Part shown: positions 1-64,000 of the stretch, piece after piece
Layout: each line of letters begins with the position of its first letter
Position numbering within the stretch: position 1 is the first letter of the stretch
Origin: Candidatus Bathyarchaeia archaeon
GTDB lineage: Archaea; Thermoproteota; Bathyarchaeia; Bathyarchaeales; Bathycorpusculaceae
Reading direction: 5' to 3'
NCBI GenBank assembly: GCA_050015395.1
Contig: JBEKBM010000014.1
Location: forward strand, 16,029 to 80,028
DNA: 64,000 nt
Notes under the pieces: model-generated
The model's database searches: none
What the model saw: the letters and a program-made list of their open reading frames with translations, nothing else
Told to the model about the DNA's origin: nothing
Program-made: the position numbers and the translations under genes

Positions 1-502
1 TTCGTTGCCTCAGTGGTCGGCGACGGTTGCGTTCTCAAAAGTTTTAGGGTTTGGAGTATTAATTTATACCTCGTTTCTCTTTCTGCTCACGACAAGAGAT
101 ACTGAGATCGGAGGAGCGTTGAAACAATTGCGCCTTTCATTTCGGAAGTCGTTCTTTGTCATGCTTATGTTCAGAAACCTAAACACGATACTGATGGATT
201 ATGAGAACATCAGAAGCGCTCAAATCGCCCGAGCCGCCAATGTAATGAGGAAAAATGTGTTTTCAAGGATTATAGATCTCGCGTACGTGTCTGTGCCGCT
301 TGTTGCTACCATGATAAGAAGGTCTACCGAGATGGGCGTGGCGTTGTACGCTAGAGGTTTTGAGGCTTCACATGGAATTACGGATTATAAGGAAACAAGG
401 CGATTTAGTTATGTTGACTTTACGATAATTGCCATATTAGCCGCGTTCTTAATATACGAGGTTATCCTTGGGCACTCCATCACTTCCTTGTTAATGAGGT
501 AA
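1..502 (+). CDS. ecfT: ECF transporter transmembrane T component (EcfT/CbiQ family), 5'-truncated by window edge
   Basis: Hydrophobic ORF with both EcfT x-R-x motifs (AQIARA, ALYARGF), directly upstream of a fused ECF ATPase. Confidence 0.85.
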   Translation, partial: SLPQWSATVAFSKVLGFGVLIYTSFLFLLTTRDTEIGGALKQLRLSFRKSFFVMLMFRNLNTILMDYENIRSAQIARAANVMRKNVFSRIIDLAYVSVPLVATMIRRSTEMGVALYARGFEASHGITDYKETRRFSYVDFTIIAILAAFLIYEVILGHSITSLLMR

Positions 503-508
503 AAGAAC

Positions 509-2299
509 ATGTCGGTATTGGAAGTCAACGATTTCTGGTGGAAATACCGATCTTACGTAGGAGCAGAGAATCCTTTCACGCTAAAGGGTTTATCCTTCAA
601 GGTAGACAAGGGAGAATTTTTCGGAATCATCGGACCCAGCGGAGCAGGCAAAACTACACTTTGCTACGCTTTGACAGGAATAATCCCTCACGTTTTCACT
701 GTTCCCTACGGCAAAGAGCGCGAGCATATAAAGGGTGAAATAAAATTATTTGGGCAAACACTGACTAAAGTCGAGGCTGTTACCGATGAGAAGACAGGCA
801 GAGTAGTTGATAAAATTGTCGGCATAAAACAAACGGCGCCAAGGGTTGGATTGCTGCTTCAAGATCCTGAGAACCAGTTTTTAAGAATGGACCTCCTGCA
901 CGAAATCGCCTTCGGCATGGAACTTCTCGAACTGTCTAAAAGCGAAATTGAGCAAAGAGCCAAAGAAGCGCTTGAAATAGTCGGTCTGGGCTCGTTGTGG
1001 CCAATTGCAGACCTTGTTCACCCAAGCGAATTGTCAGGCGGGCAGAAGCAGCGAGCAGCAATTGCTTCCTTCATTGCCTTGCGGCCTGAGCTTTTGGTGT
1101 TAGATGAACCAATGTCTGATCTTGATCCCGAAGGTAAGCTTAGCATAATAAAAGCTATTGACAGCATAAGAGACAAGTATGACATAACAATAATCGTTGT
1201 TGAGCATAATCCTGAGGTAATTCAAAAATACGCTGACAAGGTACTTGCCATAAACAACGGAGAAACAATTGCGTATGGAACGACTGAAAAGGTTTATTCA
1301 CAGTGGAAACTGTTCGATGAAAATGGACTTTATGCGTCAGACATAGCAAGGATTGGGTGGCAAGCAGGCTTAACCTACAACGGAAGAGTTCCTTTTACTG
1401 TCGATGAAATGATGGAAGCGTTCAACGGCAGAAAACAAAAAAGTCTTGCAGATGACTTAAAGGATGACCCAATTGATGAAGCGACTGAGGAAATAATAAG
1501 CGTCAAAGACCTCAACTTCTGGTATGACGATGGAACTCATGCTCTTAGAGGGGTAACTTTTGCCATAAAAAAAGGAGAGTACGTGGGACTCATAGGGCAA
1601 AACGGCGCGGGCAAATCGACGATATCCAAGATTATCAGCGGTTTGTACAAGAAGTTTCAGGGCGAAGCAAAAGTAATGGGGCTTAACTTGCGAGACAGGA
1701 AAGTGATTGAGAGAATACCCTGTTACGTTGGATACGTATTTCAGAACCCTGACAACCAGATTTTCATGAGAAAAGTCTACGACGAAGTAGCTTACGGCCT
1801 GAAAAACCTAAAGATGCCACTGCAGGAAGTAGATCAAAGAGTCAAGGAAGCGTTAAAGAGCGTTGGCTTACTCTCAAAAATTGATGAGGACCCAATGTTC
1901 TTGGGAAAAGGCGAAAAGAGAAGACTAACCGTAGCTTCTATTCTTGCCATGAACCCGAAAATAATGATAGTTGACGAGCCAACAACAGGTCAAGACTTCA
2001 GAATGTCCGAAGACATAATGAACCTGCTTGAAGAACTAAACAAAGCTGGCACCACAATCTTAGCCATCACTCACGACATGACACTAGTCTCCGAACACAC
2101 GAAAAGAGTCATAGTAATGCACAACGGAGCCGTAACCTACGATGGATCCACAAGAGGCTTCTTCTCAAATGCAGAATTACTTGACAAAGCCGGCATAATC
2201 CCCCCCATGGCAGTGAGACTAAGCCATGAATACAAGAAAAAGAACCCCTCTTCCCCCTGCCTAATGAACGCAAAAGAGTGGGTCGCAGCATTAAAGTAA
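509..2299 (+). CDS. ECF transporter fused double ATPase (EcfA-EcfA')
   Basis: Two ABC domains: GPSGAGKT / LSGGQKQR / LVLDEP and GQNGAGKST / LGKGEKRR / IVDEPT, with ECF-type Q-loops QDPENQ and FQNPDNQ. Confidence 0.9.
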   Translation: MSVLEVNDFWWKYRSYVGAENPFTLKGLSFKVDKGEFFGIIGPSGAGKTTLCYALTGIIPHVFTVPYGKEREHIKGEIKLFGQTLTKVEAVTDEKTGRVVDKIVGIKQTAPRVGLLLQDPENQFLRMDLLHEIAFGMELLELSKSEIEQRAKEALEIVGLGSLWPIADLVHPSELSGGQKQRAAIASFIALRPELLVLDEPMSDLDPEGKLSIIKAIDSIRDKYDITIIVVEHNPEVIQKYADKVLAINNGETIAYGTTEKVYSQWKLFDENGLYASDIARIGWQAGLTYNGRVPFTVDEMMEAFNGRKQKSLADDLKDDPIDEATEEIISVKDLNFWYDDGTHALRGVTFAIKKGEYVGLIGQNGAGKSTISKIISGLYKKFQGEAKVMGLNLRDRKVIERIPCYVGYVFQNPDNQIFMRKVYDEVAYGLKNLKMPLQEVDQRVKEALKSVGLLSKIDEDPMFLGKGEKRRLTVASILAMNPKIMIVDEPTTGQDFRMSEDIMNLLEELNKAGTTILAITHDMTLVSEHTKRVIVMHNGAVTYDGSTRGFFSNAELLDKAGIIPPMAVRLSHEYKKKNPSSPCLMNAKEWVAALK

Positions 2300-2663
2300 A
2301 CATCACCGGAAATATTACTTATTTGCAGATTGGAACATGTCATACATCGTTATTCGCGATTCCGAATCTATTCCATAGTTCTCAATGACCCGATAACAAA
2401 AAGACGTTGACTAAATTTTCGCAAATCAAAAGCAATGCCCCTAATGAGTATAAATTATATCCCAAACCCAAAACGTGCATGAATTTTGTGGCTTATTCCT
2501 TTCACAGACATTCTACGGGATTTTAAATGTTGCTAATTAAGCGTATAATTTGTCCAGATATATTTGAACAAATTATAAATATTCCGATTATATATGTTTG
2601 ATTTGAAATTGTAGCTCAAAAAGTAACAGACATGGGAACTAATGCTTAAAGTGAGATGATTAG

Positions 2664-3296
2664 TTGAAAATTGTAGTTTTTGGAGCAAGCGGGAACACAG
2701 GCAAGCAACTTGTTGAGCAGGCACTGGCAGCGGGATATGAAGTTGTCGCCTATGCGCGTAACCCCTCAAAGCTCAACGTTAGCCATGAGCATCTAACGGT
2801 TATTAATGGCGAGTTGTCTGATGCTGCGTTAATTGAAACTGCTGTAAAGGGTACCGACGCAGTTCTTAGCGCGTTGGGTCCACGGGGAGGCTCAAAAAAC
2901 AAGCCGCTTACACAGGGAATGCGGAACATTATTGCAGCCATGAATAACCAAGGCGTGCGCAGACTAATCATGACATCGACGTTGAGCGCCAAAGACTCAA
3001 AGGACAAACCAGACTTCAGAACCAAGGCCATGGTGAATCTTGTAAAAACCACCATGCACGCGGCTTACGAAGACATCGTCAGCGTCGCCGAAACCGTTCG
3101 TGCGTCAGACCTTGAATGGACAATTGTGCGGTTGGCAATTCTAAATAATAAGCCGAAATCTGGAAAAGTCAAAGTGGGCTATGTAGGCTCAGGAGAAGTT
3201 GGAACACAGATTAGCCGTGCAGACATTGCCGACTTTATGCTCAAGCAAATAGAAGACACGAAATATCTGCGAGAAGCACCTGCAATAAGCAACTAG
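2664..3296 (+). CDS. NAD(P)H-binding atypical SDR (flavin reductase/biliverdin reductase B-like)
   Basis: N-terminal GASGNTG Rossmann motif, LEWTIVR and ISRADIA motifs, 210 aa. Confidence 0.85.
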   Translation: MKIVVFGASGNTGKQLVEQALAAGYEVVAYARNPSKLNVSHEHLTVINGELSDAALIETAVKGTDAVLSALGPRGGSKNKPLTQGMRNIIAAMNNQGVRRLIMTSTLSAKDSKDKPDFRTKAMVNLVKTTMHAAYEDIVSVAETVRASDLEWTIVRLAILNNKPKSGKVKVGYVGSGEVGTQISRADIADFMLKQIEDTKYLREAPAISN

Positions 3297-3327
3297 TGCA
3301 TGATTTAAATGAAGAAGAGGTGGAAAA

Positions 3328-3657
3328 ATGGTTTTTAAAAAAGTCGCGGAAACCCAAGAGATATCTCTTGGGCAAATGAAAGCAGTCAAATTTGGGGCAG
3401 AAGAAGTTTTGCTTGCAAACGTAAATGGCGTATACTACGCTATCAGAAACGTCTGCACTCATGAAGGCGGAAACCTTTCAAAGGGAACACTGCAGGGAAA
3501 CATTGTATCTTGCCCCAAGCATAAAGCACAATTCGACGTAACAACAGGCAAAGTAGTTTCTCCTCCAAAAGTGCTCTTCATGCATCCTAAAATCAACAAC
3601 GAATCTACATACGCAGTCAAAGTTGAGGGAACAGCCATTCTGCTTGAACACAAATAG
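3328..3657 (+). CDS. Rieske [2Fe-2S] ferredoxin
   Basis: CTH...CPKH Rieske ligand motifs, 109 aa. Confidence 0.9.
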   Translation: MVFKKVAETQEISLGQMKAVKFGAEEVLLANVNGVYYAIRNVCTHEGGNLSKGTLQGNIVSCPKHKAQFDVTTGKVVSPPKVLFMHPKINNESTYAVKVEGTAILLEHK

Positions 3658-3818
3658 CACCCGATGCGTTCATGTACCAAGCCCAATTTAGGCGACTATG
3701 GATAAGCTAGCTCTCTCTGAAAAAGAAAATTGCAAGGAGACTTGTTTGGGTTTGGGGTTTAAATTATGTTTCAAAAAATTCTCAACGGGGCAACACAAGA
3801 TGCTCTCAAATCATTCAA

Positions 3819-3878
3819 AGTGACAGGTAACCATGAAGATGAGTGACAGGTTACAATGAACATGAGTGACGGGATAAC
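3819..3878. repeat. Intergenic tandem repeat, 23-bp period, about 2.6 copies
   Basis: AGTGACAGGTAACCATGAAGATG / AGTGACAGGTTACAATGAACATG / AGTGACGGGATAAC. Confidence 0.75.
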
Positions 3879-4100
3879 TAAGCTTGAAACAGGCTCTATT
3901 CATCCAAAAAAGCCCAAAACACATGCTGAAGCGCTCACGAAAATTCTTTAGCAAAATCCTCGAGTTAGAGCTAAAGATAATCCAGTAAGCTTTCTGATTT
4001 CCCCGCTTTCTTTTGTCTTCCTTGAGAGTTTAAATTATATATAATGGTTGTTATAGTTCTCTTGGGAGCATAATTACCGTTAATTTGGGGGAGAAATGGG

Positions 4101-4532
4101 TTGGATGAAGTATTAGACATGTTAGATAAAACTGCAAAGCGTATACAGAAAGTTGCTGATGAAACAAAAGAGGCAACTTGGAAACAATCAGCCGTTTACG
4201 ACCAAGTTATGCAGTCACCTGAAGCGTCACAAGAGCAAAAAATCAAGGCCTTTATTCGGAAAACTCGTTATTTAGACCAGCTAGAAGCCTTAAACTCCCA
4301 GCTTAGTTTGCTCTATACTCTTCAGATTTTTGCGTTTAAAGTTAAAGTGCTTGAGGTAACGGTTGGGAACATCAATGAACAACTTGCAAAGACGGGGATT
4401 CTCCTCAAAACGGCTGAATTAGAAAATATAAAGACAAATATTGACGCCCTCAAAATCCTAATTGAAGCTCAATATGAATCCATGAAAGAAATACATGAAA
4501 CGCAAAACAAAACCTTAGACTACATCCATTAA
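4101..4532 (+). CDS. Hypothetical all-helical/coiled-coil protein
   Basis: 143-aa ORF, TTG start after GGGGAG, helical composition, no family recognised. Confidence 0.65.
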   Translation: MDEVLDMLDKTAKRIQKVADETKEATWKQSAVYDQVMQSPEASQEQKIKAFIRKTRYLDQLEALNSQLSLLYTLQIFAFKVKVLEVTVGNINEQLAKTGILLKTAELENIKTNIDALKILIEAQYESMKEIHETQNKTLDYIH

Positions 4533-4550
4533 AAAATTAAATAAAAAGGG

Positions 4551-4582
4551 CAGCCTGGTGGTTTTCACCACTAATCAGGTTG
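4551..4582. terminator. Possible hairpin between convergent genes
   Basis: CAGCCTG-GTGGT-tttc-ACCAC-taat-CAGGTTG imperfect stem-loop between two convergent stop codons. Confidence 0.3.
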
Positions 4583-4616
4583 TACTGCCTGCAATGCATC
4601 GTTTTGTTCTGAAGGC

Positions 4617-5540
4617 TTATTCTACGACTTTTTCCCAGCTTGTAACTAAGTCAAGAACTTCTTGACCTCGTTTGCCGCCATAACTCTTCAAGCGCTCTCG
4701 AACATCAGTCTGAGCTATTGCCGCTTTCTGGAAATCCTGCATTTGCTTTGCTTTGTCGGTTAAGTAAAGAATGTTGTCTACTCCTGCTCTTGCCATGCGG
4801 ACTGATGCTGTTAAGAGTTCACTTGTGGTTGGCGTTTCTCTCGGGTCGTCGCCTGGACCGATAACGTACAATGCAATGTTGAGAGGTACGTCTTTTAAGA
4901 GTTTCTTGAAGTTACGGGTGAGCATTTCCCAATACCAAGGTGTAGCATAGTTTTTGCTAAACATGACTACGAGAAATTCGTCAGTCAGTGGAGCAAGATC
5001 ATCAAAGTTAACTCCGAAACGTTCATAGTTGGTAACTGGGTCTGGAAGGACACCGATGACAAATTTTTTCTTGGCTCGGTCGCGTACTCGTTCGCTTACT
5101 TGCGCCATGTAATCGGTGATTTCTTTTCTTCGCCATTCATACCAGCTTAAGCCGCTTTTTGCGTGGAGTTCCTTGCAACGCGGGCATATGCAGTGTCCAT
5201 GTTCTGCGAAGTGGATGCTGTTTAGCCATATTCCTGGGCTTTTTCTAGCGACGTCCTCGATGTAATCTAGTTGTTCCGCACGGTGTTCTGGTTGGGTTGC
5301 ACAGAGAATATCCCAGCGAACATTAAAGTTGTCGTTTGTTCTCCATGCTGGACCTAGGGCTGACTGTGAAATCCAGTCTGGATGATTACGGGCAGTAACG
5401 TTGTCTCCGAAAATCGCAATGTTGCTGTACATATCAGGTTGCGGTGGTAATCGTCTGCCTACTTCTGGTTTAACGCGGAAAAGGTCAAAGTCGAAGCCTG
5501 AAACTTTTTTTGCTTCAAACATGTATGTGCCGAATTTCAA
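4617..5540 (-). CDS. Glycoside hydrolase-like TIM-barrel protein (GHL10/DUF187-like)
   Basis: The pattern HPDW...ILC..QPEHR...GIWLNSIHF...CICPRC...WYEWRRKEIT matches the GHL10-like layout. Confidence 0.6.
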   Translation of the reverse strand: MKFGTYMFEAKKVSGFDFDLFRVKPEVGRRLPPQPDMYSNIAIFGDNVTARNHPDWISQSALGPAWRTNDNFNVRWDILCATQPEHRAEQLDYIEDVARKSPGIWLNSIHFAEHGHCICPRCKELHAKSGLSWYEWRRKEITDYMAQVSERVRDRAKKKFVIGVLPDPVTNYERFGVNFDDLAPLTDEFLVVMFSKNYATPWYWEMLTRNFKKLLKDVPLNIALYVIGPGDDPRETPTTSELLTASVRMARAGVDNILYLTDKAKQMQDFQKAAIAQTDVRERLKSYGGKRGQEVLDLVTSWEKVVE

Positions 5541-5755
5541 TTTACTTCTACCTTTTTAGAATCCAAAACGTTCGGCGCTGTAATAAAGTTTTGCATAATT
5601 AGCGCAGTATCGGTTGTGAAAAATAGTTCCCTGTTTTTGCTATAGCTTATGCGGATTCATTGCGTATTTTTGGTTTGTTATTAAGCATTAAACCATGTTT
5701 TTTAAGAAAATCCTCCAGAGAGGCATGTAACTTTTAAACCCAAACAGCTCTATAC

Positions 5756-6190
5756 ATGCCATTAGGAGAGAGCGAGACCGTGCCGATAAAATACTTTGAG
5801 GCCCCAGAAATTAAAAAGCAAGTAGACCAGTTAGCCCAGGAATGCGAGTTCTACCATGTTGTTCCACAATTCGTTTTCTGCGTAAGAAGCAAAGGCTCCA
5901 AAGCCAGACGCACAATTGCACGCATTCACGGTTTAGGCAAAATTTGGCAAGGAGTCCTAAACCTGCCGCCTTCATACACGATTGAGGTTATTTCTGAGGT
6001 GTATGATAGAATGTCTAGTGAGGATAAAGAGAGAACTTTGATTCATGAACTCATGCATATTCCAGGAGGGTTCTCCGGTGGTTTCCGTCCGCATAAGGGG
6101 TATGTTGAGAGAAAAAATGTTGAGGCGGTTTATAAGAAGCTTCAAAGTGATCGGGCTGCGAAAAAGCAAAACACGCTTTTTTTCCAGTAA
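5756..6190 (+). CDS. Putative zincin metallopeptidase (COG4900-like)
   Basis: TLIHELMH (HExxH) followed by RPH as a probable third zinc ligand. Confidence 0.8.
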   Translation: MPLGESETVPIKYFEAPEIKKQVDQLAQECEFYHVVPQFVFCVRSKGSKARRTIARIHGLGKIWQGVLNLPPSYTIEVISEVYDRMSSEDKERTLIHELMHIPGGFSGGFRPHKGYVERKNVEAVYKKLQSDRAAKKQNTLFFQ

Positions 6191-6348
6191 TTTGTATGGG
6201 TTATTGGTGAATCTTTTTAAGCCTCAGAAAAGAGGCAATGGAAAGTTGCAGCTTTAACAGCGAAAAGTAAAAAAACCATGTGTGAGCAAGTATTGCAAAG
6301 ACTTAAACGAGTTAAAGTCGTTTGCCATGGAATATTGAGGTTTAGTTA

Positions 6349-7995
6349 ATGAAGCACATTATGAAAAGTTTAAAGCATAACGGTATATTCGTTCCAATTT
6401 ATGATTATAAAGGCTTCAGCATAAAGCTTAACGGTCAGACGGTGAAGCTGACGCCTAAAAGCGAGCAGATGGCGGTTGCATGGATAAGAAAATCATTATC
6501 AACCGTTTCTCCGCCAGATAATGTCTTTAAGAAGAATTTTATGAAGGAGTTCCTTGGGCAACTCAAAAAAGAAAACCCTTCAGCAAGTTTCTTGGATGCT
6601 TTCTGTTCAAAATACTTAACCAGCTTAGATGCTCCTGCAACCTTAAACAACGGAAACCACCCGCTCAGTGAAGAAATTGACTTTACCAAAATTATTAACT
6701 TCGTTGAACAAGAAAAAGCAAAAAAAGACGCCCTAAGCAAAGAAGTGAAAAAGCAACAAGCTGAAGAGCGCAAAGCTAAACGCTTAGAGTTCAAAGAAAA
6801 ATATGGTTACGCCGAAGTTGACGGACAAAAACTTGAGATCGCTAACTGGACTTCTGAGCCATCCTGCCTTTTCGCTGGACGCGGTGACCATCCGCAGCGG
6901 GGAAAATGGAAAGACGGCCCAAACGAAGAAGACATAATCCTTAACCTTCCGCCTGATGCACCTGTTCCATCGGGACATTGGAAAGGCGTTGTTTGGGAAC
7001 CTGACAAGATGTATGTGGCAAAGTGGGAAGACAAGCTAACAGGCAAAATCAAGTACGTCTGGTTCTCTGACACAGCGTTCCTTAAACAGAACCGGGAAAA
7101 AGAAAAGTTCCAGAAAGCCGAAAACCTTGGCAAGCAAATTAAGGCAATTGAACAGCACATCCTCAGAAACCTTAACGATAAGGATGATGCAAGACGCAAA
7201 GTCGCGACGGTGTCGTGGCTTATTTTGGTGCCGAACATGAGGGTTGGCGACGAAAAGGACCCAGATGAAGCCGACACCGTAGGTGCAATAACGCTTAGGG
7301 CAGAGCACATCAAAATAGAAGGCGACACCATACGCTTCGACTTCCTTGGCAAGGACAGCGTAAGATGGATAAAAAACGTTAAAGCCCCGCCAGAAGTCAT
7401 CCGAAACATACAGCACTACATGGAAACAAGCAAAGAATACCTCTTCGAAGGCGTTGACTCCAAGAAGGTTTCCCGTTTCCTCTCCGAAAAAATGCCGAAG
7501 CTAACCGCCAAAGTTTTCCGCACTTGGAGATGCACAAAAACAGTCAAAGAAGAACTCGAAAAAAGCGGAATAGTAAAGGAAGACCCCGATTACAAAAAGA
7601 CCTACGCTGCAAAAATGGCTAATTATAAAGTCGCTGAAGTGGCAAACCATAAAAGAAAGATTCCGCCAACCTTTGACCAGCGCTTAGCCAAAAAAGAAGC
7701 CAACCTCAAAGCACTTGGGGTACAGCTTGAAGTAAAAAAGACCGCGGGCAAAAAAACCCAATCGCTCGAGACCAGAATAGAGAGAACTAAGCTTGACCTT
7801 GAGTTGACAAAGCTAACCAAAGAGTACAACTTGGGCACGTCGCTCAAATCGTACATTGACCCGACCGCTTACGTGAAATGGGCTAAAAAAGTAAAGTTTG
7901 ACATCGAAAAATTCTACCCCAAAACCCTGCGAAACAAGTTTAGCTGGGCACTACAAAGCAGCAAAGCACAAGTAGCCGAGTGCATAACCGCATGA
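6349..7995 (+). CDS. top1B: DNA topoisomerase IB (eukaryote-like)
   Basis: Catalytic pentad motifs MRVGDEK, DFLGKDS, AKVFRT, ANHKR and LGTSLKSYIDP (Tyr); the N-terminal LKHNG and GRGDHP segments are typical of Top1. Confidence 0.95.
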   Translation: MKHIMKSLKHNGIFVPIYDYKGFSIKLNGQTVKLTPKSEQMAVAWIRKSLSTVSPPDNVFKKNFMKEFLGQLKKENPSASFLDAFCSKYLTSLDAPATLNNGNHPLSEEIDFTKIINFVEQEKAKKDALSKEVKKQQAEERKAKRLEFKEKYGYAEVDGQKLEIANWTSEPSCLFAGRGDHPQRGKWKDGPNEEDIILNLPPDAPVPSGHWKGVVWEPDKMYVAKWEDKLTGKIKYVWFSDTAFLKQNREKEKFQKAENLGKQIKAIEQHILRNLNDKDDARRKVATVSWLILVPNMRVGDEKDPDEADTVGAITLRAEHIKIEGDTIRFDFLGKDSVRWIKNVKAPPEVIRNIQHYMETSKEYLFEGVDSKKVSRFLSEKMPKLTAKVFRTWRCTKTVKEELEKSGIVKEDPDYKKTYAAKMANYKVAEVANHKRKIPPTFDQRLAKKEANLKALGVQLEVKKTAGKKTQSLETRIERTKLDLELTKLTKEYNLGTSLKSYIDPTAYVKWAKKVKFDIEKFYPKTLRNKFSWALQSSKAQVAECITA

Positions 7996-8264
7996 GCATC
8001 AACGAAACCAAAGACGGCACAATAATCACAATTTTTGTTAAACCAAACTCCCCCAAATTCAAAATAGAATTCGACTCCAATGAAATTGTCGTCTACAGCA
8101 CTGAAGAACCTGTTAAGGGCAAGGTAAACAGGGAAATCATCAAAGAATTCACCAAACTTTTGCACACAAAAGTCGAAATAGCGTCTGGAGCAACCTCAAG
8201 ACAGAAAAAGCTACTCATAAAAGACAAGGGAAAAAAAGAAATTGAAGATCGCCTTAGATATTGA
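7992..8264 (+). CDS. DUF167/UPF0235 (YggU-like) protein
   Basis: VKPNS...PVKGKVN..I...GATSRQK motifs; the start overlaps the top1B stop. Confidence 0.85.
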   Translation: MSINETKDGTIITIFVKPNSPKFKIEFDSNEIVVYSTEEPVKGKVNREIIKEFTKLLHTKVEIASGATSRQKKLLIKDKGKKEIEDRLRY

Positions 8265-8279
8265 AGTAAGGGAGCGCCA

Positions 8280-8561
8280 TTGGAAGAAACTAAAGCTCTA
8301 GTAGATGCATACCTAAAGAAGCAATTTAAAAAGAAAAAACAAGTTTACCCCAGCGATGTTGCAGATGCATTAGGTTTAAGGTATGAAACGGTGCGTCAGG
8401 TTTTTGATGATCTAGAAAGAGACGGCAAGATAAGGGAAGAACTAAAAGATCTCTTTAGCGAAGTCAATGAGCAAGACAAGCGAAAGAAGGTTTCTGAGGC
8501 AGCAATTTTAAGAGAGATTCAAACTTATAGACTTGAGAAGCGAGCCAAAAAAGCTGCATGA
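8280..8561 (+). CDS. Small winged-helix protein with antitoxin-like C-terminus
   Basis: VYPSDVADALGLRYETVRQVFDDLERDGKI is HTH-like. Confidence 0.55.
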   Translation: MEETKALVDAYLKKQFKKKKQVYPSDVADALGLRYETVRQVFDDLERDGKIREELKDLFSEVNEQDKRKKVSEAAILREIQTYRLEKRAKKAA

Positions 8562-8796
8562 CCAAAGCGAAGCGGAGCCGTTCTTGAGCCAATAGTTTAT
8601 TTGTACAACAGGATATATTACGAGAACCGAAATATCCCTTTTAAACCAAAAAAGCGCTTAAGACAAGTGGAAAGAATTGTAATTTAAGGGAGAGGGGCAA
8701 ACCCCCTTCACCTTACCCCGAAAAACTACCCGCCCCATAGTTCTCAACATCAAATCATTCACAAAATTTTCGTTTAACGTTCTTCACAGCTGTTAT

Positions 8797-8820
8797 ATGG
8801 GTTCAATTCCCATCCCCAAC
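8797..8820 (+). other. tRNA T-arm-like fragment (possible att remnant)
   Basis: ATGGGTTCAATTCCCAT forms a T-arm-like stem-loop; no D-arm or anticodon arm upstream. Confidence 0.35.
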
Positions 8821-8898
8821 TTTTTAGATAAATTCTAACTTTGCGTGAAAAGTTAAAGACGTGCATGCAGTAAGCGAACTGGATCTTTGACGGCAAGT

Positions 8899-8940
8899 CT
8901 GAATATATTCACTTACTGAATAATTCACTAACTGAATATA
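8899..8940. repeat. Short tandem palindromic repeat
   Basis: CTGAATATATTCACTTA / CTGAATAATTCACTAA / CTGAATATA. Confidence 0.55.
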
Positions 8941-9076
8941 AGCTAAAGTCCAAAAGTATTCCTCTTCAAGGCTTACCCAATATTCAAGATGACGCTTTTT
9001 GAGTAAGTCTCCACATTACGGTAGCCCTATCTAAGAAAACAATTTGCTCCGCCTCCGGGAACAGCAAAGGCAACTG

Positions 9077-9457
9077 TTAAGAGGTCGCGTTGCCAAGGTT
9101 TTTTCGAATGTCCTTGATTTTACCAAGCATCTTCGTTTCAGCACTTTCAGCCGGCAAAGCGTCATTGGAGCCTCCTGCTGGGCTAATGGTTACTTCTAGG
9201 ATTGTGCCTGTGAGGTTTTTTCCTTCTCTTTTCTTGAGGATTTCCATGGTTAGTTTTGGGATTGTTAGGCGGCCGTCGCTGGTCATTTTTGCGAGGAAGG
9301 TTTCTTCTTCGTAGTTTTCGGAGTCGAATACTCTTACGTTTGCTTTTAGGAGTTCGCCCTGCTCCATTTTGTAGCGCCAGCGTAGAAGATTTGGAATTTG
9401 GGTGCGGTTTCGGTTTTCCAGTTTCGCTTTGAATGATGCAAGCTCAGTTAGAGGCAT
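9077..9457 (-). CDS. Tandem AbrB/SpoVT (MraZ-like) swapped-hairpin DNA-binding protein, paralog 1
   Basis: Two AbrB-like units: FKAKLENRNRTQIPNLLRWRYKMEQGELLKANV and FLAKMTSDGRLTIPK...GTILEVTI. Paralog of the gene at 25234-25515. Confidence 0.75.
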   Translation of the reverse strand: MPLTELASFKAKLENRNRTQIPNLLRWRYKMEQGELLKANVRVFDSENYEEETFLAKMTSDGRLTIPKLTMEILKKREGKNLTGTILEVTISPAGGSNDALPAESAETKMLGKIKDIRKNLGNATS

Positions 9458-9460
9458 GTT

Positions 9461-9510
9461 ATCTTACCCTTTTTTACCCTTAATTACCCTTAAATTCCCA
9501 AAAATACCCA
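9461..9510 (-). promoter_or_regulatory. 10-bp-phased array (5 units, TACCC; GGGTA on the gene strand) abutting the AbrB start codon
   Basis: atcttaccct tttttaccct taattaccct taaattccca aaaataccca. Confidence 0.7.
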
Positions 9511-9524
9511 TAGAAAAACCAAAA

Positions 9525-9560
9525 TTTAAACCCTGCCCCAAAAAAGCAACCCAAAACACA
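9525..9560 (-). repeat. Dispersed conserved motif, copy 1 (partial)
   Basis: AAACCCTGCCCCAAAAAAGCAACCCAAAACA matches the copies at 25631-25690, 41344-41402 and 44311-44370. Confidence 0.75.
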
Positions 9561-9636
9561 AACACCACAAAGGAGGAGGGATAGTTTTTTACAACCAATC
9601 TTCCATAAACATAAACTCGAATGTAGACAAGCACTA

Positions 9637-9855
9637 ATGGAGGGCTTAGAGTTGAGTTATAACAGGGGCATCTTAGAAATCCTTGAAGAACTATTGAAAG
9701 AAATCCGCGAAGAACTACAAGAAATCAAGCTACGATACAAAGAGCTAGTAGATAAACTGGTTCCTATCGAAGAGGCAACGGAAGAAGAAAAGAAAGCGAT
9801 AGAAGAAAAAGACGAAATAGCTGATGAAAAAGAATTAATGCATACTTTAGGCTAA
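9637..9855 (+). CDS. Small acidic coiled-coil protein, possible orphan antitoxin
   Basis: 72 aa; the LVPIEEATEEEKKAIEE pattern resembles archaeal RelB-type antitoxins; no toxin ORF follows. Confidence 0.5.
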   Translation: MEGLELSYNRGILEILEELLKEIREELQEIKLRYKELVDKLVPIEEATEEEKKAIEEKDEIADEKELMHTLG

Positions 9856-9906
9856 AGTAGAGAAAAAGCCTACAGTTAACATTTCTCAAAACTAATTTGC
9901 CAAATT

Positions 9907-11175
9907 TTAGGTTTGGAGTTTGAATCTGAGCATTGCTGCGATGCCGCCGAAAGCGTTCTTTAGCATTTGCCCCTCTTCCGTTTCACCCGAAATAATCTCT
10001 ACATCCGTGTTTGACATTTCCGCCAGTTCAGCTAAATCGTCTATGACATCTTTTTTCTCCAACACTGTCATGGATGGCGCGTTGCATTTTGGGCAAGGTT
10101 TCCCGACTAAGCTTTGCTCAAAACTGGTTACCTCTTGGCTTTTGAGGGTGTGCTGTTCTTCGTAGCCGCAAGCGCTGCATTTAACCGTGACACGAACCAA
10201 ATCCAAACTCTCAGACATGATGAGCAAGCGGACTGCTCCTGCCTGCAGAAGCCGCCTCACTTCAGCTTCGCCGTAAGTTATCATTCCAGTGTCATGGCCA
10301 ACTTCGTAGAGGAATTTTTGCATGATTTCTTTTTCTTCGATGTAGCGGACTTTGCGCATGATTTCAGGCGCTTTAGCCACTACTTCTTTAACGCCTTGCT
10401 CTTCCACGTAAGCAGTGTCAACGACATCAAGAATCTTGTTTTTCAGCTGGTAGTTGAGGTAATCGCCTTTCTCGAAATCGTATTTTGTCGGTCCAGGTCC
10501 ACCTAAAATAATACCTTTTAACGTGTCAATGGGCAGGAAAGCTTCGTTCGCGTGCACGCCTACTCGGGTAAAATACTCGTTTAGCTGCATGTCCCTTAAA
10601 CGTTCATATCGCCTAGCTGATTGCCCACCTGCCTTAGTTTTGCCCGTAACACCAGAGTGCATTTGCCTAACAATCTCTAGGTGTTTGCCCTGCAGGGTTG
10701 CAATGGTAGCGTTATTGGCGTCCACCAGCAGAATGCCGTAGGTTTCTTTCTCCCGCAACATCTCCTGCAGATACTCGGTGTGGAACCGTGAATCACAACG
10801 ATAAAGAAAAATCCTAATCGGCTCAGGCGGAACAATCACGTAGGATTCCATGCGTTCGGTACCTGGCGCGCCACCTTCCTGCAGAAGAGCACCAGTAAAA
10901 ATCACTATGCCCTTTTCGCCCGGATCCTTGAAGAGCTTGAGTTTCTGCTGGGCTTTAGTGATAGCATCTAGGACGTTTTTGCGTGTAACGTTTGATTTAA
11001 TGTTGCTGGCTGTTCCATACTCGTTACGCAGAAGGTTTAAGGCATCGCTGATTTGTTTGCCCGGCGGAACATAGACAGTGATGAGTTCAGTGTGGCTGCC
11101 CTCTTTGCTGGCTAGGGTGTTGAGTGTTTTTCTTAGCCTGAATAGTTCAAGGGAAGATTTTTTCGCTGTACTCAA
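9907..11175 (-). CDS. prf1: Peptide chain release factor aRF1
   Basis: NIKS, YRCDSRF and GGQS motifs; C-terminal CxxC...CxxC insertion. Confidence 0.97.
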   Translation of the reverse strand: MSTAKKSSLELFRLRKTLNTLASKEGSHTELITVYVPPGKQISDALNLLRNEYGTASNIKSNVTRKNVLDAITKAQQKLKLFKDPGEKGIVIFTGALLQEGGAPGTERMESYVIVPPEPIRIFLYRCDSRFHTEYLQEMLREKETYGILLVDANNATIATLQGKHLEIVRQMHSGVTGKTKAGGQSARRYERLRDMQLNEYFTRVGVHANEAFLPIDTLKGIILGGPGPTKYDFEKGDYLNYQLKNKILDVVDTAYVEEQGVKEVVAKAPEIMRKVRYIEEKEIMQKFLYEVGHDTGMITYGEAEVRRLLQAGAVRLLIMSESLDLVRVTVKCSACGYEEQHTLKSQEVTSFEQSLVGKPCPKCNAPSMTVLEKKDVIDDLAELAEMSNTDVEIISGETEEGQMLKNAFGGIAAMLRFKLQT

Positions 11176-11259
11176 ATAACTTCACTAATTACTACGTTTA
11201 ATCGGATAACTAACGCTAAAAAGAATCAAATAAAAGTTCCGTATAAAAAACGGAAACTG

Positions 11260-12276
11260 TTACAATTTCGGCTTGACTGGCGGTGTCTGCACTGGCTCTG
11301 GAGCTGGTGCACCTATGGCGTCTCTGAGGAAAGCCTTGAACGGACCTAGCTTCCCACCATAATTACCAGACGAAATCTTAACGACACCAGGCACGGCGAT
11401 TGCTGCTGTCACGCCTTCTTTGATGCCCTTTTTGACTGCGTCCAAGGTTAAGCCGTTCATGACTATTTCGTAAACGCTTTGAACGCCTTCTGGAACAACG
11501 GAATCGGGCACAAGCGTGCGTAAGGTTGGGCAGTAAGGATGATTGGTTGAAGCCTTCATCTTGTACTTGAGTGAGCCAGCTTTGCTTCCTGATCGGCAAA
11601 TTCCGCCTGGAAACGGCATAATTACATCAGGAGCGTTTGCGCGAATTGCGTCTGCCGCCGCCTCAGCCGATTTAAGCCCTGATTGCTGGTCTTCTGCGAA
11701 AATCATAAAGTTGCCGCCTGCAACAGCTTCCATGGCGCCGAAGCCGTTTTCAACAAAGAAGTTGCCTTCCATAACTGGGATTTTCCAGCATTTTCTTCCG
11801 CCAACCATGGCTTTTTTCTGGAAGCCATCACCAAAATAGCGCAGGCTGTTGCCAACGTCTAATGTTCGTTTAGTTCGGTCCATGCCGTTGAAGGCTGCAG
11901 TTGTCGGGCAAGTCATAATGCATTGGCCGATGCGCTCCATAAGCTGGTGCTTGAGTTCAAAGCGGTCACGATTATAAATTTGAATAAGCATTCCCGGACG
12001 CTTATCAGGGGTCTGGTCTGCTGGAACAGGACGTTCGATTGCTGCTTCTGCAGGTGCCATGATGACGCTTGTGGCGAAACCTGTGGTTACGCTTGCGGCG
12101 ATTTGTGCCCATTTCTCATTTTGAGCCGTGATTAAAATTCTTCCTGCCCAAAGAGTGAACATTTCTGCAAAAGTATCTTGAACCTTCACGACGTTTCCTC
12201 TGGGTGATTTTACGAGGAACATTTTTTCTTTATCGTCATAGCTTTGGATTTCAAGCGTGTTAGTGTTTGATGACAT
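11260..12276 (-). CDS. ftr: Formylmethanofuran-tetrahydromethanopterin N-formyltransferase
   Basis: DTFAEMF, TGFATSVI, TPDKRPG, RIGQCIMTCPTT, GGICRSGSK, ASTNHPYCPTL and SSGNYGGKLG motifs. Start placed at the second ATG (12276). Confidence 0.95.
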   Translation of the reverse strand: MSSNTNTLEIQSYDDKEKMFLVKSPRGNVVKVQDTFAEMFTLWAGRILITAQNEKWAQIAASVTTGFATSVIMAPAEAAIERPVPADQTPDKRPGMLIQIYNRDRFELKHQLMERIGQCIMTCPTTAAFNGMDRTKRTLDVGNSLRYFGDGFQKKAMVGGRKCWKIPVMEGNFFVENGFGAMEAVAGGNFMIFAEDQQSGLKSAEAAADAIRANAPDVIMPFPGGICRSGSKAGSLKYKMKASTNHPYCPTLRTLVPDSVVPEGVQSVYEIVMNGLTLDAVKKGIKEGVTAAIAVPGVVKISSGNYGGKLGPFKAFLRDAIGAPAPEPVQTPPVKPKL

Positions 12277-12485
12277 GAAAGGGACCTTGCAGTTCAGTTG
12301 GGAATTGTATAATTTAAGAGTTTTCGTGAATGACCAAGGTTTTCTCAATTTCAAAGGCTAATTTCAAACTGCAAAACGCAACTTTAGAGGCTTGCTTCAG
12401 GAAGCCTTAAAGGACTGGGCGTGTGAAAAAGCTATGGCCTCCCTTATCCTTCTCTCTCCACTTAGCCGCGAGTTTCGGAAAAATA

Positions 12486-12713
12486 GTATGTATTTAGCTC
12501 TCGTTTTTTGTTTTAGGGTATTTGTGTGTGCTCAGCCTACCTACCCGGTCTACTAGATGCTTCTAATATGCTTCAAATATGATTCAACATGGATGTGCAT
12601 AGAACGAAGACCGCGCACTTTGCATGCAGAACGGTGCTTTTCAACATAGAAAAGTCTGTTTTTTGATGTAGAAAAAAGCACTAAAGAAGAAAAAACAAGA
12701 GCTAAATATACAC
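12486..12713. mobile_element. 228-bp MITE, copy 1, with terminal inverted repeats and 8-bp target-site duplication
   Basis: Imperfect TIRs GTATGTATTTAGCTCTCGTTTTTT ... AAAAAACAAGAGCTAAATATACAC; flanked by GAAAAATA at 12478-12485 and 12714-12721; second copy at 18785-19012. Confidence 0.85.
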
Positions 12714-13069
12714 GAAAAATAAAATGTAAAGGCTTTGCGAATGGAGCGTAGTAAGAGATTTTGGCATACTTGCTCCTCATGTAAACCAGATATCCAACGA
12801 GTCCACACCCATTATGGAATCTTGGTCGGTATTTTCGCAGAAGTATTTCTGAATCGCCTTTTTGCGTCTGATGACAGACATTACTCACACGCGCGCGACC
12901 ATGCGCGTTATAAAAATGGATTTTTGCCGGCATATATCTGATGCTTTTTTGGCTGGACGGCTGATGTTTTGAGTAATAGAGGCTGAAAAACAAGGAAAAT
13001 AGCCCACGCAGTTTAGGGCTTTAAAAGAGAAAAAGGAGGGTAGATATAGATATATAATTTAGGAGTGTG

Positions 13070-13288
13070 CTACGGAGTAGTTTTCTTTGGTGTTTCTTTC
13101 TTCAGTACGCTCCATACTGCTAGTATGATGCCTATGATTCCGATTATTGCCACGGCGCTATAGAAACCCCACTTGTTTCCAGCCGCCCCATAGATGTTGT
13201 ATGCGTGTGAGATTTGTATTCCGCCAAGTATCACCGCTATAACGATAAGCACCGCGCCCAGAATCAACGCTATCATTTTTGTTTTCAA
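13070..13288 (-). CDS. Small two-TM membrane protein
   Basis: Two hydrophobic helices and a basic tail; GGGGG upstream of the TTG start. Confidence 0.65.
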   Translation of the reverse strand: MKTKMIALILGAVLIVIAVILGGIQISHAYNIYGAAGNKWGFYSAVAIIGIIGIILAVWSVLKKETPKKTTP

Positions 13289-13987
13289 ATAACAGCCCCC
13301 CTTGTTCTCTATGAGAAGAGGAGCTATTTAAGGTAAAGGACTGCAGGGTTATCACGGAGCCGCCCATCTTTAATCCAAAACAGCCTATTGTGCTGTCTCC
13401 GACTTTCATGATGACCATTGTTTCTCCCACATTTGAGGCATTCTACTCTTGGTTTTCCACACTAATTATCACTTCCTAATCTGAGCGTAGCGCAAAATTA
13501 GATTTGGAACGGAGTTGGGTATAATTTTGAAAAACCGTTTAATAAGCGTGTGCTTTAGTTTTTGCGGGTGATGTGAAGAAGGAGGATTTTGGCATAGCTA
13601 CTGTAGTTGCAGTGTTATTCTTGGCGTTGGCACCATCATGTTCCCGTTCGCAAACTCCCTGAATAAAATGTCAAAACTAATGATGGGCAGCATACAGGCG
13701 AAACATGCAATTTTTCTAATAGAACAACATTATGTTACCCATGAATACTACGACATATTACCGAACAATTTCATATCGCACGCGCAAAGCCAAGGTCAGA
13801 ACGCGATACTCAACGTGTTAGAAAGCTTCCCGTTCAGCAGCGCAAACCTCATCAACACCATGATGGGTGTGAAACAACCAACGTAACGGGTACACAAGCA
13901 AACGCGGTGCTGCTCTTCAATAATCAGCCCAGTAGCTAAAACATCCTATCTTTTCAAAAAACTCTCTGCTCAGATGAATTGTAGCAC

Positions 13988-15004
13988 ATGTACACTATCT
14001 CTCATCGTCGAAAAGGTAAAAGCCATATGAAGACTCAAAACGTACTGGCAACTGCCAGAAGCGTGGAAAAAAATCGTGATTTCGTAGCAATGCTCAGAAT
14101 CTTAGATGAGGAATGCCGGAAGTGCACCCCACTAACTCCGCTCGAATGCATCTCAAGCTGCAAAATCTGGAAGTTGAAGAACGAGCTTAGAAGACTCCAC
14201 AAGACCATCGAAAACCCAGACTTCATGAAAGACCTAATGAACGTACTGAAAAACGACACGCGACTGCACATTCTTATGACGATCGCTAAAAGCCACTATT
14301 CAGTGCGCAAGCTTCAACAAGAACTCAGAAAGGCGGGTCACTCACACAGTCAAGACACCATAGTTGAAGAGTACTTGCGTCCATTGCTAGAAGTTGGGCT
14401 TGCCGTCGAGGCTCAAGACCGGTACTACGCGACAACGTTCGGTGGCAGACTCACAGAATTGATCGAAGGTTCAGCTAACATAGTGAACTTTTTGCCGGCT
14501 CATTCCGAGTGCTACGAAGAAACTGTACTCAAAGCTTTGCTCAGCGGACCCAAAACCTTTGAAGACATAAACGGGCTTGTCTCCCAGAAGATTGTCTCGC
14601 GAATCCTAAGGAGACTGAAAACGGTGAACCTGGTAGAAACGCCCAGGGAAAGAGCTTACATATTCTTCTTCAGATCAAAACGCGACCCTGCAAAGGAAAC
14701 GTTTTCCTCCACTGAGAGCAAGGTTTACAACGGCATACCTGACGAGGGAATTTCTGCCCAGAAACTCGCCGAAAAAACAGGACTTACCACGAGGACAACC
14801 TACAAGTACCTGAGAGGACTGAAGGGAAAGAAGCTAGTGTTCACGAGAAAAATGCCTAAAACCTATTGCCTAACTGCTAAAGGCGAAAAGTTGGCTTTGC
14901 TGCTGGATGAACTCTACACTCTGGTTGAGGAAACTCTGAGCTCTTCTGAACAAGTCTTCAAAGGCAACGAAAACATAGCCCCACAGGTTTCCGGTGTATC
15001 TTAA
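13988..15004 (+). CDS. Multi-winged-helix DNA-binding protein with N-terminal Cys cluster
   Basis: CRKCTPLTPLECISSC followed by several wHTH-like segments (e.g. ISAQKLAEKTGLTTRTTYKYLRGL). The start may be the ATG at 14027. Confidence 0.65.
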   Translation: MYTISHRRKGKSHMKTQNVLATARSVEKNRDFVAMLRILDEECRKCTPLTPLECISSCKIWKLKNELRRLHKTIENPDFMKDLMNVLKNDTRLHILMTIAKSHYSVRKLQQELRKAGHSHSQDTIVEEYLRPLLEVGLAVEAQDRYYATTFGGRLTELIEGSANIVNFLPAHSECYEETVLKALLSGPKTFEDINGLVSQKIVSRILRRLKTVNLVETPRERAYIFFFRSKRDPAKETFSSTESKVYNGIPDEGISAQKLAEKTGLTTRTTYKYLRGLKGKKLVFTRKMPKTYCLTAKGEKLALLLDELYTLVEETLSSSEQVFKGNENIAPQVSGVS

Positions 15005-15219
15005 TTTTCCTCGTCAAAGGAGACCTGCTACTGTGCGGCTAAAAAACTCGCCGCCTCGGAGACCCTAAAGGCGTGTATCCGACCTTCAATAAAGCTGGAA
15101 GTTCCAATATAAAAAATCTGTGTTTGTAAAGATCATCAGCCGATAGGAGAGACTATGACTTCACTATTTTGTGTAACCAAAGCAATTAGACCTCGGGCTC
15201 CAATTTCACGTGTCCTACG

Positions 15220-15933
15220 TTATTTTTTCCCTGAAATCATCCTTTCGGTCATTTTAATGAACTGGATAGATGGCTTAGCTGTTCCAGCTGTGCTTTTATC
15301 TATGGCATCGGCAATTCCCTGTATTTTCTCCACTGGAACTGAGGCGAACATTGTATTCTTGTCCCATCCCACCATCCTCCTTGCGCTTATATCACCGGCA
15401 GTAACGTTGAAGTTACCTGACACAACCGGGTAGGTTATGCTGCTCCAGCAAAGCGACCCCTTCATCTCAAATGCTGGGGTCTTGCCATCCCAGAACTGAG
15501 CCAGCGTAATAAGTCTTGATACCTGTTCTGCATTCACGAGGAAGATGATTAAATCAGGCACGAAAATGTCTTTGCTAACTGGATATAGATAGACCTTGCT
15601 GGCAATACCGAGAGGTGGTTTAGCAATCTTCTCAGATTCAATGAACGACCTCGTCGCCGTCTTAACATCGCACCACAGCTTCTCCCCTTCCACAAGCAGC
15701 CTAAGTGGTACTTCTCTTCTTTCAGTAAGCCCAATAAGGCTCTTTCCTCCGGGGCAAGAGCAGGTCTCCTTGGAGAGCATTATCACTTTGCCACCAGCAG
15801 CCTCTAGGATGCCATCACACACGGTGTATTGGCCCTCAGCCAGCTTGGCTATAGGGGACTCATCGGTGTATTTCACTCCCACTGCTTCCCTTTCTATACC
15901 CAGCGCCTCTCTTATTTTTTCAGCAGACTCCAC
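15220..15933 (-). CDS. DUF169 family protein
   Basis: AVGVKY, CPGGKSLIGL, PDLIIFLVNAEQVSRL and LCW...GDISARR motifs. Confidence 0.8.
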   Translation of the reverse strand: MESAEKIREALGIEREAVGVKYTDESPIAKLAEGQYTVCDGILEAAGGKVIMLSKETCSCPGGKSLIGLTERREVPLRLLVEGEKLWCDVKTATRSFIESEKIAKPPLGIASKVYLYPVSKDIFVPDLIIFLVNAEQVSRLITLAQFWDGKTPAFEMKGSLCWSSITYPVVSGNFNVTAGDISARRMVGWDKNTMFASVPVEKIQGIADAIDKSTAGTAKPSIQFIKMTERMISGKK

Positions 15934-16073
15934 CCTTAAACCTCCTTCAGAGATGACAAAGAAATCCTCACTTAATATAGTACGCTTATGGCATCGCTTA
16001 TTAAAATTTGGCTATTAAGTTACTCCTCCCAGTGCAGGTATTTTTTTTTTGGTAAGCCGTGTTTTGCTTATTT

Positions 16074-16778
16074 TTATGGTTCCACTTTGATTATTTGTGG
16101 GATTTTGCCTGCGGTGCCCACTTGGCCTTTGTAGATTATGAGTATGCCTTCCACGCCTTCAATTGATAATCCTTTGCTGATTCCTGCTTTAATAGCGGCT
16201 TCTGCGTTTTCGCCTTTAACAACGTTGCCTACGGCTGTGGCTGCTGCATCGGCTAAGGAGGCGTTTTTGCAGAAAACCGTTGCTGCCTCCGCATCACCAA
16301 AACTTAACGCGTGGCTAAATCGTCCTGAACTGGTGGCGATGCCGATTGGGAATTCTGTTAGCCGAAAGCCGAACCGTTTTGATAGGGGCTCGTCTCCAGC
16401 GGCAACTGCCACGTCAACGGGCGTGTTTGATGTTGCTGAGATTTCTCCGCCGTCTTCCACCACTGCCACTTCACAGCCTTCACGGGTCATGTCGTTTACT
16501 GCTAAGTCCGCTATGACTCCAGCTACGGCTGCCATGGGTCCAACGCCTGCTTTTTCTGCAGCTAAAGCCATCAATCTAGCCACAAGAGGTTTTTCTGGTG
16601 CAGGGATTGGCGTTAGCGTGTACAAGAATTTGGGGTTTGCTCTGATGTAAATTTCGAGTTCTTGCCTGTTGCGTTTGATTGATTCTATGGCTACATGGAT
16701 GGCTTGCTGTTTATCTGAAATTAATGTGCATTGTGTTTCTTTTAGGGTGAAGTTTTCTTTGAACAGGTTTCTGGTCAA
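16074..16778 (-). CDS. UPF0280/ApbE-like protein (COG2122, MA1715-like)
   Basis: GVGPMAAVAG, EDGGEI, GIATSSG, SFGDAEAATV and ADAAATAVGN motifs. Confidence 0.88.
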   Translation of the reverse strand: MTRNLFKENFTLKETQCTLISDKQQAIHVAIESIKRNRQELEIYIRANPKFLYTLTPIPAPEKPLVARLMALAAEKAGVGPMAAVAGVIADLAVNDMTREGCEVAVVEDGGEISATSNTPVDVAVAAGDEPLSKRFGFRLTEFPIGIATSSGRFSHALSFGDAEAATVFCKNASLADAAATAVGNVVKGENAEAAIKAGISKGLSIEGVEGILIIYKGQVGTAGKIPQIIKVEP

Positions 16779-16781
16779 CTT

Positions 16782-17213
16782 TTACTTTTTCCTGTTATTC
16801 GCTGGTTGCTCTGTGTTAGTTTGTTTAACTGATTTTATTGCTCTGGCTGGGCACGCGTCTACGCAGATGCTGCAGGTGCTGCCAACGCATTTTTCCTTAT
16901 CGAACTTTACTGATAAATCCTTATCTATGCTTATGGCTTCCACTGGGCAAAGAGCCACACAGGAGCCGCAGCTAAAACATTTCTCTGCGTCAACTTCGAT
17001 AAGTTTCGGTATTGTAACTGTTACGCCTCTTTTTCGGAAAGCTTTTATTATTTTCTCCTGTGCCTCATCTGGAACTTCAGCAAGTATTTCGCCGCCTTTA
17101 GAGTTTATGTGGGCTACTAAAATGGCGATTGGCACTTTGTACTCAAGAATTACTTGGCTGGTTATTGGTTGAGGTACCTGTTCTTCAGTGAATCTTAAGA
17201 GAAGTCTTACCAT
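16782..17213 (-). CDS. NIL-domain 2x[4Fe-4S] ferredoxin (MA1822-like)
   Basis: N-terminal NIL-like domain, then CFSCGSCVALCP and CVGSTCSICVDACP. Confidence 0.88.
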   Translation of the reverse strand: MVRLLLRFTEEQVPQPITSQVILEYKVPIAILVAHINSKGGEILAEVPDEAQEKIIKAFRKRGVTVTIPKLIEVDAEKCFSCGSCVALCPVEAISIDKDLSVKFDKEKCVGSTCSICVDACPARAIKSVKQTNTEQPANNRKK

Positions 17214-17217
17214 GCTT

Positions 17218-18720
17218 TTACCGTCCTAACAGTTTAGACACATCTTCAGAGGTAACTATGCCCAGCACTTTCTTTTCTATATCAATTACAGGCAGCGCTG
17301 AAATGTTATGCTGAGCCATCCGTTTAGAAGCAATCTCCAACGGCTCATCAGGTTTGGCAGTCACCACGTTACGCGTTTCTATGTCGGCTAACGCTTTTTT
17401 GCCTTCAGCCATAGCCCGAGTGATATCCCACGATGTAACTATTCCCCGCAGCTTCCCAGCATCATCAACTACCACGATGTGGTTAACCGATTTAGTAACA
17501 ATCCGCTCGGCAATAGCACGTATCTCCTCATTCTCAGTACACGTAACCGCTGGATGCATAACGCTCATGACGAACGGGATTTCCTGAGTCTGCCTCATCG
17601 GCTTAAACACGGTGTCATTTGGCAACCGCTCAACAGGCGAAGTTAAGAAAAACGTGCCTTCCTCAATCCAAGACTTCAGTGTCTGTGAGACTTTCTTAGC
17701 CATCTTTAGGCTAGACAGGGAGCTGACCCTGACTTTCTTATCATTAATCATTATTGAGCCAGACTTTAGCTCTTTATAGCTCACTTGCCTTAGCTTCGGG
17801 CGGTCTCTACGGGGCACGCTGTAATCGACCACGTCTGTCATGATTTCGCTGTCACGAATCGCTGTCTTCTTTGCTAAGCCTTCATTCAAGATGGGAATGG
17901 GAACGCCTAGACCAACATACATTGAAGTGCCATACCGCGTGAAGGCAGCGCCCTGCAAGAATTCAGGTGACATCTTCTTGGCATCCCCTTTCACCATCAA
18001 GGTGCCGTTTAGGTTTTTGGGGCTATGTTGCGTTCCCTCACCAATAACGTAGCCTTGCGCTCCGCCAAGAAAAATCCTTGTTCCCATACCAATCGTTTCG
18101 TAGTCTGGGTCGTTCATGAGCGGGTTTAATTCGCCTGCCCCAGAAAATGTCGCGTTTCGCAGTCGTGGCAAAAGTTTGCTCATGTAAGTGTAAATGGTTT
18201 CGTCACTAGTGTTTACTGCGCAGTTGTAGCGTTGGTAGCAGTTGCGGAAGTTCAATAGGTAAAACTGGTTTAAATCGTCTTTTGTTATGTTTGTTTTAAG
18301 CTGAGTCCTTGGGTAACAGTCAGTTCCGTAAGCTGTGGCGCGGAGTTCAACCTCTTTGCCTGCTATGAGGTCTTGGATTACGTGTCCGCCGCCATATTCG
18401 AAAGGCTGCTTCTGGGACATGTTAGTTGCTCCAATAAACAGGTCAACCGCTGCGCCAGGATGGCAAACTTCAACATCATTCATCCAAGCATGGTCAATCT
18501 TTATCGGCGGGTCAGAGTGCCCAAGGTTAATAACTGCGCCAGAGGAACACATAGCGCCAAAAGTTCCTGTTGTTACAACATCAACCTCTTTAAAGGCAAC
18601 TTCTACACCGCTGCTTTCCACTAGTTTTTTCATTTCTTCAGCGGTTAAAACCTGAACGTCGCCTTTGCGGATTTTCTCGTTAATCTCTTCTACACTGCGA
18701 GTTTTCGTAGGTTTGGACAA
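17218..18720 (-). CDS. L-aspartate semialdehyde sulfurtransferase (DUF39 + CBS; MA1821/MJ0100-like)
   Basis: VDVVTTGTFGAMCSSGA, YGGGHVI, TDCYPR, RNCYQRYN and GTRIFLGG motifs, with a C-terminal CBS pair. Confidence 0.92.
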   Translation of the reverse strand: MSKPTKTRSVEEINEKIRKGDVQVLTAEEMKKLVESSGVEVAFKEVDVVTTGTFGAMCSSGAVINLGHSDPPIKIDHAWMNDVEVCHPGAAVDLFIGATNMSQKQPFEYGGGHVIQDLIAGKEVELRATAYGTDCYPRTQLKTNITKDDLNQFYLLNFRNCYQRYNCAVNTSDETIYTYMSKLLPRLRNATFSGAGELNPLMNDPDYETIGMGTRIFLGGAQGYVIGEGTQHSPKNLNGTLMVKGDAKKMSPEFLQGAAFTRYGTSMYVGLGVPIPILNEGLAKKTAIRDSEIMTDVVDYSVPRRDRPKLRQVSYKELKSGSIMINDKKVRVSSLSSLKMAKKVSQTLKSWIEEGTFFLTSPVERLPNDTVFKPMRQTQEIPFVMSVMHPAVTCTENEEIRAIAERIVTKSVNHIVVVDDAGKLRGIVTSWDITRAMAEGKKALADIETRNVVTAKPDEPLEIASKRMAQHNISALPVIDIEKKVLGIVTSEDVSKLLGR

Positions 18721-18784
18721 TTAGCTTACCTTAATGCCAATCGGAAAGGTGTCGCACGTTAATATTTTTTGTGTAATAACCAAT

Positions 18785-19012
18785 GTATGTATTTAGCTCT
18801 CGTTTTTTGTCTTAGGGTATTTGTGTGTGCTCAGCCTACCTGCCTAGTCTACTAGATGCTTCTAATATGCTTCAAATATGATTCAACATAGGTGTGCATA
18901 GAACTAAGACCGCGCACTTTGCATGCAGAACGGTGCTTTTCAACATAGAAAAGTCTGTTTTTTGATGTAGAAAAAAGCACTAAAAAAGAAAAAACAAGAT
19001 CTAAATATACAC
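18785..19012. mobile_element. 228-bp MITE, copy 2
   Basis: Same length and orientation as 12486-12713, about 9 substitutions by eye. No 8-bp TSD (only AAT on each side). Confidence 0.82.
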
Positions 19013-19194
19013 AATCTTTTCAATTTAACTGCACTCTTTCCACAGTATTAGACGCGCGCTGCCTTGTCCCGAAATTAAGTTAATGCTTATTTTAGTAGGT
19101 GCGGGCACCGCCTATTTTGCGCATGTTAACTGCAGCATGCGCCAACACAAACGAGATCGCTTCTTAAATACTTCAAGTACGATAGGTTTTGTTC

Positions 19195-20007
19195 ATGGGA
19201 TACCAACCGCAACATGAAAAGGTCAAAGCTAGAGGACGGAAGCATAGAACTGTCGGTAATTCCATGCGAGAGGAGAAGCATGTTGCTACTATGAAAGAGG
19301 TTTCGGACAGAACCCTCAAGCAACTACGTAATCTAGGAAGACAGAGATTTGGTTCTTCCCCGTTCAGTGAGCACTTCGACCGTTGGCTAGTGAACCTAAC
19401 AGATGTCCTGTCTGAGTTTGAGTTAAGTCCAAACATAGGCGCAGATGATCAATTCGTAAAGGAGCGCTCACAAATACTCTCCATTGTTAAGATTGAGCTT
19501 GAGGAAAGACGCCGTAAGGAGGCTTCTCTGGAGGAGGCTATCAAAAGTCTATCGAATAGCAAAAATCTTCTTGAACGAATCAACGAAGAATATGCTACCA
19601 GGGTAAGGGAGATTAAAGGGCAAAAAAATAGTGAAATCAAACGTCTGAATAACAATATTGGCTGTCTCAGAGAAGAACTGGATTATATAATTCGGATGAA
19701 AACTGGCCTCTTCAGAGGCATCTCCAAGAAGGCTAGGGAACAGAAAGAGATAGAGACAACTCAGGAACTGAACACTGGACAAAGGGAGCTTGAATTAGCC
19801 ATGCTGGATTTCACTGAAGTACAAGAAAGGCTCCGAGACGAGTATGAAAGAAAGAGGCAGCCAGTCATCGAGCAGGTAAGAGATTGCCAGAAAAAGATTG
19901 AGAACCTGGAGACCGATGGTTCTCTAGAAGACAGATGGTTTGCTTGCGAAGCCCTCGTAGATGCAGTGAATGCACTTCTCCAAAGAAAAACGCTCCAGCT
20001 TCATTAG
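19195..20007 (+). CDS. Hypothetical coiled-coil protein
   Basis: About 270 aa, long E/K/R-rich heptads, conserved-looking FGSSPFSEHFDRWL and DGSLEDRWFAC ends. Confidence 0.65.
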   Translation: MGYQPQHEKVKARGRKHRTVGNSMREEKHVATMKEVSDRTLKQLRNLGRQRFGSSPFSEHFDRWLVNLTDVLSEFELSPNIGADDQFVKERSQILSIVKIELEERRRKEASLEEAIKSLSNSKNLLERINEEYATRVREIKGQKNSEIKRLNNNIGCLREELDYIIRMKTGLFRGISKKAREQKEIETTQELNTGQRELELAMLDFTEVQERLRDEYERKRQPVIEQVRDCQKKIENLETDGSLEDRWFACEALVDAVNALLQRKTLQLH

Positions 20008-20080
20008 CCCGCTTAATGCTGCCCATTCCAGTATTTTCTGAGTCGCTGACGATTTTTTCAGTTCTTGGACCCGAACCCAT

Positions 20081-20107
20081 TTGGGTTCAAATCCCATCGG
20101 ACCCGCT
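20081..20107 (+). other. tRNA 3'-end-like fragment (possible att site)
   Basis: TGGGTTCAAATCCCATCGGACCCG resembles the T-arm plus acceptor 3' strand of an archaeal tRNA; the 5' half is absent. Confidence 0.5.
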
Positions 20108-20336
20108 TTTGAAGGATAATTCTTAACATTTTTATTAGCAGAGTTGTCAGCTTCTTTTTCGCCCGCTTCTATTTGAAACGAGAATTATCCTTTCTTATTT
20201 GAATAAGGGTTTTGAACCCTTTTGGGTTTAAGGATCTCCAGCCCCATTGAAGCCTTCTAATTCGCCTTTTGTCTTAAGCCAGTTTTGGAGAGACTATTCC
20301 AGTTGAATTTATTTAACTCCTTGCCTACCGTATCTA

Positions 20337-21347
20337 TTGAGGTTGCACGACACGAGTAACGGCGACACAGGTAAACTATCAATAGACGACGCCATCATAG
20401 ATTATCTGTCTAAGAAAGGCATAACTGATCAAACAGAAAAATTGGCACTTGCTCGAATCAGCAGCAAAATGGAAATCAGTAGCGGACAAGTAGAAATGAG
20501 CATCAACAGACTGAGCGCAAAAAACTTGATACGCAAAGTTTACTTGCACGGCAAAGTTGGTTTTGAGCTGACTCCAAGAGGAAAATCAGCAATCGAAGTT
20601 TTAGCAAAAGCCGAAACCGCCCGTATTACCAGACAACTGCAAGAAGCAATACACCAGGAACGAAAAGCAAAGCTAAGATCGGGTACTGTTAATAAAATGA
20701 AATCAATTGAAGATGAATGGCAAAACTACCAAATGCCTGATAGAAAACTGATTGATAAAATTGAGCAAGAAGCCACAAAATTTCTTGCAGCAACAAAAGA
20801 AACTGAAGACAAGCAACCTTTTTGTCATATAGACCCTCAAAACTATGACCAAAAATTCTCACAGTACAAACCTCAAATAGAAAACCTGACTGAACAAAAC
20901 AACAACCTGACCAAAGCAGTAAACAACTATGCAAAAATCAAAAATTACCTACTATCAATATCGGCTGACATTGAAAACATCAACAAAACCATTAACCGGT
21001 ATGAACCCATGGCAGAAGCAACAGCGCAGGTAAGTCAACTGAAAACCTCTCTTTGCAGACTAAAATCAATTCAATCTCAACTAGAAAACTTTGATAAGGA
21101 TCAATTAACTCAATTCGAAGAGCTCAAGACCCAACTTGGAGATAATTCCAGACTTTTAGAAATGCTAAAGAGACCTACTCACGAATTTACGCCAATAAAG
21201 AGGGAAAACTTAGCAGAAAAGACAACTCTGTATCCAGACCCTGAAGGTCCAATCAAATATGGCCGCAAAACAAGTGGGTACCCATTAGAGGAAAAATGTA
21301 GCAGGTGTGGAACAAAGCGAAGGTTGACAACTGTTGACATCGGATAA
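20337..21347 (+). CDS. Hypothetical protein: N-terminal wHTH, long coiled coil, C-terminal CxxC
   Basis: LARISSKMEISSGQVEMSINRLSAKNLI...FELTPRG (wHTH), heptads, CSRCG. Confidence 0.65.
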   Translation: MRLHDTSNGDTGKLSIDDAIIDYLSKKGITDQTEKLALARISSKMEISSGQVEMSINRLSAKNLIRKVYLHGKVGFELTPRGKSAIEVLAKAETARITRQLQEAIHQERKAKLRSGTVNKMKSIEDEWQNYQMPDRKLIDKIEQEATKFLAATKETEDKQPFCHIDPQNYDQKFSQYKPQIENLTEQNNNLTKAVNNYAKIKNYLLSISADIENINKTINRYEPMAEATAQVSQLKTSLCRLKSIQSQLENFDKDQLTQFEELKTQLGDNSRLLEMLKRPTHEFTPIKRENLAEKTTLYPDPEGPIKYGRKTSGYPLEEKCSRCGTKRRLTTVDIG

Positions 21348-21429
21348 ATACTTGCTTTCCCTTAAACAGAATTAATTTCGTTCAAGCTCACGGTCTTCCC
21401 TCATTGAAGACCAAATTCGTATCCACTGT

Positions 21430-22296
21430 TTAGCTTAAAGAAATAAGTGCTAGACCAGTCAAGATAGCTGCTATGCCGATTTTCTGATTGTTAGCTACTC
21501 TTTCCTTCAAGAAAACGTATGCAAGCATGACGGTTACGGCGGGATATGTGGCAGCAATGGGGCCAACTATAGATACAAATTCTGTTGTTAGGCTTAAGTT
21601 GAAGGTTAAAAATCCCGAAAAATCTAGCAAACCAGCTATGATTATGAATAGAAAGATCAATCTAGCTGGAAGAGAAATTTTTGTTTTCGTAACTCCAACC
21701 CAAGAAAACAAAGTCAGTATTGCAACGGCCCTAAAAAGCAAAAGCGCCATAATTGGTCCTGCCACAGCGACAATGGGTTTAATTAAAGCGTAAGTAATTC
21801 CCCATGCAATCATGCATATTATGCCATCCATAACTCCGTTATGCCTCCAATATTTCATGCTCTTTCTCAGTTCCGCTAAATTTGTAGATGCAAGAAAGAC
21901 ACCGACAAAAACAACTACGACGCCAATAATTTGTAACAGCGTCAGTTGTTCTTTAAAGAGAAAAACAGCCAACAAAGTTGTTATGATCGCCCAGCAGGCG
22001 GAAATAGGTGACACTACGGATACGTTACCTTTTTGAAATCCCCTATACAAAAAAATATAGCCAATAATTCCAAAAACCCCAGTCAATAATATTGTGAAAA
22101 CCAAGTCGACTGTAAAAGAAGGAACTCTAAAGAATAGAATTACACAAATGAAAATAGGAACAAGCGATACAGACTGATTAATTACCAAAGAAGCCCTGTA
22201 ACCCGTTTTATCTATTGCTTTCTTTGCGAAGAAGTCTGCCACTCCCCAACTTAACATTGTTGTGATTGCAAAAAGAATTCCTATCTCCAAGGTCAT
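21430..22296 (-). CDS. EamA/DMT family transporter
   Basis: About 10 TM segments in two EamA repeats (GNVSVVSPI...LFKEQL; SIVGPI...FLKERV). Confidence 0.9.
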   Translation of the reverse strand: MTLEIGILFAITTMLSWGVADFFAKKAIDKTGYRASLVINQSVSLVPIFICVILFFRVPSFTVDLVFTILLTGVFGIIGYIFLYRGFQKGNVSVVSPISACWAIITTLLAVFLFKEQLTLLQIIGVVVVFVGVFLASTNLAELRKSMKYWRHNGVMDGIICMIAWGITYALIKPIVAVAGPIMALLLFRAVAILTLFSWVGVTKTKISLPARLIFLFIIIAGLLDFSGFLTFNLSLTTEFVSIVGPIAATYPAVTVMLAYVFLKERVANNQKIGIAAILTGLALISLS

Positions 22297-22619
22297 AATT
22301 TATTAGACTCCAATTGCCATCAATTATCCAACTGACCTCAATTTAAAGCTTAAATCATAGAATTCAACCAGCTAATTTTAGGAATCGACTCGATCCTTAT
22401 CGAAGAAATATAGATTATGGGCTTGTGCAAAAGAACACTTGAATGTCCATGCATAGAAACTCAAATGGTGTACCTGAACGTACTCTCTAATAAGCCGATG
22501 AGAACAAAAACTACCAAACAGAATTGCATTAAAATCAACGTTTGGTTGAACCAATTGATTTTATGAATTAAAAGAAGTCACAAAAAAAATCTGGGGCTTA
22601 ATCATAAAACTGAGATGCA

Positions 22620-23030
22620 CTAATTTTCGGTGCTATCGTTTGTGCTTGTTAAACTTGCTTCTGCTGAACCTTGTTTCTCAGCACTTCCAGCTTGAAGCTT
22701 CTTGATCTCATCCATTAGCTTCTCCAACTCTGCCAAATCTTCATCGATCTGCCTCTCATCATATCCTTTTGCCAAATTACCCATAACCAATCCAATATTT
22801 GCAGATACTTGAGCCCACATCTGCCGCTCCTTAGGAGTTATAGACTGCAACTTATCACCAACTTGCTGCTGCCCCACTTTGCCTTTAGCAATGGAAGTAG
22901 CCATGTCAAATAAGTCATCAAGTTCGCTAATCCACTTATTTCTCAAACCTTGCGTGTCAACCCTAACTGTTTGCTGAAGCCGACAAATACGCCTCTCAAC
23001 CTGAACAGTAAAACCTGAATTACGCCTCAT
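22620..23030 (-). CDS. Hypothetical helical protein (possibly of mobile/proviral origin)
   Basis: 136-aa ORF with a GGAGGTG RBS; no family confidently recognised. Confidence 0.6.
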   Translation of the reverse strand: MRRNSGFTVQVERRICRLQQTVRVDTQGLRNKWISELDDLFDMATSIAKGKVGQQQVGDKLQSITPKERQMWAQVSANIGLVMGNLAKGYDERQIDEDLAELEKLMDEIKKLQAGSAEKQGSAEASLTSTNDSTEN

Positions 23031-23441
23031 TTCTTTTTCACCTCCCGAATTTTTTATCTGTCATTTGATTATTCTCTTATTCGAGAACCCAACTCAAATT
23101 CCCAAGATTTCATACCAAAAAAATCAAGCAAAAAAACCTCAATGTTCCAAAGATAAATGACCTGTCGCGTCTAAACCGCCAATCACAAAAATGGACTTAA
23201 CCATCGCCAACCGTCGAAGATACCGCTAAAAAGCTAGAAATCCTTTGCCTCCATAATTTCTAATCTGTTTCTATGCAGAACATCTGCTAAACGCCACTCT
23301 AAGGCGGCAACAGAAACCAAACGAGCCTGACACAAAAAAGCGCATGCTCACTGTTTTATTGGATTCAATGATGCTAAGACTTAAAAGGATTCTGGCACCG
23401 CCAAAGAGATGCATCAAAAACGGACATATTACGGTTCTATT

Positions 23442-24365
23442 TCAGGTTAGTCCGTCTATGGCTTTCTTCAGGAACGTTTTTAGTTTTTCAAGGAATTTGT
23501 AGAAGTCCTTCTCGTCAATATCCTTAAGCAGGAGCCCTTTCTCTTCACCCCAAGTGAAGGGTGCTGACGTCACAATGTCCTTCTTTTCCTCAAAATTCTT
23601 CCTGTACCGCTCATAGAGACTAAACGTAAACTTTGTCTTTTCCACACTACAGACAGAGACATCTTCCAACTTAATCCCGAAGGTCTTGCAGATTAAGTAA
23701 ACATCAAGGAAATCGCGCGCCTTTAGGCCTTTGCGCGTAAGTATTGCCCGGATCTTCTCGCACAGAATCTCGCGAATATCATACACATCGAAACAGATTT
23801 TCTGAGTATATTCCTTATACTCTGGAAACAACAAAATGAGCTCTTCCTGCTTCTCAGACAGCAGACTCCCTAACTCCGCACTCTTCAAAGGGAAAAGCAT
23901 TGTTTCTACGAAGTTCATCTGAACTTTCAAGAAGCTCTTGCGCCCAAAAACTTCAGATTCATACCAGACCTTGAACGTGCAGGTCTTATTTCCGCCCCCA
24001 AGCTCAACGTAGTTTCTGTTGGCCTTCGCGCATTTGAAGTCCAGCCCACGCTTCTTTGCTATCTCTTCAAAAACTTCTCCAATGTCGTCTATGATCTTTG
24101 AGAGTTGCTTTCGTATTTCCTTCTGGGACTTGCCTTCGAAGTCTTTCTGGTTTTTCCATGTGAAGTCGATATCTTCAGAGAACCTGAAATAGTCCAGATA
24201 GCATTTTGCCAGGCAGGTTCCGCCTTTGAAAGCAAAGTTCTCGCGGAAGAAAGGGTTTCTTGAAAGTTCAAAGAGCACCTGATGTAGGATGAGGTCTTTC
24301 TCTATCAAATCGGTCCTTTTGACATGCTGAACTCTGGCTACCTCGTTCACAAAGTCTTTTCTCAT
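23442..24365 (-). CDS. abiEii: AbiEii-family nucleotidyltransferase toxin (type IV TA)
   Basis: IEKD, FKGGTCL, RFSEDIDF, EKIRA and ARDFLDV motifs. Confidence 0.9.
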   Translation of the reverse strand: MRKDFVNEVARVQHVKRTDLIEKDLILHQVLFELSRNPFFRENFAFKGGTCLAKCYLDYFRFSEDIDFTWKNQKDFEGKSQKEIRKQLSKIIDDIGEVFEEIAKKRGLDFKCAKANRNYVELGGGNKTCTFKVWYESEVFGRKSFLKVQMNFVETMLFPLKSAELGSLLSEKQEELILLFPEYKEYTQKICFDVYDIREILCEKIRAILTRKGLKARDFLDVYLICKTFGIKLEDVSVCSVEKTKFTFSLYERYRKNFEEKKDIVTSAPFTWGEEKGLLLKDIDEKDFYKFLEKLKTFLKKAIDGLT

Positions 24366-24997
24366 CCCATCACCTCGTCGGCAATCTCCCTGACTGTATT
24401 TGGATAGTTAACGGCGTATTTTCGGATTTTTTCGCCTGATAAATCCCGGGCCCACTCGGAAACATCGAGGATAATCTTTTCCTTGGGAACTCCGTTGTAT
24501 CTCCACGTGTAAATGAAGTCTAGGATCGTCTTTTCAGCATCCGAATATCTCAGTTCATTTGCGGTTATTCCGAAGTTTAGGAGCTTGGGTGCAAGTTTGA
24601 TGAATCTGAATTTGTAGCCAGCTATGGTCATTGGTTTTGGGCGGAACAGCCGATCGTTAATCACGTAGTCAACTGCAAAGTGCTCATGTGTTACGTTGTT
24701 CAGTTTCAGTGCTGTGTACAATCCGAAGTACCAGTTCTTGACGCCTTTGAGTTCGAGGCCTTTGGCGACGAGTTCCAGATGGCTGTATCGGGATTTGCCA
24801 AGCTTGATTTCGTCTAGGGGTTTGACGTAGAAGATTCCTTTGAAGATTCGCGTGAGGTAACCACGGTATACGAAATATTTGATCGCTTTTTCGTAGTTTA
24901 GATCCATCGCTGTGCAGTACTGCTTTAGCTCAATTGAAGTCACAAACTCTTTTTCGTCTATGCGGAGCTTCTTGAGTAAAAGACTCGTCTTCCCCAT
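24362..24997 (-). CDS. abiEi: AbiEi-family antitoxin
   Basis: N-terminal wHTH (GYLTRIFKGIFY), WYFGLYTAL and SDAEKTILD; 4-bp overlap with the toxin gene. Confidence 0.8.
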   Translation of the reverse strand: MGKTSLLLKKLRIDEKEFVTSIELKQYCTAMDLNYEKAIKYFVYRGYLTRIFKGIFYVKPLDEIKLGKSRYSHLELVAKGLELKGVKNWYFGLYTALKLNNVTHEHFAVDYVINDRLFRPKPMTIAGYKFRFIKLAPKLLNFGITANELRYSDAEKTILDFIYTWRYNGVPKEKIILDVSEWARDLSGEKIRKYAVNYPNTVREIADEVMG

Positions 24998-25233
24998 TCA
25001 TATCACAACATCACATATTATACGATATTATTATATGAATAACAAAGTCACTATTTAAAACTATGCGCAATCCGCAGGGCACAACAAAGAACCCAAAGAC
25101 CATCTATGCACAAAATTTCAAAATTTTCACTCGCACCCTCTCAGAAAAAAAGAAACACGTTTCCCTAACCCATCAAAACAATGATTGAAACCTGTTAACC
25201 AAACCTTTTGCTTGGAAGTTCACCATCACAGGG

Positions 25234-25515
25234 TTACGCTGGTTCAAGCATTACCTCTAACGCGTAGCCGGATAGGCGCGTCTTTTTTTCATCTTCAAAG
25301 AGGCTTAGCACCAACTTTGGAACATATATACGTCCATCCTTACGCATCTTTGCATAAAAAAATTGCCAGCCCTTATGCATCCCCAAAAAATTTACACCCA
25401 CCTTCAACACTTGACCACTTTCCATTTTGAACCGCCACCGAATCACCTTTGGAACTTGCACTTTATTGAAACTCTGAAGCATCGTAGTAAAGGTAACTTT
25501 CTCAGTTAACGGCAT
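25234..25515 (-). CDS. Tandem AbrB/SpoVT (MraZ-like) protein, paralog 2
   Basis: MPLTEKVTFTTMLQSFNKVQVPKVIRWRFKMESGQVLKV and FYAKMRKDGRIYVPK...LEVMLEPA. Start set at the MPLTE ATG shared with paralog 1. Confidence 0.75.
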   Translation of the reverse strand: MPLTEKVTFTTMLQSFNKVQVPKVIRWRFKMESGQVLKVGVNFLGMHKGWQFFYAKMRKDGRIYVPKLVLSLFEDEKKTRLSGYALEVMLEPA

Positions 25516-25550
25516 ACAGATTCTTGCTTTTAACACTTATACTTAAGCGT

Positions 25551-25630
25551 TTAGAGTCGGGAAGAGTCGCGAGCAGTCGCAGAAAGTCGCAGGGAGTCGC
25601 AGAAGGTCGCGTATAGTCGCTAAAAGTCGC
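25551..25630 (-). promoter_or_regulatory. 10-bp-phased array, 8 units (GTCGC; GCGAC on the gene strand)
   Basis: Eight consecutive 10-mers end in GTCGG (once) or GTCGC (seven times); the array lies just upstream of a TATA-like TTAAGTATAA. Confidence 0.85.
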
Positions 25631-25690
25631 AGCCTGCAAACACTTCAAACCCTGAATCAAAACAGCAACCCAAAACAACCTGAACAAAAT
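25631..25690 (-). repeat. Dispersed conserved motif, copy 2
   Basis: CCTGCAAACACTTCAAACCCTGAATCAAAACAGCAACCCAAAACAACCTGAACAAAAT. Confidence 0.85.
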
Positions 25691-25731
25691 TCAGGGATAA
25701 GAGAAAAATTAACTCAGAAGCATCCTAAGGT

Positions 25732-28700
25732 TTACCAAAGTTTCCAGGGCAAGTCATCCATGTACTCGTTTAATGAGCGGATTGAGTTGCCGTTTTGATC
25801 TTTCTGCTTTAACACTTCCACTAGCGCAGCGGCTAACTGCAAGTTCGTTATGACTGGCACGTTGAATTCTACTGCTTGGCGTCGGATGATGTAGCCGTCG
25901 GTTAAAATTTCTGAGATACTATTCTGCCTATTAGCTATGGGCACGTTAATTACTAAGTCGATTTTGCGCTCCTGCAAGTAATCCAGAATGTTAGGGTTAG
26001 CTTGAGCTTCCTTAACCTTATGGAGCACAGTAGCATTAACGCCCGCTTCATTGAGCACCTTAGCGGTGTGTGCAGTTGCGTAGATTTTGAAGCCCATTTC
26101 AGCAAAAGCCTTTGCTATTGGCACAACTCGCTTTTTACGTTCTTCATTGCCACCAACACTTATGAATACTGTACCGTTTTTTGGTGGAATGTTGAATTCT
26201 GCAGACTGCAATGCCTTGGAGAAAGCGTCTGAGAAGTTTTCTCCTAAACATGCTACCTCTCCAGTGCTGAGCATTTCAACTCCGAGAACTGGGTCAGCAC
26301 CGCTTAAGCGCATAAAGCTGAACTGCGGAACCTTAACACCAACGTGAGGTGCAACAGTCATCGGTGACAGCTTAACGCCATCAATTTTTTTGCCTAGCAT
26401 CGCCAAAGTAGCTAGCTCAATGAGGTTTATTCCGCGTGTTTTGCTGACAAACGGCATTGAACGTGATGCTCGCAGATTGCATTCAATGACATTAACTACG
26501 TCATCTTTAACAAGGTATTGGATATTGTAAGGTCCGTGAATTTTGAGAGCCTTAACTATTCTTTGTGTGCAATCCTCAATCTTCTTCTGAACCTCAACCT
26601 TTAATGCTTGAGGCGGGATGGTCATGGTTGCGTCGCCGCTGTGGACGCCAGCGTTTTCAACATGCTCCATTATAGCGCCAATTAGCACGGTTTCGCCGTC
26701 AGAAACGCCGTCTACCTCAACTTCTTTGGCACGATTTATGAATTTGCTGATAACTACCGGGTGATCAGGTGAAACTTTCGCAGCTAAGTTAAGGAAATTC
26801 TCAAGTGATGTCTCGTTGTAAGCTACACGCATCGCTGAACCGGATAGCACGTAGCTTGGGCGTACAATAACTGGGTAACCGATTTTTTCTGCAAACCGTT
26901 TTGCATCGGCGATTGATAGGAGCTTGCTCCAGCTAGGCTGAGAAATTCCCAACTGGTCTAAAAGTGCGCTAAACTTTGAGCGGTCTTCAGCCAAATCAAC
27001 GTTTTCAGCGGAAGTACCGAGCAGTTTGACTCCCGCGTTAGAGAGTTTCATGGCTAAATTGTTTGGAATTTGACCGCCGACGCTTGTGATGACGCCTAAG
27101 GGATTCTCTTTCTCGTAAATATCTAGAATTCGTTCAATTGTGAGTTCTTCAAAGTACAGTTTGTCAGAAACATCGTAGTCAGTGGAGACTGTTTCAGGGT
27201 TGTAGTTAACCATTATTGCTTCTTGAATACCGTTTTTCTTGAGCGCCCAAATTGTGTTAACGCCACACCAGTCAAACTCCACGCTTGAGCCTATTCTGAA
27301 GACACCTGCGCCTAACACGATAACTTTGCTTGTGTTACTTGTTAATTCAATGTCATCTTCATCTCCACCGTAAGTCAGGTAGAGATAGTTTGTTTTCGCC
27401 GGCCATTCAGCTGCCAACGTATCAATCTGCTTAACTACTGGCAGAATGTTTGCACTTTTTCTAAACGTTCTAATCGTAGATTCATTAGTGCATTGGCACT
27501 TGGCGATTTGCTCATCAGAGAATCCTAAGCGTTTGGCTTCACGAATCACTTCCGCTGCGTAGCCCTCTGCAAGGTTTAGCTGTCGCAGATCTGTCTCCAT
27601 GTTAATAATATTTTGAATCTTATGCAGGAAAAATGGGTCGACACCGCTTAAGCGGTAGATTTCCGCGATGGGTATGCCCATTTTTAAGGCTTTAACAATC
27701 GTGTAGAGCCTCTCGTCGGTTGGGTTCGCAAGCACATCACGTATTCTCTCTTCAGGCTCAGGCTCTGAATCTTCAGGGTTGCAAACTAAACCTATCTTGC
27801 CAGTGTCCAACATGCGCACAGCTTTCTGCAATGCCTCTTCAAAGCAGCGGCCAATAGCCATCACTTCCCCAACTGAACGCATCTGCGGACCGATGTGGCG
27901 GTCGGCGTTTTTGAATTTCTGTAAGTCCCAGCGTGGAATTTTCACGGTTATGTAGTCTAAGGCTGGTTCAAAACATGCTGTGGTGACTTCTGTTACTTTG
28001 TTTATGAGTTCTGGAAGCAAATAGCCCAAGGTTAGTTTTGTTGCTATGTAAGCCAAGGGGTAACCAGTTACTTTGCTTGCGAGAGCCGAACTTCTGGACA
28101 TGCGTGAATTAACTTCGATTACACGATACTCTTCTGATTTCGCATTCAATGCCCATTGGATGTTGCATTCGCCAACAATGCCTAAGCTGCGTATAGCGTT
28201 TATTGAAGTTGACCGAATAAGGTGGTACTCACGATTTGATAGGGTTTGCGAGGGAGCTACGACTATTGAGTCTCCAGTGTGGATACCCATGGGGTCGAAG
28301 TTTTCCATGTTGCAGACGGTTAAGCAGTTGTCTGCGTAGTCGCGCATGACTTCATATTCGACTTCTTTCCAGTGCCCAACGTACTCTTCAATGAGGATTT
28401 GGCTTATTCGGCTTTGAGCTAAACCACGAGTTGCTATCGTCTTTAATTCTTCAGGGTTGTGAGCTACGCCTGCACCTTTGCCGCCAAGAGTATACGCAAC
28501 CCTAATCATGACTGGATAACCAATCTCATCAGCAACATCCAAAGCTTGCTTGACACTTGTTGCTGACTTGCTTTTTAATGGAGGCACGCCTGCTTTGAGC
28601 ATTGCTTGACGGAAACGTTCACGGTCGCCCGTATCCTCTATCGCCTGAACAGGCGTACCTAAAACCTTAACATTGTACTTTTGCAGGATGCCTTTTTTCT

Positions 28701-29007
28701 CAAGTTCCAAACCGCAGTTTAATGCGGTTTGTCCACCGAAGCCCAAGAGGATGCCGTCGGGGCGTTCTTTTTCAATAACTTTCTCGACATATTCAGGTGT
28801 GACTGGAAGAAGATACACTTTTCCTGACAACCGCGGGTCAGTCTGAATAGTGGCAATGTTAGGATTAACCAGGACGGTTTCTATGCCCTCTTCCCTCAGA
28901 GCTTTAAGGCATTGGCTTCCCGAGTAGTCAAATTCGGCTGCTTCACCGATTTTTATGGCGCCGCTGCCAAGAACTAGCACTTTCTTTATCCAGTCAAACT
29001 TTGGCAT
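25732..29007 (-). CDS. carB: Carbamoyl-phosphate synthase large subunit
   Basis: GSGAIKIGEAAEFDYSG, two ATP-grasp domains and a C-terminal MGS domain, 1091 aa. Confidence 0.98.
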   Translation of the reverse strand: MPKFDWIKKVLVLGSGAIKIGEAAEFDYSGSQCLKALREEGIETVLVNPNIATIQTDPRLSGKVYLLPVTPEYVEKVIEKERPDGILLGFGGQTALNCGLELEKKGILQKYNVKVLGTPVQAIEDTGDRERFRQAMLKAGVPPLKSKSATSVKQALDVADEIGYPVMIRVAYTLGGKGAGVAHNPEELKTIATRGLAQSRISQILIEEYVGHWKEVEYEVMRDYADNCLTVCNMENFDPMGIHTGDSIVVAPSQTLSNREYHLIRSTSINAIRSLGIVGECNIQWALNAKSEEYRVIEVNSRMSRSSALASKVTGYPLAYIATKLTLGYLLPELINKVTEVTTACFEPALDYITVKIPRWDLQKFKNADRHIGPQMRSVGEVMAIGRCFEEALQKAVRMLDTGKIGLVCNPEDSEPEPEERIRDVLANPTDERLYTIVKALKMGIPIAEIYRLSGVDPFFLHKIQNIINMETDLRQLNLAEGYAAEVIREAKRLGFSDEQIAKCQCTNESTIRTFRKSANILPVVKQIDTLAAEWPAKTNYLYLTYGGDEDDIELTSNTSKVIVLGAGVFRIGSSVEFDWCGVNTIWALKKNGIQEAIMVNYNPETVSTDYDVSDKLYFEELTIERILDIYEKENPLGVITSVGGQIPNNLAMKLSNAGVKLLGTSAENVDLAEDRSKFSALLDQLGISQPSWSKLLSIADAKRFAEKIGYPVIVRPSYVLSGSAMRVAYNETSLENFLNLAAKVSPDHPVVISKFINRAKEVEVDGVSDGETVLIGAIMEHVENAGVHSGDATMTIPPQALKVEVQKKIEDCTQRIVKALKIHGPYNIQYLVKDDVVNVIECNLRASRSMPFVSKTRGINLIELATLAMLGKKIDGVKLSPMTVAPHVGVKVPQFSFMRLSGADPVLGVEMLSTGEVACLGENFSDAFSKALQSAEFNIPPKNGTVFISVGGNEERKKRVVPIAKAFAEMGFKIYATAHTAKVLNEAGVNATVLHKVKEAQANPNILDYLQERKIDLVINVPIANRQNSISEILTDGYIIRRQAVEFNVPVITNLQLAAALVEVLKQKDQNGNSIRSLNEYMDDLPWKLW

Positions 29008-29009
29008 GC

Positions 29010-30155
29010 TTATGTAACCTCCAGCATCTTTGCAAACTTATCAAACAGCAATTCGGTGTCGTATGGTCCTGGCGAGGCTTCTGGGTGCCATTGTACAGCA
29101 AAGACTGGCTTGTTTTTGTGTTTGATGCCTTCAGTGGTTTTGTCGTTGGCGTTTATGAACCAAGTTTCCAACGGGGTTTTCTTTAGGGATTCTATGTCTA
29201 CAGCGTAACCGTGATTTTGAGTTGTAATATAGCAACGTTTGCTGTTGAGGTCTAGGGCTGGTTGGTTCTGGGCTCGGTGACCAAACTTTAACTTATAAGT
29301 ATCTCCACCCAACGCCAGCGCCAGTATTTGGGCGCCAAGGCAAATGCCCATAAATGGAACCTTATCAACCACTTCGCGCACACACTCGATTGTTTTCACG
29401 CATTTTTTGGGGTCGCCTGGACCGTTGCTTAAGAAAACACCGTCAGGATTGTAAGCCATGACTTCACTGGCTGAAGTGTCATAGGGCACGCGTACGACGT
29501 TTATGCCTCGTTTAAGCAGGTTGCGGATGATGCTGTATTTGGCTCCGCAGTCAAGTAGGACAACAGTTTTTTTGCCATCCACGCTGTATCTAATTGGTTT
29601 TTTCACTGACACTTCCTTAACCAAATCAGTCAAGTTAGGGTCAGCAATGTCTTTGCCCATCTTTAAGAGAGCATCCAAATTAAGTTCTTCATTAGCGTCA
29701 AAAACCTGCAAAATCCCCAGCATGACACCGTGAGTTCTAAGCTTCTTTGTTAAGCGTCTGGTGTCAACGCCGTATATTCCTGGGACGCCTTCGTCTAATA
29801 GCCACTTGTCTAGGGTTCTCGTTGACGCCCAATGATACGGTTCATGGCATAACTCGTGAATTACTAAGCCTTGTACTTGTATGTGGTCTGACTCGAAATA
29901 GAGCGGAAGGCCTAGGTTTAATTCGTTTGATGGAACGCCATAGTTGCCTATAAGCGGGTAAGTCAGGGTTAAAACTTGACCTTTATACGATGGGTCAGTA
30001 AGCGCTTCTGGATAACCAACCATCTGGGTTGAGAATACTACTTCGCCTGAGATTTTTCCTGTTGCTCCAAAACCGTTACCGATAAATGACGTTCCGTCTT
30101 CAAGAAGCAGAATCGCTTTTTTATTTTTGTTGGACGTGCTATGTTGTGGGACCAA
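29010..30155 (-). CDS. carA: Carbamoyl-phosphate synthase small subunit
   Basis: GYPEALTDPSY, LSNGPGDP, GICLG, QNHGYAV and QWHPEASPGP. Confidence 0.97.
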   Translation of the reverse strand: MVPQHSTSNKNKKAILLLEDGTSFIGNGFGATGKISGEVVFSTQMVGYPEALTDPSYKGQVLTLTYPLIGNYGVPSNELNLGLPLYFESDHIQVQGLVIHELCHEPYHWASTRTLDKWLLDEGVPGIYGVDTRRLTKKLRTHGVMLGILQVFDANEELNLDALLKMGKDIADPNLTDLVKEVSVKKPIRYSVDGKKTVVLLDCGAKYSIIRNLLKRGINVVRVPYDTSASEVMAYNPDGVFLSNGPGDPKKCVKTIECVREVVDKVPFMGICLGAQILALALGGDTYKLKFGHRAQNQPALDLNSKRCYITTQNHGYAVDIESLKKTPLETWFINANDKTTEGIKHKNKPVFAVQWHPEASPGPYDTELLFDKFAKMLEVT

Positions 30156-30168
30156 AGCCCTATTCTAC

Positions 30169-31680
30169 CTATAAGTTTGGATTTTTAAGTCTTACGTTTG
30201 ATGGAGAGTTTGAAAGAGAGTAAGATTCTACGATGGAGTTGAGGGTGCTTTGTGCGTTTGCAAGGTTCTGTTTGAGTTTAGCTATGTTGTTTTTGAAACT
30301 TACCATGTTCTTTTTTCGTGTTGTGATGGCTCTTTCAACCTCGACGGGTGAAGGACCGCCTTGCACTTTATATGTTTCGATTATTTTGCGTGGATTTGTG
30401 CATTCAAACATGTCCTGTTTCTTAACCATTAATTTGATTCCAACCGCTTGCTGAGCTACCTTTTGCAGCAGTTCAGGCGTCGCATCCACCAAAGTTTGCT
30501 TTGAATCAATCAGCGATTTGACAAGAGCGCCAACTATCTTGTGCGAGGTTCGGAAAGCAACATTGTATTTGCGCACAAGCATGTTAGCAAGTTCCGTTGC
30601 GCCTACAAAGCCTGCTGCGGCTTTGCTTTCAACGTTTGTTGACACTTTCAAGTTAAGCACAAGCTGTGAGAATATGCTCAGTGAGCTGGCTAAGTTGTCT
30701 GTTGAAGCCCAAAGTTTCGGCGTTACCTCTTGGAAATCAAGATTATACGTTGTTGGCAGACTTTTCAGGGCAGCAGCCGAAGCCACGAAATCGCCGAGCG
30801 CATAGCTGGCTCTTGCACGGATAACTTCAAGCACTTCTGGATTCTTTTTTTGCGGCATGATGCTGCTGGTTGATGTAAAATCGTCTGGCAACTCGACTGT
30901 GCCGAACTCTTGCGAGCTCCAAATTATCAGATCCTCAGCTAAGCGGCTTAAATTCACTGCAAGTAACGTTAGTACCGCTTGGGTTTCGAGTATGAAGTCT
31001 CGGCTACCAACTGCATCAATCGAATTTTCTAACACCGCTTTGAAGCCTAAGAGCTCAGCGGTTCTTTTGCGGTTTATTGGGAAACTTGTTGTCGCTAATG
31101 CTCCAGCGCCGAGAGGGCACAGGTTAACCCGTTCATAAGCGCCCTGAAGTCTCTCTAAGTCGCGGTCTAACGCTTGAACATGTGATAGCAAGTAGTGGGC
31201 AAATGTGACGGGTTGTGCAGGTTGCAGGTGAGTGTATTCCAAAATTACCGTGTCGAGGTGTTTGCTGGCTGTGTATAGGAGGCTTTCTTGCATCTCCAGA
31301 ACCTTAATCATAAGTTCGATGAGTTCGTTTCGGAGTTGCATGCGGATGGCGGTTGTGACTTGGTCGTTTCTGCTTTTTCCGATGTGCAGGTTGCCGCCGA
31401 CTTCAGATCCAGTTTCCTTAAGTACGGCTTCTTCAACTGCCATATGAACGTCTTCAGCGGCAGGGTCAAGCTTGACGTTGGACAGCTTAGAAAGAGCTTT
31501 TAGGATTTTTGCTCCATCTTGCCGCTGTATTATTTTCTGCTCCATCAGCATTACAACGTGGGCTTTGTTGATGTCAACTACAGCCATGGCTAAGCGCTCA
31601 TCATCTTTTCGTGAAGAAGTAAACTTAGCAACATCTTCACGCACAGACGTTAGCCGTCCGCCATGCAGTATCTTTGACAC
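30169..31680 (-). CDS. argH: Argininosuccinate lyase
   Basis: SRNDQV, YTHLQPAQP and SSIMPQKKNP. Confidence 0.97.
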   Translation of the reverse strand: MSKILHGGRLTSVREDVAKFTSSRKDDERLAMAVVDINKAHVVMLMEQKIIQRQDGAKILKALSKLSNVKLDPAAEDVHMAVEEAVLKETGSEVGGNLHIGKSRNDQVTTAIRMQLRNELIELMIKVLEMQESLLYTASKHLDTVILEYTHLQPAQPVTFAHYLLSHVQALDRDLERLQGAYERVNLCPLGAGALATTSFPINRKRTAELLGFKAVLENSIDAVGSRDFILETQAVLTLLAVNLSRLAEDLIIWSSQEFGTVELPDDFTSTSSIMPQKKNPEVLEVIRARASYALGDFVASAAALKSLPTTYNLDFQEVTPKLWASTDNLASSLSIFSQLVLNLKVSTNVESKAAAGFVGATELANMLVRKYNVAFRTSHKIVGALVKSLIDSKQTLVDATPELLQKVAQQAVGIKLMVKKQDMFECTNPRKIIETYKVQGGPSPVEVERAITTRKKNMVSFKNNIAKLKQNLANAQSTLNSIVESYSLSNSPSNVRLKNPNL

Positions 31681-31711
31681 TTACTCACCCTCCAGCTTAC
31701 TCACCATTTAC

Positions 31712-32935
31712 TCAGGCTTTCTTGGTTTTCTCAGCCGCTTTTTTGCCCGACTTTTTGAGAGCATTGTACATTCTTGTTTGGAGTCCCCACAATTCAATGA
31801 AGCCTTTAGAGTAGGACTGGTTGAACGTGGTTTTGATGTTGTAATTGGCAAGGTTTTTATCGTAGAGTGACATTGGCGAGGAGCGTCCGATAACTTGCAT
31901 GCCGCCTTTGTAGAGTTTAAGTTTGACTTCCCCCGTGACGTTTTCTTGTGACTTGTTGATGAAAGCGTCAAGGTCATCTTTTAGTGGGTCAACCCATAAA
32001 CCAGCGTAAGCTAAGAAAACCCACTCTGCGTCGATTTGCTGTTTGAACAGGACTTGGTGCCGTGTCATCACCATTTTTTCAAGGTCTTTGTGAGCTTCCA
32101 AAACTACTGTGGCTGCTGGGCACTCATAGACTTCCCTTGATTTTATTCCTACTAAGCGGTCTTCGATGTGGTCTATGCGTCCAACGCCGTGTTTGCCAGC
32201 GATTTTATTCATTGCTTCTATAAGTTCGAGTGGCTTCATGCTTTCATTGTTAACGGCTACTGGCACTCCACCCTCAAATTTTAAGGTGACCAGTTCTGGC
32301 GTGTTTGGCGCTTTTTCAGCTGAAACCGTCCATTCGTAAGCGTCTTCAGGCGGCGCTTGGCTTGCGTCTTCAAGCAGCCCGCATTCGATTGCTCTTCCCC
32401 AGACGCTTGCATCTATGCTGTACTTTTTGGCTGCGTTGGAGACGGGGATACCTTTGGCTTTAGCGTAAGCAATTTCTTCTTCACGTGTCATGCCCCACTC
32501 GCGTACTGGAGCAATAATTTTTTTGTCTGGCGCTAAGGAGCCAAGTGTCACGTCAAAGCGTACTTGGTCGTTGCCTCTTCCTGTGCAGCCATGAGCTAGG
32601 GCTGTGGCGCCTTCTTTTTCGGCAACTTCAACCATCTTTGACGCGATCAATGGACGCGAAAGGCTTGTGCTTATCGGATACTTACCCTCGTACAGAGCGT
32701 TAGCTTTTATGGCTGGAAAAATGTAGTCTTTTGCAAATTCGTCTTTGGCATCGATTGAAAAATGTTTGAGAACTCCGAGTTTTTTGGCTTTTTCCTCAGC
32801 CGCTTTCAGATCTTCTTGTTGACCAACATCTACGGTTACGGTTATTACTTGTGCGTTGTATTTTTCTTGGAGGTACTTGATTAATACGGATGTGTCTAAT
32901 CCGCCTGAGTATGCTAACACGATTTTTTCGGTTAT
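31712..32935 (-). CDS. argG: Argininosuccinate synthase
   Basis: LAYSGGLDTS, HGCTGRGNDQVRF and GIKSREVYE. Start uncertain: ATA at 32935 after GGGGAG, GTG at 32920, or ATG at 33001. Confidence 0.96.
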   Translation of the reverse strand: MTEKIVLAYSGGLDTSVLIKYLQEKYNAQVITVTVDVGQQEDLKAAEEKAKKLGVLKHFSIDAKDEFAKDYIFPAIKANALYEGKYPISTSLSRPLIASKMVEVAEKEGATALAHGCTGRGNDQVRFDVTLGSLAPDKKIIAPVREWGMTREEEIAYAKAKGIPVSNAAKKYSIDASVWGRAIECGLLEDASQAPPEDAYEWTVSAEKAPNTPELVTLKFEGGVPVAVNNESMKPLELIEAMNKIAGKHGVGRIDHIEDRLVGIKSREVYECPAATVVLEAHKDLEKMVMTRHQVLFKQQIDAEWVFLAYAGLWVDPLKDDLDAFINKSQENVTGEVKLKLYKGGMQVIGRSSPMSLYDKNLANYNIKTTFNQSYSKGFIELWGLQTRMYNALKKSGKKAAEKTKKA

Positions 32936-32992
32936 TTTTTTGCTCCCCCGTTTTTTGCTGTGAATTATTCCCCTAACCTTCAATGCTGTATT

Positions 32993-33049
32993 TTTAAACA
33001 TTGTGACTTTTTTGTTACTTAATAAAATTTAAATGTGCCATTTGATACA
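32993..33049. promoter_or_regulatory. Bipartite operator/promoter shared with the lysW operon
   Basis: TTTAAACATTGTGACTTTTTTGTTAC-N13-AATGTGCCATTTGATACA; same layout at 61198-61254. Confidence 0.7.
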
Positions 33050-33062
33050 ATCAGTAGCCATT

Positions 33063-33641
33063 ATGACAATAGCTCAAAACGTAAGAAACCACCTGCGAAA
33101 CAAACCATACCTGCTGGAAGCACTAGAAAAAGGCATAGTAAACCTAAGCGAGTTATCAAGACAAATACAAGAAGATTTGAAAACCGATGACATAAGCGCC
33201 ATAAAAGCCGCCTTGCGCCGTTATTCAGAAGAACTGCAAAAGCACAAGCAGAAAAGAGAAGAAAAAGTACTCCAACTCCTTAAACGAAGCAGCATAGCCG
33301 TTTATGACCGAAAATCCGTCATGATAACAGGTAAAGAAATTAACTCGAAAACTGGTATGAAAGTTGATTTAATGGATAAATTCGTTTACTTGCTTGACAG
33401 GAGCGATTTGCCTGAACGCATAAGCGCCCTCGTTAAACATGACAACTGCACCATGATCGTTGTCCATTCACCTGAGGAACTGGAGGTAACGCCGGGAGTT
33501 GTCGCGTTCCTAGCCACATTGCTGGCAGAACAGAACGTAAACATTATTGAGTTCATTTCCTGCTGGACGGAAACAATTATTGTGGTTGAGAAAAAAGACA
33601 GCCTAAAAACTTACGAAACTTTGTCTAATATGGTGGGTTAA
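33063..33641 (+). CDS. ACT-domain amino-acid-metabolism regulator (N-terminal HTH)
   Basis: GIVNLSELSRQI...AIKAALRRY HTH-like region and C-terminal ACT domain TPGVVAFLATLLAEQNVNIIEFIS; divergent from argG. Confidence 0.75.
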   Translation: MTIAQNVRNHLRNKPYLLEALEKGIVNLSELSRQIQEDLKTDDISAIKAALRRYSEELQKHKQKREEKVLQLLKRSSIAVYDRKSVMITGKEINSKTGMKVDLMDKFVYLLDRSDLPERISALVKHDNCTMIVVHSPEELEVTPGVVAFLATLLAEQNVNIIEFISCWTETIIVVEKKDSLKTYETLSNMVG

Positions 33642-33732
33642 GAAGCGTCATGGGAACAACAAAATTAATAATGTCACAGTTGATACTTCAGCTACAGCTT
33701 GCGTTGCCAAGCCATGAAAAGACGCTTACCCA

Positions 33733-35001
33733 ATGGAGATTGAAACCATGACACATCAAGAATGCATAAACTGCAAAGCAAAATACGATATTGATGAGAT
33801 TATTTATTTCTGCAAGAAATGCGGAGACATCCTTGAAATAAAATTCGACTTTAAAGAGTTAGCCGAAACCCTCAAAAGCAGCGACTGGAAAACAAAGCCC
33901 TTATCCGTTTGGCGATACCGCGACTTCATGCCCATCCACGAAGCCGCACGCATAGTCACCCTAAACGAAGGTGGAACGGGTCTGCTCCGTTCCCAACGCT
34001 TAGGCGACGAACTAGGACTAAAACAACTGTACGTTAAGAATGAGGGCGAAAACCCCACAGGCAGCTTTAAAGACCGAGGCATGACCGTGGGCGTCACAAA
34101 AGCCGTTGAGCTCGGCGCAAGGCATGTAATCTGCGCTTCAACAGGCAATACTTCTGCGAGTTTGGCTGCTTATGCTGCGAGGGCTGGGTTGAAATGCACA
34201 GTTCTTATCCCCTCTGGCAAGATTGCCTATGGAAAATTGGCGCAAGCCATGATTCACGGCGCCAAAGTTTTGCAGGTTCGCGGCAACTTTGATCAATCCT
34301 TAGAATTTGTGCTTAAACTGGCTGAGAAGCACAAGAGCATTTACCTTCTTAATTCGATTAATCCGTTCCGTATTGAAGGACAGAAATCCTTGGGTTATGA
34401 AATTTGCGAGCAACTAAACAATGAGGCACCTGACAGAATCATCGTGCCCGTTGGCAACGCTGGAAACATAAGCGCCATCTGGAAAGGCTTAACCGAATTC
34501 CACAAACTCGGCTTCATAAAAACACTGCCAAAAATGACAGGCATACAAGCAGTCGGCTCCGCGCCCATAGCGCAAGCAATCAAAACTAACAGCAACCAAA
34601 TCATCCCCGTTGAAAAGCCTGAAACCGTCGCCACAGCCATCCGAATCGGCGCTCCAGTAAGCTGGAAGAAAGCCGTTAACGCCATTCGCGAATCTCATGG
34701 AACCGCTGAAACCGTGACTGATGAGGAAATTTTGGATGCCCAGAAATTGCTTGCACGAATTGAGGGCATTTTTGTGGAGCCTGCGAGTGCATCTTCCGTT
34801 GCTGGACTGATGAAGCTTGTTAAGAACGGCGTTATCGGCAAGGATGAGCGAGTAGTCTGCGTAACCACGGGTCACGGGCTCAAGGATCCGGACACGGCAA
34901 TCAAGCAATGTGAAAAACCGATAGAGGTTGATGCTGACATATCCGCTATAGAGCAGGCTTTGGGCTTAAAAGCGCAAAGAGCACCCATTCTCGCAAGGTG
35001 A
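33733..35001 (+). CDS. thrC: Threonine synthase
   Basis: NPTGSFKDRG (PLP lysine), ASTGNTSAS, PVGNAGN and TGHGLKD; N-terminal zinc ribbon. Confidence 0.96.
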   Translation: MEIETMTHQECINCKAKYDIDEIIYFCKKCGDILEIKFDFKELAETLKSSDWKTKPLSVWRYRDFMPIHEAARIVTLNEGGTGLLRSQRLGDELGLKQLYVKNEGENPTGSFKDRGMTVGVTKAVELGARHVICASTGNTSASLAAYAARAGLKCTVLIPSGKIAYGKLAQAMIHGAKVLQVRGNFDQSLEFVLKLAEKHKSIYLLNSINPFRIEGQKSLGYEICEQLNNEAPDRIIVPVGNAGNISAIWKGLTEFHKLGFIKTLPKMTGIQAVGSAPIAQAIKTNSNQIIPVEKPETVATAIRIGAPVSWKKAVNAIRESHGTAETVTDEEILDAQKLLARIEGIFVEPASASSVAGLMKLVKNGVIGKDERVVCVTTGHGLKDPDTAIKQCEKPIEVDADISAIEQALGLKAQRAPILAR

Positions 35002-35004
35002 GAC

Positions 35005-36051
35005 ATGAAGATGAGGATTATCCTGATTGGTTACGGCGTAGTTGGGCAGGGCTTAACCAGTATTCTCCAGCGTAGGCACGCTGAAACTGTTAGGGATTAT
35101 GGCTTTAACCCAAAAATCGTTGCTGTCGTCGATAAAGATGGTGCAGCCATAAACCCAAGAGGCTTAAGCCTAGCGAAGTTGGAAGCGCTGAAGAAAAAGG
35201 GTTCAGTGTCAGAAGATACAGAGTTTGGTCACCCTAAAATGTCTGCGTTGGACGTTATTGAGTCGGTTGAAGCTGAAGTGGTGGTTGAAGCCACACCCAC
35301 CAACGTGAAGAACGGTGAACCAGCATTATCGCACATTACTAAAGCATTCAAAACGGGAAAGCATGTGGTCACCACCAACAAAGGACCACTAGCCTTAGCC
35401 ATGCCTGCCCTGACAGAGTTAGCTGATTATAACCAGGTTTACCTGCGGTTCAGCGGTACCGTCGGCGGTGGAACACCCATGTTGGAGTTTGCCAAGAAGT
35501 GTCTTGCAGGCGACAAAATACTTGCTATAAGAGGCATACTAAACGGGACAACCAACTATATTCTTACAGAGATGGCTGAAAAACACGTGACTTTTCAGCA
35601 AGCACTTTCAAGTGCGCAGAAGCTGGGTTATGCGGAAACTGATCCTTCTATGGATGTTGACGGGTTAGATACAGCCTGCAAAGTAGTTATCATGGCGAAC
35701 TGGATAATGAACAAGAAATTAACGCTTAAAAACGTGGAAATAAAGGGAATTCGTGATGTGTCCTTGCAGGCGCTTGATGAAGCTGCTAAGAGAGGTAATA
35801 CAATCAAGCTTATCGGGTCAATAGACGGCGATAAACCATCGGTTAAGCCAGTGGAAATAGCAAAAAATAACCCATTATGCGTAAGCGGGGTTCTTAACGC
35901 AGTAACTTTCGTTTCAGAATTCGCTGGCGAAGAGACAGTTGTCGGTCGGGGCGCTGGTGGAATGGAGACTGCCAGTGCAGTTTTAAGAGACCTCTTAGAT
36001 ATAAGACATAAGTTAGCAAATCGACTGCTGAATAATAATCCGGAGTACTAA
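35005..36051 (+). CDS. hom: Homoserine dehydrogenase
   Basis: GYGVVG, HVVTTNKGP, VGGGTP, GILNGTTNYIL, GYAETDPSMDVDG and GAGGMETASAV. Confidence 0.96.
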   Translation: MKMRIILIGYGVVGQGLTSILQRRHAETVRDYGFNPKIVAVVDKDGAAINPRGLSLAKLEALKKKGSVSEDTEFGHPKMSALDVIESVEAEVVVEATPTNVKNGEPALSHITKAFKTGKHVVTTNKGPLALAMPALTELADYNQVYLRFSGTVGGGTPMLEFAKKCLAGDKILAIRGILNGTTNYILTEMAEKHVTFQQALSSAQKLGYAETDPSMDVDGLDTACKVVIMANWIMNKKLTLKNVEIKGIRDVSLQALDEAAKRGNTIKLIGSIDGDKPSVKPVEIAKNNPLCVSGVLNAVTFVSEFAGEETVVGRGAGGMETASAVLRDLLDIRHKLANRLLNNNPEY

Positions 36052-36054
36052 AAA

Positions 36055-37467
36055 ATGAAAAAAATAGTGATGAAGTTCGGCGGGACCAGCGTAGCCACAG
36101 GCGAAAACATCCGTCATGTAGCCGATTTAGTTACCCTAAATGCCAAAAATGATTGCAGAGTTGCTGTAGTGATTTCGGCGTTAGCAGGTGTCACAAACGA
36201 GCTCATAGAGATTGCTGAGCAAGCCAAAAAAAGCGATGAAAAACACATTCAAGCGTTCACGAAAGAGCTGTTGGGTAATCATTTGGCAGTGATTTCAACG
36301 GCTATAACCAGCAAGCAAATACAAAAGGAAGTAACGCAAGTCACCGAGAAAACTATGGTTGAGCTAGAGAAGGTTCTAACAGGCATATGCTATGTTGGTG
36401 AGCTTACGCCGAAATCTAAAGATTACGTTTTATCCTTTGGCGAAAGGTTATCTGCACCCATCGTTTGGGGCGCCATAAAAGACCGCAAGCTCGAAACGCA
36501 ATGCTTCACAGGCAAAGAAGCAGGCATAGTAACAGACTCAAACTTTGGCGAAGCAGATCCACTCATGAACTTCACCACTCACCTGATCCGCGAAAGGCTC
36601 GGGCCACTGATTGAGAAAGGCGTGATCCCAGTTGTGACAGGGTACATTGCTGCTAATCAGGATGGGATAGTGACCACTGTTGGACGCGGCGGATCAGACT
36701 ACACAGCCACGATTTTAGGCGTGGCATTAGGCGTTGACGAAGTATGGATATGGACAGATGTGGATGGCATAATGACGACTGACCCAAAAATAGTTCCCTC
36801 AGCCAAAATGTTACCACAACTCAGCTATCAGGAAGCCGCAGAAATGGCGATTTTTGGTGCAAAAGCCATGCATCCACGCGCTTTAGAACCAGTAATCAAA
36901 GAGAATATTCCTGTTAGAATACGCAACATTTTCCACCCAGAAAACGAAGGCACACTCATAACCAAAGAGCCAAATGCAAAGGTCACGGAAGTTGTGAAAG
37001 CCGTAGCAATGATAAAAGACGTAGCCATGTTAAACGTTAACGGTGCAGGAATGGTAGGAGCCCCTGGAAGCTACGCTAAAGTGTTTGATGTACTGGGCAA
37101 AAACAACATTAACGTCATGATGATTTCCACCGCTGCTTCGGAAGCCAACATCTCAATGATTATCCGCCGAGGACTTTTAGGCAGGGCTATTAGCAACCTT
37201 GAAATTGCACTTTTAGACAGAGGCGGCTTAGTCAGCGAAGTTACAGCAGAAGACGACGTTGCCGTAATAGCTGTTATGGGAGCCAACATGAAGGGAACCT
37301 TAGGCGTAGCCTCAAAAATATTCACCACAGTCGCCAAAAAAGGCATAAACATCCGCATGATTGCCCAAGGCAGCTCAGAACTCAACATTTCATTCGTTGT
37401 CAAAGAGAAAGACGGAGAAGCTGTAGTCCGAGCCATCCATGAAGAATTCAACCTTGACAAAATATAG
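36055..37467 (+). CDS. lysC: Aspartate kinase
   Basis: MKFGGTSV, GRGGSDYTA and WTDVDG, plus two ACT domains. Confidence 0.96.
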   Translation: MKKIVMKFGGTSVATGENIRHVADLVTLNAKNDCRVAVVISALAGVTNELIEIAEQAKKSDEKHIQAFTKELLGNHLAVISTAITSKQIQKEVTQVTEKTMVELEKVLTGICYVGELTPKSKDYVLSFGERLSAPIVWGAIKDRKLETQCFTGKEAGIVTDSNFGEADPLMNFTTHLIRERLGPLIEKGVIPVVTGYIAANQDGIVTTVGRGGSDYTATILGVALGVDEVWIWTDVDGIMTTDPKIVPSAKMLPQLSYQEAAEMAIFGAKAMHPRALEPVIKENIPVRIRNIFHPENEGTLITKEPNAKVTEVVKAVAMIKDVAMLNVNGAGMVGAPGSYAKVFDVLGKNNINVMMISTAASEANISMIIRRGLLGRAISNLEIALLDRGGLVSEVTAEDDVAVIAVMGANMKGTLGVASKIFTTVAKKGINIRMIAQGSSELNISFVVKEKDGEAVVRAIHEEFNLDKI

Positions 37468-37523
37468 CGCTTTTCCAACATACTCATGGCAAATTTTATT
37501 AGAATCTACTGTGGGATATTTAT

Positions 37524-37799
37524 GTGGGAAAAAGCATGTCAACATCAAGAGTTGACCAAAGACACAGAATAGTTATAGATAAACAAACTAGAGCAAAAAC
37601 TCACATTAAAGCAGGAGACATAGTAGTCATCGAGCCAATTGATGATCACAGTTTTAAAGTCAACGTTTTAGACTTCACGTCAGAAAAGCTTGAGGACGAT
37701 CCAGCGTGGCAGGTAATTCATAAACCAGCTAAACTTAGAAAGTACATTCCTCCAGAAAAACTCGAAGAGATAATGGAGGAAGCGGTTTGGCAAGAATAA
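37524..37799 (+). CDS. vapB: AbrB/MazE-type antitoxin (VapB)
   Basis: SRVDQRHRIVIDKQTR...IKAGDIVVI; overlaps the downstream PIN gene. Confidence 0.8.
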   Translation: MGKSMSTSRVDQRHRIVIDKQTRAKTHIKAGDIVVIEPIDDHSFKVNVLDFTSEKLEDDPAWQVIHKPAKLRKYIPPEKLEEIMEEAVWQE

Positions 37800-38254
37800 G
37801 CAGTATTGAATCGAAACCTCTTGCGATAGTTGATTCAAACGTGATAGTTTACGCGATGATTAAGGATTATCCAGATAAGGTGCGGCATGAAACGTGTCTT
37901 GCTCTTTTAGAGAGAGGCCTCAGAGGAGAATTAAACTATATTCTAACGGTTAATCCAATAATAATAGTTGAGGTTTTTTCAGTTCTCAGAAAGCTCTTAA
38001 ACTGCAACGAAGCGGAATTCAGAGTAACCGCTCTTCTTCGTTCAAGACGCCTCGGATTCTTATCCATTTCAAAGGAAGCTTGTCAAAACTCTGTGCAATG
38101 GGCAAAAGAAAAGAACATCCCAGTAAACGACGCCATAATAGCTGCAAGCATGGTAGAACACGCCCAACTGATATACACTATTGACGAAGACCATTTCAAA
38201 GAACTCGAAGGATACAACGTCAAAATCCTCAACCCAACAACATCAATCTTTTGA
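37787..38254 (+). CDS. vapC: PIN-domain toxin (VapC)
   Basis: IVDSNVIV, IIVEV, NDAIIAA and YTIDEDHF. Confidence 0.88.
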   Translation: MARISSIESKPLAIVDSNVIVYAMIKDYPDKVRHETCLALLERGLRGELNYILTVNPIIIVEVFSVLRKLLNCNEAEFRVTALLRSRRLGFLSISKEACQNSVQWAKEKNIPVNDAIIAASMVEHAQLIYTIDEDHFKELEGYNVKILNPTTSIF

Positions 38255-38509
38255 TAAAGCAAATTGAGGTAACCTCTTAGCATAGTCAAAGTCAAGCCCA
38301 ACAGCAAAGTTATCAACTATTAAGCCGTCTGCGGTAGTTCCGAAAGTGTCTGGCACCTGCTTGGGTATAACTTTTTTTACTTGCTAAGCATAGTTGCAAG
38401 CCAGTTTAAGGCTGCTTGAAAGCCTTCAACGACGCCTAAGAGCGTTTTACTTGCATAAGCCTGAGCAATCCAAGCCAAGAAACCACTCAAACTTTACCGC
38501 CAGCCCAAC

Positions 38510-38535
38510 TGTACCGTCAAAATGTACCGTCAAAA
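38510..38535. repeat. 13-bp perfect tandem repeat
   Basis: TGTACCGTCAAAA x2. Confidence 0.6.
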
Positions 38536-38626
38536 CGTATATAACTACGCCTACCTGGTAGGCAGTAGAGCACACAAAGCTTAACCCACTTACGGATCTA
38601 CTGGTCTGCGACTCAGATCATCAAAT

Positions 38627-40702
38627 CTAATGTTTTTCTTGTTTTACTCCGAGTTGTTCAAGCATCGACATTGGGCTGTTGGTTGGCGGTAGGCAGGTTT
38701 GGTCTCGGCATATGTAGGCGGTTGCTTTGCCTTCGATCTGCTGGTAGCCTAAGCCTGCTTTGCTGGGGTGCTTAAGTGCGATAACGGTTGATGGTAGATA
38801 ATGCTTCCTTAGTGCATTTAACATGTCTGATGTGTCTTTTTGCTTTAAGTCGCCTACTAAGATTACGCTGTAAGATGGGCCTATTAGAAAATCAGTTGCA
38901 GAAAGGAAGAACGTGCACGCTTCAGGCGCGCCCTCTATTTCTTGTGCGAATGTTTTGGTCATTTGGGCTGCCAATGTGTTGTATGTGGGTTCGTCTGCTA
39001 AGCGGCTGAGCCATAGCAGATCCTGTAGCGCTACTGAGTTGCCTGAGGGAACCGCACCATCATAGAGTTGCTTTATTTTTGGCATGGCAGCTTCGCTGTT
39101 TTGAGTTTGGTAGAAACCGCCGTTTTTGTCATCCCAAAACTTAGTCACCATAGTCTTCGTTAAAGCGGATGCGGCTTGGAGATATTTGTCTTCTAAGGTT
39201 GCCTGGTAGAGTTCGATTAGCCCATATACGAAGAAGGCGTAGTCGTCCAAGAAGCCTTCCACGGCAGTTTCGCCTTTTGCGTAGCGGTGATATAGCACGT
39301 CATCTTTGAGCATTTGGTTTAGGATGAAGTCTGCCGTTTTCTTTGCAGCTTCCACGTACTTCGCTTCGTTGAGAACGTTGCCTGCTTTTGCTAACGCTGA
39401 GATCATTAAGCCGTTCCAGTCGGTTAACACTTTATCATCTATCGCTGGAGGCGCCCGTTTTTTTCTTGCCTCAAAAAGTGCTTCTCTTATGCTGTGCAGG
39501 CGGGTGATGAGTTCTTGGAGTGTTAAGCCTTTGTATGGTGCAAGTTCCTCTAAGGGTTCGGCGATGTGGAGTATGTTTTTGCCCTTTGGGTGCCCAGAAG
39601 CCTCAGTAAAGTTGCCTTCTGGCTTTAGCCCGTAGATGTGGACTGCCAATTCAGCGTCGGCAGGAGGCAGCGTGTCGAGCACTTCGTCTATGGTCCAGAG
39701 GTAGAATTTGCCTTCTTCGCCTTCTGTGTCAGCATCTTGCGCTGAGTAAAAGCCCCCGTTGAGCGACGCTAAATCGCGTAATGCGTAGTCTAAGGTTTCT
39801 TTTGCTGCAAGTGCATAGCGTCTGGCGCCTGTTGCCTGAAAAGCTTCTGTGTAAGCTATTACCATTAGGGCTTGGTCGTAGAGCATTTTTTCGAAGTGCG
39901 GAACCAGCCATTTCTCATCGGTGCTGTATCGATGGAAGCCGAAGCCTATCTGGTCGTATATGCCGCCTAGGCGCATTTGCGTGAGCGTTTTTTCAACTAA
40001 GGATAGAGCGTTTTTTTGGCCGGTTCTCGCATAATAGCGTAGCAGAAACAGGAGGTTGTGGGGTCTTGGGAATTTGGGTGCAGTGCCAAAGCCGCCGTTT
40101 TCCTTGTCAAAATCCAGTGTTAAGCGGTCGTAGGCGTCTTTTAGGGCTTCTTTGCCGAGTCCTTTTTGAGGTGTTCTTTTTTCCATTGCTTCTATGCGGC
40201 TTTTGATGTCTGCTCCCACAATTTCTAATTGCGAGCGTTGCAGTTTCCATATTTGCATGACTTGAGGAACAAGATCCAACATGCCCGTCAAGCCTCGACC
40301 ACTGTGTTTAGGTATATAGCTTGCGGCAAAAAAAGGGTTAAGCTTAGGCGTCATGAGTATGTTGAGTGGCCAACCGCAGTTTCTGCCCATAGCTTGACAA
40401 ACAGCCATATACGCTGCGTCTAAGTCGGGCCTTTCTTCACGGTCAACCTTAATGCACACAAACGATTGGTTTAGCAGGTCTGCGACTTGCTGGTCGCTGA
40501 AGCATTCCTCTTCCATGACGTGGCACCAGTGGCAACTGGCGTAGCCTATGCTGAGGAAAATGGGTTTGTCTTCAGCTTTAGCTTTATCTAGGGCTTCTTG
40601 ACCCCATGGGTACCAGTCTGCTGGGTTGTAAGCGTGCTGGAGAAGATAAGGACTTTTTTCGTTAATCAGCCTGTTTGGCTTGTTTTCTTGTTTTGGCTGC
40701 AA
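38627..40702 (-). CDS. Thioredoxin-domain DUF255/YyaL (SPATA20-like) protein
   Basis: [44 protein letters not shown] and PHFEKMLYD. Confidence 0.93.
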
Positions 40703-40846
40703 AAATTGGAGACCTTCCTGTTACAATTATTACTGTGCGCGTTTTTATTAAACTGTTCGAGTGAGAAAATTCCACGTAAGATAAATTTTTGTTTTTGTCG
40801 TCGTTGAAGTGTGTGCTCTAAAGTTCTATAGAGTAAAAGACGGTTT

Positions 40847-41179
40847 TTATTTTTTTGTTAAGGTTTGGGGGTCGATTGGGTTGAGTTTTCCGTTTTTGCC
40901 TATGGCATATAAGTGAAAGTCGTATTCTTTACAGTAGTTTTTAAAATCTCTGTATTGTGTTTTGTTGCCTTCAAAATCTTTTTCGCTTACTATTTGGCAA
41001 ATTCGTTTTAGGCAACCTTTATGTGCCTCAACATCCGGAATGACACCGCCGATCTCGGAAGGTTTTTCCCAGCCTTGGGTGTTCGCCTTTACCAGCCAGT
41101 TGTCTTTTTTGAGGTCTTCAGCAATAGTTCTTACGCATTCGTCATGAGTGTTTGGTTCTTCAGATTTTTTCTTTGTCAC
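40847..41179 (-). CDS. Hypothetical protein (possible degenerate PD-(D/E)XK fold)
   Basis: HDECVRTIAEDL...IPDVEAHKG; 110 aa, GTG start after AGGTG. Confidence 0.6.
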   Translation of the reverse strand: MTKKKSEEPNTHDECVRTIAEDLKKDNWLVKANTQGWEKPSEIGGVIPDVEAHKGCLKRICQIVSEKDFEGNKTQYRDFKNYCKEYDFHLYAIGKNGKLNPIDPQTLTKK

Positions 41180-41343
41180 TGTCTACACCTATTGATTGTT
41201 GTTGTGAGTGTTTATTTAAAGATTTAAACAGCCAACTTGCCTTTTTCCGAATTAAGCTGCAAAAAGGGCTTTCCTACTTCCATAATGAGTCTACCGTTTT
41301 ATTAAACTGTTATAGTTAGTGAGAAAATTCAAGGGCAGACTAA

Positions 41344-41515
41344 ATTTTGTTCTAGTTGTTTTGGGTTGCTGTTTTGATTCAGGGTTTGAAGTGTTTGCAG
41401 GCTGCGACTTTTAGCGACTGTACGCGACCTTCTGCGACTCCCTGCGACTTTCTGCGACTGCTCGCGACTCTTCCCGACTCTAAACGCTTAAGTACAAGTG
41501 TTAAAAGCAAGAATT
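41344..41515 (+). repeat. Dispersed motif copy 3 plus GCGAC 10-bp-phased array (near-identical inverted copy of about 25520-25690)
   Basis: Reverse complement of the 25520-25690 region with few mismatches; 8 phased units at 41401-41480. Confidence 0.9.
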
Positions 41516-41518
41516 TAT

Positions 41519-41594
41519 CTTCCCTTAACCGGGAAGGTTATCTTTACAGTAATCTTCAAAGCTTCAATAAAGTGTAAATTCCAAAGGTGATTCG
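41519..41594 (+). pseudogene. 5' remnant of tandem-AbrB paralog 2
   Basis: cccttaaccgggaaggttatctttac...ttcaataaagtgTAAattccaaaggtgattcg aligns to the first ~25 codons of 25515-25440, with the ATG lost, an indel and a premature TAA. Confidence 0.75.
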
Positions 41595-41660
41595 TTTGCA
41601 GGTTACGTCATTATTCGTCAAAAATCGTCAAAATTCGTCAATAAACGTCAATGGGCGTCA
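41594..41660 (+). promoter_or_regulatory. Second 10-bp-phased array (CGTCA, 6 units) preceded by the motif end GTTTGCAGG
   Basis: ggttacgtca ttattcgtca aaaatcgtca aaattcgtca ataaacgtca atgggcgtca. Confidence 0.8.
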
Positions 41661-41797
41661 AAAAATTCTATATGCCGATGCCCATAATTTTGGTTTTGTA
41701 ACTTTGAAGGTTTTAGCTTGGCGGCGAGAGGGTGAGAATGCCTGAAGGCGCTGTAAATTTGATGATGTTTCTTTTTTCTTGGGGTTAGCGATGATAT

Positions 41798-42217
41798 TTA
41801 GGGAGATAGTAGTGTTGTTATGGTTTGAACGTCAACGTATTTCTGAGCTTTCGCTTTGAGTTGTTTATCTTCGGTTATGAGTTTGAGGTCTTTTTCTTTG
41901 GCAAAATAGATGTAGCTGGAATCATAAAAGGAGAGTTTCTCGTTTTTTGCGATTTCGAGGATTTTCTGAAAGGTTACTGCTTCGCTTGTTATCCAGTCAG
42001 TCTTCATTAGGATAGTCTGTGCGACCTTTTCCAGTGTCTTGGAATCTTCGGGCGTTAGGAACTTTGTTAGGGTGCTTTCCTTCCAAATCGCGTTTCCAAC
42101 TTCGTAATAGGTCAAATCAAGAACTATGGAGTCTTGCAAGCATTCGATCACACTTTTGGCATTGGACTTCTTGATTAGAAACATGAATGCGCTTGCGTCG
42201 AGTAGGTAGCGCTTCAT
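41798..42217 (-). CDS. vapC: PIN-domain toxin (VapC)
   Basis: YLLDASAF, YYEVGNAIW, SFYDSSYI and LITEDKQL. Confidence 0.9.
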   Translation of the reverse strand: MKRYLLDASAFMFLIKKSNAKSVIECLQDSIVLDLTYYEVGNAIWKESTLTKFLTPEDSKTLEKVAQTILMKTDWITSEAVTFQKILEIAKNEKLSFYDSSYIYFAKEKDLKLITEDKQLKAKAQKYVDVQTITTLLSP

Positions 42218-42438
42218 CGCTGGTCTCTTGATTCTCTTATGGCTCTTACGATTTCGTCGTCAGGGATTTTATCTAAGATAATTTTCATTTCGTTAATCGC
42301 TTGGGCTAGTTCTGCGTCTTCTCGCTTCTTGACTTCGTCTTCTAGAGCTTCTCTGACGGTTTTGCTGACGTTTATTTTGTGCTTTCTTATCTTTTCTTTC
42401 AGGGACTTTTTAACCCTGACGGCGATTATCTCTGACAT
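42214..42438 (-). CDS. vapB: RHH antitoxin (VapB)
   Basis: IIAVRVKKSLKEKI...INVSKTVREAL; 4-bp overlap with vapC. Confidence 0.85.
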   Translation of the reverse strand: MSEIIAVRVKKSLKEKIRKHKINVSKTVREALEDEVKKREDAELAQAINEMKIILDKIPDDEIVRAIRESRDQR

Positions 42439-42579
42439 ACGCCATATTGTATAACAATTTTTGTATATAACAGTATTGCTGAGTAGTTTAGAAGCAGAAT
42501 TATAACCATTTTACACCAATTCGGAACAAGTCAGCACGCGCTTATTAGTCTGTTTCCGGGATTATTATGAAGAGGAAAG

Positions 42580-43617
42580 TTGACGCTTCTGGATAAAAAA
42601 CTCGTGGTCGTTGGTGCGGGCGCTATTGGGTCAAGTGTGGTTGGGTGGGTCGCGCCTCAATATGAAAGGTTATGGTTGTTGGCTCGAGGCGAAAGCGCAG
42701 CAACGATTAAAAATCAAGGGTTGAAATTTTACCTTAAAGGTGAAGAGGCTAAGGCTGTTCCTATATCAGTCAAGGTCATCGAGTCATTAAGTGAGATCTC
42801 CCTCCCTGACATAATAATTGTCGCCGTGAAAAACTATGACCTTGATGCGACAGCGCGGATGTTGCGGGAGCAGCTGGGGACTCATCAGCCTGTCGTTGTA
42901 GCGCTGCAAAATGGTGTTGAAAATCAGCGGGTTCTTCCCAAATATTTTACGAAGGTAATTTATGGCGTGGTGTGCTTCAATGCGTGGCGGGATGCTCCGG
43001 GGAGGGTGGGGCACCAGAAGCGTGGATATATAATTCTGGGCACGCCTGCGAATGATCTGCAGTCTGAGCAGCGGGAGGTTGCAGCTATTCTTCGGCGGGG
43101 GTTGGATTGTTCGCTCACGGACCGTTTGGAAGATGCGGTTCATTGTAAGTTGGCGGTTAACCTTACGAATGTTTTGACCACTCTTGTCGGTTTCCCGAAC
43201 GTCCCTGACAGGTCCTTCAGTGAGGTTGCACGAATGTCGGCAAGAGTTATTTGGGAAGGGATTCAGGTTCTTCAGGCAGCGGGGTTCAAGGAGCATGAGC
43301 TCGGCAGTATCCCTTCTTGGAATACGATTAGAATGAGCGTTAGGCTTCCAGCATCAGTCATTAAAGTTTTTTACAGATTTAGTGTGCGGGAAGAACTTGG
43401 CATGAATAGCACGGCGCAGGATATTTTCGCGGGGAAAGCCACTACTGAACTTGAATCTTTAAATGGGTACATGTTGAGTCTTGCCCAGAAAGCGGGGGTG
43501 CCAATGCCCATCAACCAGACCATTTATGAAATCGCGAAGGAACGGTTTAGTCCGGATTTCGAGCCGATGGCGGAGAAGGAGTTGTGGGCTGCGATTCAAA
43601 ATCGACTTAAACGGTAA
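42580..43617 (+). CDS. Ketopantoate reductase (PanE/ApbA) family protein
   Basis: GAGAIG, VAVKNYD, LQNGV, KLAVN and S..QD...TELESLNG motifs. Confidence 0.85.
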   Translation: MTLLDKKLVVVGAGAIGSSVVGWVAPQYERLWLLARGESAATIKNQGLKFYLKGEEAKAVPISVKVIESLSEISLPDIIIVAVKNYDLDATARMLREQLGTHQPVVVALQNGVENQRVLPKYFTKVIYGVVCFNAWRDAPGRVGHQKRGYIILGTPANDLQSEQREVAAILRRGLDCSLTDRLEDAVHCKLAVNLTNVLTTLVGFPNVPDRSFSEVARMSARVIWEGIQVLQAAGFKEHELGSIPSWNTIRMSVRLPASVIKVFYRFSVREELGMNSTAQDIFAGKATTELESLNGYMLSLAQKAGVPMPINQTIYEIAKERFSPDFEPMAEKELWAAIQNRLKR

Positions 43618-43744
43618 GGCAGTCGGCTGAGCTGAATATTCTTTAATTTTTCTATTTTTTATTCAATGCAAGCTTGAAAGGATTGTTTGGTTCTCTGAGG
43701 AAGTTAAGTTAATATAGCCGAGGGAAATAATTGCTTTCGTCTTC

Positions 43745-43782
43745 GGTAGTTTCCGTATATAACCTACCTTAAAAAACCCGGG
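43745..43782 (+). ncRNA. Candidate preQ1/preQ0 class I riboswitch aptamer
   Basis: GGUAG-UUUCCGUAUAUAAC-CUACC-UUAAAAAA-CCCGGG: 5-bp P1, loop starting U and ending AC, 8-nt A-rich tail then C. It lies between a TATA-like box (43708-43715) and queT. Confidence 0.6.
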
Positions 43783-43791
43783 TTGAATGAA

Positions 43792-44283
43792 ATGAGATTA
43801 AATACTAAAAAATTGGCAGTTGTTACTGTTTTTGCCGCTTTGTATGCGGTTGGAGTTATTTTTTTGGCGCCGATAAGTTTTGGGATCGGTCAAGTGAGGG
43901 TTGCTGATGCGTTGTTGCCGTTGTCGATGATTTTTGGGCTCCCAAGCGCCTTGGGCTTTAGTTTGGGCTGCATAGTTTCTAATGTTTATGGCGGGCTTGG
44001 AATGATTGATATTGTTGGCGGTGCAGGTGCAAATCTTGTTGCTTGCACTTTAGCTTGGTATATTGGACGTAAGGGGAGGGGTGCTCAGCGGTTTCTGGGA
44101 ACTGTTGCAGAAACAGTAGCCGTTGGTTTGATTGTTGGAGGATACCTCTCACTGATATTTCAGGTTCCTGTGGAAATCAGTCTCTTAGGATTATTTATTG
44201 GCGAAACGATAGCGATAAACCTTATAGGTTTTCCCCTGGAAGAAGCTATAAGGCGTAGCAAAATTTTTAGAAAATACAGCTAG
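43792..44283 (+). CDS. queT: QueT family queuosine-precursor transporter (ECF S component)
   Basis: AALYA...PISFG..QVRVADAL...G..LGC.VSN...G..D...G signature. Start is the ATG at 43792 or the TTG at 43783. Confidence 0.88.
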   Translation: MRLNTKKLAVVTVFAALYAVGVIFLAPISFGIGQVRVADALLPLSMIFGLPSALGFSLGCIVSNVYGGLGMIDIVGGAGANLVACTLAWYIGRKGRGAQRFLGTVAETVAVGLIVGGYLSLIFQVPVEISLLGLFIGETIAINLIGFPLEEAIRRSKIFRKYS

Positions 44284-44310
44284 AAGCTTAATTGTTCGAG
44301 AGAGAATGGG

Positions 44311-44405
44311 ATTTTGTTCAGGTTGTTTTGGGTTGCTTTTTTGGGGCAGGACTTGACGTGTTTGCAGGTTACGTCTAGATTCGATTCTACGCGTCAGGGG
44401 GCGTC
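44311..44405 (+). repeat. Dispersed motif copy 4 plus degenerate CGTC 10-bp-phased array
   Basis: ATTTTGTTCAGGTTGTTTTGGGTTGCTTTTTTGGGGCAGG...GTGTTTGCAGGTTACGTC; CGTC recurs at 44372, 44392 and 44402. Confidence 0.8.
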
Positions 44406-44726
44406 AAAGAACCCATTATGATGCGATTAAGGGCGAGCAGTCAAGAGAAAAATGCTGTATTAGAAGCCGTGTAAAGCATTGTCCATTGAGCCGACTAAAG
44501 TATTCAAGGAATAATAGATAGACAAGCTTGCAACTTGTTAGGGCATTAGTTTTGTTTTTTTGGTTACAAAAATTGGAGACTTCTTGTTGATTTCATTATG
44601 AAGCCGCACTTTATTACTGTTGTTTGAGAGCTATAGCAAATTGCTGCTGTTGAGAATAGTTGGTAATGTGCATAAGGTTTATGTATGTATTCAAAATGTA
44701 TACAGATATGTTGGTTGAGTATCTGC

Positions 44727-44999
44727 ATGGAAGAAGTAGTGACATCCCGGGTTTCCGAAGAACTTGTAAAGAAGGTTGATCAAGCAGTTTCCAGAGGCTA
44801 CTTCAAAAGCAGAAGTGAGGCTCTAAGAATAATTATAGAAGAATACCTAAAAGAGCATCCTGAACTATTTTTAGGCGACAAGGTTCAAGAATTGATCATG
44901 AAGGCGCCTGCCTTGGGCGATGAGGAGCTGGAACAAGTTGGCGCTAAACTGTTCAAAGGTATCAGCGTAGCTAAACTTGTGGCTGAAGGACGAGCTTAA
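44727..44999 (+). CDS. vapB: RHH/CopG antitoxin (VapB)
   Basis: VVTSRVSEELVKKVDQAV..GYFKSRSEALR; the stop overlaps the PIN gene start. Confidence 0.85.
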   Translation: MEEVVTSRVSEELVKKVDQAVSRGYFKSRSEALRIIIEEYLKEHPELFLGDKVQELIMKAPALGDEELEQVGAKLFKGISVAKLVAEGRA

Positions 45000-45526
45000 T
45001 GCTGCTCTATTTGGACACCAACGTTATCTTGGCAAGGTATGCCCCAAATGAATCGCAGCATGACAAAGCGAAAACGCTTCTCAGTAAAGTAGAGACGGGA
45101 GAGCTGTCTGCTGTGACTTCTGTATTAACTTTAGTGGAAGTGGTTTGCGCTACAGGCAGGGCTTATGAAAGGTTCGGTGACAAAGCGGAAGCGTTAGGGC
45201 GAGAAGAGGTAGCTGGAGCTTTCCTTCGAAGAGTCATAAATATCAAAAAGTTGGAGTTTATTCCCATGGGCGGCGAAGCCTCATTTAACGTTAATGATCG
45301 ACGTGTGAAGCTTCCAGCATTATTTGCGTTGGCTCTGGAGATAGGTTCAAAGACGGGTCTCAAAACCTTGGATACACTCCATCTGGCTTCAGCCTCTATA
45401 GCGTCGCGGATTTATGGAAGCAAAATTGATTATTTTGTAACTTTAGACGAGGACATGTTAAAACGACGCGAAGATATAAGCAGCTTGATAGAAAGCAGAG
45501 TTGTTTCACCAGCTGATAAGTTTTAA
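44999..45526 (+). CDS. vapC: PIN-domain toxin (VapC)
   Basis: YLDTNVI, SVLTLVEV, TLDTLHLASA and FVTLDED. Confidence 0.9.
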   Translation: MLLYLDTNVILARYAPNESQHDKAKTLLSKVETGELSAVTSVLTLVEVVCATGRAYERFGDKAEALGREEVAGAFLRRVINIKKLEFIPMGGEASFNVNDRRVKLPALFALALEIGSKTGLKTLDTLHLASASIASRIYGSKIDYFVTLDEDMLKRREDISSLIESRVVSPADKF

Positions 45527-45973
45527 AAATCATTTTTTTAGATTTAGTCAATGCAAGCCATGCCTGCAACAAGCATTATAGTTTAATTTGCTCCTCAGCC
45601 TTTTCAAGAGAACTCTCGGTTTTCCATCGTGATTAAGGCAGAGATTAAAATGGTGGTATCAATACCGGCAGGGTAAGATCAAAGTTGTACGGTGGAACCG
45701 CTTCAATCTTAACGGAATATGCTTCTTCCAAGTTCAAAATGAAACCCTCTAGCAATGTTAATTCAAAGAGGTTTCTGACATAAAAAATTAAACCTACAAT
45801 GCCTGTATCAATTTCTGTGGAAGGAAATTTTTGAGTAAAAAGTGATTAAGAATTTCAATAGTAGTTCTGAATAATGCGTAATGCTTTTAAGAATGGCGCG
45901 TTTAACTGCAAAATATACTGATCAGTCAGTCGAAAGTCTGGTAGTTTAGACATTTATCAGGGGCGTTTGAAAA

Positions 45974-47182
45974 ATGCAATATAGAACAGTTCCAAAAAAC
46001 GGCGATAAGTTGTCAGTTCTAGGATTTGGAACCATGCGGTTACCTTTAAAGGGACAAAACATCGATGAAGAACGCGCAATAAAACAAATCCGCTATGCAA
46101 TCGACAACGGCGTAAATTACGTTGACTCAGCCCCACCGTATCACAATGGCGAAAGCGAAAAATTGCTTGGAAAAGCTCTATTAGGCGGTTACCGTAAAAA
46201 AGTGAAAATCGCCACTAAACTTACGCCTTTTCTGCTAAATAAAGCCGAAGACATGGATAAAATGCTAAACATGCAACTGAAAAAACTCCAAACAGATCAT
46301 ATTGACTATTACCTCCTACACGGGCTCGAAGAAGAATTTTGGAAAAAACTGCAAGGTTTTGGCGCTTTAGAATTCTTAGAAAAAGCGAAAGCTGATGGAA
46401 AAATCATCAACATGGGTTTCTCATTTCACGGATCACTTAAAACTTTCAAAGAGATCATTCTTGCTAATGACTGGGCGATGTGTCAAATATTATACAATTT
46501 TCTAGATGAAAAATTGCAGGCTGGAACTGTAGGTCTAAAGTATGCTGCTTCAAAGAATCTTGCGGTTATGGTTATGGAGCCGCTTAGAGGCGGAACATTA
46601 GCTGGTAAGCTTCCAGATGAAGTTAAGCAATTTTATGATAACGCTAAAATTCAAAGATCTCCAGCTGAATGGGGTCTTCGCTGGGTCTGGAATCATCCGG
46701 AAGTAACGGTTGCTCTTTCAGGAATGAACGATGAAAATCATGTTGCCGAAAACATTAAAATCGCTGAGACCGCCCTGCCAGGCTCAATGAAAGCTGATGA
46801 AATAGCTATAATCAAAAATGTAGCTAAATCTTATAGGCGGCTCATGAAGGTTCCATGCACAGGCTGCCAATATTGTATGCCTTGTCCTTCCGGAGTGAAT
46901 ATTCCCGCCAATTTCAGAATCTATAATGATTATTACATGTTCGGCGAGGAACAAAAATCACGTGCAATGTATGCGATGATGTTAATGGGTGGCCTGAGTG
47001 GTAAACGGTCTGATGCTTCATTATGTAAAGAATGCAAAAAATGTATGGACCGCTGCCCACAGCATATTGCAATCCCTGAACAACTTAAATCGGTTTTAAA
47101 TGATCTTGGTGGCCCTAAAACAGAGGCGATGCTTGCCATGCGAAAAAGCGGGCATCCACAAAACCCAGCGAAACCTGCATGA
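45974..47182 (+). CDS. Aldo/keto reductase with C-terminal 4Fe-4S dicluster (COG1453)
   Basis: LGFGTMRLP, DYYLLH and MEPLRGG, with CTGCQYCMPCP and CKECKKCMDRCP. Confidence 0.92.
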   Translation: MQYRTVPKNGDKLSVLGFGTMRLPLKGQNIDEERAIKQIRYAIDNGVNYVDSAPPYHNGESEKLLGKALLGGYRKKVKIATKLTPFLLNKAEDMDKMLNMQLKKLQTDHIDYYLLHGLEEEFWKKLQGFGALEFLEKAKADGKIINMGFSFHGSLKTFKEIILANDWAMCQILYNFLDEKLQAGTVGLKYAASKNLAVMVMEPLRGGTLAGKLPDEVKQFYDNAKIQRSPAEWGLRWVWNHPEVTVALSGMNDENHVAENIKIAETALPGSMKADEIAIIKNVAKSYRRLMKVPCTGCQYCMPCPSGVNIPANFRIYNDYYMFGEEQKSRAMYAMMLMGGLSGKRSDASLCKECKKCMDRCPQHIAIPEQLKSVLNDLGGPKTEAMLAMRKSGHPQNPAKPA

Positions 47183-47732
47183 ACAGCGCGCGTTTGAGTG
47201 AATTGTTAATGGGTAATAATCGCATAGACGTTGCTTTCACTAAAGATATGTATGGTTCAAAGAGTAAAAACCGCATTTGGAGGCTGCACTGTTAAATCTG
47301 AGAAGAAATGACAGCTTTCTGTTCTATTTCTAAATAATTTTTCATTTGGAGGCATTTTGTGAGAGGCGAGGTTTTAGTTGGTTCTCGTGGAAGGAGAGCT
47401 TTTCAGTAGTGAAAATTTTGTAGGGGGAGGATAGAAAATACTGAGCAGAATAGCCGTATTATTGAATCCTATCGTTTTTTTCAATGAGATAACCGAAAAA
47501 ATAAACCAAGAGCGTAGAAAAAATCGTAGCATTAATCAATGTGACATGTTGATTACTCTCGCGAAGTAATAGTCGATCAGATGTTTTCCTTGATTTTGCA
47601 AAGTTTTGCGTGCGCGGCGGCGCTGAGAAATGAAATGGGAGAAAAAGATATTGCTTGAGCTAATGCAAAGAATCGCTTCAGTAAACGTTAAATTTTGGTT
47701 AAGAGTGTCATTTTCTGTTAGGTGAAAAGGTA

Positions 47733-48302
47733 ATGCCGCAGGTTGAAAAGGCGCAGAGGTCTAAAGGAGCAAAAAAAGCGAACCTTAATACTGTTTTGGA
47801 TGTTGCGAAAAAACGGGCGGAGGAGCTGGGAATCAGGTCGGTCATTGTAGCTTCCACCAAAGGAGAGACCGGGGTTAAGGCGGCGGAGATGTTTAGAGGC
47901 TATAATGTTGTGGTGGTAACGCATAGCACGGGTTTTAGTGGGCTGGACGTTCAGGAATTGACGCCGGAGAATCGGGAACGCATTCTCAAGGCTGGCGGCA
48001 AAATCTTGACAACCACACACGCGTTTGGAGGCTTAGGTCGGGCAGTCAGAAGGAAGTTTGGCACTTACCAATCTGACGAGATCGTTGCGAACACATTGCG
48101 CGTTTTTGGTCAAGGAACCAAGGTGGCGATTGAAATCGCATTGATGGCGGCTGATTCAGGACTCGTAAGCGTCAAAGAGGACGTGATTTCCATAGGAGGA
48201 TCCGGCAGTGGAGCTGACACGGCGCTTGTGCTTCGGCCCGCCAACGTTCAGGATTTCTTTGATGTGAAAGTGCGCGAGATTATTTGTAAACCTTGGCTGT
48301 GA
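47733..48302 (+). CDS. Pyruvate kinase C-terminal-like domain protein (MTH1675/COG1751)
   Basis: IVASTKGETG, VVVTH, GQGTKVAIEIALMAADSG, GADTA and REIICKP. Confidence 0.85.
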   Translation: MPQVEKAQRSKGAKKANLNTVLDVAKKRAEELGIRSVIVASTKGETGVKAAEMFRGYNVVVVTHSTGFSGLDVQELTPENRERILKAGGKILTTTHAFGGLGRAVRRKFGTYQSDEIVANTLRVFGQGTKVAIEIALMAADSGLVSVKEDVISIGGSGSGADTALVLRPANVQDFFDVKVREIICKPWL

Positions 48303-48525
48303 AAACCTACTGGGGGCTTTTGAGCCCGCGGTTTTGAATAAAGAGCGGGTTCAGCCTTAAAGCATGCCTAGTTTTAAACAGAGAAGCGGCTGAAAACTGG
48401 CACCATGCTTGTTGTTCTAGCATTCCCAAAAAAGATTAATTTTTGGGCACTCAATTATCCAAATAAAGCGTTTTTTAGATAATCCATTATCCAAAAACAA
48501 CAACTCGCCCTGTTTTCATCGCTGG

Positions 48526-48930
48526 CTAAATCCATCTTGTTTTGGTTTCTTTAACCTGTTTTATGTGCTTATCATCTGTCAAAACGTATTCACAAGACAT
48601 TACGATCGCCGTTGCTGCTATAACAGCGTCAGCTGTTGGCAACTCGGCGTATCTGCAACGTAGTTTTGCAGCTTCGATACCGATGACCGGGTCAAGATTA
48701 GCAGTCTCTAGTCTAGATGATAGAATAGTGTTAACCCTAATGTCCGCTATGTTCTTTCCGTAGGTTTCAAGCACAAACTTGTAAAATTCATGAATCACAA
48801 TCGAAGGGACTATACCGAGGTTTGCCCCTTTCTGCAAATTTTCCAAAGTCTTTTGTGTCCACTTCTTGCTTAACTCATCTTGGGCTAAAAAGTGCGCTAT
48901 CAAGAACCTTGTATCTATTACAGCTTTCAT
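48526..48930 (-). CDS. vapC: PIN-domain toxin (VapC)
   Basis: VIDTRFL, IVIHEF, ADAVIAATA and LTDDKHI. Confidence 0.88.
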   Translation of the reverse strand: MKAVIDTRFLIAHFLAQDELSKKWTQKTLENLQKGANLGIVPSIVIHEFYKFVLETYGKNIADIRVNTILSSRLETANLDPVIGIEAAKLRCRYAELPTADAVIAATAIVMSCEYVLTDDKHIKQVKETKTRWI

Positions 48931-49158
48931 TTAGTATCGGTCTTCAGATCTCATTTTGTCCAGAATTTCGAAGGCTTTTTCAACCGTTATCTTTCCAGCG
49001 TCGATACCAGCAAGATCCTCAATTCTGGGGACAACTTTTAGAACTATACCTGAACCTGAGTCTTCAACAATCATTTTCATACCTTCTTCTATGCCATATT
49101 TACGTCTCAGGCTAACCGGAACTGTAATCTGCCCTTTGCGAGTCACTAAAACCTCCAT
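48931..49158 (-). CDS. vapB: AbrB-type antitoxin (VapB)
   Basis: VTRKGQITVPVSLRRKYGIEEG. Confidence 0.9.
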   Translation of the reverse strand: MEVLVTRKGQITVPVSLRRKYGIEEGMKMIVEDSGSGIVLKVVPRIEDLAGIDAGKITVEKAFEILDKMRSEDRY

Positions 49159-49360
49159 GGTTCAACTTCAACTCCAAGTACTACAAATGAAGACTGTACA
49201 ACTTAACCATTGTGGTTGCAAAACACCTCATGAAGATGACCGCCAGATTTTTTTAGAAAACATGGTTTATGCTGCTTCCTAACACGAAAAATATCGCAGA
49301 TAAATGAATCCTGAAAAAATATTACATATTGATTCCACTTCTTATTAGTATACAGTTCCG

Positions 49361-49697
49361 CTAATCTAAGAAGCGTCTCTCCTTGTAAACCGCAATCGCG
49401 TTCAAATACTCGCTTACCTCAATGTGGTCATCTAAAGCATGGTCAAGATGCGAGTCACCAGTACCATAAGTGACAACTGGCAAATTCACAGCTTTCCCTA
49501 GAATGTTCATGTAGTAAGTTCCAGTTTTGCGCAGAAGCGTCGCCAGCATGTTCAGCACTTTTCTAACAGACGACGACAACACATGCACAAGCGGTAAAGC
49601 CTTATTCACTTCAAAAGGCTCGACAGTGTCTAGAACAGTTGCTTTCACACTAACCTTTGGATTGGTAGCTTGGTAGTTTGCAATTGACTTTTCTATA
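49361..49697 (-). pseudogene. Duplicated, decaying 3' third of lysK
   Basis: Aligns to 55511-55843 (IEK...NPKVSVKATVLDTVEPFEVNK...GDSHLDH...); GD->YY and P->T substitutions; no 5' part. Confidence 0.9.
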
Positions 49698-49742
49698 CAA
49701 GGTTGGCGTAAGTTTAATTGATTAGAAGCTTGATTAGTCATT

Positions 49743-51092
49743 ATGTCGCGTTTGTGGTTTGACAAGGGCACCCTCCTCTTGAAGGGGGAGGTTGGAACTC
49801 CATATGGTAAATGGGACCCCCGAAGCGGTTGTTACCGACTTAAGGCTAGCCACTACAAGGACGCCTTGGAATATTTTAAGGAAAGCAGAATCAGATACGA
49901 AGATGATGTTCCGAATCCTCCTCCTCTCGAACAATTAAAGAGTAACGTGGAGCTAAGGGCTTACCAAAACAAGGCTTTAGACAACTGGCGCCGCGCGGGC
50001 AACAGGGGAGTACTAGTTTTGCCCACAGCAGCCGGAAAAACATTCATCGCACTCAAAGCAATTGAGCTGCTCAGAACACAGACATTGATAATCGTTCCCA
50101 CTTTGGATCTAATTGACCAGTGGAGAAAGCGAGTGAGAGAATGCCTCGGCGTAGAAGCTGGCGTCGTAGGCGGAGGCGAAAACACCGTACGAATGGTGAC
50201 GGTTTCAACCTATGATTCCGCTTACTCTCAGGCAGCTCAGTTAGGTAACAAGTTTATGTTCTTGGTGTTCGACGAGGTCCATCATTTGGCTTCCCCAGGT
50301 TACATGCAAATCGGCGAAATGTACATTGCGCCCTACCGCATGGGCTTAACTGCCACCTACGAAAGAAGCGACCAGCGACATGCACTTCTTCCACTGATTG
50401 TAGGCGACCCAGTTTACTCTATCGACATTGAAGAACTCGCCGGAAAACACCTCTCACCCTACACGTACGAGAAAGTATTAGTCGAACTGACCCCTGAAGA
50501 GCAACAAACCTATGAAGCAGAGATGAGCGTCTTTAAAAACTATCTTCGCCAAAGACGAATCGTCCTTAAAAGCGCTGCTGATTTTCAAAGGTTCATAATG
50601 ACTACTGGCAGAGACCCACATGCCCGAGAAGCGCTTCTCGCTCGAAACCGCGCTCTAAGAGTTGCAGTTAACTCCGAGGCAAAGCTCAACCTGTTAGCGC
50701 AAAGACTTGAAGCATACAAATACGAGAAGATTCTGATTTTCACGCTCTACAACGACTTAGTCTACACGATTAGTAGGCGTTTTCTGATTCCAGCCGTTAC
50801 GTATCAAACCCCGAGGGAGGAGCGCCGCGAGATATTGGTCAACTTCGGAAACGGCAAGTACAAAGTTATAGTTACTTCTCAGGTTCTGGACGAGGGCATG
50901 GATGTTCCAGACGCGTCAGTCGGCTTAATCCTAGGCGGAACCGGAAGCACGCGGGAGACCGTGCAACGACTAGGGCGGCTCCTCAGAAAGAAAGAGGGTA
51001 AAACTGCCAAGCTAGTGGAGATAATCTCCAAGGAAACCGTGGAAGTTGGCATCAGCCGCAGACGGCGCCTAAAAACTGGAGAGGCATCATAG
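49743..51092 (+). CDS. xpb: XPB/Rad25-like SF2 helicase
   Basis: LRAYQ, LPTAAGKT, DEVHH, GLTAT, LDEGMDVP and QRLGRLLR. Confidence 0.9.
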   Translation: MSRLWFDKGTLLLKGEVGTPYGKWDPRSGCYRLKASHYKDALEYFKESRIRYEDDVPNPPPLEQLKSNVELRAYQNKALDNWRRAGNRGVLVLPTAAGKTFIALKAIELLRTQTLIIVPTLDLIDQWRKRVRECLGVEAGVVGGGENTVRMVTVSTYDSAYSQAAQLGNKFMFLVFDEVHHLASPGYMQIGEMYIAPYRMGLTATYERSDQRHALLPLIVGDPVYSIDIEELAGKHLSPYTYEKVLVELTPEEQQTYEAEMSVFKNYLRQRRIVLKSAADFQRFIMTTGRDPHAREALLARNRALRVAVNSEAKLNLLAQRLEAYKYEKILIFTLYNDLVYTISRRFLIPAVTYQTPREERREILVNFGNGKYKVIVTSQVLDEGMDVPDASVGLILGGTGSTRETVQRLGRLLRKKEGKTAKLVEIISKETVEVGISRRRRLKTGEAS

Positions 51093-52661
51093 TTGCTTCC
51101 AAGTAACCTGCTGGTGGTGTGGAAGAGGAAAGGCGAGATCCTGCCCCGCTACGCCAAACTCTCCAATGACAATCTCGAAGTTGCAGGCGGCCTTATCGAA
51201 GCATACAAACAACATGTTGGAGAAAAAAAGAAAATCCTGAAAGCCGTAGTCACTGACCTTGAGAATAGAGGATACGAGTATCGCTTCGTTAGGGCGTTAG
51301 CTTTGCTGCTTGACCGAAAAGGCACATTCACCTGCAACAGCAAAATCAACCCCGTTGACTTAAGGAGAAAAATCTTTCAAGCAACAGAAAAGTCTGGTTT
51401 GCCCACAACTACAGAAAAACGACAAAGAATAATCGAGGCCGCCACTTCAGAAATGGCACTGACAACGGAAAACTTTGAGGAGTATCTGTACGCTGACTTA
51501 GATGATGAGTTAATTCTTGAAAAGTTTACCCCGCCCTCATCGTATGAGCTGCTGGAACAGTACAATCTTAGTCTGTCACAGACGCTTCTATTCGACTCCA
51601 CAGAACTGACTTTCACGGCTTCCGGCAGCTGGCAGAGCCTGTTTTATTTCGTGAAAAAACTGGGTCTAATTTACGAGGTTTACCGCGATAATGGTTTGTG
51701 GGTGAAAATAGACGGCCCAGCCAGCCTCTTCAAGCTCACAAGAAGATATGGAATTAGCATAGCTAAGCTTCTTCCCATAATCGTCGCTAACCCCGAATGG
51801 GCCGTCACCGCAAGGATACTGTGGAAGTACACAAACGAAATCTGCAACTTCAAAATCGAAAGCCAAAAGCATGGCGCACTGTTTAAAAAGCCTAATTTAC
51901 CGCCTGAAACCTACGATAGTGCTGCTGAAGAGAGCTTTGCTCTACAGTTTCAAGCTGTGAAGTCTGGTTGGACTTTGAAAAGAGAACCTGAACCTGTTCC
52001 CGCGGGAACCCAGGTGATAATACCTGATTTTTCCCTTGAAAGAGCCGGCGTCAAAATCTATTTGGAGATTGTGGGGTTCTGGACTGAAGAATACTTGCTG
52101 CGAAAAGCAGAAAAGCTAAAGCAAGTAGAGGCAAAGATGCTTCTGTTGGTCGATGAAGCTTTGGCATGTGAGAAGCTCGCTGCGCTGGAGAAGCGACCGC
52201 AATTGAACTTCATTTATTATCACGACAAAATTCCCCTCGCTTCAATTCTGCGTTACTTGGAAACCGCTTTCGAAGGAGTCAAAGCTAGGGAGATTAAATT
52301 CTTAGAGAACCTCCAAGTTAAATTTACGGAGCCAGTTGTCTCCTACGACGAATTTGCCGCTAGAATCGGCATTTCCACAGAAGCCGCCAAAGCGGTTCTA
52401 ACAGTTAATCCTCCTTCAGGTTACGTGGCAATGCCTAACATTCTAGTGAGTAAAGAAAAGCTAATTCAAATCAACAATCGAATCGAAGAATGCCTAAAAC
52501 AATCAGGAAAGTTACCACTTATCGAAGCAATAAGAGTTATTGAAGCTGAGGGAGTAAGTGACGCGTCCTGCGCCTTAACTCAACTCGGCTATAAAATTAC
52601 CTGGCGCGGAATAAACAGCGAACAAGCTGAGGTCTCCAAGACTTCAACGGTGAGGAAGTAG
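51093..52661 (+). CDS. bax1: Bax1/DUF790 endonuclease
   Basis: MLPSNLL, LYADL, IDGPASLF...RYG, YDS..E..F and IPDF...YLEIVGFWT..YL..K; directly follows xpb. Confidence 0.88.
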   Translation: MLPSNLLVVWKRKGEILPRYAKLSNDNLEVAGGLIEAYKQHVGEKKKILKAVVTDLENRGYEYRFVRALALLLDRKGTFTCNSKINPVDLRRKIFQATEKSGLPTTTEKRQRIIEAATSEMALTTENFEEYLYADLDDELILEKFTPPSSYELLEQYNLSLSQTLLFDSTELTFTASGSWQSLFYFVKKLGLIYEVYRDNGLWVKIDGPASLFKLTRRYGISIAKLLPIIVANPEWAVTARILWKYTNEICNFKIESQKHGALFKKPNLPPETYDSAAEESFALQFQAVKSGWTLKREPEPVPAGTQVIIPDFSLERAGVKIYLEIVGFWTEEYLLRKAEKLKQVEAKMLLLVDEALACEKLAALEKRPQLNFIYYHDKIPLASILRYLETAFEGVKAREIKFLENLQVKFTEPVVSYDEFAARIGISTEAAKAVLTVNPPSGYVAMPNILVSKEKLIQINNRIEECLKQSGKLPLIEAIRVIEAEGVSDASCALTQLGYKITWRGINSEQAEVSKTSTVRK

Positions 52662-52938
52662 TCAGTCCAGTAGTTTACCTGTCCGCTACTTGAGAACTGG
52701 AAAATTCCACGGCAAAGAAAATTCTGCTAGAAGCTCAGACGACCTTAGCAATTATGAACATAATGGCGGTTCATAATGTTTACGTGCATGCAAATCTAGT
52801 TCTTTGCTTTTTTCAAAATTTGAGCCACACCACGGGCATTCAAAATTCTCTTTCATAATACCATCAAACTAACTAAAACTGTTTTGTTTTTAAATTTGTG
52901 TGTGTGGCTATTGGATACAACAATTCTTCAATCTAAGA

Positions 52939-53215
52939 TTGACACTCTCCCAGACTAAGGCTGGGGGATTCTTGCTTCCTCAACTAAAACTTGTTCCGTT
53001 TTAAACGGAATAGAGGTTTTAATTTCTGCAAGCGTTCTCGCACCCGATTAGGGGTGGATGGTTCGGGTATGCCCCACCCTACCACCTCTAAACCACGATG
53101 CTTAATGTTCCTAGCCGCGTTATAGTCCCGTAGCATAACCGCCCCCGCCCCACAAAACCGACACCTATGTATCCGCTCCGAAAGAGCTTTAAACCCAGTT
53201 CTACCGCACACACGA
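52939..53215 (-). mobile_element. tnpB: IS200/IS605-family remnant: TnpB C-terminus plus right end
   Basis: LSERIHRCRFCG...RDYNAARNI (TnpB zinc ribbon/RuvC III), then GAAGCAAGAATCCCCCAGCCTTAGTCTGGGAGAGTGTCAA (hairpin and TCAA end) on the minus strand. Confidence 0.8.
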
Positions 53216-53294
53216 ATATGCCTGCGCCTATGGCAGCGATGCCTATAGCCACTGAATTCCAAAACCCAAGTACGCGGCGCAGATCTTTGCCCAT
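53216..53294 (-). pseudogene. 5' remnant of an APC-family amino-acid permease
   Basis: MGKDLRRVLGFWNSVAIGIAAIGAGIF is a typical APC N-terminus, cut off by the TnpB fragment. Confidence 0.65.
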
Positions 53295-53545
53295 AACTAT
53301 TCATTTAAGGATTGTTGAATTAAAATTTCACCTTTATCGAAAAATTATGAGTTCCGGATCACAAAAATCTCGTCGAAGAATTGAAGGATTTGTTGACTAT
53401 GTTTAAAAGGGTCTCACAAACCTGTGAGTTTTGGTTAAGGCAGATGCATACCACGTAGATCCAATTTGACTAAATCCTACAAATAGCAAAACACTAATTT
53501 GTTAATTTTCTAAAATAATAAAGTTGCCAGCAAATCGGGAAAGCT

Positions 53546-53567
53546 TCTCCCTGTAAACCTGAATCGC
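53546..53567 (-). repeat. Short third copy of the lysK 3'-end sequence
   Basis: TCTCCCTGTAAACCTGAATCGC vs TCTCCTTGTAAACCTGAATCGC at 55525-55546 (21/22 identical). Confidence 0.7.
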
Positions 53568-53590
53568 TCTAAGTACCCGTTTATTGGTCA

Positions 53591-53914
53591 CTATTCATTG
53601 TTCTTGATTTCAACAAATATTTTTCCGTTTTCAATTTTGCATCGATAGCAATCCAAAGTTACTTGCGGGATTTCCTGGTATTGCCCATTTCGAACATCAA
53701 ATTTCCAACCGTGACAGGGACACATAACAAGGTAATCTTTCAGAATTCCTCCTTCAAAAGAGCAACCCTCATGCGGACAACGATTTGATACCCCAAAAAC
53801 CGCTCCGCCTTGCCGTACCAGCAAAATAGGCCTGCCCTTAACACGCACAGGCTTCATGTGGCCTTCCTTGAGTTCACTCTCTTTAATTGAGGACACAAAA
53901 CCATCCTTGCTCAT
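53591..53914 (-). CDS. Rieske [2Fe-2S] ferredoxin
   Basis: CPH...CPCHGWKFD. Confidence 0.9.
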   Translation of the reverse strand: MSKDGFVSSIKESELKEGHMKPVRVKGRPILLVRQGGAVFGVSNRCPHEGCSFEGGILKDYLVMCPCHGWKFDVRNGQYQEIPQVTLDCYRCKIENGKIFVEIKNNE

Positions 53915-54156
53915 ACTTCCCGCCTCCCAATACCTTTCTTGCTAAAGTTCAAAAACCTTGTCTATACTTTACATGCCCACTCATATTAAAAAAGGAATAT
54001 TTACGAATAACAACGCCTAAACCTAACTCCCGCGTCCTTCCAAGAATCCATCTCCACCAGTAGCAAAGCAACTACATAAAATCGTTAAATATGAAAACTT
54101 TAATAACTAAAAACTACTTTATCAGGAAATCATTCCAACGTTGAAGGGAAGATGAT

Positions 54157-55077
54157 TTGAAAAAGATAATAACTATTGTAATTATTGCAGCTTTAGTTTT
54201 AGCTGCGTTTAGTATGTTGTCTACGCAAAGTGTGAAAGCAGGCACATCTGAAGTCAGTGTTCTTTCTCACAGCTGGTATGTTGCCCCATCAAACACTGTT
54301 CTGGCATCAGAACATGGCGATTTGATCGTCGTCGGTGAAGTAGAGAATGTGGGTTCAAACATCATAGGAAACGTAACTGTCGAAGGCACTGCTTTCAGTT
54401 CCACCGAACAGAAGTTGGCCACAACTACCACCCAAGCATTCGTGTATGACATGCGTCCTACTCAGAAAGCTCCGTTCTACTTGGACTTTACTGCTGCAAG
54501 CAGCGCTACAGACGACCTAAGCTGGGTCCCTTCAGTCAGCTCTGTCTCTGTTACAGTTACTTCCGTTACTGATACCACTGCCAGACAATATACAGGTTTG
54601 ACGATTCCATATGGCAGCTCTCCTTACCTCCCTGGCAATGGCAGCTACATTGTTGTAGGAACCATTGTGAACACTGGCAACCAAGTGGCTCAACATCCCT
54701 GGGTCGTTGCAACATTTTATAACAGTAGCGGGACAGTTATAGGTTTGAATTACACGGATTATTTAGCTAGCTCGATGGCCCCTGGCGGCGCAGTAGAATT
54801 TTTCGCAACACCCGCAGATGACACATCTCAATTAACAAGTGAAATAGCAAATTACACATTAATGGTTGATACATTAACCTTGACGAATTCTGCATCATCA
54901 CAGCCTACTTCTTCTCCCACCCCTCCACCTTCAACATCAACAGTACAATTCCCAACATTGCCCATAGTAATCGTAGTAGTGATCGTTGTAGTTGTCATCG
55001 CCGCTTTGATGTTACTAAGAAAACGCCAAAAACTACCTCCACCACCCCCACCGCCACCCTCACCGCCAATGCCCTAA
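54157..55077 (+). CDS. Secreted membrane-anchored protein with two FxLYD-like Ig domains and a polyproline tail
   Basis: Signal peptide, VVGEVENVG / VVGTIVNTG...ATFYNSSG repeats, S/T/P linker, C-terminal TM, then RKRQKLPPPPPPPPSPPMP. Confidence 0.8.
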   Translation: MKKIITIVIIAALVLAAFSMLSTQSVKAGTSEVSVLSHSWYVAPSNTVLASEHGDLIVVGEVENVGSNIIGNVTVEGTAFSSTEQKLATTTTQAFVYDMRPTQKAPFYLDFTAASSATDDLSWVPSVSSVSVTVTSVTDTTARQYTGLTIPYGSSPYLPGNGSYIVVGTIVNTGNQVAQHPWVVATFYNSSGTVIGLNYTDYLASSMAPGGAVEFFATPADDTSQLTSEIANYTLMVDTLTLTNSASSQPTSSPTPPPSTSTVQFPTLPIVIVVVIVVVVIAALMLLRKRQKLPPPPPPPPSPPMP

Positions 55078-55465
55078 CAGTTTCCAAACCCATTCCTTTT
55101 TCTTTTCATATCATATTCCTGTCTTCATGAAGCTCCAGTAATTAGGCGAACACATATGCCAGAAATGCGATTGCAATTGAGAGCATGCTTAAGGATCTCA
55201 TAGTACCCAATTTTCGCATAAAGTTTTAACCAATACTGCTACCCGCTCCTTACTGCTTTCTATTTTCAAACGGCATTAGGTCGCTAAACGCAAGAAATAC
55301 AAAAACATAAATGCCGTAGGTTTTATAACGCTTTTTTCAAAGCTGGTGTTGCATAGGTACCAACCAATCCCTGTTGAAAGCGGTAAAAATTTTGGTATGG
55401 GTACCAATAACAAGTATGGGGGAATACTAATTACATTTTCTTCAGAAAGTAACGCAATGACGAAT

Positions 55466-56599
55466 TTAGGTTGCCTGTTGATTTCCATTCCTATTATTAT
55501 GCAGTTCAGATAATCTAAGGATTGTCTCCTTGTAAACCTGAATCGCATCCAAATACTCACTTATCTCAATATGCTCATCCAAGGTGTGATCAAGATGTGA
55601 GTCACCTGGACCATAAGTGACTATTGGCAAGTTCATGGCTTTGCCAAGGATGTTCATGTCGCCGGTGCCTGTTTTGCGCAGAAGCGTTGCAGGCTTGTTC
55701 AGCACTTTTCTAACAGACGAAGACAGGACATGCACTATTGGCGAAGTCTTGTTAACTTCGAACGGCTCAACGGTGTCTAGAACGGTTGCTTTCACTGCAA
55801 CCTTTGGATTGGCAGCTTGGTACTTCGCAATTATCTTCTCTATCTGCTCAAAAACCTGAGCCGTGGTAAACTGTATTGGCACTCGAACGTCAAGGTGCAT
55901 CTCAGCCTCAAAGGGAACAACAGACGTTGCTCTGCCACCCATAACTTTAACCAAACATGCCGTAACCGCATTAAATGGGCTTTCCGAAGGATCCAACGAC
56001 GGATATGAAGAAGCATTTTTAATTAGTCCCCAAACCTCATACGCTTTCTCCAAGGCATTATCGTAAAGCCAAGGCGTAGAAGAATGCCCCGTCTCAGTTT
56101 TGCAAACGATTTTGAGCTGGATTTGCCCTTTGTAGCCAATGGTTACGTTCTCAACGCCGCTGGGTTCACCGAAAATAGCGTAGTCAGCCTTAATTCCCTG
56201 AGTTATCAGATGCTTCACACCACGGCTGGTAGCTTCCTCTTCCACAACACTGGCAACCAAAATTTTACCCTTAAACTCAGGCTCCTTAGCAGCCGAGACT
56301 GCAGCCATAATCATTGCGGCAAGCGGACCTTTCGCGTCCACGGCGCCTCGAGCGTAGATTTTGCCTTCTTCAATCCGAAGCGGCAGATGCCCAGCCACCG
56401 TATCCATGTGCCCGCATAATAGGATGACTGGTTCGCCCTCGCCGACAACGCCTATAACGTTTCCGATGGCGTCTTTGCCAACCTCAAAACCCATCCGCTT
56501 CATTTCATAAGCTAGGAAGTTGGCTGCGTCCTCTTCTTTTCCTGAAGGACTGTAAATGCCCAGAAGGTTAGTTAGGAACCGTACTGCTTGCTCGCTCAT
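55466..56599 (-). CDS. lysK: [LysW]-lysine/[LysW]-ornithine hydrolase (M20)
   Basis: GHMDTV, RGAVDAKG, VVEEE, GEPS and YGPGDSHLDH; start set at the ATG at 56599. Confidence 0.92.
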   Translation of the reverse strand: MSEQAVRFLTNLLGIYSPSGKEEDAANFLAYEMKRMGFEVGKDAIGNVIGVVGEGEPVILLCGHMDTVAGHLPLRIEEGKIYARGAVDAKGPLAAMIMAAVSAAKEPEFKGKILVASVVEEEATSRGVKHLITQGIKADYAIFGEPSGVENVTIGYKGQIQLKIVCKTETGHSSTPWLYDNALEKAYEVWGLIKNASSYPSLDPSESPFNAVTACLVKVMGGRATSVVPFEAEMHLDVRVPIQFTTAQVFEQIEKIIAKYQAANPKVAVKATVLDTVEPFEVNKTSPIVHVLSSSVRKVLNKPATLLRKTGTGDMNILGKAMNLPIVTYGPGDSHLDHTLDEHIEISEYLDAIQVYKETILRLSELHNNRNGNQQAT

Positions 56600-57779
56600 T
56601 TTCCTCTTCCCCCAAAACCTCATCCAGAACCGAGACTGCCCGATCGATCTGTTCTTTCTCAATCACCAAGGGCGGCAACAGTCGAACCACGGTTCTTCCA
56701 GCATCCAGCACCAAAACACCTTTTTCCGCCGCTTTAAGAATTACGTTGTGAACATCGAAGCGCAGTTCCATGCCAAGCATTAATCCTAAGCCGCGAACTT
56801 CCTTGATGATTTTATGCTTAGCCTGCAAGCCTTCCAGCTGAGCCTTGAAATACTTGCCCATAACGGCTGCTCGGTCAGTGAGTTTTTCTTCTACAAGCGC
56901 ATCTATGGCGGCGCATCCTGCGGCACAAACCAGCGGGCTTCCACTGAAAGTGGTCGAGTGTTCACCTACTTTAAGCGCTGACATAATGTTCTCCTTGGCA
57001 ACGGTTATGCCGATTGGTAAGCCGCCTGCAAACGGTTTCGCCAAACACATAACATCGGGCGTAACACCCCAGTTCTGGCACCCGAACAGTTTGCCCGTGC
57101 GCCCGAAACTGGTTTGCACTTCATCAAAGATTAACAAAACATTCTTTTCATCGCAGATTTGCCGCACTGCCTGCAAGTAACCGTCAGGTGGAACGCGAAC
57201 GCCGCCTTCACCGCGGATTGGCTCCATCAAGACTGCGGCTGTTTTCTCAGTTATGACTTCACGGATTTTATCGGCGTTGTCAGGGGCTACATGCTTGAAC
57301 TCGGGAACAAGCGGCATGAAAGGCTCGCGGTATTTCTTGTCCCATGTTGCTGATAAGGCTCCCATGGTTTTGCCATGAAAAGCACCCATCAGAGCAATTA
57401 TTTCTGGTTTGCCCGTGTATTTGCGGGCTAGTTTTATAGCGCATTCGACGGATTCGGCTCCACTGTTTGAAAGGAACGCTTTGTCTAAGCCTTTCGGCGT
57501 TATCTGCACAAGTTTTTGTATGAATTCTGCTCGTTTGTCGTTGTAGTAGCCGCTGTGACATGTAATAAGCTGCTCTGCCTGAGCTTGGATGGCTGCTACA
57601 ACTTTTGGGTGGCAATGCCCCAGTAACGCTACGCCGTAGCTGCTTGAACAATCCAAGTATTCTTTGCCATTTATGTCCCAGACAAGCGCGCCTTTGCCTT
57701 TTGTTAGTACGATTGGTTTTTTGGAGAAAACATTCGCCATGAACCGATTTTCAATATCCATTATGTCTTTGTCATTCAC
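56568..57779 (-). CDS. lysJ: [LysW]-aminoadipate/glutamate semialdehyde transaminase
   Basis: NSGAES, FHGKT, EPIRGEGG, DEVQT and AKPFAGG; class III aminotransferase. Confidence 0.93.
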   Translation of the reverse strand: MNDKDIMDIENRFMANVFSKKPIVLTKGKGALVWDINGKEYLDCSSSYGVALLGHCHPKVVAAIQAQAEQLITCHSGYYNDKRAEFIQKLVQITPKGLDKAFLSNSGAESVECAIKLARKYTGKPEIIALMGAFHGKTMGALSATWDKKYREPFMPLVPEFKHVAPDNADKIREVITEKTAAVLMEPIRGEGGVRVPPDGYLQAVRQICDEKNVLLIFDEVQTSFGRTGKLFGCQNWGVTPDVMCLAKPFAGGLPIGITVAKENIMSALKVGEHSTTFSGSPLVCAAGCAAIDALVEEKLTDRAAVMGKYFKAQLEGLQAKHKIIKEVRGLGLMLGMELRFDVHNVILKAAEKGVLVLDAGRTVVRLLPPLVIEKEQIDRAVSVLDEVLGEEENERASSTVPN

Positions 57780-58590
57780 TAGTTATCACTGTACCAACCT
57801 TATGATTCAAAGCACAACTAATAGGCTGATTTCCCGTGCCCGCGGTAACTAAGACTTCCTTGACGCCCTGGTTTAAAGCTTCTAGCGCCGCGTGGACTTT
57901 GGTGCTCATGCCTTGCCCAATGCTTGACATGACTTCTTTAACCTCAGTTGCGCTAATTTTTGGAACGCACTCGCCCTTGAGCATTAAGCCCGCCACGTCG
58001 GTGAGCAGGATTAAGCGGTCTGCTTTAAGGGCGCCCGCGATTATGGCGGCTGTTCGGTCACCGTCCACGTTGAGCGGTTCAAAATCTTGGCTAAGCGCTA
58101 TAGGCGTCACAATTGGCACGTAGCCTTTTTCAAGCAGAAGGTTTAGCAGTTCAGAGTTAACTTGAGTTATTTTTCCAGTATAGCCACCATCGATAACTTT
58201 TTTTCTGCCCCGTTCGTCGATGTGGATGAGTTTGGTTTTTCGTTCAGCTTTCAAGGTTGCCGCATCTAAGCCAGTTATGCCTACAGCTTGGATGCCTTGG
58301 CTTTGCAATGCTAAAACGATTTGCTTGTTGATTTTGCCTGCCATAACCATAGTGTAAATCTCAATTGTTTCTTTGTCGGTGTAGCGGCTTCTGAACCCTT
58401 CTGGCGAAATTATGAATTTTTGTTCTTTGCCAAGTTTAGAGGCGATTTCGGTGACTTCTACGCCTCCGCCGTGCACAAGGATGACCTTGTTGTCTTTGGC
58501 TACGTCTTTTAGGTCGGCGACTAAATCTTGCGATGCGCCCTCTTTGAGTATGCTTCCACCTATCTTAATTACAAGCAGCATAGCTATCAC
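57772..58590 (-). CDS. lysZ: [LysW]-aminoadipate/glutamate kinase
   Basis: VIKIGG, VHGGG, SRYTD, GGYTGKI and LNVDGDR; the start may be 58581. Confidence 0.93.
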   Translation of the reverse strand: MIAMLLVIKIGGSILKEGASQDLVADLKDVAKDNKVILVHGGGVEVTEIASKLGKEQKFIISPEGFRSRYTDKETIEIYTMVMAGKINKQIVLALQSQGIQAVGITGLDAATLKAERKTKLIHIDERGRKKVIDGGYTGKITQVNSELLNLLLEKGYVPIVTPIALSQDFEPLNVDGDRTAAIIAGALKADRLILLTDVAGLMLKGECVPKISATEVKEVMSSIGQGMSTKVHAALEALNQGVKEVLVTAGTGNQPISCALNHKVGTVITSE

Positions 58591-59642
58591 ATCGGATGGA
58601 AACCAGTACTCTTTAGCCCAGTTGTCTCATCAATGCCCATTAGAATGTTCATGCATTGTACGCCTTGACCTGCTGCACCTTTGGTCATGTTGTCGAGGGC
58701 TGAGAAAAGCAAAAGCCGATTCGCATGCTCATCTATCTCGAAGCCGATGTCACAGTAGTTTGTGCCCATGGTCACTTTCGGATCAGGCAACTGATACGGC
58801 CCCTTCTGATATTTCACCAAGCGTATGAACGGTTCACTGCCATATTGTCCGCGGAGAGCTTTCCAAATGTCTTTGCTGGTTATGGGTTGTTTGGGGAAAG
58901 TGTAGATAGTGGCGAGGATACCGCGTACCATGTTTACAGCATGCGGAGTGAACGAGATTTTTACGTGTTCATTAGTTAACGCGTTAAGTTCCTGCTCTAC
59001 CTCGGCGATGTGGCGGTGCCCAACGACCTTGTAGGGTCGCACTCCGCTAAACCGCTCTGGATGATGCGATGAGATGGAGGGTTTGCTGCCGCCGCCGGAA
59101 GAACCAACTTTTAGGTCCACTACGATTTTGTCTTTGTCAACAAGCCCAGCTTTCACTATAGGCGCTAAGCCCAAAATGGCGGATGTCGCCATGCAGCCTG
59201 GACAAGCAACGAGCTTAGCGTTCTTTATTTCTTCCCGATGAAGTTCTGGCAGGCCGTATGCCGCTTCTTTGAGCATTTCTGGGTGGGCATGTTTCCAGCC
59301 GTAGTAAGTTTCGTAGTCGGCTGGGTTTTTGAGGCGGAAGTCAGCGCTCATGTCGATTACTTTTAAGCCTACCTCTAAAAGTTTAGGAACTAAATTAACT
59401 GAGCCTCCGTGTGGGGTTGCGGTGAAGATTAAGTCACAGTTTTTCTGCAACTCAGCCATATCTTGAGGAACAAATTTTAGCTGTGTCAATCCTCGCAGGT
59501 TAGGGTGTACGTTGAAGACGTATTCTCCTACGCTTTGGCGTGAAGTAACCGTAGTTACCTCTGCTTGCGGATGAAGAAGCAACAGCCGCAGGAGTTCGCT
59601 GCCAACGTATCCTGAACCGCCGATTATTCCAATTCTCAACAT
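58587..59642 (-). CDS. lysY: [LysW]-aminoadipyl/glutamyl-phosphate reductase
   Basis: GGSGYVG, SADFRL, YGLPE, PGCMAT, HHPER and DNMTKGAAG. Confidence 0.94.
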   Translation of the reverse strand: MLRIGIIGGSGYVGSELLRLLLLHPQAEVTTVTSRQSVGEYVFNVHPNLRGLTQLKFVPQDMAELQKNCDLIFTATPHGGSVNLVPKLLEVGLKVIDMSADFRLKNPADYETYYGWKHAHPEMLKEAAYGLPELHREEIKNAKLVACPGCMATSAILGLAPIVKAGLVDKDKIVVDLKVGSSGGGSKPSISSHHPERFSGVRPYKVVGHRHIAEVEQELNALTNEHVKISFTPHAVNMVRGILATIYTFPKQPITSKDIWKALRGQYGSEPFIRLVKYQKGPYQLPDPKVTMGTNYCDIGFEIDEHANRLLLFSALDNMTKGAAGQGVQCMNILMGIDETTGLKSTGFHPM

Positions 59643-59661
59643 TGCTGTTTACCTTTTTTGA

Positions 59662-60846
59662 TTAATGGTCAATTAGGCTTTGGGCGCCTCTCAAGAGTGG
59701 AACCGCCACGTTGAGGCCTGTTGCGAGCCGAGTGTTCTCCCAGAACTCTGGGCAAGAATTCGACTCATGAAACACCAAGGCACTCTTATTTTTTTCTACG
59801 TTTTCTTCAATTATCTTTTTAACATTTTCGTAATGCTCACTATTCGCATAGCCTTGGAACGCTTTTTCTAGTTTACTGTTCCATGCTTGGAAGGCAGTTA
59901 GGCGAGTCTCATCCTGCTTAACCCTTTGAACAGGCAAAAACGCTCTTCCTGCCTTATCAAGTTCACCTTTAATGTAAGCGTCGTCAACCGATTTGTTTTC
60001 TTTAACGTTTACCATGGCGTCTAAAGCGAAAATCCACGCTTCGCTGCCTTTGCCGAGGGTTTTGCCACATTTCACCGCCAACTCCTGAATGCTTTTGGGT
60101 AATTTGGCGCCGAAAACCAAGTTGCCCAAGAAAGTGTTTGTTCTAAAATCCTTAAAGCCGGCTCTTGCCATTGCGGTGTGATAGCAAAAGGGTTGTTTAC
60201 CTTTCTCTTTAGAAACGATTATTCTTAAATCGTAAAACCATTTCTGAACCAGTTCCTGCGCGACTACGCCGACAGGGTTGATTATTGAGGGTCTGGTTTC
60301 TTGGATGTTAATGATGAGTTCTTCTTGGCTTTTTGCTAGCATGATCATTTTGCCGTGGGTTCCAGCGTCGGCTTTAATCACTATGCCTTCGGAGAGAGGG
60401 ATTTCTTGTTGAAACAGTTCTGCAATGTCTTTCTCGTTGTGAATTTCTTTGCCGTTTTTCATGGTGTCGGTTGGGTCGCATGGGACGTAGACTGTTTTGG
60501 GGATTGGGATGCCTTCTTTCCATAGGTTTAGCAGAGTGCGTAGTTTGCTGTAGCAGATGAATTCTATTTGAGAGCTGTTTAGTGTTTTTTTGCCGAGTTG
60601 TTCCATGGTGTATGAGGCTTGGAGGCGGCGGTTTTTGCTTTGCGCGCGGTTAAGTACGACAGCCGTGTCTTTGATTATGCTTGTGTAGTCTTTGCCTTTA
60701 GTTTTAGCGCTGAAACCTTCTTTAGAGATTGATAAGGCGATTTTTCTGAATGGCAGAAAAGTAAGGTCAATGCCTAATTGTTGTGCAGTAAGTTTTATGC
60801 CGTTTTCGTCGTTTTCTGACCGCTCATATAGGAGTGCTATGCTCAT
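59662..60846 (-). CDS. Divergent LysX/ArgX-family ATP-grasp ligase
   Basis: Located between lysW and lysY; GIPIPKT, QELV, DLRIIV, FRTN, D...ESNSCPEF and TGLNVA motifs; longer than the usual ~280 aa. Confidence 0.8.
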   Translation of the reverse strand: MSIALLYERSENDENGIKLTAQQLGIDLTFLPFRKIALSISKEGFSAKTKGKDYTSIIKDTAVVLNRAQSKNRRLQASYTMEQLGKKTLNSSQIEFICYSKLRTLLNLWKEGIPIPKTVYVPCDPTDTMKNGKEIHNEKDIAELFQQEIPLSEGIVIKADAGTHGKMIMLAKSQEELIINIQETRPSIINPVGVVAQELVQKWFYDLRIIVSKEKGKQPFCYHTAMARAGFKDFRTNTFLGNLVFGAKLPKSIQELAVKCGKTLGKGSEAWIFALDAMVNVKENKSVDDAYIKGELDKAGRAFLPVQRVKQDETRLTAFQAWNSKLEKAFQGYANSEHYENVKKIIEENVEKNKSALVFHESNSCPEFWENTRLATGLNVAVPLLRGAQSLIDH

Positions 60847-60920
60847 CGCTTTTCTGCTTCCATCAAAAAAATTAATTCAAAAAACTGATTTAAATAATGA
60901 AGGCGCTTTAGGGATACTGT

Positions 60921-61139
60921 TTATTCGCCCCAGTCTTCTCCTTCAATGGTTAATTCTTGAAGGTCGACGCATCCGCCTTTTACTTGCTTAACTTCAAGTT
61001 CAAGTCCGCATCCGGGACAGCTTAGAATTTCTCCCTTCTCTGTGTCTACTGGAACATCAAGCTCTGCATCGCAGTCAGGGCATCTTGCCTTGTTTATAAC
61101 CTTCACCTCTTGAGGGTTTGCATTTACTGGTTTAATCAT
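60921..61139 (-). CDS. lysW: Amino-group carrier protein LysW
   Basis: CPDC...CPGCG zinc ribbon and C-terminal EDWGE. Confidence 0.96.
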   Translation of the reverse strand: MIKPVNANPQEVKVINKARCPDCDAELDVPVDTEKGEILSCPGCGLELEVKQVKGGCVDLQELTIEGEDWGE

Positions 61140-61197
61140 TTTTTATTCGTCACTTTATTTTATTCGGAAATGTCTTTTTCATTAATTCGACTTTCAA

Positions 61198-61254
61198 TTT
61201 AAACATTGTGACTTATTTGTTACAACTTGGATTGTTAATGTTCCATTTGGTGCA
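61198..61254. promoter_or_regulatory. Bipartite operator/promoter shared with the argG operon
   Basis: TTTAAACATTGTGACTTATTTGTTAC-N13-AATGTTCCATTTGGTGCA. Confidence 0.7.
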
Positions 61255-61395
61255 GCTAACAAGCATACAAAGGGCGTAATAAACCGAAAAACGCACAATA
61301 AACAGGTAAGCACAACGAAATCCGCATCACACTTCAAGCGCTAAATAGGGAAAACGTTAAATTTTTCCCACAGCAATAGCATTCGGCGACAAGAA

Positions 61396-61806
61396 ATGGA
61401 TGAAAAAGACAAAGAAATAATCAAACTCCTAAAAGATGACGCAAGAGCAGGCTACGGCGAAATAGGCGCTAAAGTAGGCTTATCTGAAGGCGCTGTACGG
61501 AAAAGAATCAAAACATTAAGCGACGAAGGAGTAATACGCAAATTCACGGTTAAAATTGGCGTTGCAGAAGGCGCCCAAGCCATAACTTTACTCGCAACCA
61601 ACCCAGCCCATCCAACACAGGAAGTGTCAAAGAAAATCCAAACAATCCCAAATGTTGAAACAACCTATGAAGTCAGCGGCGAATATGACATCGTAGCAGT
61701 CATCAGCGGAATGAACATGACAGAGGTAAACGAGTGCATAGAGAAAATCCGCATGGTTGAGGGCATAGTGAAAACCAACACCATGATCGTCCTACGCAGC
61801 TCTTAA
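61396..61806 (+). CDS. Lrp/AsnC transcriptional regulator (LysM-like)
   Basis: MDEKDKEIIKLLKDDAR...GLSEGAVRKRI and VSGEYDI; divergent from lysW. Confidence 0.9.
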   Translation: MDEKDKEIIKLLKDDARAGYGEIGAKVGLSEGAVRKRIKTLSDEGVIRKFTVKIGVAEGAQAITLLATNPAHPTQEVSKKIQTIPNVETTYEVSGEYDIVAVISGMNMTEVNECIEKIRMVEGIVKTNTMIVLRSS

Positions 61807-61823
61807 CCACGGTTTTATTATTG

Positions 61824-62042
61824 TTACTTTTCCACCAAAATTAGTCTTTTAACTCTGCTCTCAATTTCATCTCTGATTTCTCGGACTTTTTCGATAGGTT
61901 TACCTTTCGGGTCCTCAAGTTTCCAATCAACCGTTGGCTTAAAGAAGGGACCGGGGCAAATTCCTTGGTCGTTGCAGCCCATTGTAACAATCAAGTCTGC
62001 GTCTTGTGCCATCTGGAAAGTAAGCAGCTTTGGCTTATTCAT
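61824..62042 (-). pseudogene. C-terminal half of ArsC/LMW-PTP arsenate reductase
   Basis: KPKLLT...VTMGC...CP...DWKLEDPKG..IEKVREIRDEI present; the N-terminal CxxNxxRS P-loop is missing. Confidence 0.75.
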
Positions 62043-62229
62043 GCCTATCTATCTCAGATTTTACTGAACATTCTTGATAAAGCAAGAAAAAGCGAGAAAA
62101 GGCATAACAAATTCTGTTGGTGAAAGTTAAATTCACTTTCACTTAACCCTCCACTGCTTAACACAGTAGTTTCTTGACTCATCTTTTAAGCAATCCAAAA
62201 CCATAAGCGCAACCAAAAGTGATCCGCAT

Positions 62230-62457
62230 ATGAAAAAGAAAACAGCACTATTAGCTACCGAGGAAGACTTCTTAGTTGATTTAACGTTTCATGATGTTCC
62301 AGCTTCGCTCATTACCGAGTTTGCGGAAAAAATCGTGAGACCCTACTACAGCGGCAACTTGAACGCTGCAATACAAGACCTAATCAACAAAGCCCTATCA
62401 GAACAAGAATTCCTTCATTTTCACATAACGCATATCAAAAATTCCTTCGAGCGGTAG
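62230..62457 (+). CDS. Small RHH-like protein
   Basis: VDLTFHDVPASLITEF...GNLNAAIQDLINKAL strand-helix-helix pattern. Confidence 0.55.
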   Translation: MKKKTALLATEEDFLVDLTFHDVPASLITEFAEKIVRPYYSGNLNAAIQDLINKALSEQEFLHFHITHIKNSFER

Positions 62458-62796
62458 GAGATCAGTAAACCTGTCCTTTACATGGCTTGCTTGCCTATAC
62501 AGGCTCAATAGTCATCACTTTGACGCTCAGATTCACTATCACTATACTACCAACAGCCAAAAAGGCATCGGAAGCGAGCACATTGTCTGGAAAACACAAT
62601 AAAGAGCTAAAACAATGGGAAAACGTGCAATAAGCATGACAAACCGTGCAACAACCGGTTATCGCAACAATAGCACGTGACTTCTCTCAAACACGCAAAG
62701 TCTCAAACCAATATCCAAATATGCGGACAAAGTTAAAATTGTTCTTCTCAGTCCTCGACCAAAATATTTAAGGCAAGAATCAACTAGCTTTGAACC

Positions 62797-63548
62797 ATGG
62801 CAATATACAAACAGCCAGTTTATTATGAGATTGCGTTTAGTTTCATAGATGCCAAGAAGCAAGTGAACTTGTTTGAAAAGTTTATCAAAAAATACAGTAA
62901 GATAAAGGTTAACAGGATTTTGGATATCGCCTGTGGTCCAAGCTTGCAGCTGAGAGAAATTGCAGAGAGGGGTTATCAAGCAATAGGCTTAGACCTGAGT
63001 GTCGAGATGTTAGATTATCTTAATCAAAAATCAAAAGAAAAAAATTCAAATTGCAAACGGTCAGAGCGGATAAGGCAAACTTTTCTTTGCGGGAAAAAGT
63101 AGATTTTGCATTTATAATGATGGGCTCTTTCGTCTTCAAAAATAACGATGAACTGCTAAGACATCTAGATTGCGTATCAAATTCTCTCAATTCAGGAGGA
63201 CTGTATCTAATTGAAAATTTGTGTTTAGACTGGACAAGGATATGGTCTATACCCCAACGCTGGACCTCGGAAAGAAATGGAATCAAGATTGAAACAACCT
63301 ACAAGCCGGAGTTAAGAGACCTTCTTGCTCAGACCTACGAGGAGAAAATAACCTTAGAGGTTGATGATAATGGCAAGAAATCAAGCCTTTTGGAAACACA
63401 TGTTTTGAAATACGTGTTTCCTCAAGAATTCATGTCTATCGTGAAATTAAGTGACCAGTTCGAATTCATAGGTTGGTTTGAACGTTCTAGGCTTAAAAAA
63501 CTGAAAGAAGCAAAGTCAGATAATATTACTATTCTAAGAAAAAAATAG
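62797..63548 (+). pseudogene. Class I SAM-dependent methyltransferase split by a -1 frameshift
   Basis: ILDIACGPS and GLDLSVEML in the first ORF; VDFAF and LNSGGLYLIE in the second. One extra A in the A7 run at 63038-63044 would join them. Confidence 0.8.
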
Positions 63549-63838
63549 TTATGGATAAGGTCATCGCAAAGTCCAAAAAATGAAAGGATACCATTTAAGC
63601 GCCTTCGGCGCACACACGAAAATCGTAAACAGTAAAAAAGTTGATCCCTAAAACGATTTGGAGACTGCTAAACTTCTTTAAAGCTAAGACGCCTACCTCA
63701 AAGATGCGCAATAAACAATTGTCTGGACAATCGCAATAGCATTTGTTTGGACAAAAAAATTTACTCCAAGCCCTGGCTCAATAGTCTCAACTATTGCCCT
63801 GCGATTAGTCGCAACTAAAAAATCTAGATTAAACTGCT

Positions 63839-64000
63839 TTATCTTATTTTCTCAATTTTTTCAACAGCACTACTTGTCCCGAGATAAACAATATCAGTCA
63901 ACCCGACAAAAAAACCTGTTTCCACAACGCCAGGAATCATCTTCAGCTTTGCATCTAACTCTCCAGGTTTAGCTATCTCACCAAAATTTGCGTCTAAAAT
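63839..64000 (-). CDS. rpiA: Ribose-5-phosphate isomerase A, 3' end (truncated by window edge)
   Basis: Manual translation ILDANFGEIAKPGELDAKLKMIPGVVETGFFVG...EKIR* matches the RpiA C-terminus. Confidence 0.85.
   Translation of the reverse strand: MLDANFGEIAKPGELDAKLKMIPGVVETGFFVGLTDIVYLGTSSAVEKIEKIR

Follow-up and report, generated by a model that had tools for sequence, protein, structure and literature searches.

Genes for small proteins that start with MPLTE are preceded in the Bathyarchaeia by a shared motif and by a row of short boxes repeated at an exact 10-bp period, and we lean towards reading these units as self-repressing regulators, each with a private operator in the style of MraZ and all with a common promoter region, the gene-less copies of the motif being MITE-like or decayed. 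Each cassette would comprise a shared control region of about 60-120 nt whose 3' half is a putative BRE/TATA-type promoter, a phased box row, and a gene for a predicted single-chain barrel of 92-126 aa. The window analysed here is a 64,000-nt stretch of a Candidatus Bathyarchaeia archaeon genome (GCA_050015395.1, JBEKBM010000014.1:16029-80028), and the features concerned are, in window coordinates:

9077..9457, minus strand: MPLTE gene 1, encoding P0001 (126 aa), a predicted PhS018-like barrel made of two AbrB-like halves and followed by a C-terminal helix (translation, profile, AF2 model)
9461..9510, minus strand: GGGTA x5 array (4 exact, one GGGAA), exact 10-bp period, 3 nt short of the start codon; read directly, TACCC x4 + TTCCC on the other strand
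9511..9601, minus strand: motif copy with the T-rich box GTTTTGGGTTGCTTTTTTGG and then the TATA-like GTTTAAAT; nhmmer C14:25629-25551 (window 9601-9523), exact 14-mer at 9545-9558
25234..25515, minus strand: MPLTE gene 2 (93 aa), apparently leaderless; a TATA-like box of its own lies ~24-31 nt upstream; hmmsearch E 1.5e-37
25551..25630, minus strand: GCGAC x8 array (7 exact + CCGAC); read directly, GTCGC x7 + GTCGG on the plus strand
25620..25693, minus strand: motif copy, 39 nt past the stop of carB (25732-29007, Pfam); nhmmer C14:41721-41648
41305..41415, plus strand: motif copy, inverted duplicate of the 25620-25693 copy; nhmmer C14:57333-57443
41401..41480, plus strand: duplicate GCGAC x8 array (GCGAC x7 + CCGAC); read directly, Tandem Repeats Finder
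41481..41599, plus strand: 5' remnant of an MPLTE gene behind a decayed proximal promoter; repeat I3, 25434-25479 / 41554-41599, 87%
41590..41660, plus strand: another motif copy, a 3' fragment (TTTGCAGGTTA) fused to the CGTCA x6 array, with no intact gene after it; C14:57634-57704
41606, 41616, 41626, 41636, 41646 and 41656, plus strand: starts of the boxes of the CGTCA x6 array; read directly
44273..44382, plus strand: orphan motif copy immediately past the queT stop; nhmmer C14:60301-60410, ortholog comparison
44371..44405, plus strand: degenerate CGTC(A) boxes, only 2 in phase; read directly
9545-9558 (minus), 25664-25677 (minus), 41357-41370 (plus) and 44324-44337 (plus): exact matches to the motif core TGTTTTGGGTTGCT

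The four exact matches to the core compare with 0.09 expected in the window, and four or more were reached in 0 of 100 shuffles. Extended copies are 77-80% identical over 83 nt (repeats D3 and I2), a phased 10-bp array lies 3' of each window copy, and across the cassette family the control region is most strongly conserved at GTTTTGGGTTGCTTTTTTG. An initial annotation had described a module of four motif sites; the sites and their arrays hold, but the number does not, as a genome-wide nhmmer search (E<1e-5, 2.59 Mb) returned 38 copies of a ~120-nt element and only 3 MPLTE genes, a much wider scope than that of the first reading. Two boxes or fewer were counted at 18 of 41 motif copies, and arrays accompany only 5 of the 30 copies inspected in the relative genome G050. 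Given that copies outnumber genes by about 10:1 and that many lack arrays, the motif has a life of its own.

Two further identities for the motif were considered and dropped. Flanking ORFs give no clear orientation rule of the kind a terminator would show (co-oriented ORF upstream of 24 and downstream of 18 of the 38 copies), and RNAalifold recovered no consensus structure from 92 motif copies on either strand, which disfavours a structured RNA. Rfam returned no family for the window at gathering thresholds or for six motif loci at E up to 1; its sole row, a sub-threshold Flavo-1 match, was taken as chance.

The claim that pentamers recur at an exact 10-bp period and differ in sequence from locus to locus was confirmed by direct reading, including the degenerate state of the boxes at 44371-44405, and Tandem Repeats Finder independently places period-10 repeats at 9464-9510, 25575-25632, 41402-41459 and 41606-41652. 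When a strict array is defined as one 5-mer in at least 4 of 5 phased slots, the genome holds 11 at period 10 against 0, 1, 0 and 0 at periods 8, 11, 13 and 14, and random 155-nt windows reach 4 boxes in 2 of 400 cases. Across loci the plan is constant: 3-10 boxes follow at an exact 10-bp period in a register fixed 12 nt past the TATA-like box, each box being a 6-bp core NNGNNN with a near-invariant G and then a 4-bp spacer. In the motif-anchored register G occupies box position 3 in 53 of 60 loci, and boxes of the same array agree at 0.81-0.97 over positions 1-6 and at 0.66-0.70 over positions 7-10.

Intact MPLTE genes follow two of the arrays, and a pseudogene of the same family follows a third, an earlier claim with which both the translations and the inverted-repeat remnant agree. 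The remnant at 41481-41599 is an inverted copy, 87-93% identical, of the promoter and first ~28 codons of gene 2; its start codon is gone, an in-frame stop is present and it ends at about codon 28. The inverted repeat 25487-25694 / 41340-41547 spans 208 nt at 93% identity.

In the model, a single chain of the MPLTE protein builds a barrel like that of PhS018 from two AbrB-like halves. Run against the PDB with hmmsearch, a profile built from 27 homologues finds 2glw_A (PhS018) at E 1.6e-7 over residues 7-74, and the AF2 model (pLDDT 82.3) matches 2glw in Foldseek (E 1.9e-5, TM 0.79, target-normalised) and in VIA-align (Z 11.9, rmsd 2.1, 89 of 92 residues, identity about 25%). The residues D61-G62-R63-x3-P67-K68 are invariant in the 27 homologues. 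Profile, Foldseek and VIA-align thus support the two AbrB folds initially proposed in the form of two AbrB-like halves, but Pfam finds no AbrB domain: neither an MraZ nor an AbrB family came up for either of the window's proteins at E up to 1, and no significant family was assigned to them by Pfam, NCBIfam or PHROGs. TIGR01439 matches only P0118 (E 4e-4, 19.9 bits against a curated cut-off of 28.3), and a profile match to 5itm (Sso7c4) is weak (E 0.65). The proposed kinship with MraZ survives in the 10-bp box plan, which is as at MraZ promoters, but not in the protein sequence, which falls outside that family; the best structural match is PhS018, a single-chain barrel of related topology. VIA-align to MraZ 9r4j_B gives Z 5.4 at 24% identity, a score within the range of unrelated barrels, and Foldseek to MraZ chains gives E 2e-3 with TM 0.35-0.41.

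Association of array and gene extends well beyond the window. Among the 80 full-length MPLTE genes of genomes of the genus, the motif lies no more than 300 nt upstream in 69, and the boxes number at least 4 in 61 and at least 3 in 75; in other genera of the class phased boxes are visible at no fewer than 6 of 8 loci, judged by eye. The motif 26-mer, counted at up to 3 mismatches (reversed control, 0), occurs in 31 of 37 gene-carrying genomes and in 1 of 24 that lack the gene; it replaces a 14-mer with 1 mismatch that proved misleading in relatives, where 0 of 30 inspected matches, in four gene-free genomes, were real. A locus search with one narrow peptide pattern, which reaches close relatives only, returned 49 loci, 48 labelled Bathyarchaeia or Bathyarchaeota and 1 Acidoferrum; the host group of MPLTE proteins is peat-soil archaea. 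By Pfam, genes neighbouring the cassettes are eRF1, carB, AbiEii and queT, and the dcw context is absent. At least 4 genomes keep a cassette in synteny downstream of eRF1, with boxes GGGTA, TGGTA or AAGGT depending on the genome.

The 3' half of the motif looks like an ordinary BRE/TATA promoter of the host (GCTTAAAT or GCTTGAAT). The pattern [CGT]TT[TA]AA[AT] occurs in 27 of 63 gene-linked copies and the relaxed [CGT]TT[TAG]AA[ATG] in 37, of which 28 have it at a constant position, 17 nt ahead of the anchor; the promoter pattern is also found 32-37 nt upstream of 7 of 39 tRNA genes, compared with 64 of 2000 random 60-mers. From anchor to start codon the median distance is 87 nt, and a GGAG/GGTG-type ribosome-binding site lies 4-18 nt upstream of the start codon in 38 of 64 genes.

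Tabulating boxes against paralogues, as had been suggested at the outset, yielded 42 distinct cores in 59 loci, with cores that differ between paralogues. Where protein identity falls to 35-45%, the motif is still 72% identical (shuffled background 58%) while core positions 4-6 drop to 33%. The initially proposed divergence of boxes between paralogues is supported; a paralogue-specific code, if there is one, would not include the ~60-bp motif, which stays similar. In 24 non-overlapping nearest-neighbour pairs, loop 1 carries a mean of 2.89 changes when the core has changed (9 pairs) against 0.93 when it has not (15 pairs), a comparison confounded by shared descent. K18 accompanies GCGAC and T/A18 accompanies GCGTT, although the test on residue 18 is borderline (4 of 5 versus 5 of 19, one-sided Fisher about 0.047) and likewise confounded by shared descent. 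Candidate specificity residues are those of the first-half hairpin loop, 13-20, especially residue 18.

We propose that each box would be occupied by one MPLTE protein, with all the proteins lined up along a single helix face, by analogy with MraZ on its GTG(G/T) boxes. With the predicted transcription start and the 5' leader both lying under the row, bound protein would repress its own gene. Specificity appears to have diversified, since the paralogues of one genome have different cores and the first-half loop changes along with the core, whereas the shared motif would be read by TBP/TFB and, at the T-rich box, by another common factor rather than by the paralogues. In the GCGAC clade the arrays, homogeneous at 8 boxes, are located upstream of a second, proximal TATA and off the start site, so that repression may not hold for all clades. 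A bolder extension, which we regard as possible but doubtful, is that Bathyarchaeia hold dozens of mutually orthogonal regulator-operator pairs on a PhS018-like scaffold, in which a 4-5-bp box code on 10-bp rows depends on a handful of loop residues and a MITE-spread promoter module gives rise to a fast-evolving, strain-specific network.

Motif copies number 0-42 per genome, and the orphans are short (~190-230 bp), dispersed and intergenic. The msrB-cupin spacer contains the element in G000, G062 and G016 but not in G019, G004, G003, G071, G042 and G013; at the queT 3' end, where synteny is interrupted at the motif, G000 and its closest relative, G019, are the sole carriers among 9 genomes compared. 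Both polymorphic loci show sharp presence/absence borders in a pattern that does not follow relatedness. Copies of the element have no common right border, decay of orphan arrays is seen from one genome to another, and in the one alignment inspected, that of the C36 insertion, neither terminal inverted repeats nor target duplications were recognised. The best reading of these sequence comparisons is that most orphan copies are MITE-like insertions or decayed cassettes. The ~35 gene-less copies would then be insertions of the control region or cassette remnants, and orphans that keep AAAAGG-type boxes may be extra sites for the contig 2 paralogue. A link to TnpB/IS605 was discarded, as neither of the genome's 2 full TnpB genes lies close to a motif copy.

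Such dispersal, polymorphism and broken synteny could also be expected if motif and array served a mobile or partitioned element in cis, with the MPLTE protein as the adaptor that binds this site, as in ParR/parC or omega/heptad systems; a 15.6-kb segment flanked by the inverted duplicate and the toxin-antitoxin genes that adjoin cassettes (AbiEii; PIN with a CcdA-like gene; also at L021) point the same way. We nevertheless consider this unlikely. ORF lists and neighbour Pfam matches reveal no partition ATPase, Rep, integrase or toxin gene alongside the window cassettes, nor is a ParA/ParM-type, Rep, integrase or transposase gene found beside the genome's three cassettes; both full TnpB genes lie away from motif copies, the C36 insertion has no recognised termini, the eRF1-linked cassette has changed in place within conserved synteny, and arrays are missing from most orphan copies. 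With no ParA/ParM/TubZ-type NTPase or other partner gene beside the window cassettes, the suggestion of a centromere- or iteron-like end finds no positive support. That of a mobile-element end gains from the insertion polymorphism of orphan copies but loses from the lack of Rep and integrase genes with the window cassettes.

The remaining alternatives concern what, if anything, the row binds. The protein could act on RNA, TRAP-like, binding repeated words in a transcribed leader and controlling translation or stability: the predicted start near box 2 would leave boxes 2 to n in a leader, in line with the median spacing of 87 nt and the ribosome-binding sites at 38 of 64 genes. Yet the GCGAC-clade array, which precedes the proximal TATA of a gene that appears to be leaderless, is still homogeneous at 8 boxes, the exact 10-nt period equals one helical turn of DNA, no consensus RNA structure appears on either strand, and the fold relatives AbrB, MazE and MraZ bind duplex DNA (PMC12957436, PMC4333400); we find this improbable. 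About equally improbable is a row with no specific protein partner, that is, slippage minisatellites or bent, A/T-phased DNA that tunes the promoter. Many spacers are A- or T-tracts in helical phase, box number varies and orphan arrays decay, but slippage would copy cores and spacers equally and is disfavoured by cores being kept far better, with their near-invariant G; GCGAC arrays have C/T spacers and are not A-tract DNA, motif and arrays are almost confined to gene-carrying genomes, and other periods yield 0-1 arrays. Finally, JGI source names label homologues as PrlF/AbrB-type antitoxins of YhaV-PrlF, AbrB-type domains are common among antitoxins and toxin-antitoxin genes lie nearby. An antitoxin role is still very improbable, as neither 9077-9457 nor 25234-25515 has a co-oriented, adjacent or overlapping partner ORF, the nearby toxin genes are already paired with antitoxin-like partners of their own, and the entire 92-aa protein is barrel, with no toxin-binding tail.

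Self-repression through private operators, the reading that we prefer, has its closest parallel in MraZ, whose boxes are GTG(G/T), six nucleotides apart, and AAAGTGT-N3 x4 in M. genitalium (PMC12957436). Both systems have 10-bp phased direct boxes upstream of the protein's own gene, the single chain of two AbrB-like repeats in MraZ may have a counterpart in the predicted cassette barrel, and the cassette cores AAGTC, AAGTG and AAGTA share the A-rich lead and GT; autoregulation would be the expected logic by analogy. Differences are equally plain: cassette proteins have no Pfam MraZ match, reach a Z of only 5.4 and have a topology nearest the PhS018 barrel; cassettes lie outside dcw whereas MraZ is the first gene of this division and cell wall cluster; and they combine 3-10 boxes, dozens of cores, many paralogues per genome and an archaeal BRE/TATA promoter, against one conserved box in MraZ. 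PhS018 of Pyrococcus horikoshii (2glw) is described as a single-chain, two-fold pseudo-symmetric barrel of two beta-alpha-beta halves (PMC11258233, PMC4333400), and is listed in the latter as uncharacterised, with DNA binding only predicted. It is both profile homologue and best structural match of the MPLTE protein. We know of no operator array reported for it.

With AbrB, SpoVT and MazE (including Sso7c4, 5itm) the MPLTE protein shares the GR-x-x-IP-K loop motif and basic, putatively DNA-reading residues in hairpin loops, but those are two-chain barrels with usually loosely defined or palindromic sites, in contrast to one chain and long direct-repeat rows. ParR-parC of plasmid R1 and omega of pSM19035 are small proteins that cooperatively coat 7-11-bp direct repeats at their own promoters; they resemble the cassettes in this, but are ribbon-helix-helix proteins with partner NTPases and no partner gene lies by cassettes. 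The orphan copies are like MITEs in being short, dispersed, intergenic, variable in number and insertion-polymorphic, and differ in having a promoter-like region shared with a gene family and, in the one alignment, no recognised TIR or target duplication.

Because no clear consensus emerges from the known sites of AbrB-type proteins, how they select DNA is a long-standing question. Many close paralogues, each with its own box row, would be a natural set of matched protein-DNA pairs, and as the candidate specificity residues fall in one hairpin loop, any recognition code would be directly testable by loop swaps. If correct, our reading would give PhS018-type proteins their first function, AbrB/MraZ-type DNA reading a decipherable code and archaea a counterpart of MraZ-style control; the cassettes might also be a source of compact orthogonal repressor-operator parts, and MITE-like spread of the promoter module would exemplify the movement of regulatory DNA in uncultured archaea. 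A literature search confined to main texts outside subscription journals returned no description of a motif-array-MPLTE system, and a paper on HpaAB names AbrB in its references alone.

As for the assembly, a recurrent contig joint, 40769->44314, was set aside as uninformative on inversion or deletion, its shorter side being 27 letters that resemble another motif copy. Contigs assembled from 4 DNA runs break within the duplicated arrays, at 25569 and 41465.

Within the window, the 14-mer TGTTTTGGGTTGCT of the motif, a dispersed conserved control region, has four exact matches, against 0.09 expected by chance and four or more in 0 of 100 shuffles. On the 3′ side of each of these four motif copies, and on the same strand as the copy, boxes follow at an exact 10-bp period that can be read directly. 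The features concerned are the following.

Motif copies, arrays and MPLTE genes in the window
9077-9457, minus strand: P0001 gene, 126 aa, protein starting MPLTE
9461-9510: array of five GGGTA boxes, 10-bp period
9545-9558, minus strand: exact match of 14-mer TGTTTTGGGTTGCT
25234-25515, minus strand: 93-aa gene, protein starting MPLTE
25551-25630: array of eight GCGAC boxes, 10-bp period
25664-25677, minus strand: exact match of 14-mer TGTTTTGGGTTGCT
41357-41370, plus strand: exact match of 14-mer TGTTTTGGGTTGCT
41401-41480: array of eight GCGAC boxes, 10-bp period
from 41606: array of six CGTCA boxes, 10-bp period
44324-44337, plus strand: exact match of 14-mer TGTTTTGGGTTGCT
44371-44405: two degenerate CGTC boxes

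The GGGTA array ends 3 nt upstream of the P0001 gene, and the first GCGAC array lies upstream of the 93-aa gene. Segments 25487-25694 and 41340-41547 form an inverted duplicate (93% over 208 nt), to the second copy of which the third array (41401-41480) belongs; this array leads into an MPLTE remnant that has no start codon and stops near codon 28, where it is cut off by another motif copy's 3′ end, which bears the CGTCA array. The initial annotation had described four motif copies each with phased boxes, two arrays leading into MPLTE genes and a third leading into a pseudogene of the family, all of which is borne out, but its four-copy module describes only the exact copies within the window: nhmmer with the motif model finds 38 copies in the genome at E<1e-5. 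The whole genome has 11 strict arrays with period 10 versus 0, 1, 0 and 0 with periods 8, 11, 13 and 14, and the 10-bp period is therefore not due to chance; seven of the 11 have a strong motif copy no more than 190 nt away, three abut weak partial motif matches and one is unrelated.

Other features were noted in the window. A 72-aa coiled-coil-like ORF lies at 9637-9855 on the opposite strand, between eRF1 and the P0001 cassette (motif, array and gene); because the cassette comes directly after the eRF1 stop in relatives L012-L014, the ~330-nt stretch holding this ORF looks like an insertion. Toxin-antitoxin genes stand beside cassettes, namely AbiEii (23442-24365) with an upstream 211-aa partner (region 23442-24997), and the pair formed by a PIN toxin (41798-42217) and its CcdA-like antitoxin (42214-42438). 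Two pairs of direct repeats, 12486-12713/18785-19012 (228 nt, 96%) and 49378-49677/55525-55824 (300 nt, 82%), are unrelated to the motif. A separate dispersed repeat of ~270 nt (38334-38604), containing TGTACCGTCAAAA twice and then a TATA-like CGTATATAAC, has at least eight further near-full copies on other contigs at 82-95% identity and ~5-fold depth in four of four metagenome runs.

The genome (2.59 Mb, 42 contigs, 42.6% G+C), whose window DNA was found in peat and wetland metagenome runs, holds only three MPLTE genes, of which the window has two and contig 2 the third, along with a short N-terminal remnant on contig 10; homologues of the protein are labelled Candidatus Bathyarchaeia. The conserved motif unit spans ~120 nt. 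Its 5′ end carries, in ~20 copies, a T-run and a small hairpin GCTTTTTGTGG-N9-CCACAAATAGTAGGGTAGGTCTATAGG, its most conserved block is GTTTTGGGTTGCTTTTTTG (1.4-1.9 bits per position, 92 copies) and its 3′ end is TTTAGGGCTTGAAT...TTTGCAGGTT.

A search with an alignment of 27 homologues detected the gene in 37 of 61 sampled genomes of the genus; a genome can have as many as 12 matches, and many matches are fragments. The loci analyzed comprised 30 from this search, 55 further regions chosen as matches beginning at profile position 2 or before and reaching about position 92 or beyond, and the loci of the window genome; requiring a full-length match and at least 150 nt of upstream DNA left 80 genes. 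The motif is present within 300 nt upstream of 69 of these (nhmmer E<1e-3), while at least four phased boxes are found at 61 and at least three at 75; as a random control, 2 of 400 155-nt windows of the window genome had at least four. The tie of motif and array to this gene family thus holds beyond the window where it had been proposed. Searched with up to three mismatches, a 26-mer of the motif (its reversed form, as a control, had no match in 60 of 61 genomes) occurs in 31 of 37 gene-bearing genomes versus one of 24 without the gene, there as a single three-mismatch match, a contrast among kindred genomes that is to be read as a pattern rather than a statistical test. The 14-mer at one mismatch was misleading as a copy counter, none of 30 inspected matches in four gene-less genomes being the element. 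Beyond the genus, 17 of 201 genomes from the class carry the gene (11 of 87 genera), and at least six of eight loci from other genera show, by eye, three to six phased boxes behind a diverged motif.

One clade (PLTERVSFKTRLQRGNRVQVPKYVRW...), at locus L021 (G012:C1:6120-9395) and on contigs G058:C6 and G045:C10, has clusters with a copy of the gene every ~1.5 kb, interleaved with PIN and RHH toxin-antitoxin pairs; its genes have only ~3 CGTC boxes and no recognisable motif. One homologue (L219, DASPTR010000056.1) lies on a contig labelled Candidatus Acidoferrum (Acidobacteriota), owing to either a binning error or horizontal transfer.

In the 3′ half of the motif, GCTTAAAT, GTTTAAAT or GCTTGAAT stands at a fixed place. 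The pattern [CGT]TT[TA]AA[AT] is present in 27 of 63 gene-linked copies and its relaxed form [CGT]TT[TAG]AA[ATG] in 37 of 63, 28 of them exactly 17 nt before the anchor, i.e., the motif end used for register. Since the strict pattern, often after A-rich bases, also occurs 32-37 nt before seven of 39 tRNA genes in the window genome versus 64 of 2000 random 60-mers, we read this fixed-place half as the BRE/TATA of a promoter. Transcription is predicted to start near box 2, which would put box 1 in the interval from TATA to start and the rest of the row in the 5′ leader. The distance from anchor to start codon has a median of 87 nt, and a GGAG/GGTG-type ribosome-binding site lies 4-18 nt before the start codon in 38 of 64 genes. 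Members of the GCGAC/GCGTT clade, among them the gene at 25234-25515, have an additional TATA-like box, GCTTAAGTATAAG, which lies downstream of the array and ahead of a start codon that is apparently leaderless. Block GTTTTGGGTTGCTTTTTTG lies just upstream of the TATA-like box, and we can offer guesses as to its role: a common-factor site, or a T-run terminator or insulator.

Once anchored at the motif end (GCAGG plus 2 nt), all arrays fall in one phase. Within-array agreement is 0.81-0.97 at unit positions 1-6 and only 0.66-0.70 at positions 7-10, so the unit consists of a 6-bp core and a 4-bp spacer; 53 of 60 loci have G at position 3. Most cassettes have a GCGTC- or GAGTC-like first box, regardless of those that come after it. 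Among the cores are AAGTCA, AAGTAC, TAGACA, ATGTGT, ATGCAA, AAGATA, AAGGT, GCGACT, GCGTT, CCGTT, GGGTA and more, with 42 distinct 6-mers in 59 loci and several within single genomes (eight among nine genes in G055, counted across locus sets). As anticipated from the window, boxes differ between paralogues while the motif stays similar: in protein pairs 35-45% identical, the 45-nt motif stretch ahead of the array is 72% identical (shuffled background 58%) and core positions 4-6 33%, about random, the values rising to 93% and 86% in pairs more than 85% identical. The cassette downstream of eRF1 is syntenic in at least four genomes with a core of GGGTA, TGGTA or AAGGT, and therefore part of the diversification, at least, took place in situ.

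Changes in the box can be compared with changes in the protein in 24 non-overlapping nearest-neighbour pairs. Residues 13-20 differ on average by 2.89 changes in the nine core-changed pairs (at least two of six core positions different) versus 0.93 in the 15 same-core pairs, and take 10.9% versus 4.5% of all changes. The core changed in four of five pairs with residue 18 changed and in five of 19 with it unchanged (one-sided Fisher ~0.047, hand calculation); K18 accompanies GCGAC, and T18 or A18 accompanies GCGTT or CCGTT, in pairs 78-86% identical overall. These figures, from few pairs with shared descent incompletely removed, are suggestive of protein loop and box core changing together.

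Neither window protein has a significant family in Pfam, NCBIfam or PHROGs. The family profile matches one solved structure, PhS018 from Pyrococcus horikoshii (2glw, E 1.6e-7), originally described, reportedly, by Coles et al. in 2006. The AlphaFold2 model (mean pLDDT 82.3, residues 1-95 mostly >87) has two beta-beta-alpha-beta halves, to which the 126-aa form adds a disordered linker and a C-terminal helix. Foldseek places 2glw first (E 1.9e-5, target-normalised TM 0.79) and MraZ chains next (E 2e-3, TM 0.35-0.41); VIA-align gives Z 11.9 for 2glw, 10.1 for 2d9r and 5.4 for MraZ 9r4j_B (24% identity, 72 residues), the last within the 5-7 range of generic flavin-reductase-type barrels. PhS018 is presented as a RIFT barrel with high two-fold symmetry (PMC11258233) and as an uncharacterised intermediate between double-psi and swapped-hairpin barrels for which AbrB-like DNA reading is predicted (PMC4333400). 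The MPLTE protein is therefore a PhS018-type single-chain barrel; the two AbrB folds first assigned to it stand roughly, as the repeated half, and sequence membership in MraZ/AbrB does not. F54, D61, G62, R63, P67 and K68 are invariant in the 27 homologues. Judging from the model and from published accounts, the pseudo-symmetric hairpin loops 13-18 and 58-63 are probable counterparts of AbrB-type loops with DNA-reading arginines.

Many motif copies are orphans, i.e., without an MPLTE gene. In the window genome, 41 copies have their 3′ end present, 15 with at least four boxes, eight with three and 18 with two or fewer.

Box classes in the window genome
AAAAG(G/A)T: contig-2 gene and ~12 orphans
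GCGAC: three copies
TGCGTT: two copies
CCGTTC: one copy
CGTCA: three copies
GGGTA: P0001 only

Array classes without an intact cognate gene in the genome lie beside decayed promoters or gene stubs and are dead cassettes. No orientation rule for flanking ORFs was found among 38 copies (upstream co-oriented in 24, downstream in 18). Downstream of queT (43783-44283), only the window genome and its closest relative have the motif, the relative in truncated form; it is lacking in seven other genomes, five of which (G003, G042, G071, G050, G063) were read past the gene end, the first three having a PadR-like gene at this site. On contig 36, a ~190-nt insert (hairpin, motif, short AAAGA array) separates msrB from a cupin-like gene in the window genome, G062 and G016 and is absent in six genomes, closer ones included, where the spacer is 45-60 nt. 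Both orthologous comparisons represent insertion polymorphism; at the contig-36 insert, neither terminal inverted repeats nor target duplication were seen. In genome G050, only five of 30 inspected copies have arrays, and at least nine are members of a sub-family in which three GTTGCGACTTT sites are scattered around the motif. Insertion polymorphism and array-less copies thus point to a control region that behaves as a MITE-like module in its own right, restricted to genomes with the gene family.

The best-supported reading, by analogy, is MraZ-like autorepression with paralogue-private operators: one barrel would bind each box, the boxes would lie on a single face of the helix, and the row of boxes would overlap the start site and so bring about autorepression. 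MraZ boxes are described as GTG(G/T) with six nucleotides between them (in M. genitalium, four times AAAGTGT-N3), read by three basic residues of a cradle-like motif (PMC12957436); the common cores AAGTC, AAGTG and AAGTA resemble them. A mobile-element or centromere site is an unlikely account of motif and array. RNA-level control through the leader, where most boxes are predicted to lie, is improbable; the motif matches no Rfam family, and neither strand has a consensus RNA structure. We give similarly little credence to bent or slippage DNA with no specific partner, since slippage does not predict the uniform core and drifting spacer seen here, a combination that would be expected of selection on a repeated binding site. 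The antitoxin reading, which follows the label PrlF/AbrB-type antitoxin that JGI gives to homologues, seems very improbable.

For MraZ-like autorepression, the working mode proposed is that of MraZ and AbrB autoregulators, from which the present system would differ in its hyper-diversified box code, shared promoter module and MITE-like spread. A search of the main texts of open-access papers yielded no account of the family, nor any of phased arrays that precede PhS018-like genes.

Two further conserved sequences accompany some orphan copies in the window genome. Element ‘B’ has at least eight copies (C37:15960, C27:12885, C4:1994, C41:543, C20:36529, C23:6406, C10:2377 and, on C13, ~1.1 kb after 22820) with a conserved core of ~100-150 nt around CCTACCCC..GGTCTACTAGATGATCCTAATAGGC..CAAACATGA.TCAACATA, sometimes behind a strong TATATAAAG box, 100-250 nt from an orphan copy on its downstream side, and in two cases directly after a hairpin module without motif. 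Element ‘B’ may be a gene for a small RNA. Downstream of four orphan copies (C22:46001, C6:84939, C6:112256, C1:122058) comes a conserved ~60-nt sequence, GTGAGCCTGCAATGTTTAAAACCAAATTGCAAACAGGTAAATCGA..CTGTCCTAAATACACA, behind the same type of box; this sequence looks like another small transcript.

Follow-up and report, generated by a model that had tools for sequence, protein, structure and literature searches.

Our analysis of a 64,000-nucleotide stretch of a Candidatus Bathyarchaeia archaeon from peat (assembly GCA_050015395.1, contig JBEKBM010000014.1, positions 16,029 to 80,028, forward strand; hereafter the window) revealed a tiny and almost invariant predicted RNA element in front of queT, a gene for a 7-deazaguanine (preQ0) transporter. 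The element carries the hallmark bases of the bacterial preQ1-I riboswitch and is, on sequence evidence, probably a ligand-sensing switch of a kind not yet described in archaea. It reads GGTAG TTTCCGTATATAAC CTACC TTAAAAAA CCCGGG at 43745-43782, with TTTCCGTATATAAC at 43750-43763, TTAAAAAA at 43769-43776 and CCCGGG at 43777-43782, and it lies 36 nt after a TATA-like box and 10 nt before the queT start codon. The observation made in the preliminary description is therefore confirmed, whereas its interpretation as a preQ1/preQ0 class I riboswitch is only partly supported by our data. The downstream ORF encodes a QueT protein (Pfam PF06177, 95.5 bits against a curated cut-off of 33.7 bits, E 4.6e-27, residues 9-154), although no NCBIfam model matches it. 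Since a ketopantoate-reductase-like gene lies upstream and an RHH/PIN pair downstream, queT stands alone, and no regulator gene travels with it in the window. The individual features are listed in Table 1.

Table 1. Features of the queT leader and gene in the window, with their conservation among related leaders.
Feature	Position	Strand	Sequence	Conservation and remarks
TATA-like box	43708-43715	+	TTAATATA	An A/T box of the same kind lies at the same distance (36 nt before the first G of the stem) in the leaders of this genus; transcription start around 43738-43741 inferred from the usual archaeal spacing
P1 5' strand (predicted)	43745-43749	+	GGUAG	Aptamer positions 1-5; G5 (43749) forms the closing pair and is present in 17 of 18 distinct model-aligned sequences, the exception being the decayed copy at locus L050, which sits before a gene remnant
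L1	43750-43752	+	UUU	U6, U7, U8; invariant in 18 of 18 distinct model-aligned sequences
P2 5' strand (predicted)	43753-43755	+	CCG	C9, C10, G11; invariant in 18 of 18; complementary to CGG at 43779-43781
L2	43756-43763	+	UAUAUAAC	Ends in A43762 and C43763, the position of the class I specificity cytosine (role inferred from PMC11625349); only the 3rd and 4th loop bases vary freely; final AAC in 18 of 18
P1 3' strand (predicted)	43764-43768	+	CUACC	CUAC invariant in the 18 distinct model-aligned sequences
L3, A-rich tail	43769-43778	+	UUAAAAAACC	10 nt here, 9-19 nt in relatives; ends in UAAAAAAC, AAAAAAAC, AAAAAACC or AAAAAAGC in 32 of 32 cores
P2 3' strand (predicted)	43779-43781	+	CGG	CGG in 31 of 32 distinct cores, the exception being L050; G43782 could add a U8-G wobble pair
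Shine-Dalgarno (SD)-like sequence	43780-43786	+	GGGUUGA	Overlaps the P2 3' strand; relatives have GGUGAU, GGGGUGAU or GGAUUGA at this place; this lineage uses GGAGGUGA-type SD sequences, as shown by the type B leaders
queT coding sequence	43792-44283	+		163 aa plus stop; S-component of an ECF-type 7-deazaguanine transporter

To assess whether the element could have arisen by chance, we scanned both strands of the 2,594,141-base genome with a descriptor built from the preliminary description, that is, a 5-bp stem closed by G-C, U6, G11, a loop of 10-14 nt ending in AC, an 8-nt tail with at least 6 A, and then C. It matched once, at this site, while ten local shuffles of the genome gave 0, 1, 0, 1, 0, 0, 0, 0, 0 and 0 matches (mean 0.2); the descriptor was written after this sequence had been seen and is thus somewhat fitted to it. 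In contrast, the search with the Rfam PreQ1 model (RF00522, gathering score 39 bits), which had been proposed beforehand as a test, failed. No family of Rfam 15 reached its gathering score anywhere in the window, only two unrelated chance matches of 9.7 and 13 bits appeared at E<=10 on the 141 nt from 43690 to 43830, and RF00522 gave nothing in the whole genome at E<=0.001, although the same search did detect its target in the B. subtilis control. Scans of all 4227 Rfam families in the window and in the 141-nt region also returned neither preQ1-II (RF01054) nor preQ1-III (RF02680), and 16 related loci gave no Rfam match apart from an rRNA fragment. By the family's own model, the element is not a member of preQ1-I.

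It is NEVERTHELESS a real, strand-specific and conserved element. QueT homologues occur in 49 of 61 relatives, and the six closest (68-100% protein identity) carry the same roughly 38-nt block while the flanks differ. A covariance model of the block (R1) found exactly one copy of 41.9-69.9 bits in 20 of 120 genomes of the genus, the next best score being 21.6 bits, as well as copies in 7 of 151 genomes in a sample of the order, spanning three families, and in 2 of 151 genomes in a sample of the class. Of 80 QueT loci fetched by protein from one genome per species, mostly Candidatus Bathyarchaeia/Bathyarchaeota MAGs plus a few Methanomethylicia and Nitrososphaeria, 24 carry this leader. A metagenome scan with a pattern that fixed the loop and tail but left all ten stem positions free returned 67 stretches, of which 65 have complementary GGUAG-type arms and a QueT ORF starting 6-12 nt after the CGG on the same strand, whereas the other two have neither and are chance hits. 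Every intact copy examined lies 6-12 nt before a QueT ORF. Moreover, the conservation has a sharp edge: over 65 distinct sequences, the mean pairwise identity is 0.95 in the first 24 nt of the element against 0.36-0.37 in the 40 nt upstream. Since genomes of one genus are related, these counts do not represent independent events.

The anatomy of the element can be read from its variation among 18 distinct model-aligned sequences (from 47 hits) and 32 distinct cores collected with a sequence pattern. The metagenome pattern and the pattern used for the cores fix L1, P2, most of L2 and the end of the tail, so that only the stem arms, two L2 bases and the 5' part of the tail were free in those sets, and the invariance of the fixed positions rests on the model-aligned set and on the QueT-anchored loci. 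In the model-aligned set, UUUCCG after the stem is invariant, the next base is U in 17 of 18 and the following A is invariant. The tail ends in A-rich sequence followed by C, CC, AC or GC, and CGG follows. The C at 43777, which had been proposed to pair with G11, is C, A or G in relatives and is thus not conserved. The canonical P2 register is wrong, and the conserved pairing is CCG with CGG after a tail of 9-19 nt. The base after CGG is G, A or U in relatives, and we do not count a fourth P2 pair with U8. Among the 32 cores, the stem arms are GGUAG/CUACC in 23 and AGUAG/CUACU in 3, a compensatory change of pair 1, while six carry a single mismatch, four at pair 1, one at pair 3 and one at pair 5. 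Covariation support is thus limited to one pair; these mismatches and the decayed copy L050 apart, pairs 2-5 and all three P2 pairs never vary, which says nothing for or against them. Both helices are possible in every intact copy. Thermodynamic folding, which neither supports nor excludes the pseudoknot, does not predict P1: the MFE structure uses other pairs, z is +1.13 and the P1 probability is about 0.02, with P1 alone at -4.2 kcal/mol and P2 alone at -0.9 kcal/mol. This is common for pseudoknots of this size but is not support.

A comparison with the features of class I preQ1 riboswitches named in a recent review (PMC11625349) showed that each of these positions is present and near-invariant in the archaeal element, namely a conserved G-C closing pair of P1 forming the pocket floor, U6 in L1 with a UU motif in types I and III, a specificity cytosine directly before the P1 3' strand preceded by A in types II and III (U in type I), an A-rich L3, which docks in the P1 minor groove of the bacterial H-type pseudoknot, and a P2, predicted in the archaeal element, that buries the first SD bases. 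Like types II and III of the bacterial class, the element has a predicted minimal H-type pseudoknot layout with a 5-bp P1, a short L1 starting with U/UU and a 3-bp P2 from the loop, it precedes queT, and translational OFF control would be the expected logic. It differs in its fixed P1 sequence, which apart from pair 1 does not covary, in its CCG:CGG P2, and in L2 (8 nt) and L3 (9-19 nt, with a C or CC before P2), which are longer than is known for bacterial members; moreover, its host is an archaeon that uses preQ0 for archaeosine, so that preQ0 rather than preQ1 is the likely ligand. On paper the element works like a class I aptamer, but as it fails the family model we regard it as a variant and not as a member. 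These family features are taken from review text only, since the leader of E. coli K-12 yhhQ, examined as a validated class I member, gave no PreQ1 match at gathering or at E<=10; the published E. coli aptamer came from a BLAST hit and not necessarily from K-12 (PMC10622847 and PMC11602147 were consulted alongside the review, and none of the three papers contains the word "archaea"). The bacterial preQ1-II riboswitch of queT leaders in Streptococcaceae and relatives also hides the SD inside a pseudoknot helix and resembles the archaeal type B leader described below more than the element in the window, but it is about twice the size, has an HLout fold with four helices and is restricted to Bacillota. 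The riboswitches already reported in archaea, with TPP and fluoride as common classes and FMN, Mg2+-I and guanidine-II as rare ones, are likewise cis-acting leader aptamers but have other ligands and folds, and that 2017 survey lists no preQ class (PMC5473149). Full-text literature searches, which did not extend to supplements and subscription journals, found no description of a preQ0/preQ1 riboswitch in archaea, in agreement with the preliminary description, and Rfam 15 shows no archaeal preQ riboswitch either. In bacteria, queT is often under preQ1 riboswitches, while archaea probably salvage preQ0 (PMC5372724).

The gene content fits preQ0 salvage as the likely setting. The genome G000 is 98.9% complete, and its one TGT-family gene is TgtA, the tRNA guanosine(15) transglycosylase (TIGR00432, 563 bits against a cut-off of 350). 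It has no QueC, as the only matches are weak hits to the first 60 profile positions inside larger frames, whereas a PTPS/QueD-like gene is present. Across the 120 genomes of the genus, QueC was present in 93 at E<=1e-15. Genomes with this leader (type A) keep tgtA, and of 17 genomes with type A only, 16 lack QueC, the exception (G118) having a weak 92-bit match, while the three genomes with both leader types have QueC. TgtA inserts preQ0, so these organisms must import it, and a transporter repressed by its own cargo is the expected logic.

We consider it very probable that the element is a cis-acting regulatory RNA for queT and, with less confidence but still more likely than not, that it is a preQ0-sensing translational OFF switch. 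In this view, the roughly 37-nt aptamer (43745-43781) would fold as an H-type pseudoknot in which the A-rich tail lies along P1 and P2 forms between the loop CCG and the CGG that begins the SD-like sequence. A 7-deazaguanine base, most likely preQ0, would bind between P1 and P2 and be read by C43763 (Watson-Crick), by U43750 and by a tail adenine. The bound pseudoknot would hold the first SD bases, so that less QueT is translated when the cell has enough preQ0, and without ligand the weak P2 would open and the transporter would be made. Our analysis demonstrates the conservation of the element, its complementarity, its position relative to the SD, its link to queT and the gene-content context, whereas the fold, ligand binding, the identity of the ligand and the direction of control are inferred. 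The anti-SD is inferred as well, from the SD sequences of type B leaders, since a pattern search for the 16S rRNA 3' end found nothing in the genome. Two peat metatranscriptome runs from a single study yielded contigs, 95-99% alike, that cover 43756-43898 and 43756-43944; however, contigs cannot show a start, a strand or a level, DNA may be present in such libraries, and the missing cover upstream of 43756 is not evidence.

Among the alternatives, a riboswitch of this fold with another ligand, such as preQ1 or queuine scavenged from bacteria, 7-carboxy-7-deazaguanine, the archaeosine base or guanine, is possible but unlikely. Bacterial class I aptamers prefer preQ1 over preQ0 by 17- to 130-fold, and QueT is described as a preQ1 transporter in bacteria (PMC11625349); moreover, the conserved G5, which in bacteria contacts the aminomethyl group of preQ1, is kept here. 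On the other hand, TgtA, whose substrate is preQ0, is the only TGT-family gene found in the genome, preQ0 is the compound that type A genomes without QueC must import, and the sister leader type B controls queC, the enzyme that makes preQ0. We hold it equally unlikely that the element is the site of a protein, either an RNA-binding translational regulator or a repressor binding the GGTAG-N14-CTACC inverted repeat as a DNA operator just downstream of the promoter. Invariant stem arms are what a sequence-specific protein site would show, the element sits where archaeal repressors often bind in this genus, 36 nt after the TATA box, and folding energy alone does not favour the hairpin. However, the "spacer" is as conserved as the arms and is asymmetric, a conserved A-rich tail and CGG follow on one side only, and the hallmark bases coincide with the class I preQ1 pocket. 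The distance to the SD-like sequence and start codon is fixed, while the distance to the TATA-like box varies from 36 nt in this genus to about 68 nt in other families, the tail takes insertions of up to 10 nt, and several lineages have a stable hairpin directly upstream whose sequence differs but whose pairing is kept. These features favour an RNA element acting at the ribosome-binding site over a DNA operator.

A conserved leader structure that serves mRNA stability, processing or constitutive translation efficiency without sensing is less likely still. The two RNA-library contigs cover the leader and the 5' part of the gene and would be compatible with it, but the element is linked to a single gene family and to the presence or absence of the preQ0 pathway, the SD overlap is conserved, and three different structured leaders sit in front of the same gene family, as with the three bacterial preQ1 riboswitch classes. 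A chance resemblance in non-functional intergenic DNA, for which nothing speaks beyond the failure of the Rfam model, is all but excluded by the conservation data.

If our reading holds, a preQ0-sensing switch would add a new ligand to RNA-based regulation in archaea, where riboswitches are rare, and would tie this regulation to archaeosine, a modification specific to archaeal tRNA. A roughly 37-nt aptamer that can be tested with commercially available ligands is an easy experimental target and could also serve as a small inducible element for archaeal genetics. The sorting of leader types with the biosynthetic pathway, with type A before a stand-alone queT in genomes without queC and type B before queT-queC, gives a natural example of riboswitch turnover and possibly of convergent evolution of one of the smallest known aptamer folds. 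It would also mark many Bathyarchaeia of peat and hot springs as preQ0 auxotrophs that depend on their neighbours.

The second leader, type B, is about 65 nt long and precedes most QueT genes of the genus (90 of 120 genomes with a second covariance model, R2), and it was also found in 24 of 151 genomes sampled from the phylum, including other classes. It consists of P1 (GGCGG/CCGCC), a conserved GUGAGUG, an anti-SD stretch, CCCG, the P1 3' strand, an A-rich tail, CCCGG and the SD, and its predicted pseudoknot hides the SD. On 87 distinct sequences, in an alignment that was fitted to P2 and P3 but not to P1, 4 of 7 P1 pairs and 6 of 7 anti-SD:SD pairs show changes on both sides; overall 94% of cells pair, against 44-59% when partners are slid, and 0 of 500 shuffles reach the covariation score. 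An apparent compensatory P2 change in one type B leader (L174) proved to be a one-base register shift in the model alignment and was not counted. Type B is followed by queT and then queC, QueC is present in 89 of 90 type B genomes, and type B shares with type A the invariant CCG:CGG pairing and the A-rich tail that ends in C. This shows that RNA control of 7-deazaguanine genes exists in these archaea. A third leader of about 115 nt, type C, has three hairpins, the last of which pairs the SD, and precedes QueT in six hot-spring MAGs. Neither a type B leader, at E<=10, nor the type C leaders matched Rfam.

On a quick maximum-likelihood tree of 149 QueT proteins with a midpoint root, the proteins behind types A and C form one group (SH-aLRT 95) that is nested among branches carrying type B. 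Type A therefore looks derived within archaea, descent from bacterial preQ1-I is unlikely, and the likeness may be convergent. It is conceivable, though tentative, that Thermoproteota archaea have their own set of preQ0 riboswitches with three aptamer architectures in front of queT or queT-queC, paralleling the three bacterial preQ1 classes, and that type A arose inside archaea, replaced the older type B when queC was lost and converged on the bacterial preQ1-I pocket. A natural control is provided by one genome, G131, in which only the first 30 residues of the QueT encoded behind the type A leader align with QueT. That leader alone has lost G5 and the middle G of CGG, without compensation, while the same genome has an intact type B queT-queC locus.

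Besides the element in the window, which is a type A queT leader, we found a second queT leader of about 65 nt (type B), which does not occur in the window and for which the loci L024, L012 and L258 serve as examples. Type B is predicted to form an H-type pseudoknot with a covariation-supported P1 and an anti-SD:SD helix. This leader was detected in 90 of 120 genomes of the genus and in 24 of 151 genomes sampled across the phylum, including other classes, and it heads queT-queC operons. No match to Rfam was obtained. Type B is a strong candidate for a new archaeal 7-deazaguanine riboswitch class. A different gene order was observed at the loci L014 and L016 (genomes G060 and G052), where queT follows directly after a gene whose C-terminus looks like QueC, with a CxxCxxC motif. 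No leader motif lies between the two genes, so the order is the reverse of that of the type B operon.

Our comparison also revealed a third leader (type C) of about 115 nt in front of queT, with three predicted hairpins, the last of which would pair the Shine-Dalgarno sequence. It occurs in hot-spring Bathyarchaeia MAGs, and four of its 28 predicted pairs show compensatory changes. As for type B, no Rfam family matched it. Furthermore, contigs labelled as Chloroflexia, Limnocylindrales or Methylomirabilota bacteria (records L103, L123 and L178) carry Bathyarchaeia-type queT genes, with up to 89% identity, together with type A or type B leaders. These are probably mis-binned archaeal contigs.

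Among the type A leaders, we detected a decayed copy at locus L050 of genome G131, in which G5 has become A and CGG has become CAG. This copy sits before a queT remnant of which only residues 1-30 align, while the same genome carries an intact type B queT-queC locus. In some lineages, a stable hairpin (-8 to -13 kcal/mol) is located directly upstream of P1; its sequence varies but its pairing is kept. This hairpin is absent in the genus of the window, where the TATA-like box lies at that place. With respect to expression, two metatranscriptome contigs from one peat study both end at position 43756, inside the element, although at a depth of 4-6 and with contigs only this cannot be read as an RNA 5′ end. 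The positions of these features are summarized in the table.

Positions of the additional leaders, genes and metatranscriptome contigs observed in the window and at related loci
Feature	Locus	Position	Strand
Type B queT leader	L024	1988-2053	-
Type B queT leader	L012	1992-2059	-
Type B queT leader	L258	1501-1558	-
Type C queT leader	L154	486-603	+
Type C queT leader	L144, L152, L156, L157, L158, L007		
Decayed type A leader	L050 (genome G131)	1501-1541	-
Hairpin upstream of P1	L187, L185, L208, L228, L210, L092, L218, L091, L094	the 36 nt before the stem	
Region of the two metatranscriptome contigs	window	43756-43944	
Ribbon-helix-helix plus PIN-domain pair downstream of queT	window	44685-45526	
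Second small gene pair upstream of queT	window	41798-42438	-
tgtA	L100 (genome contig C8)	1468-3090	+

Searches with PF01702 and PF17884 for a second TGT-family gene, that is, an ArcS-type gene, returned none besides tgtA. The TgtA protein itself (541 aa) also matches DUF5591 at residues 376-509. In the vicinity of queT, the ribbon-helix-helix plus PIN-domain pair on its downstream side was confirmed by Pfam, whereas the small upstream pair only looks similar. Both are probably toxin-antitoxin modules of the VapBC type.
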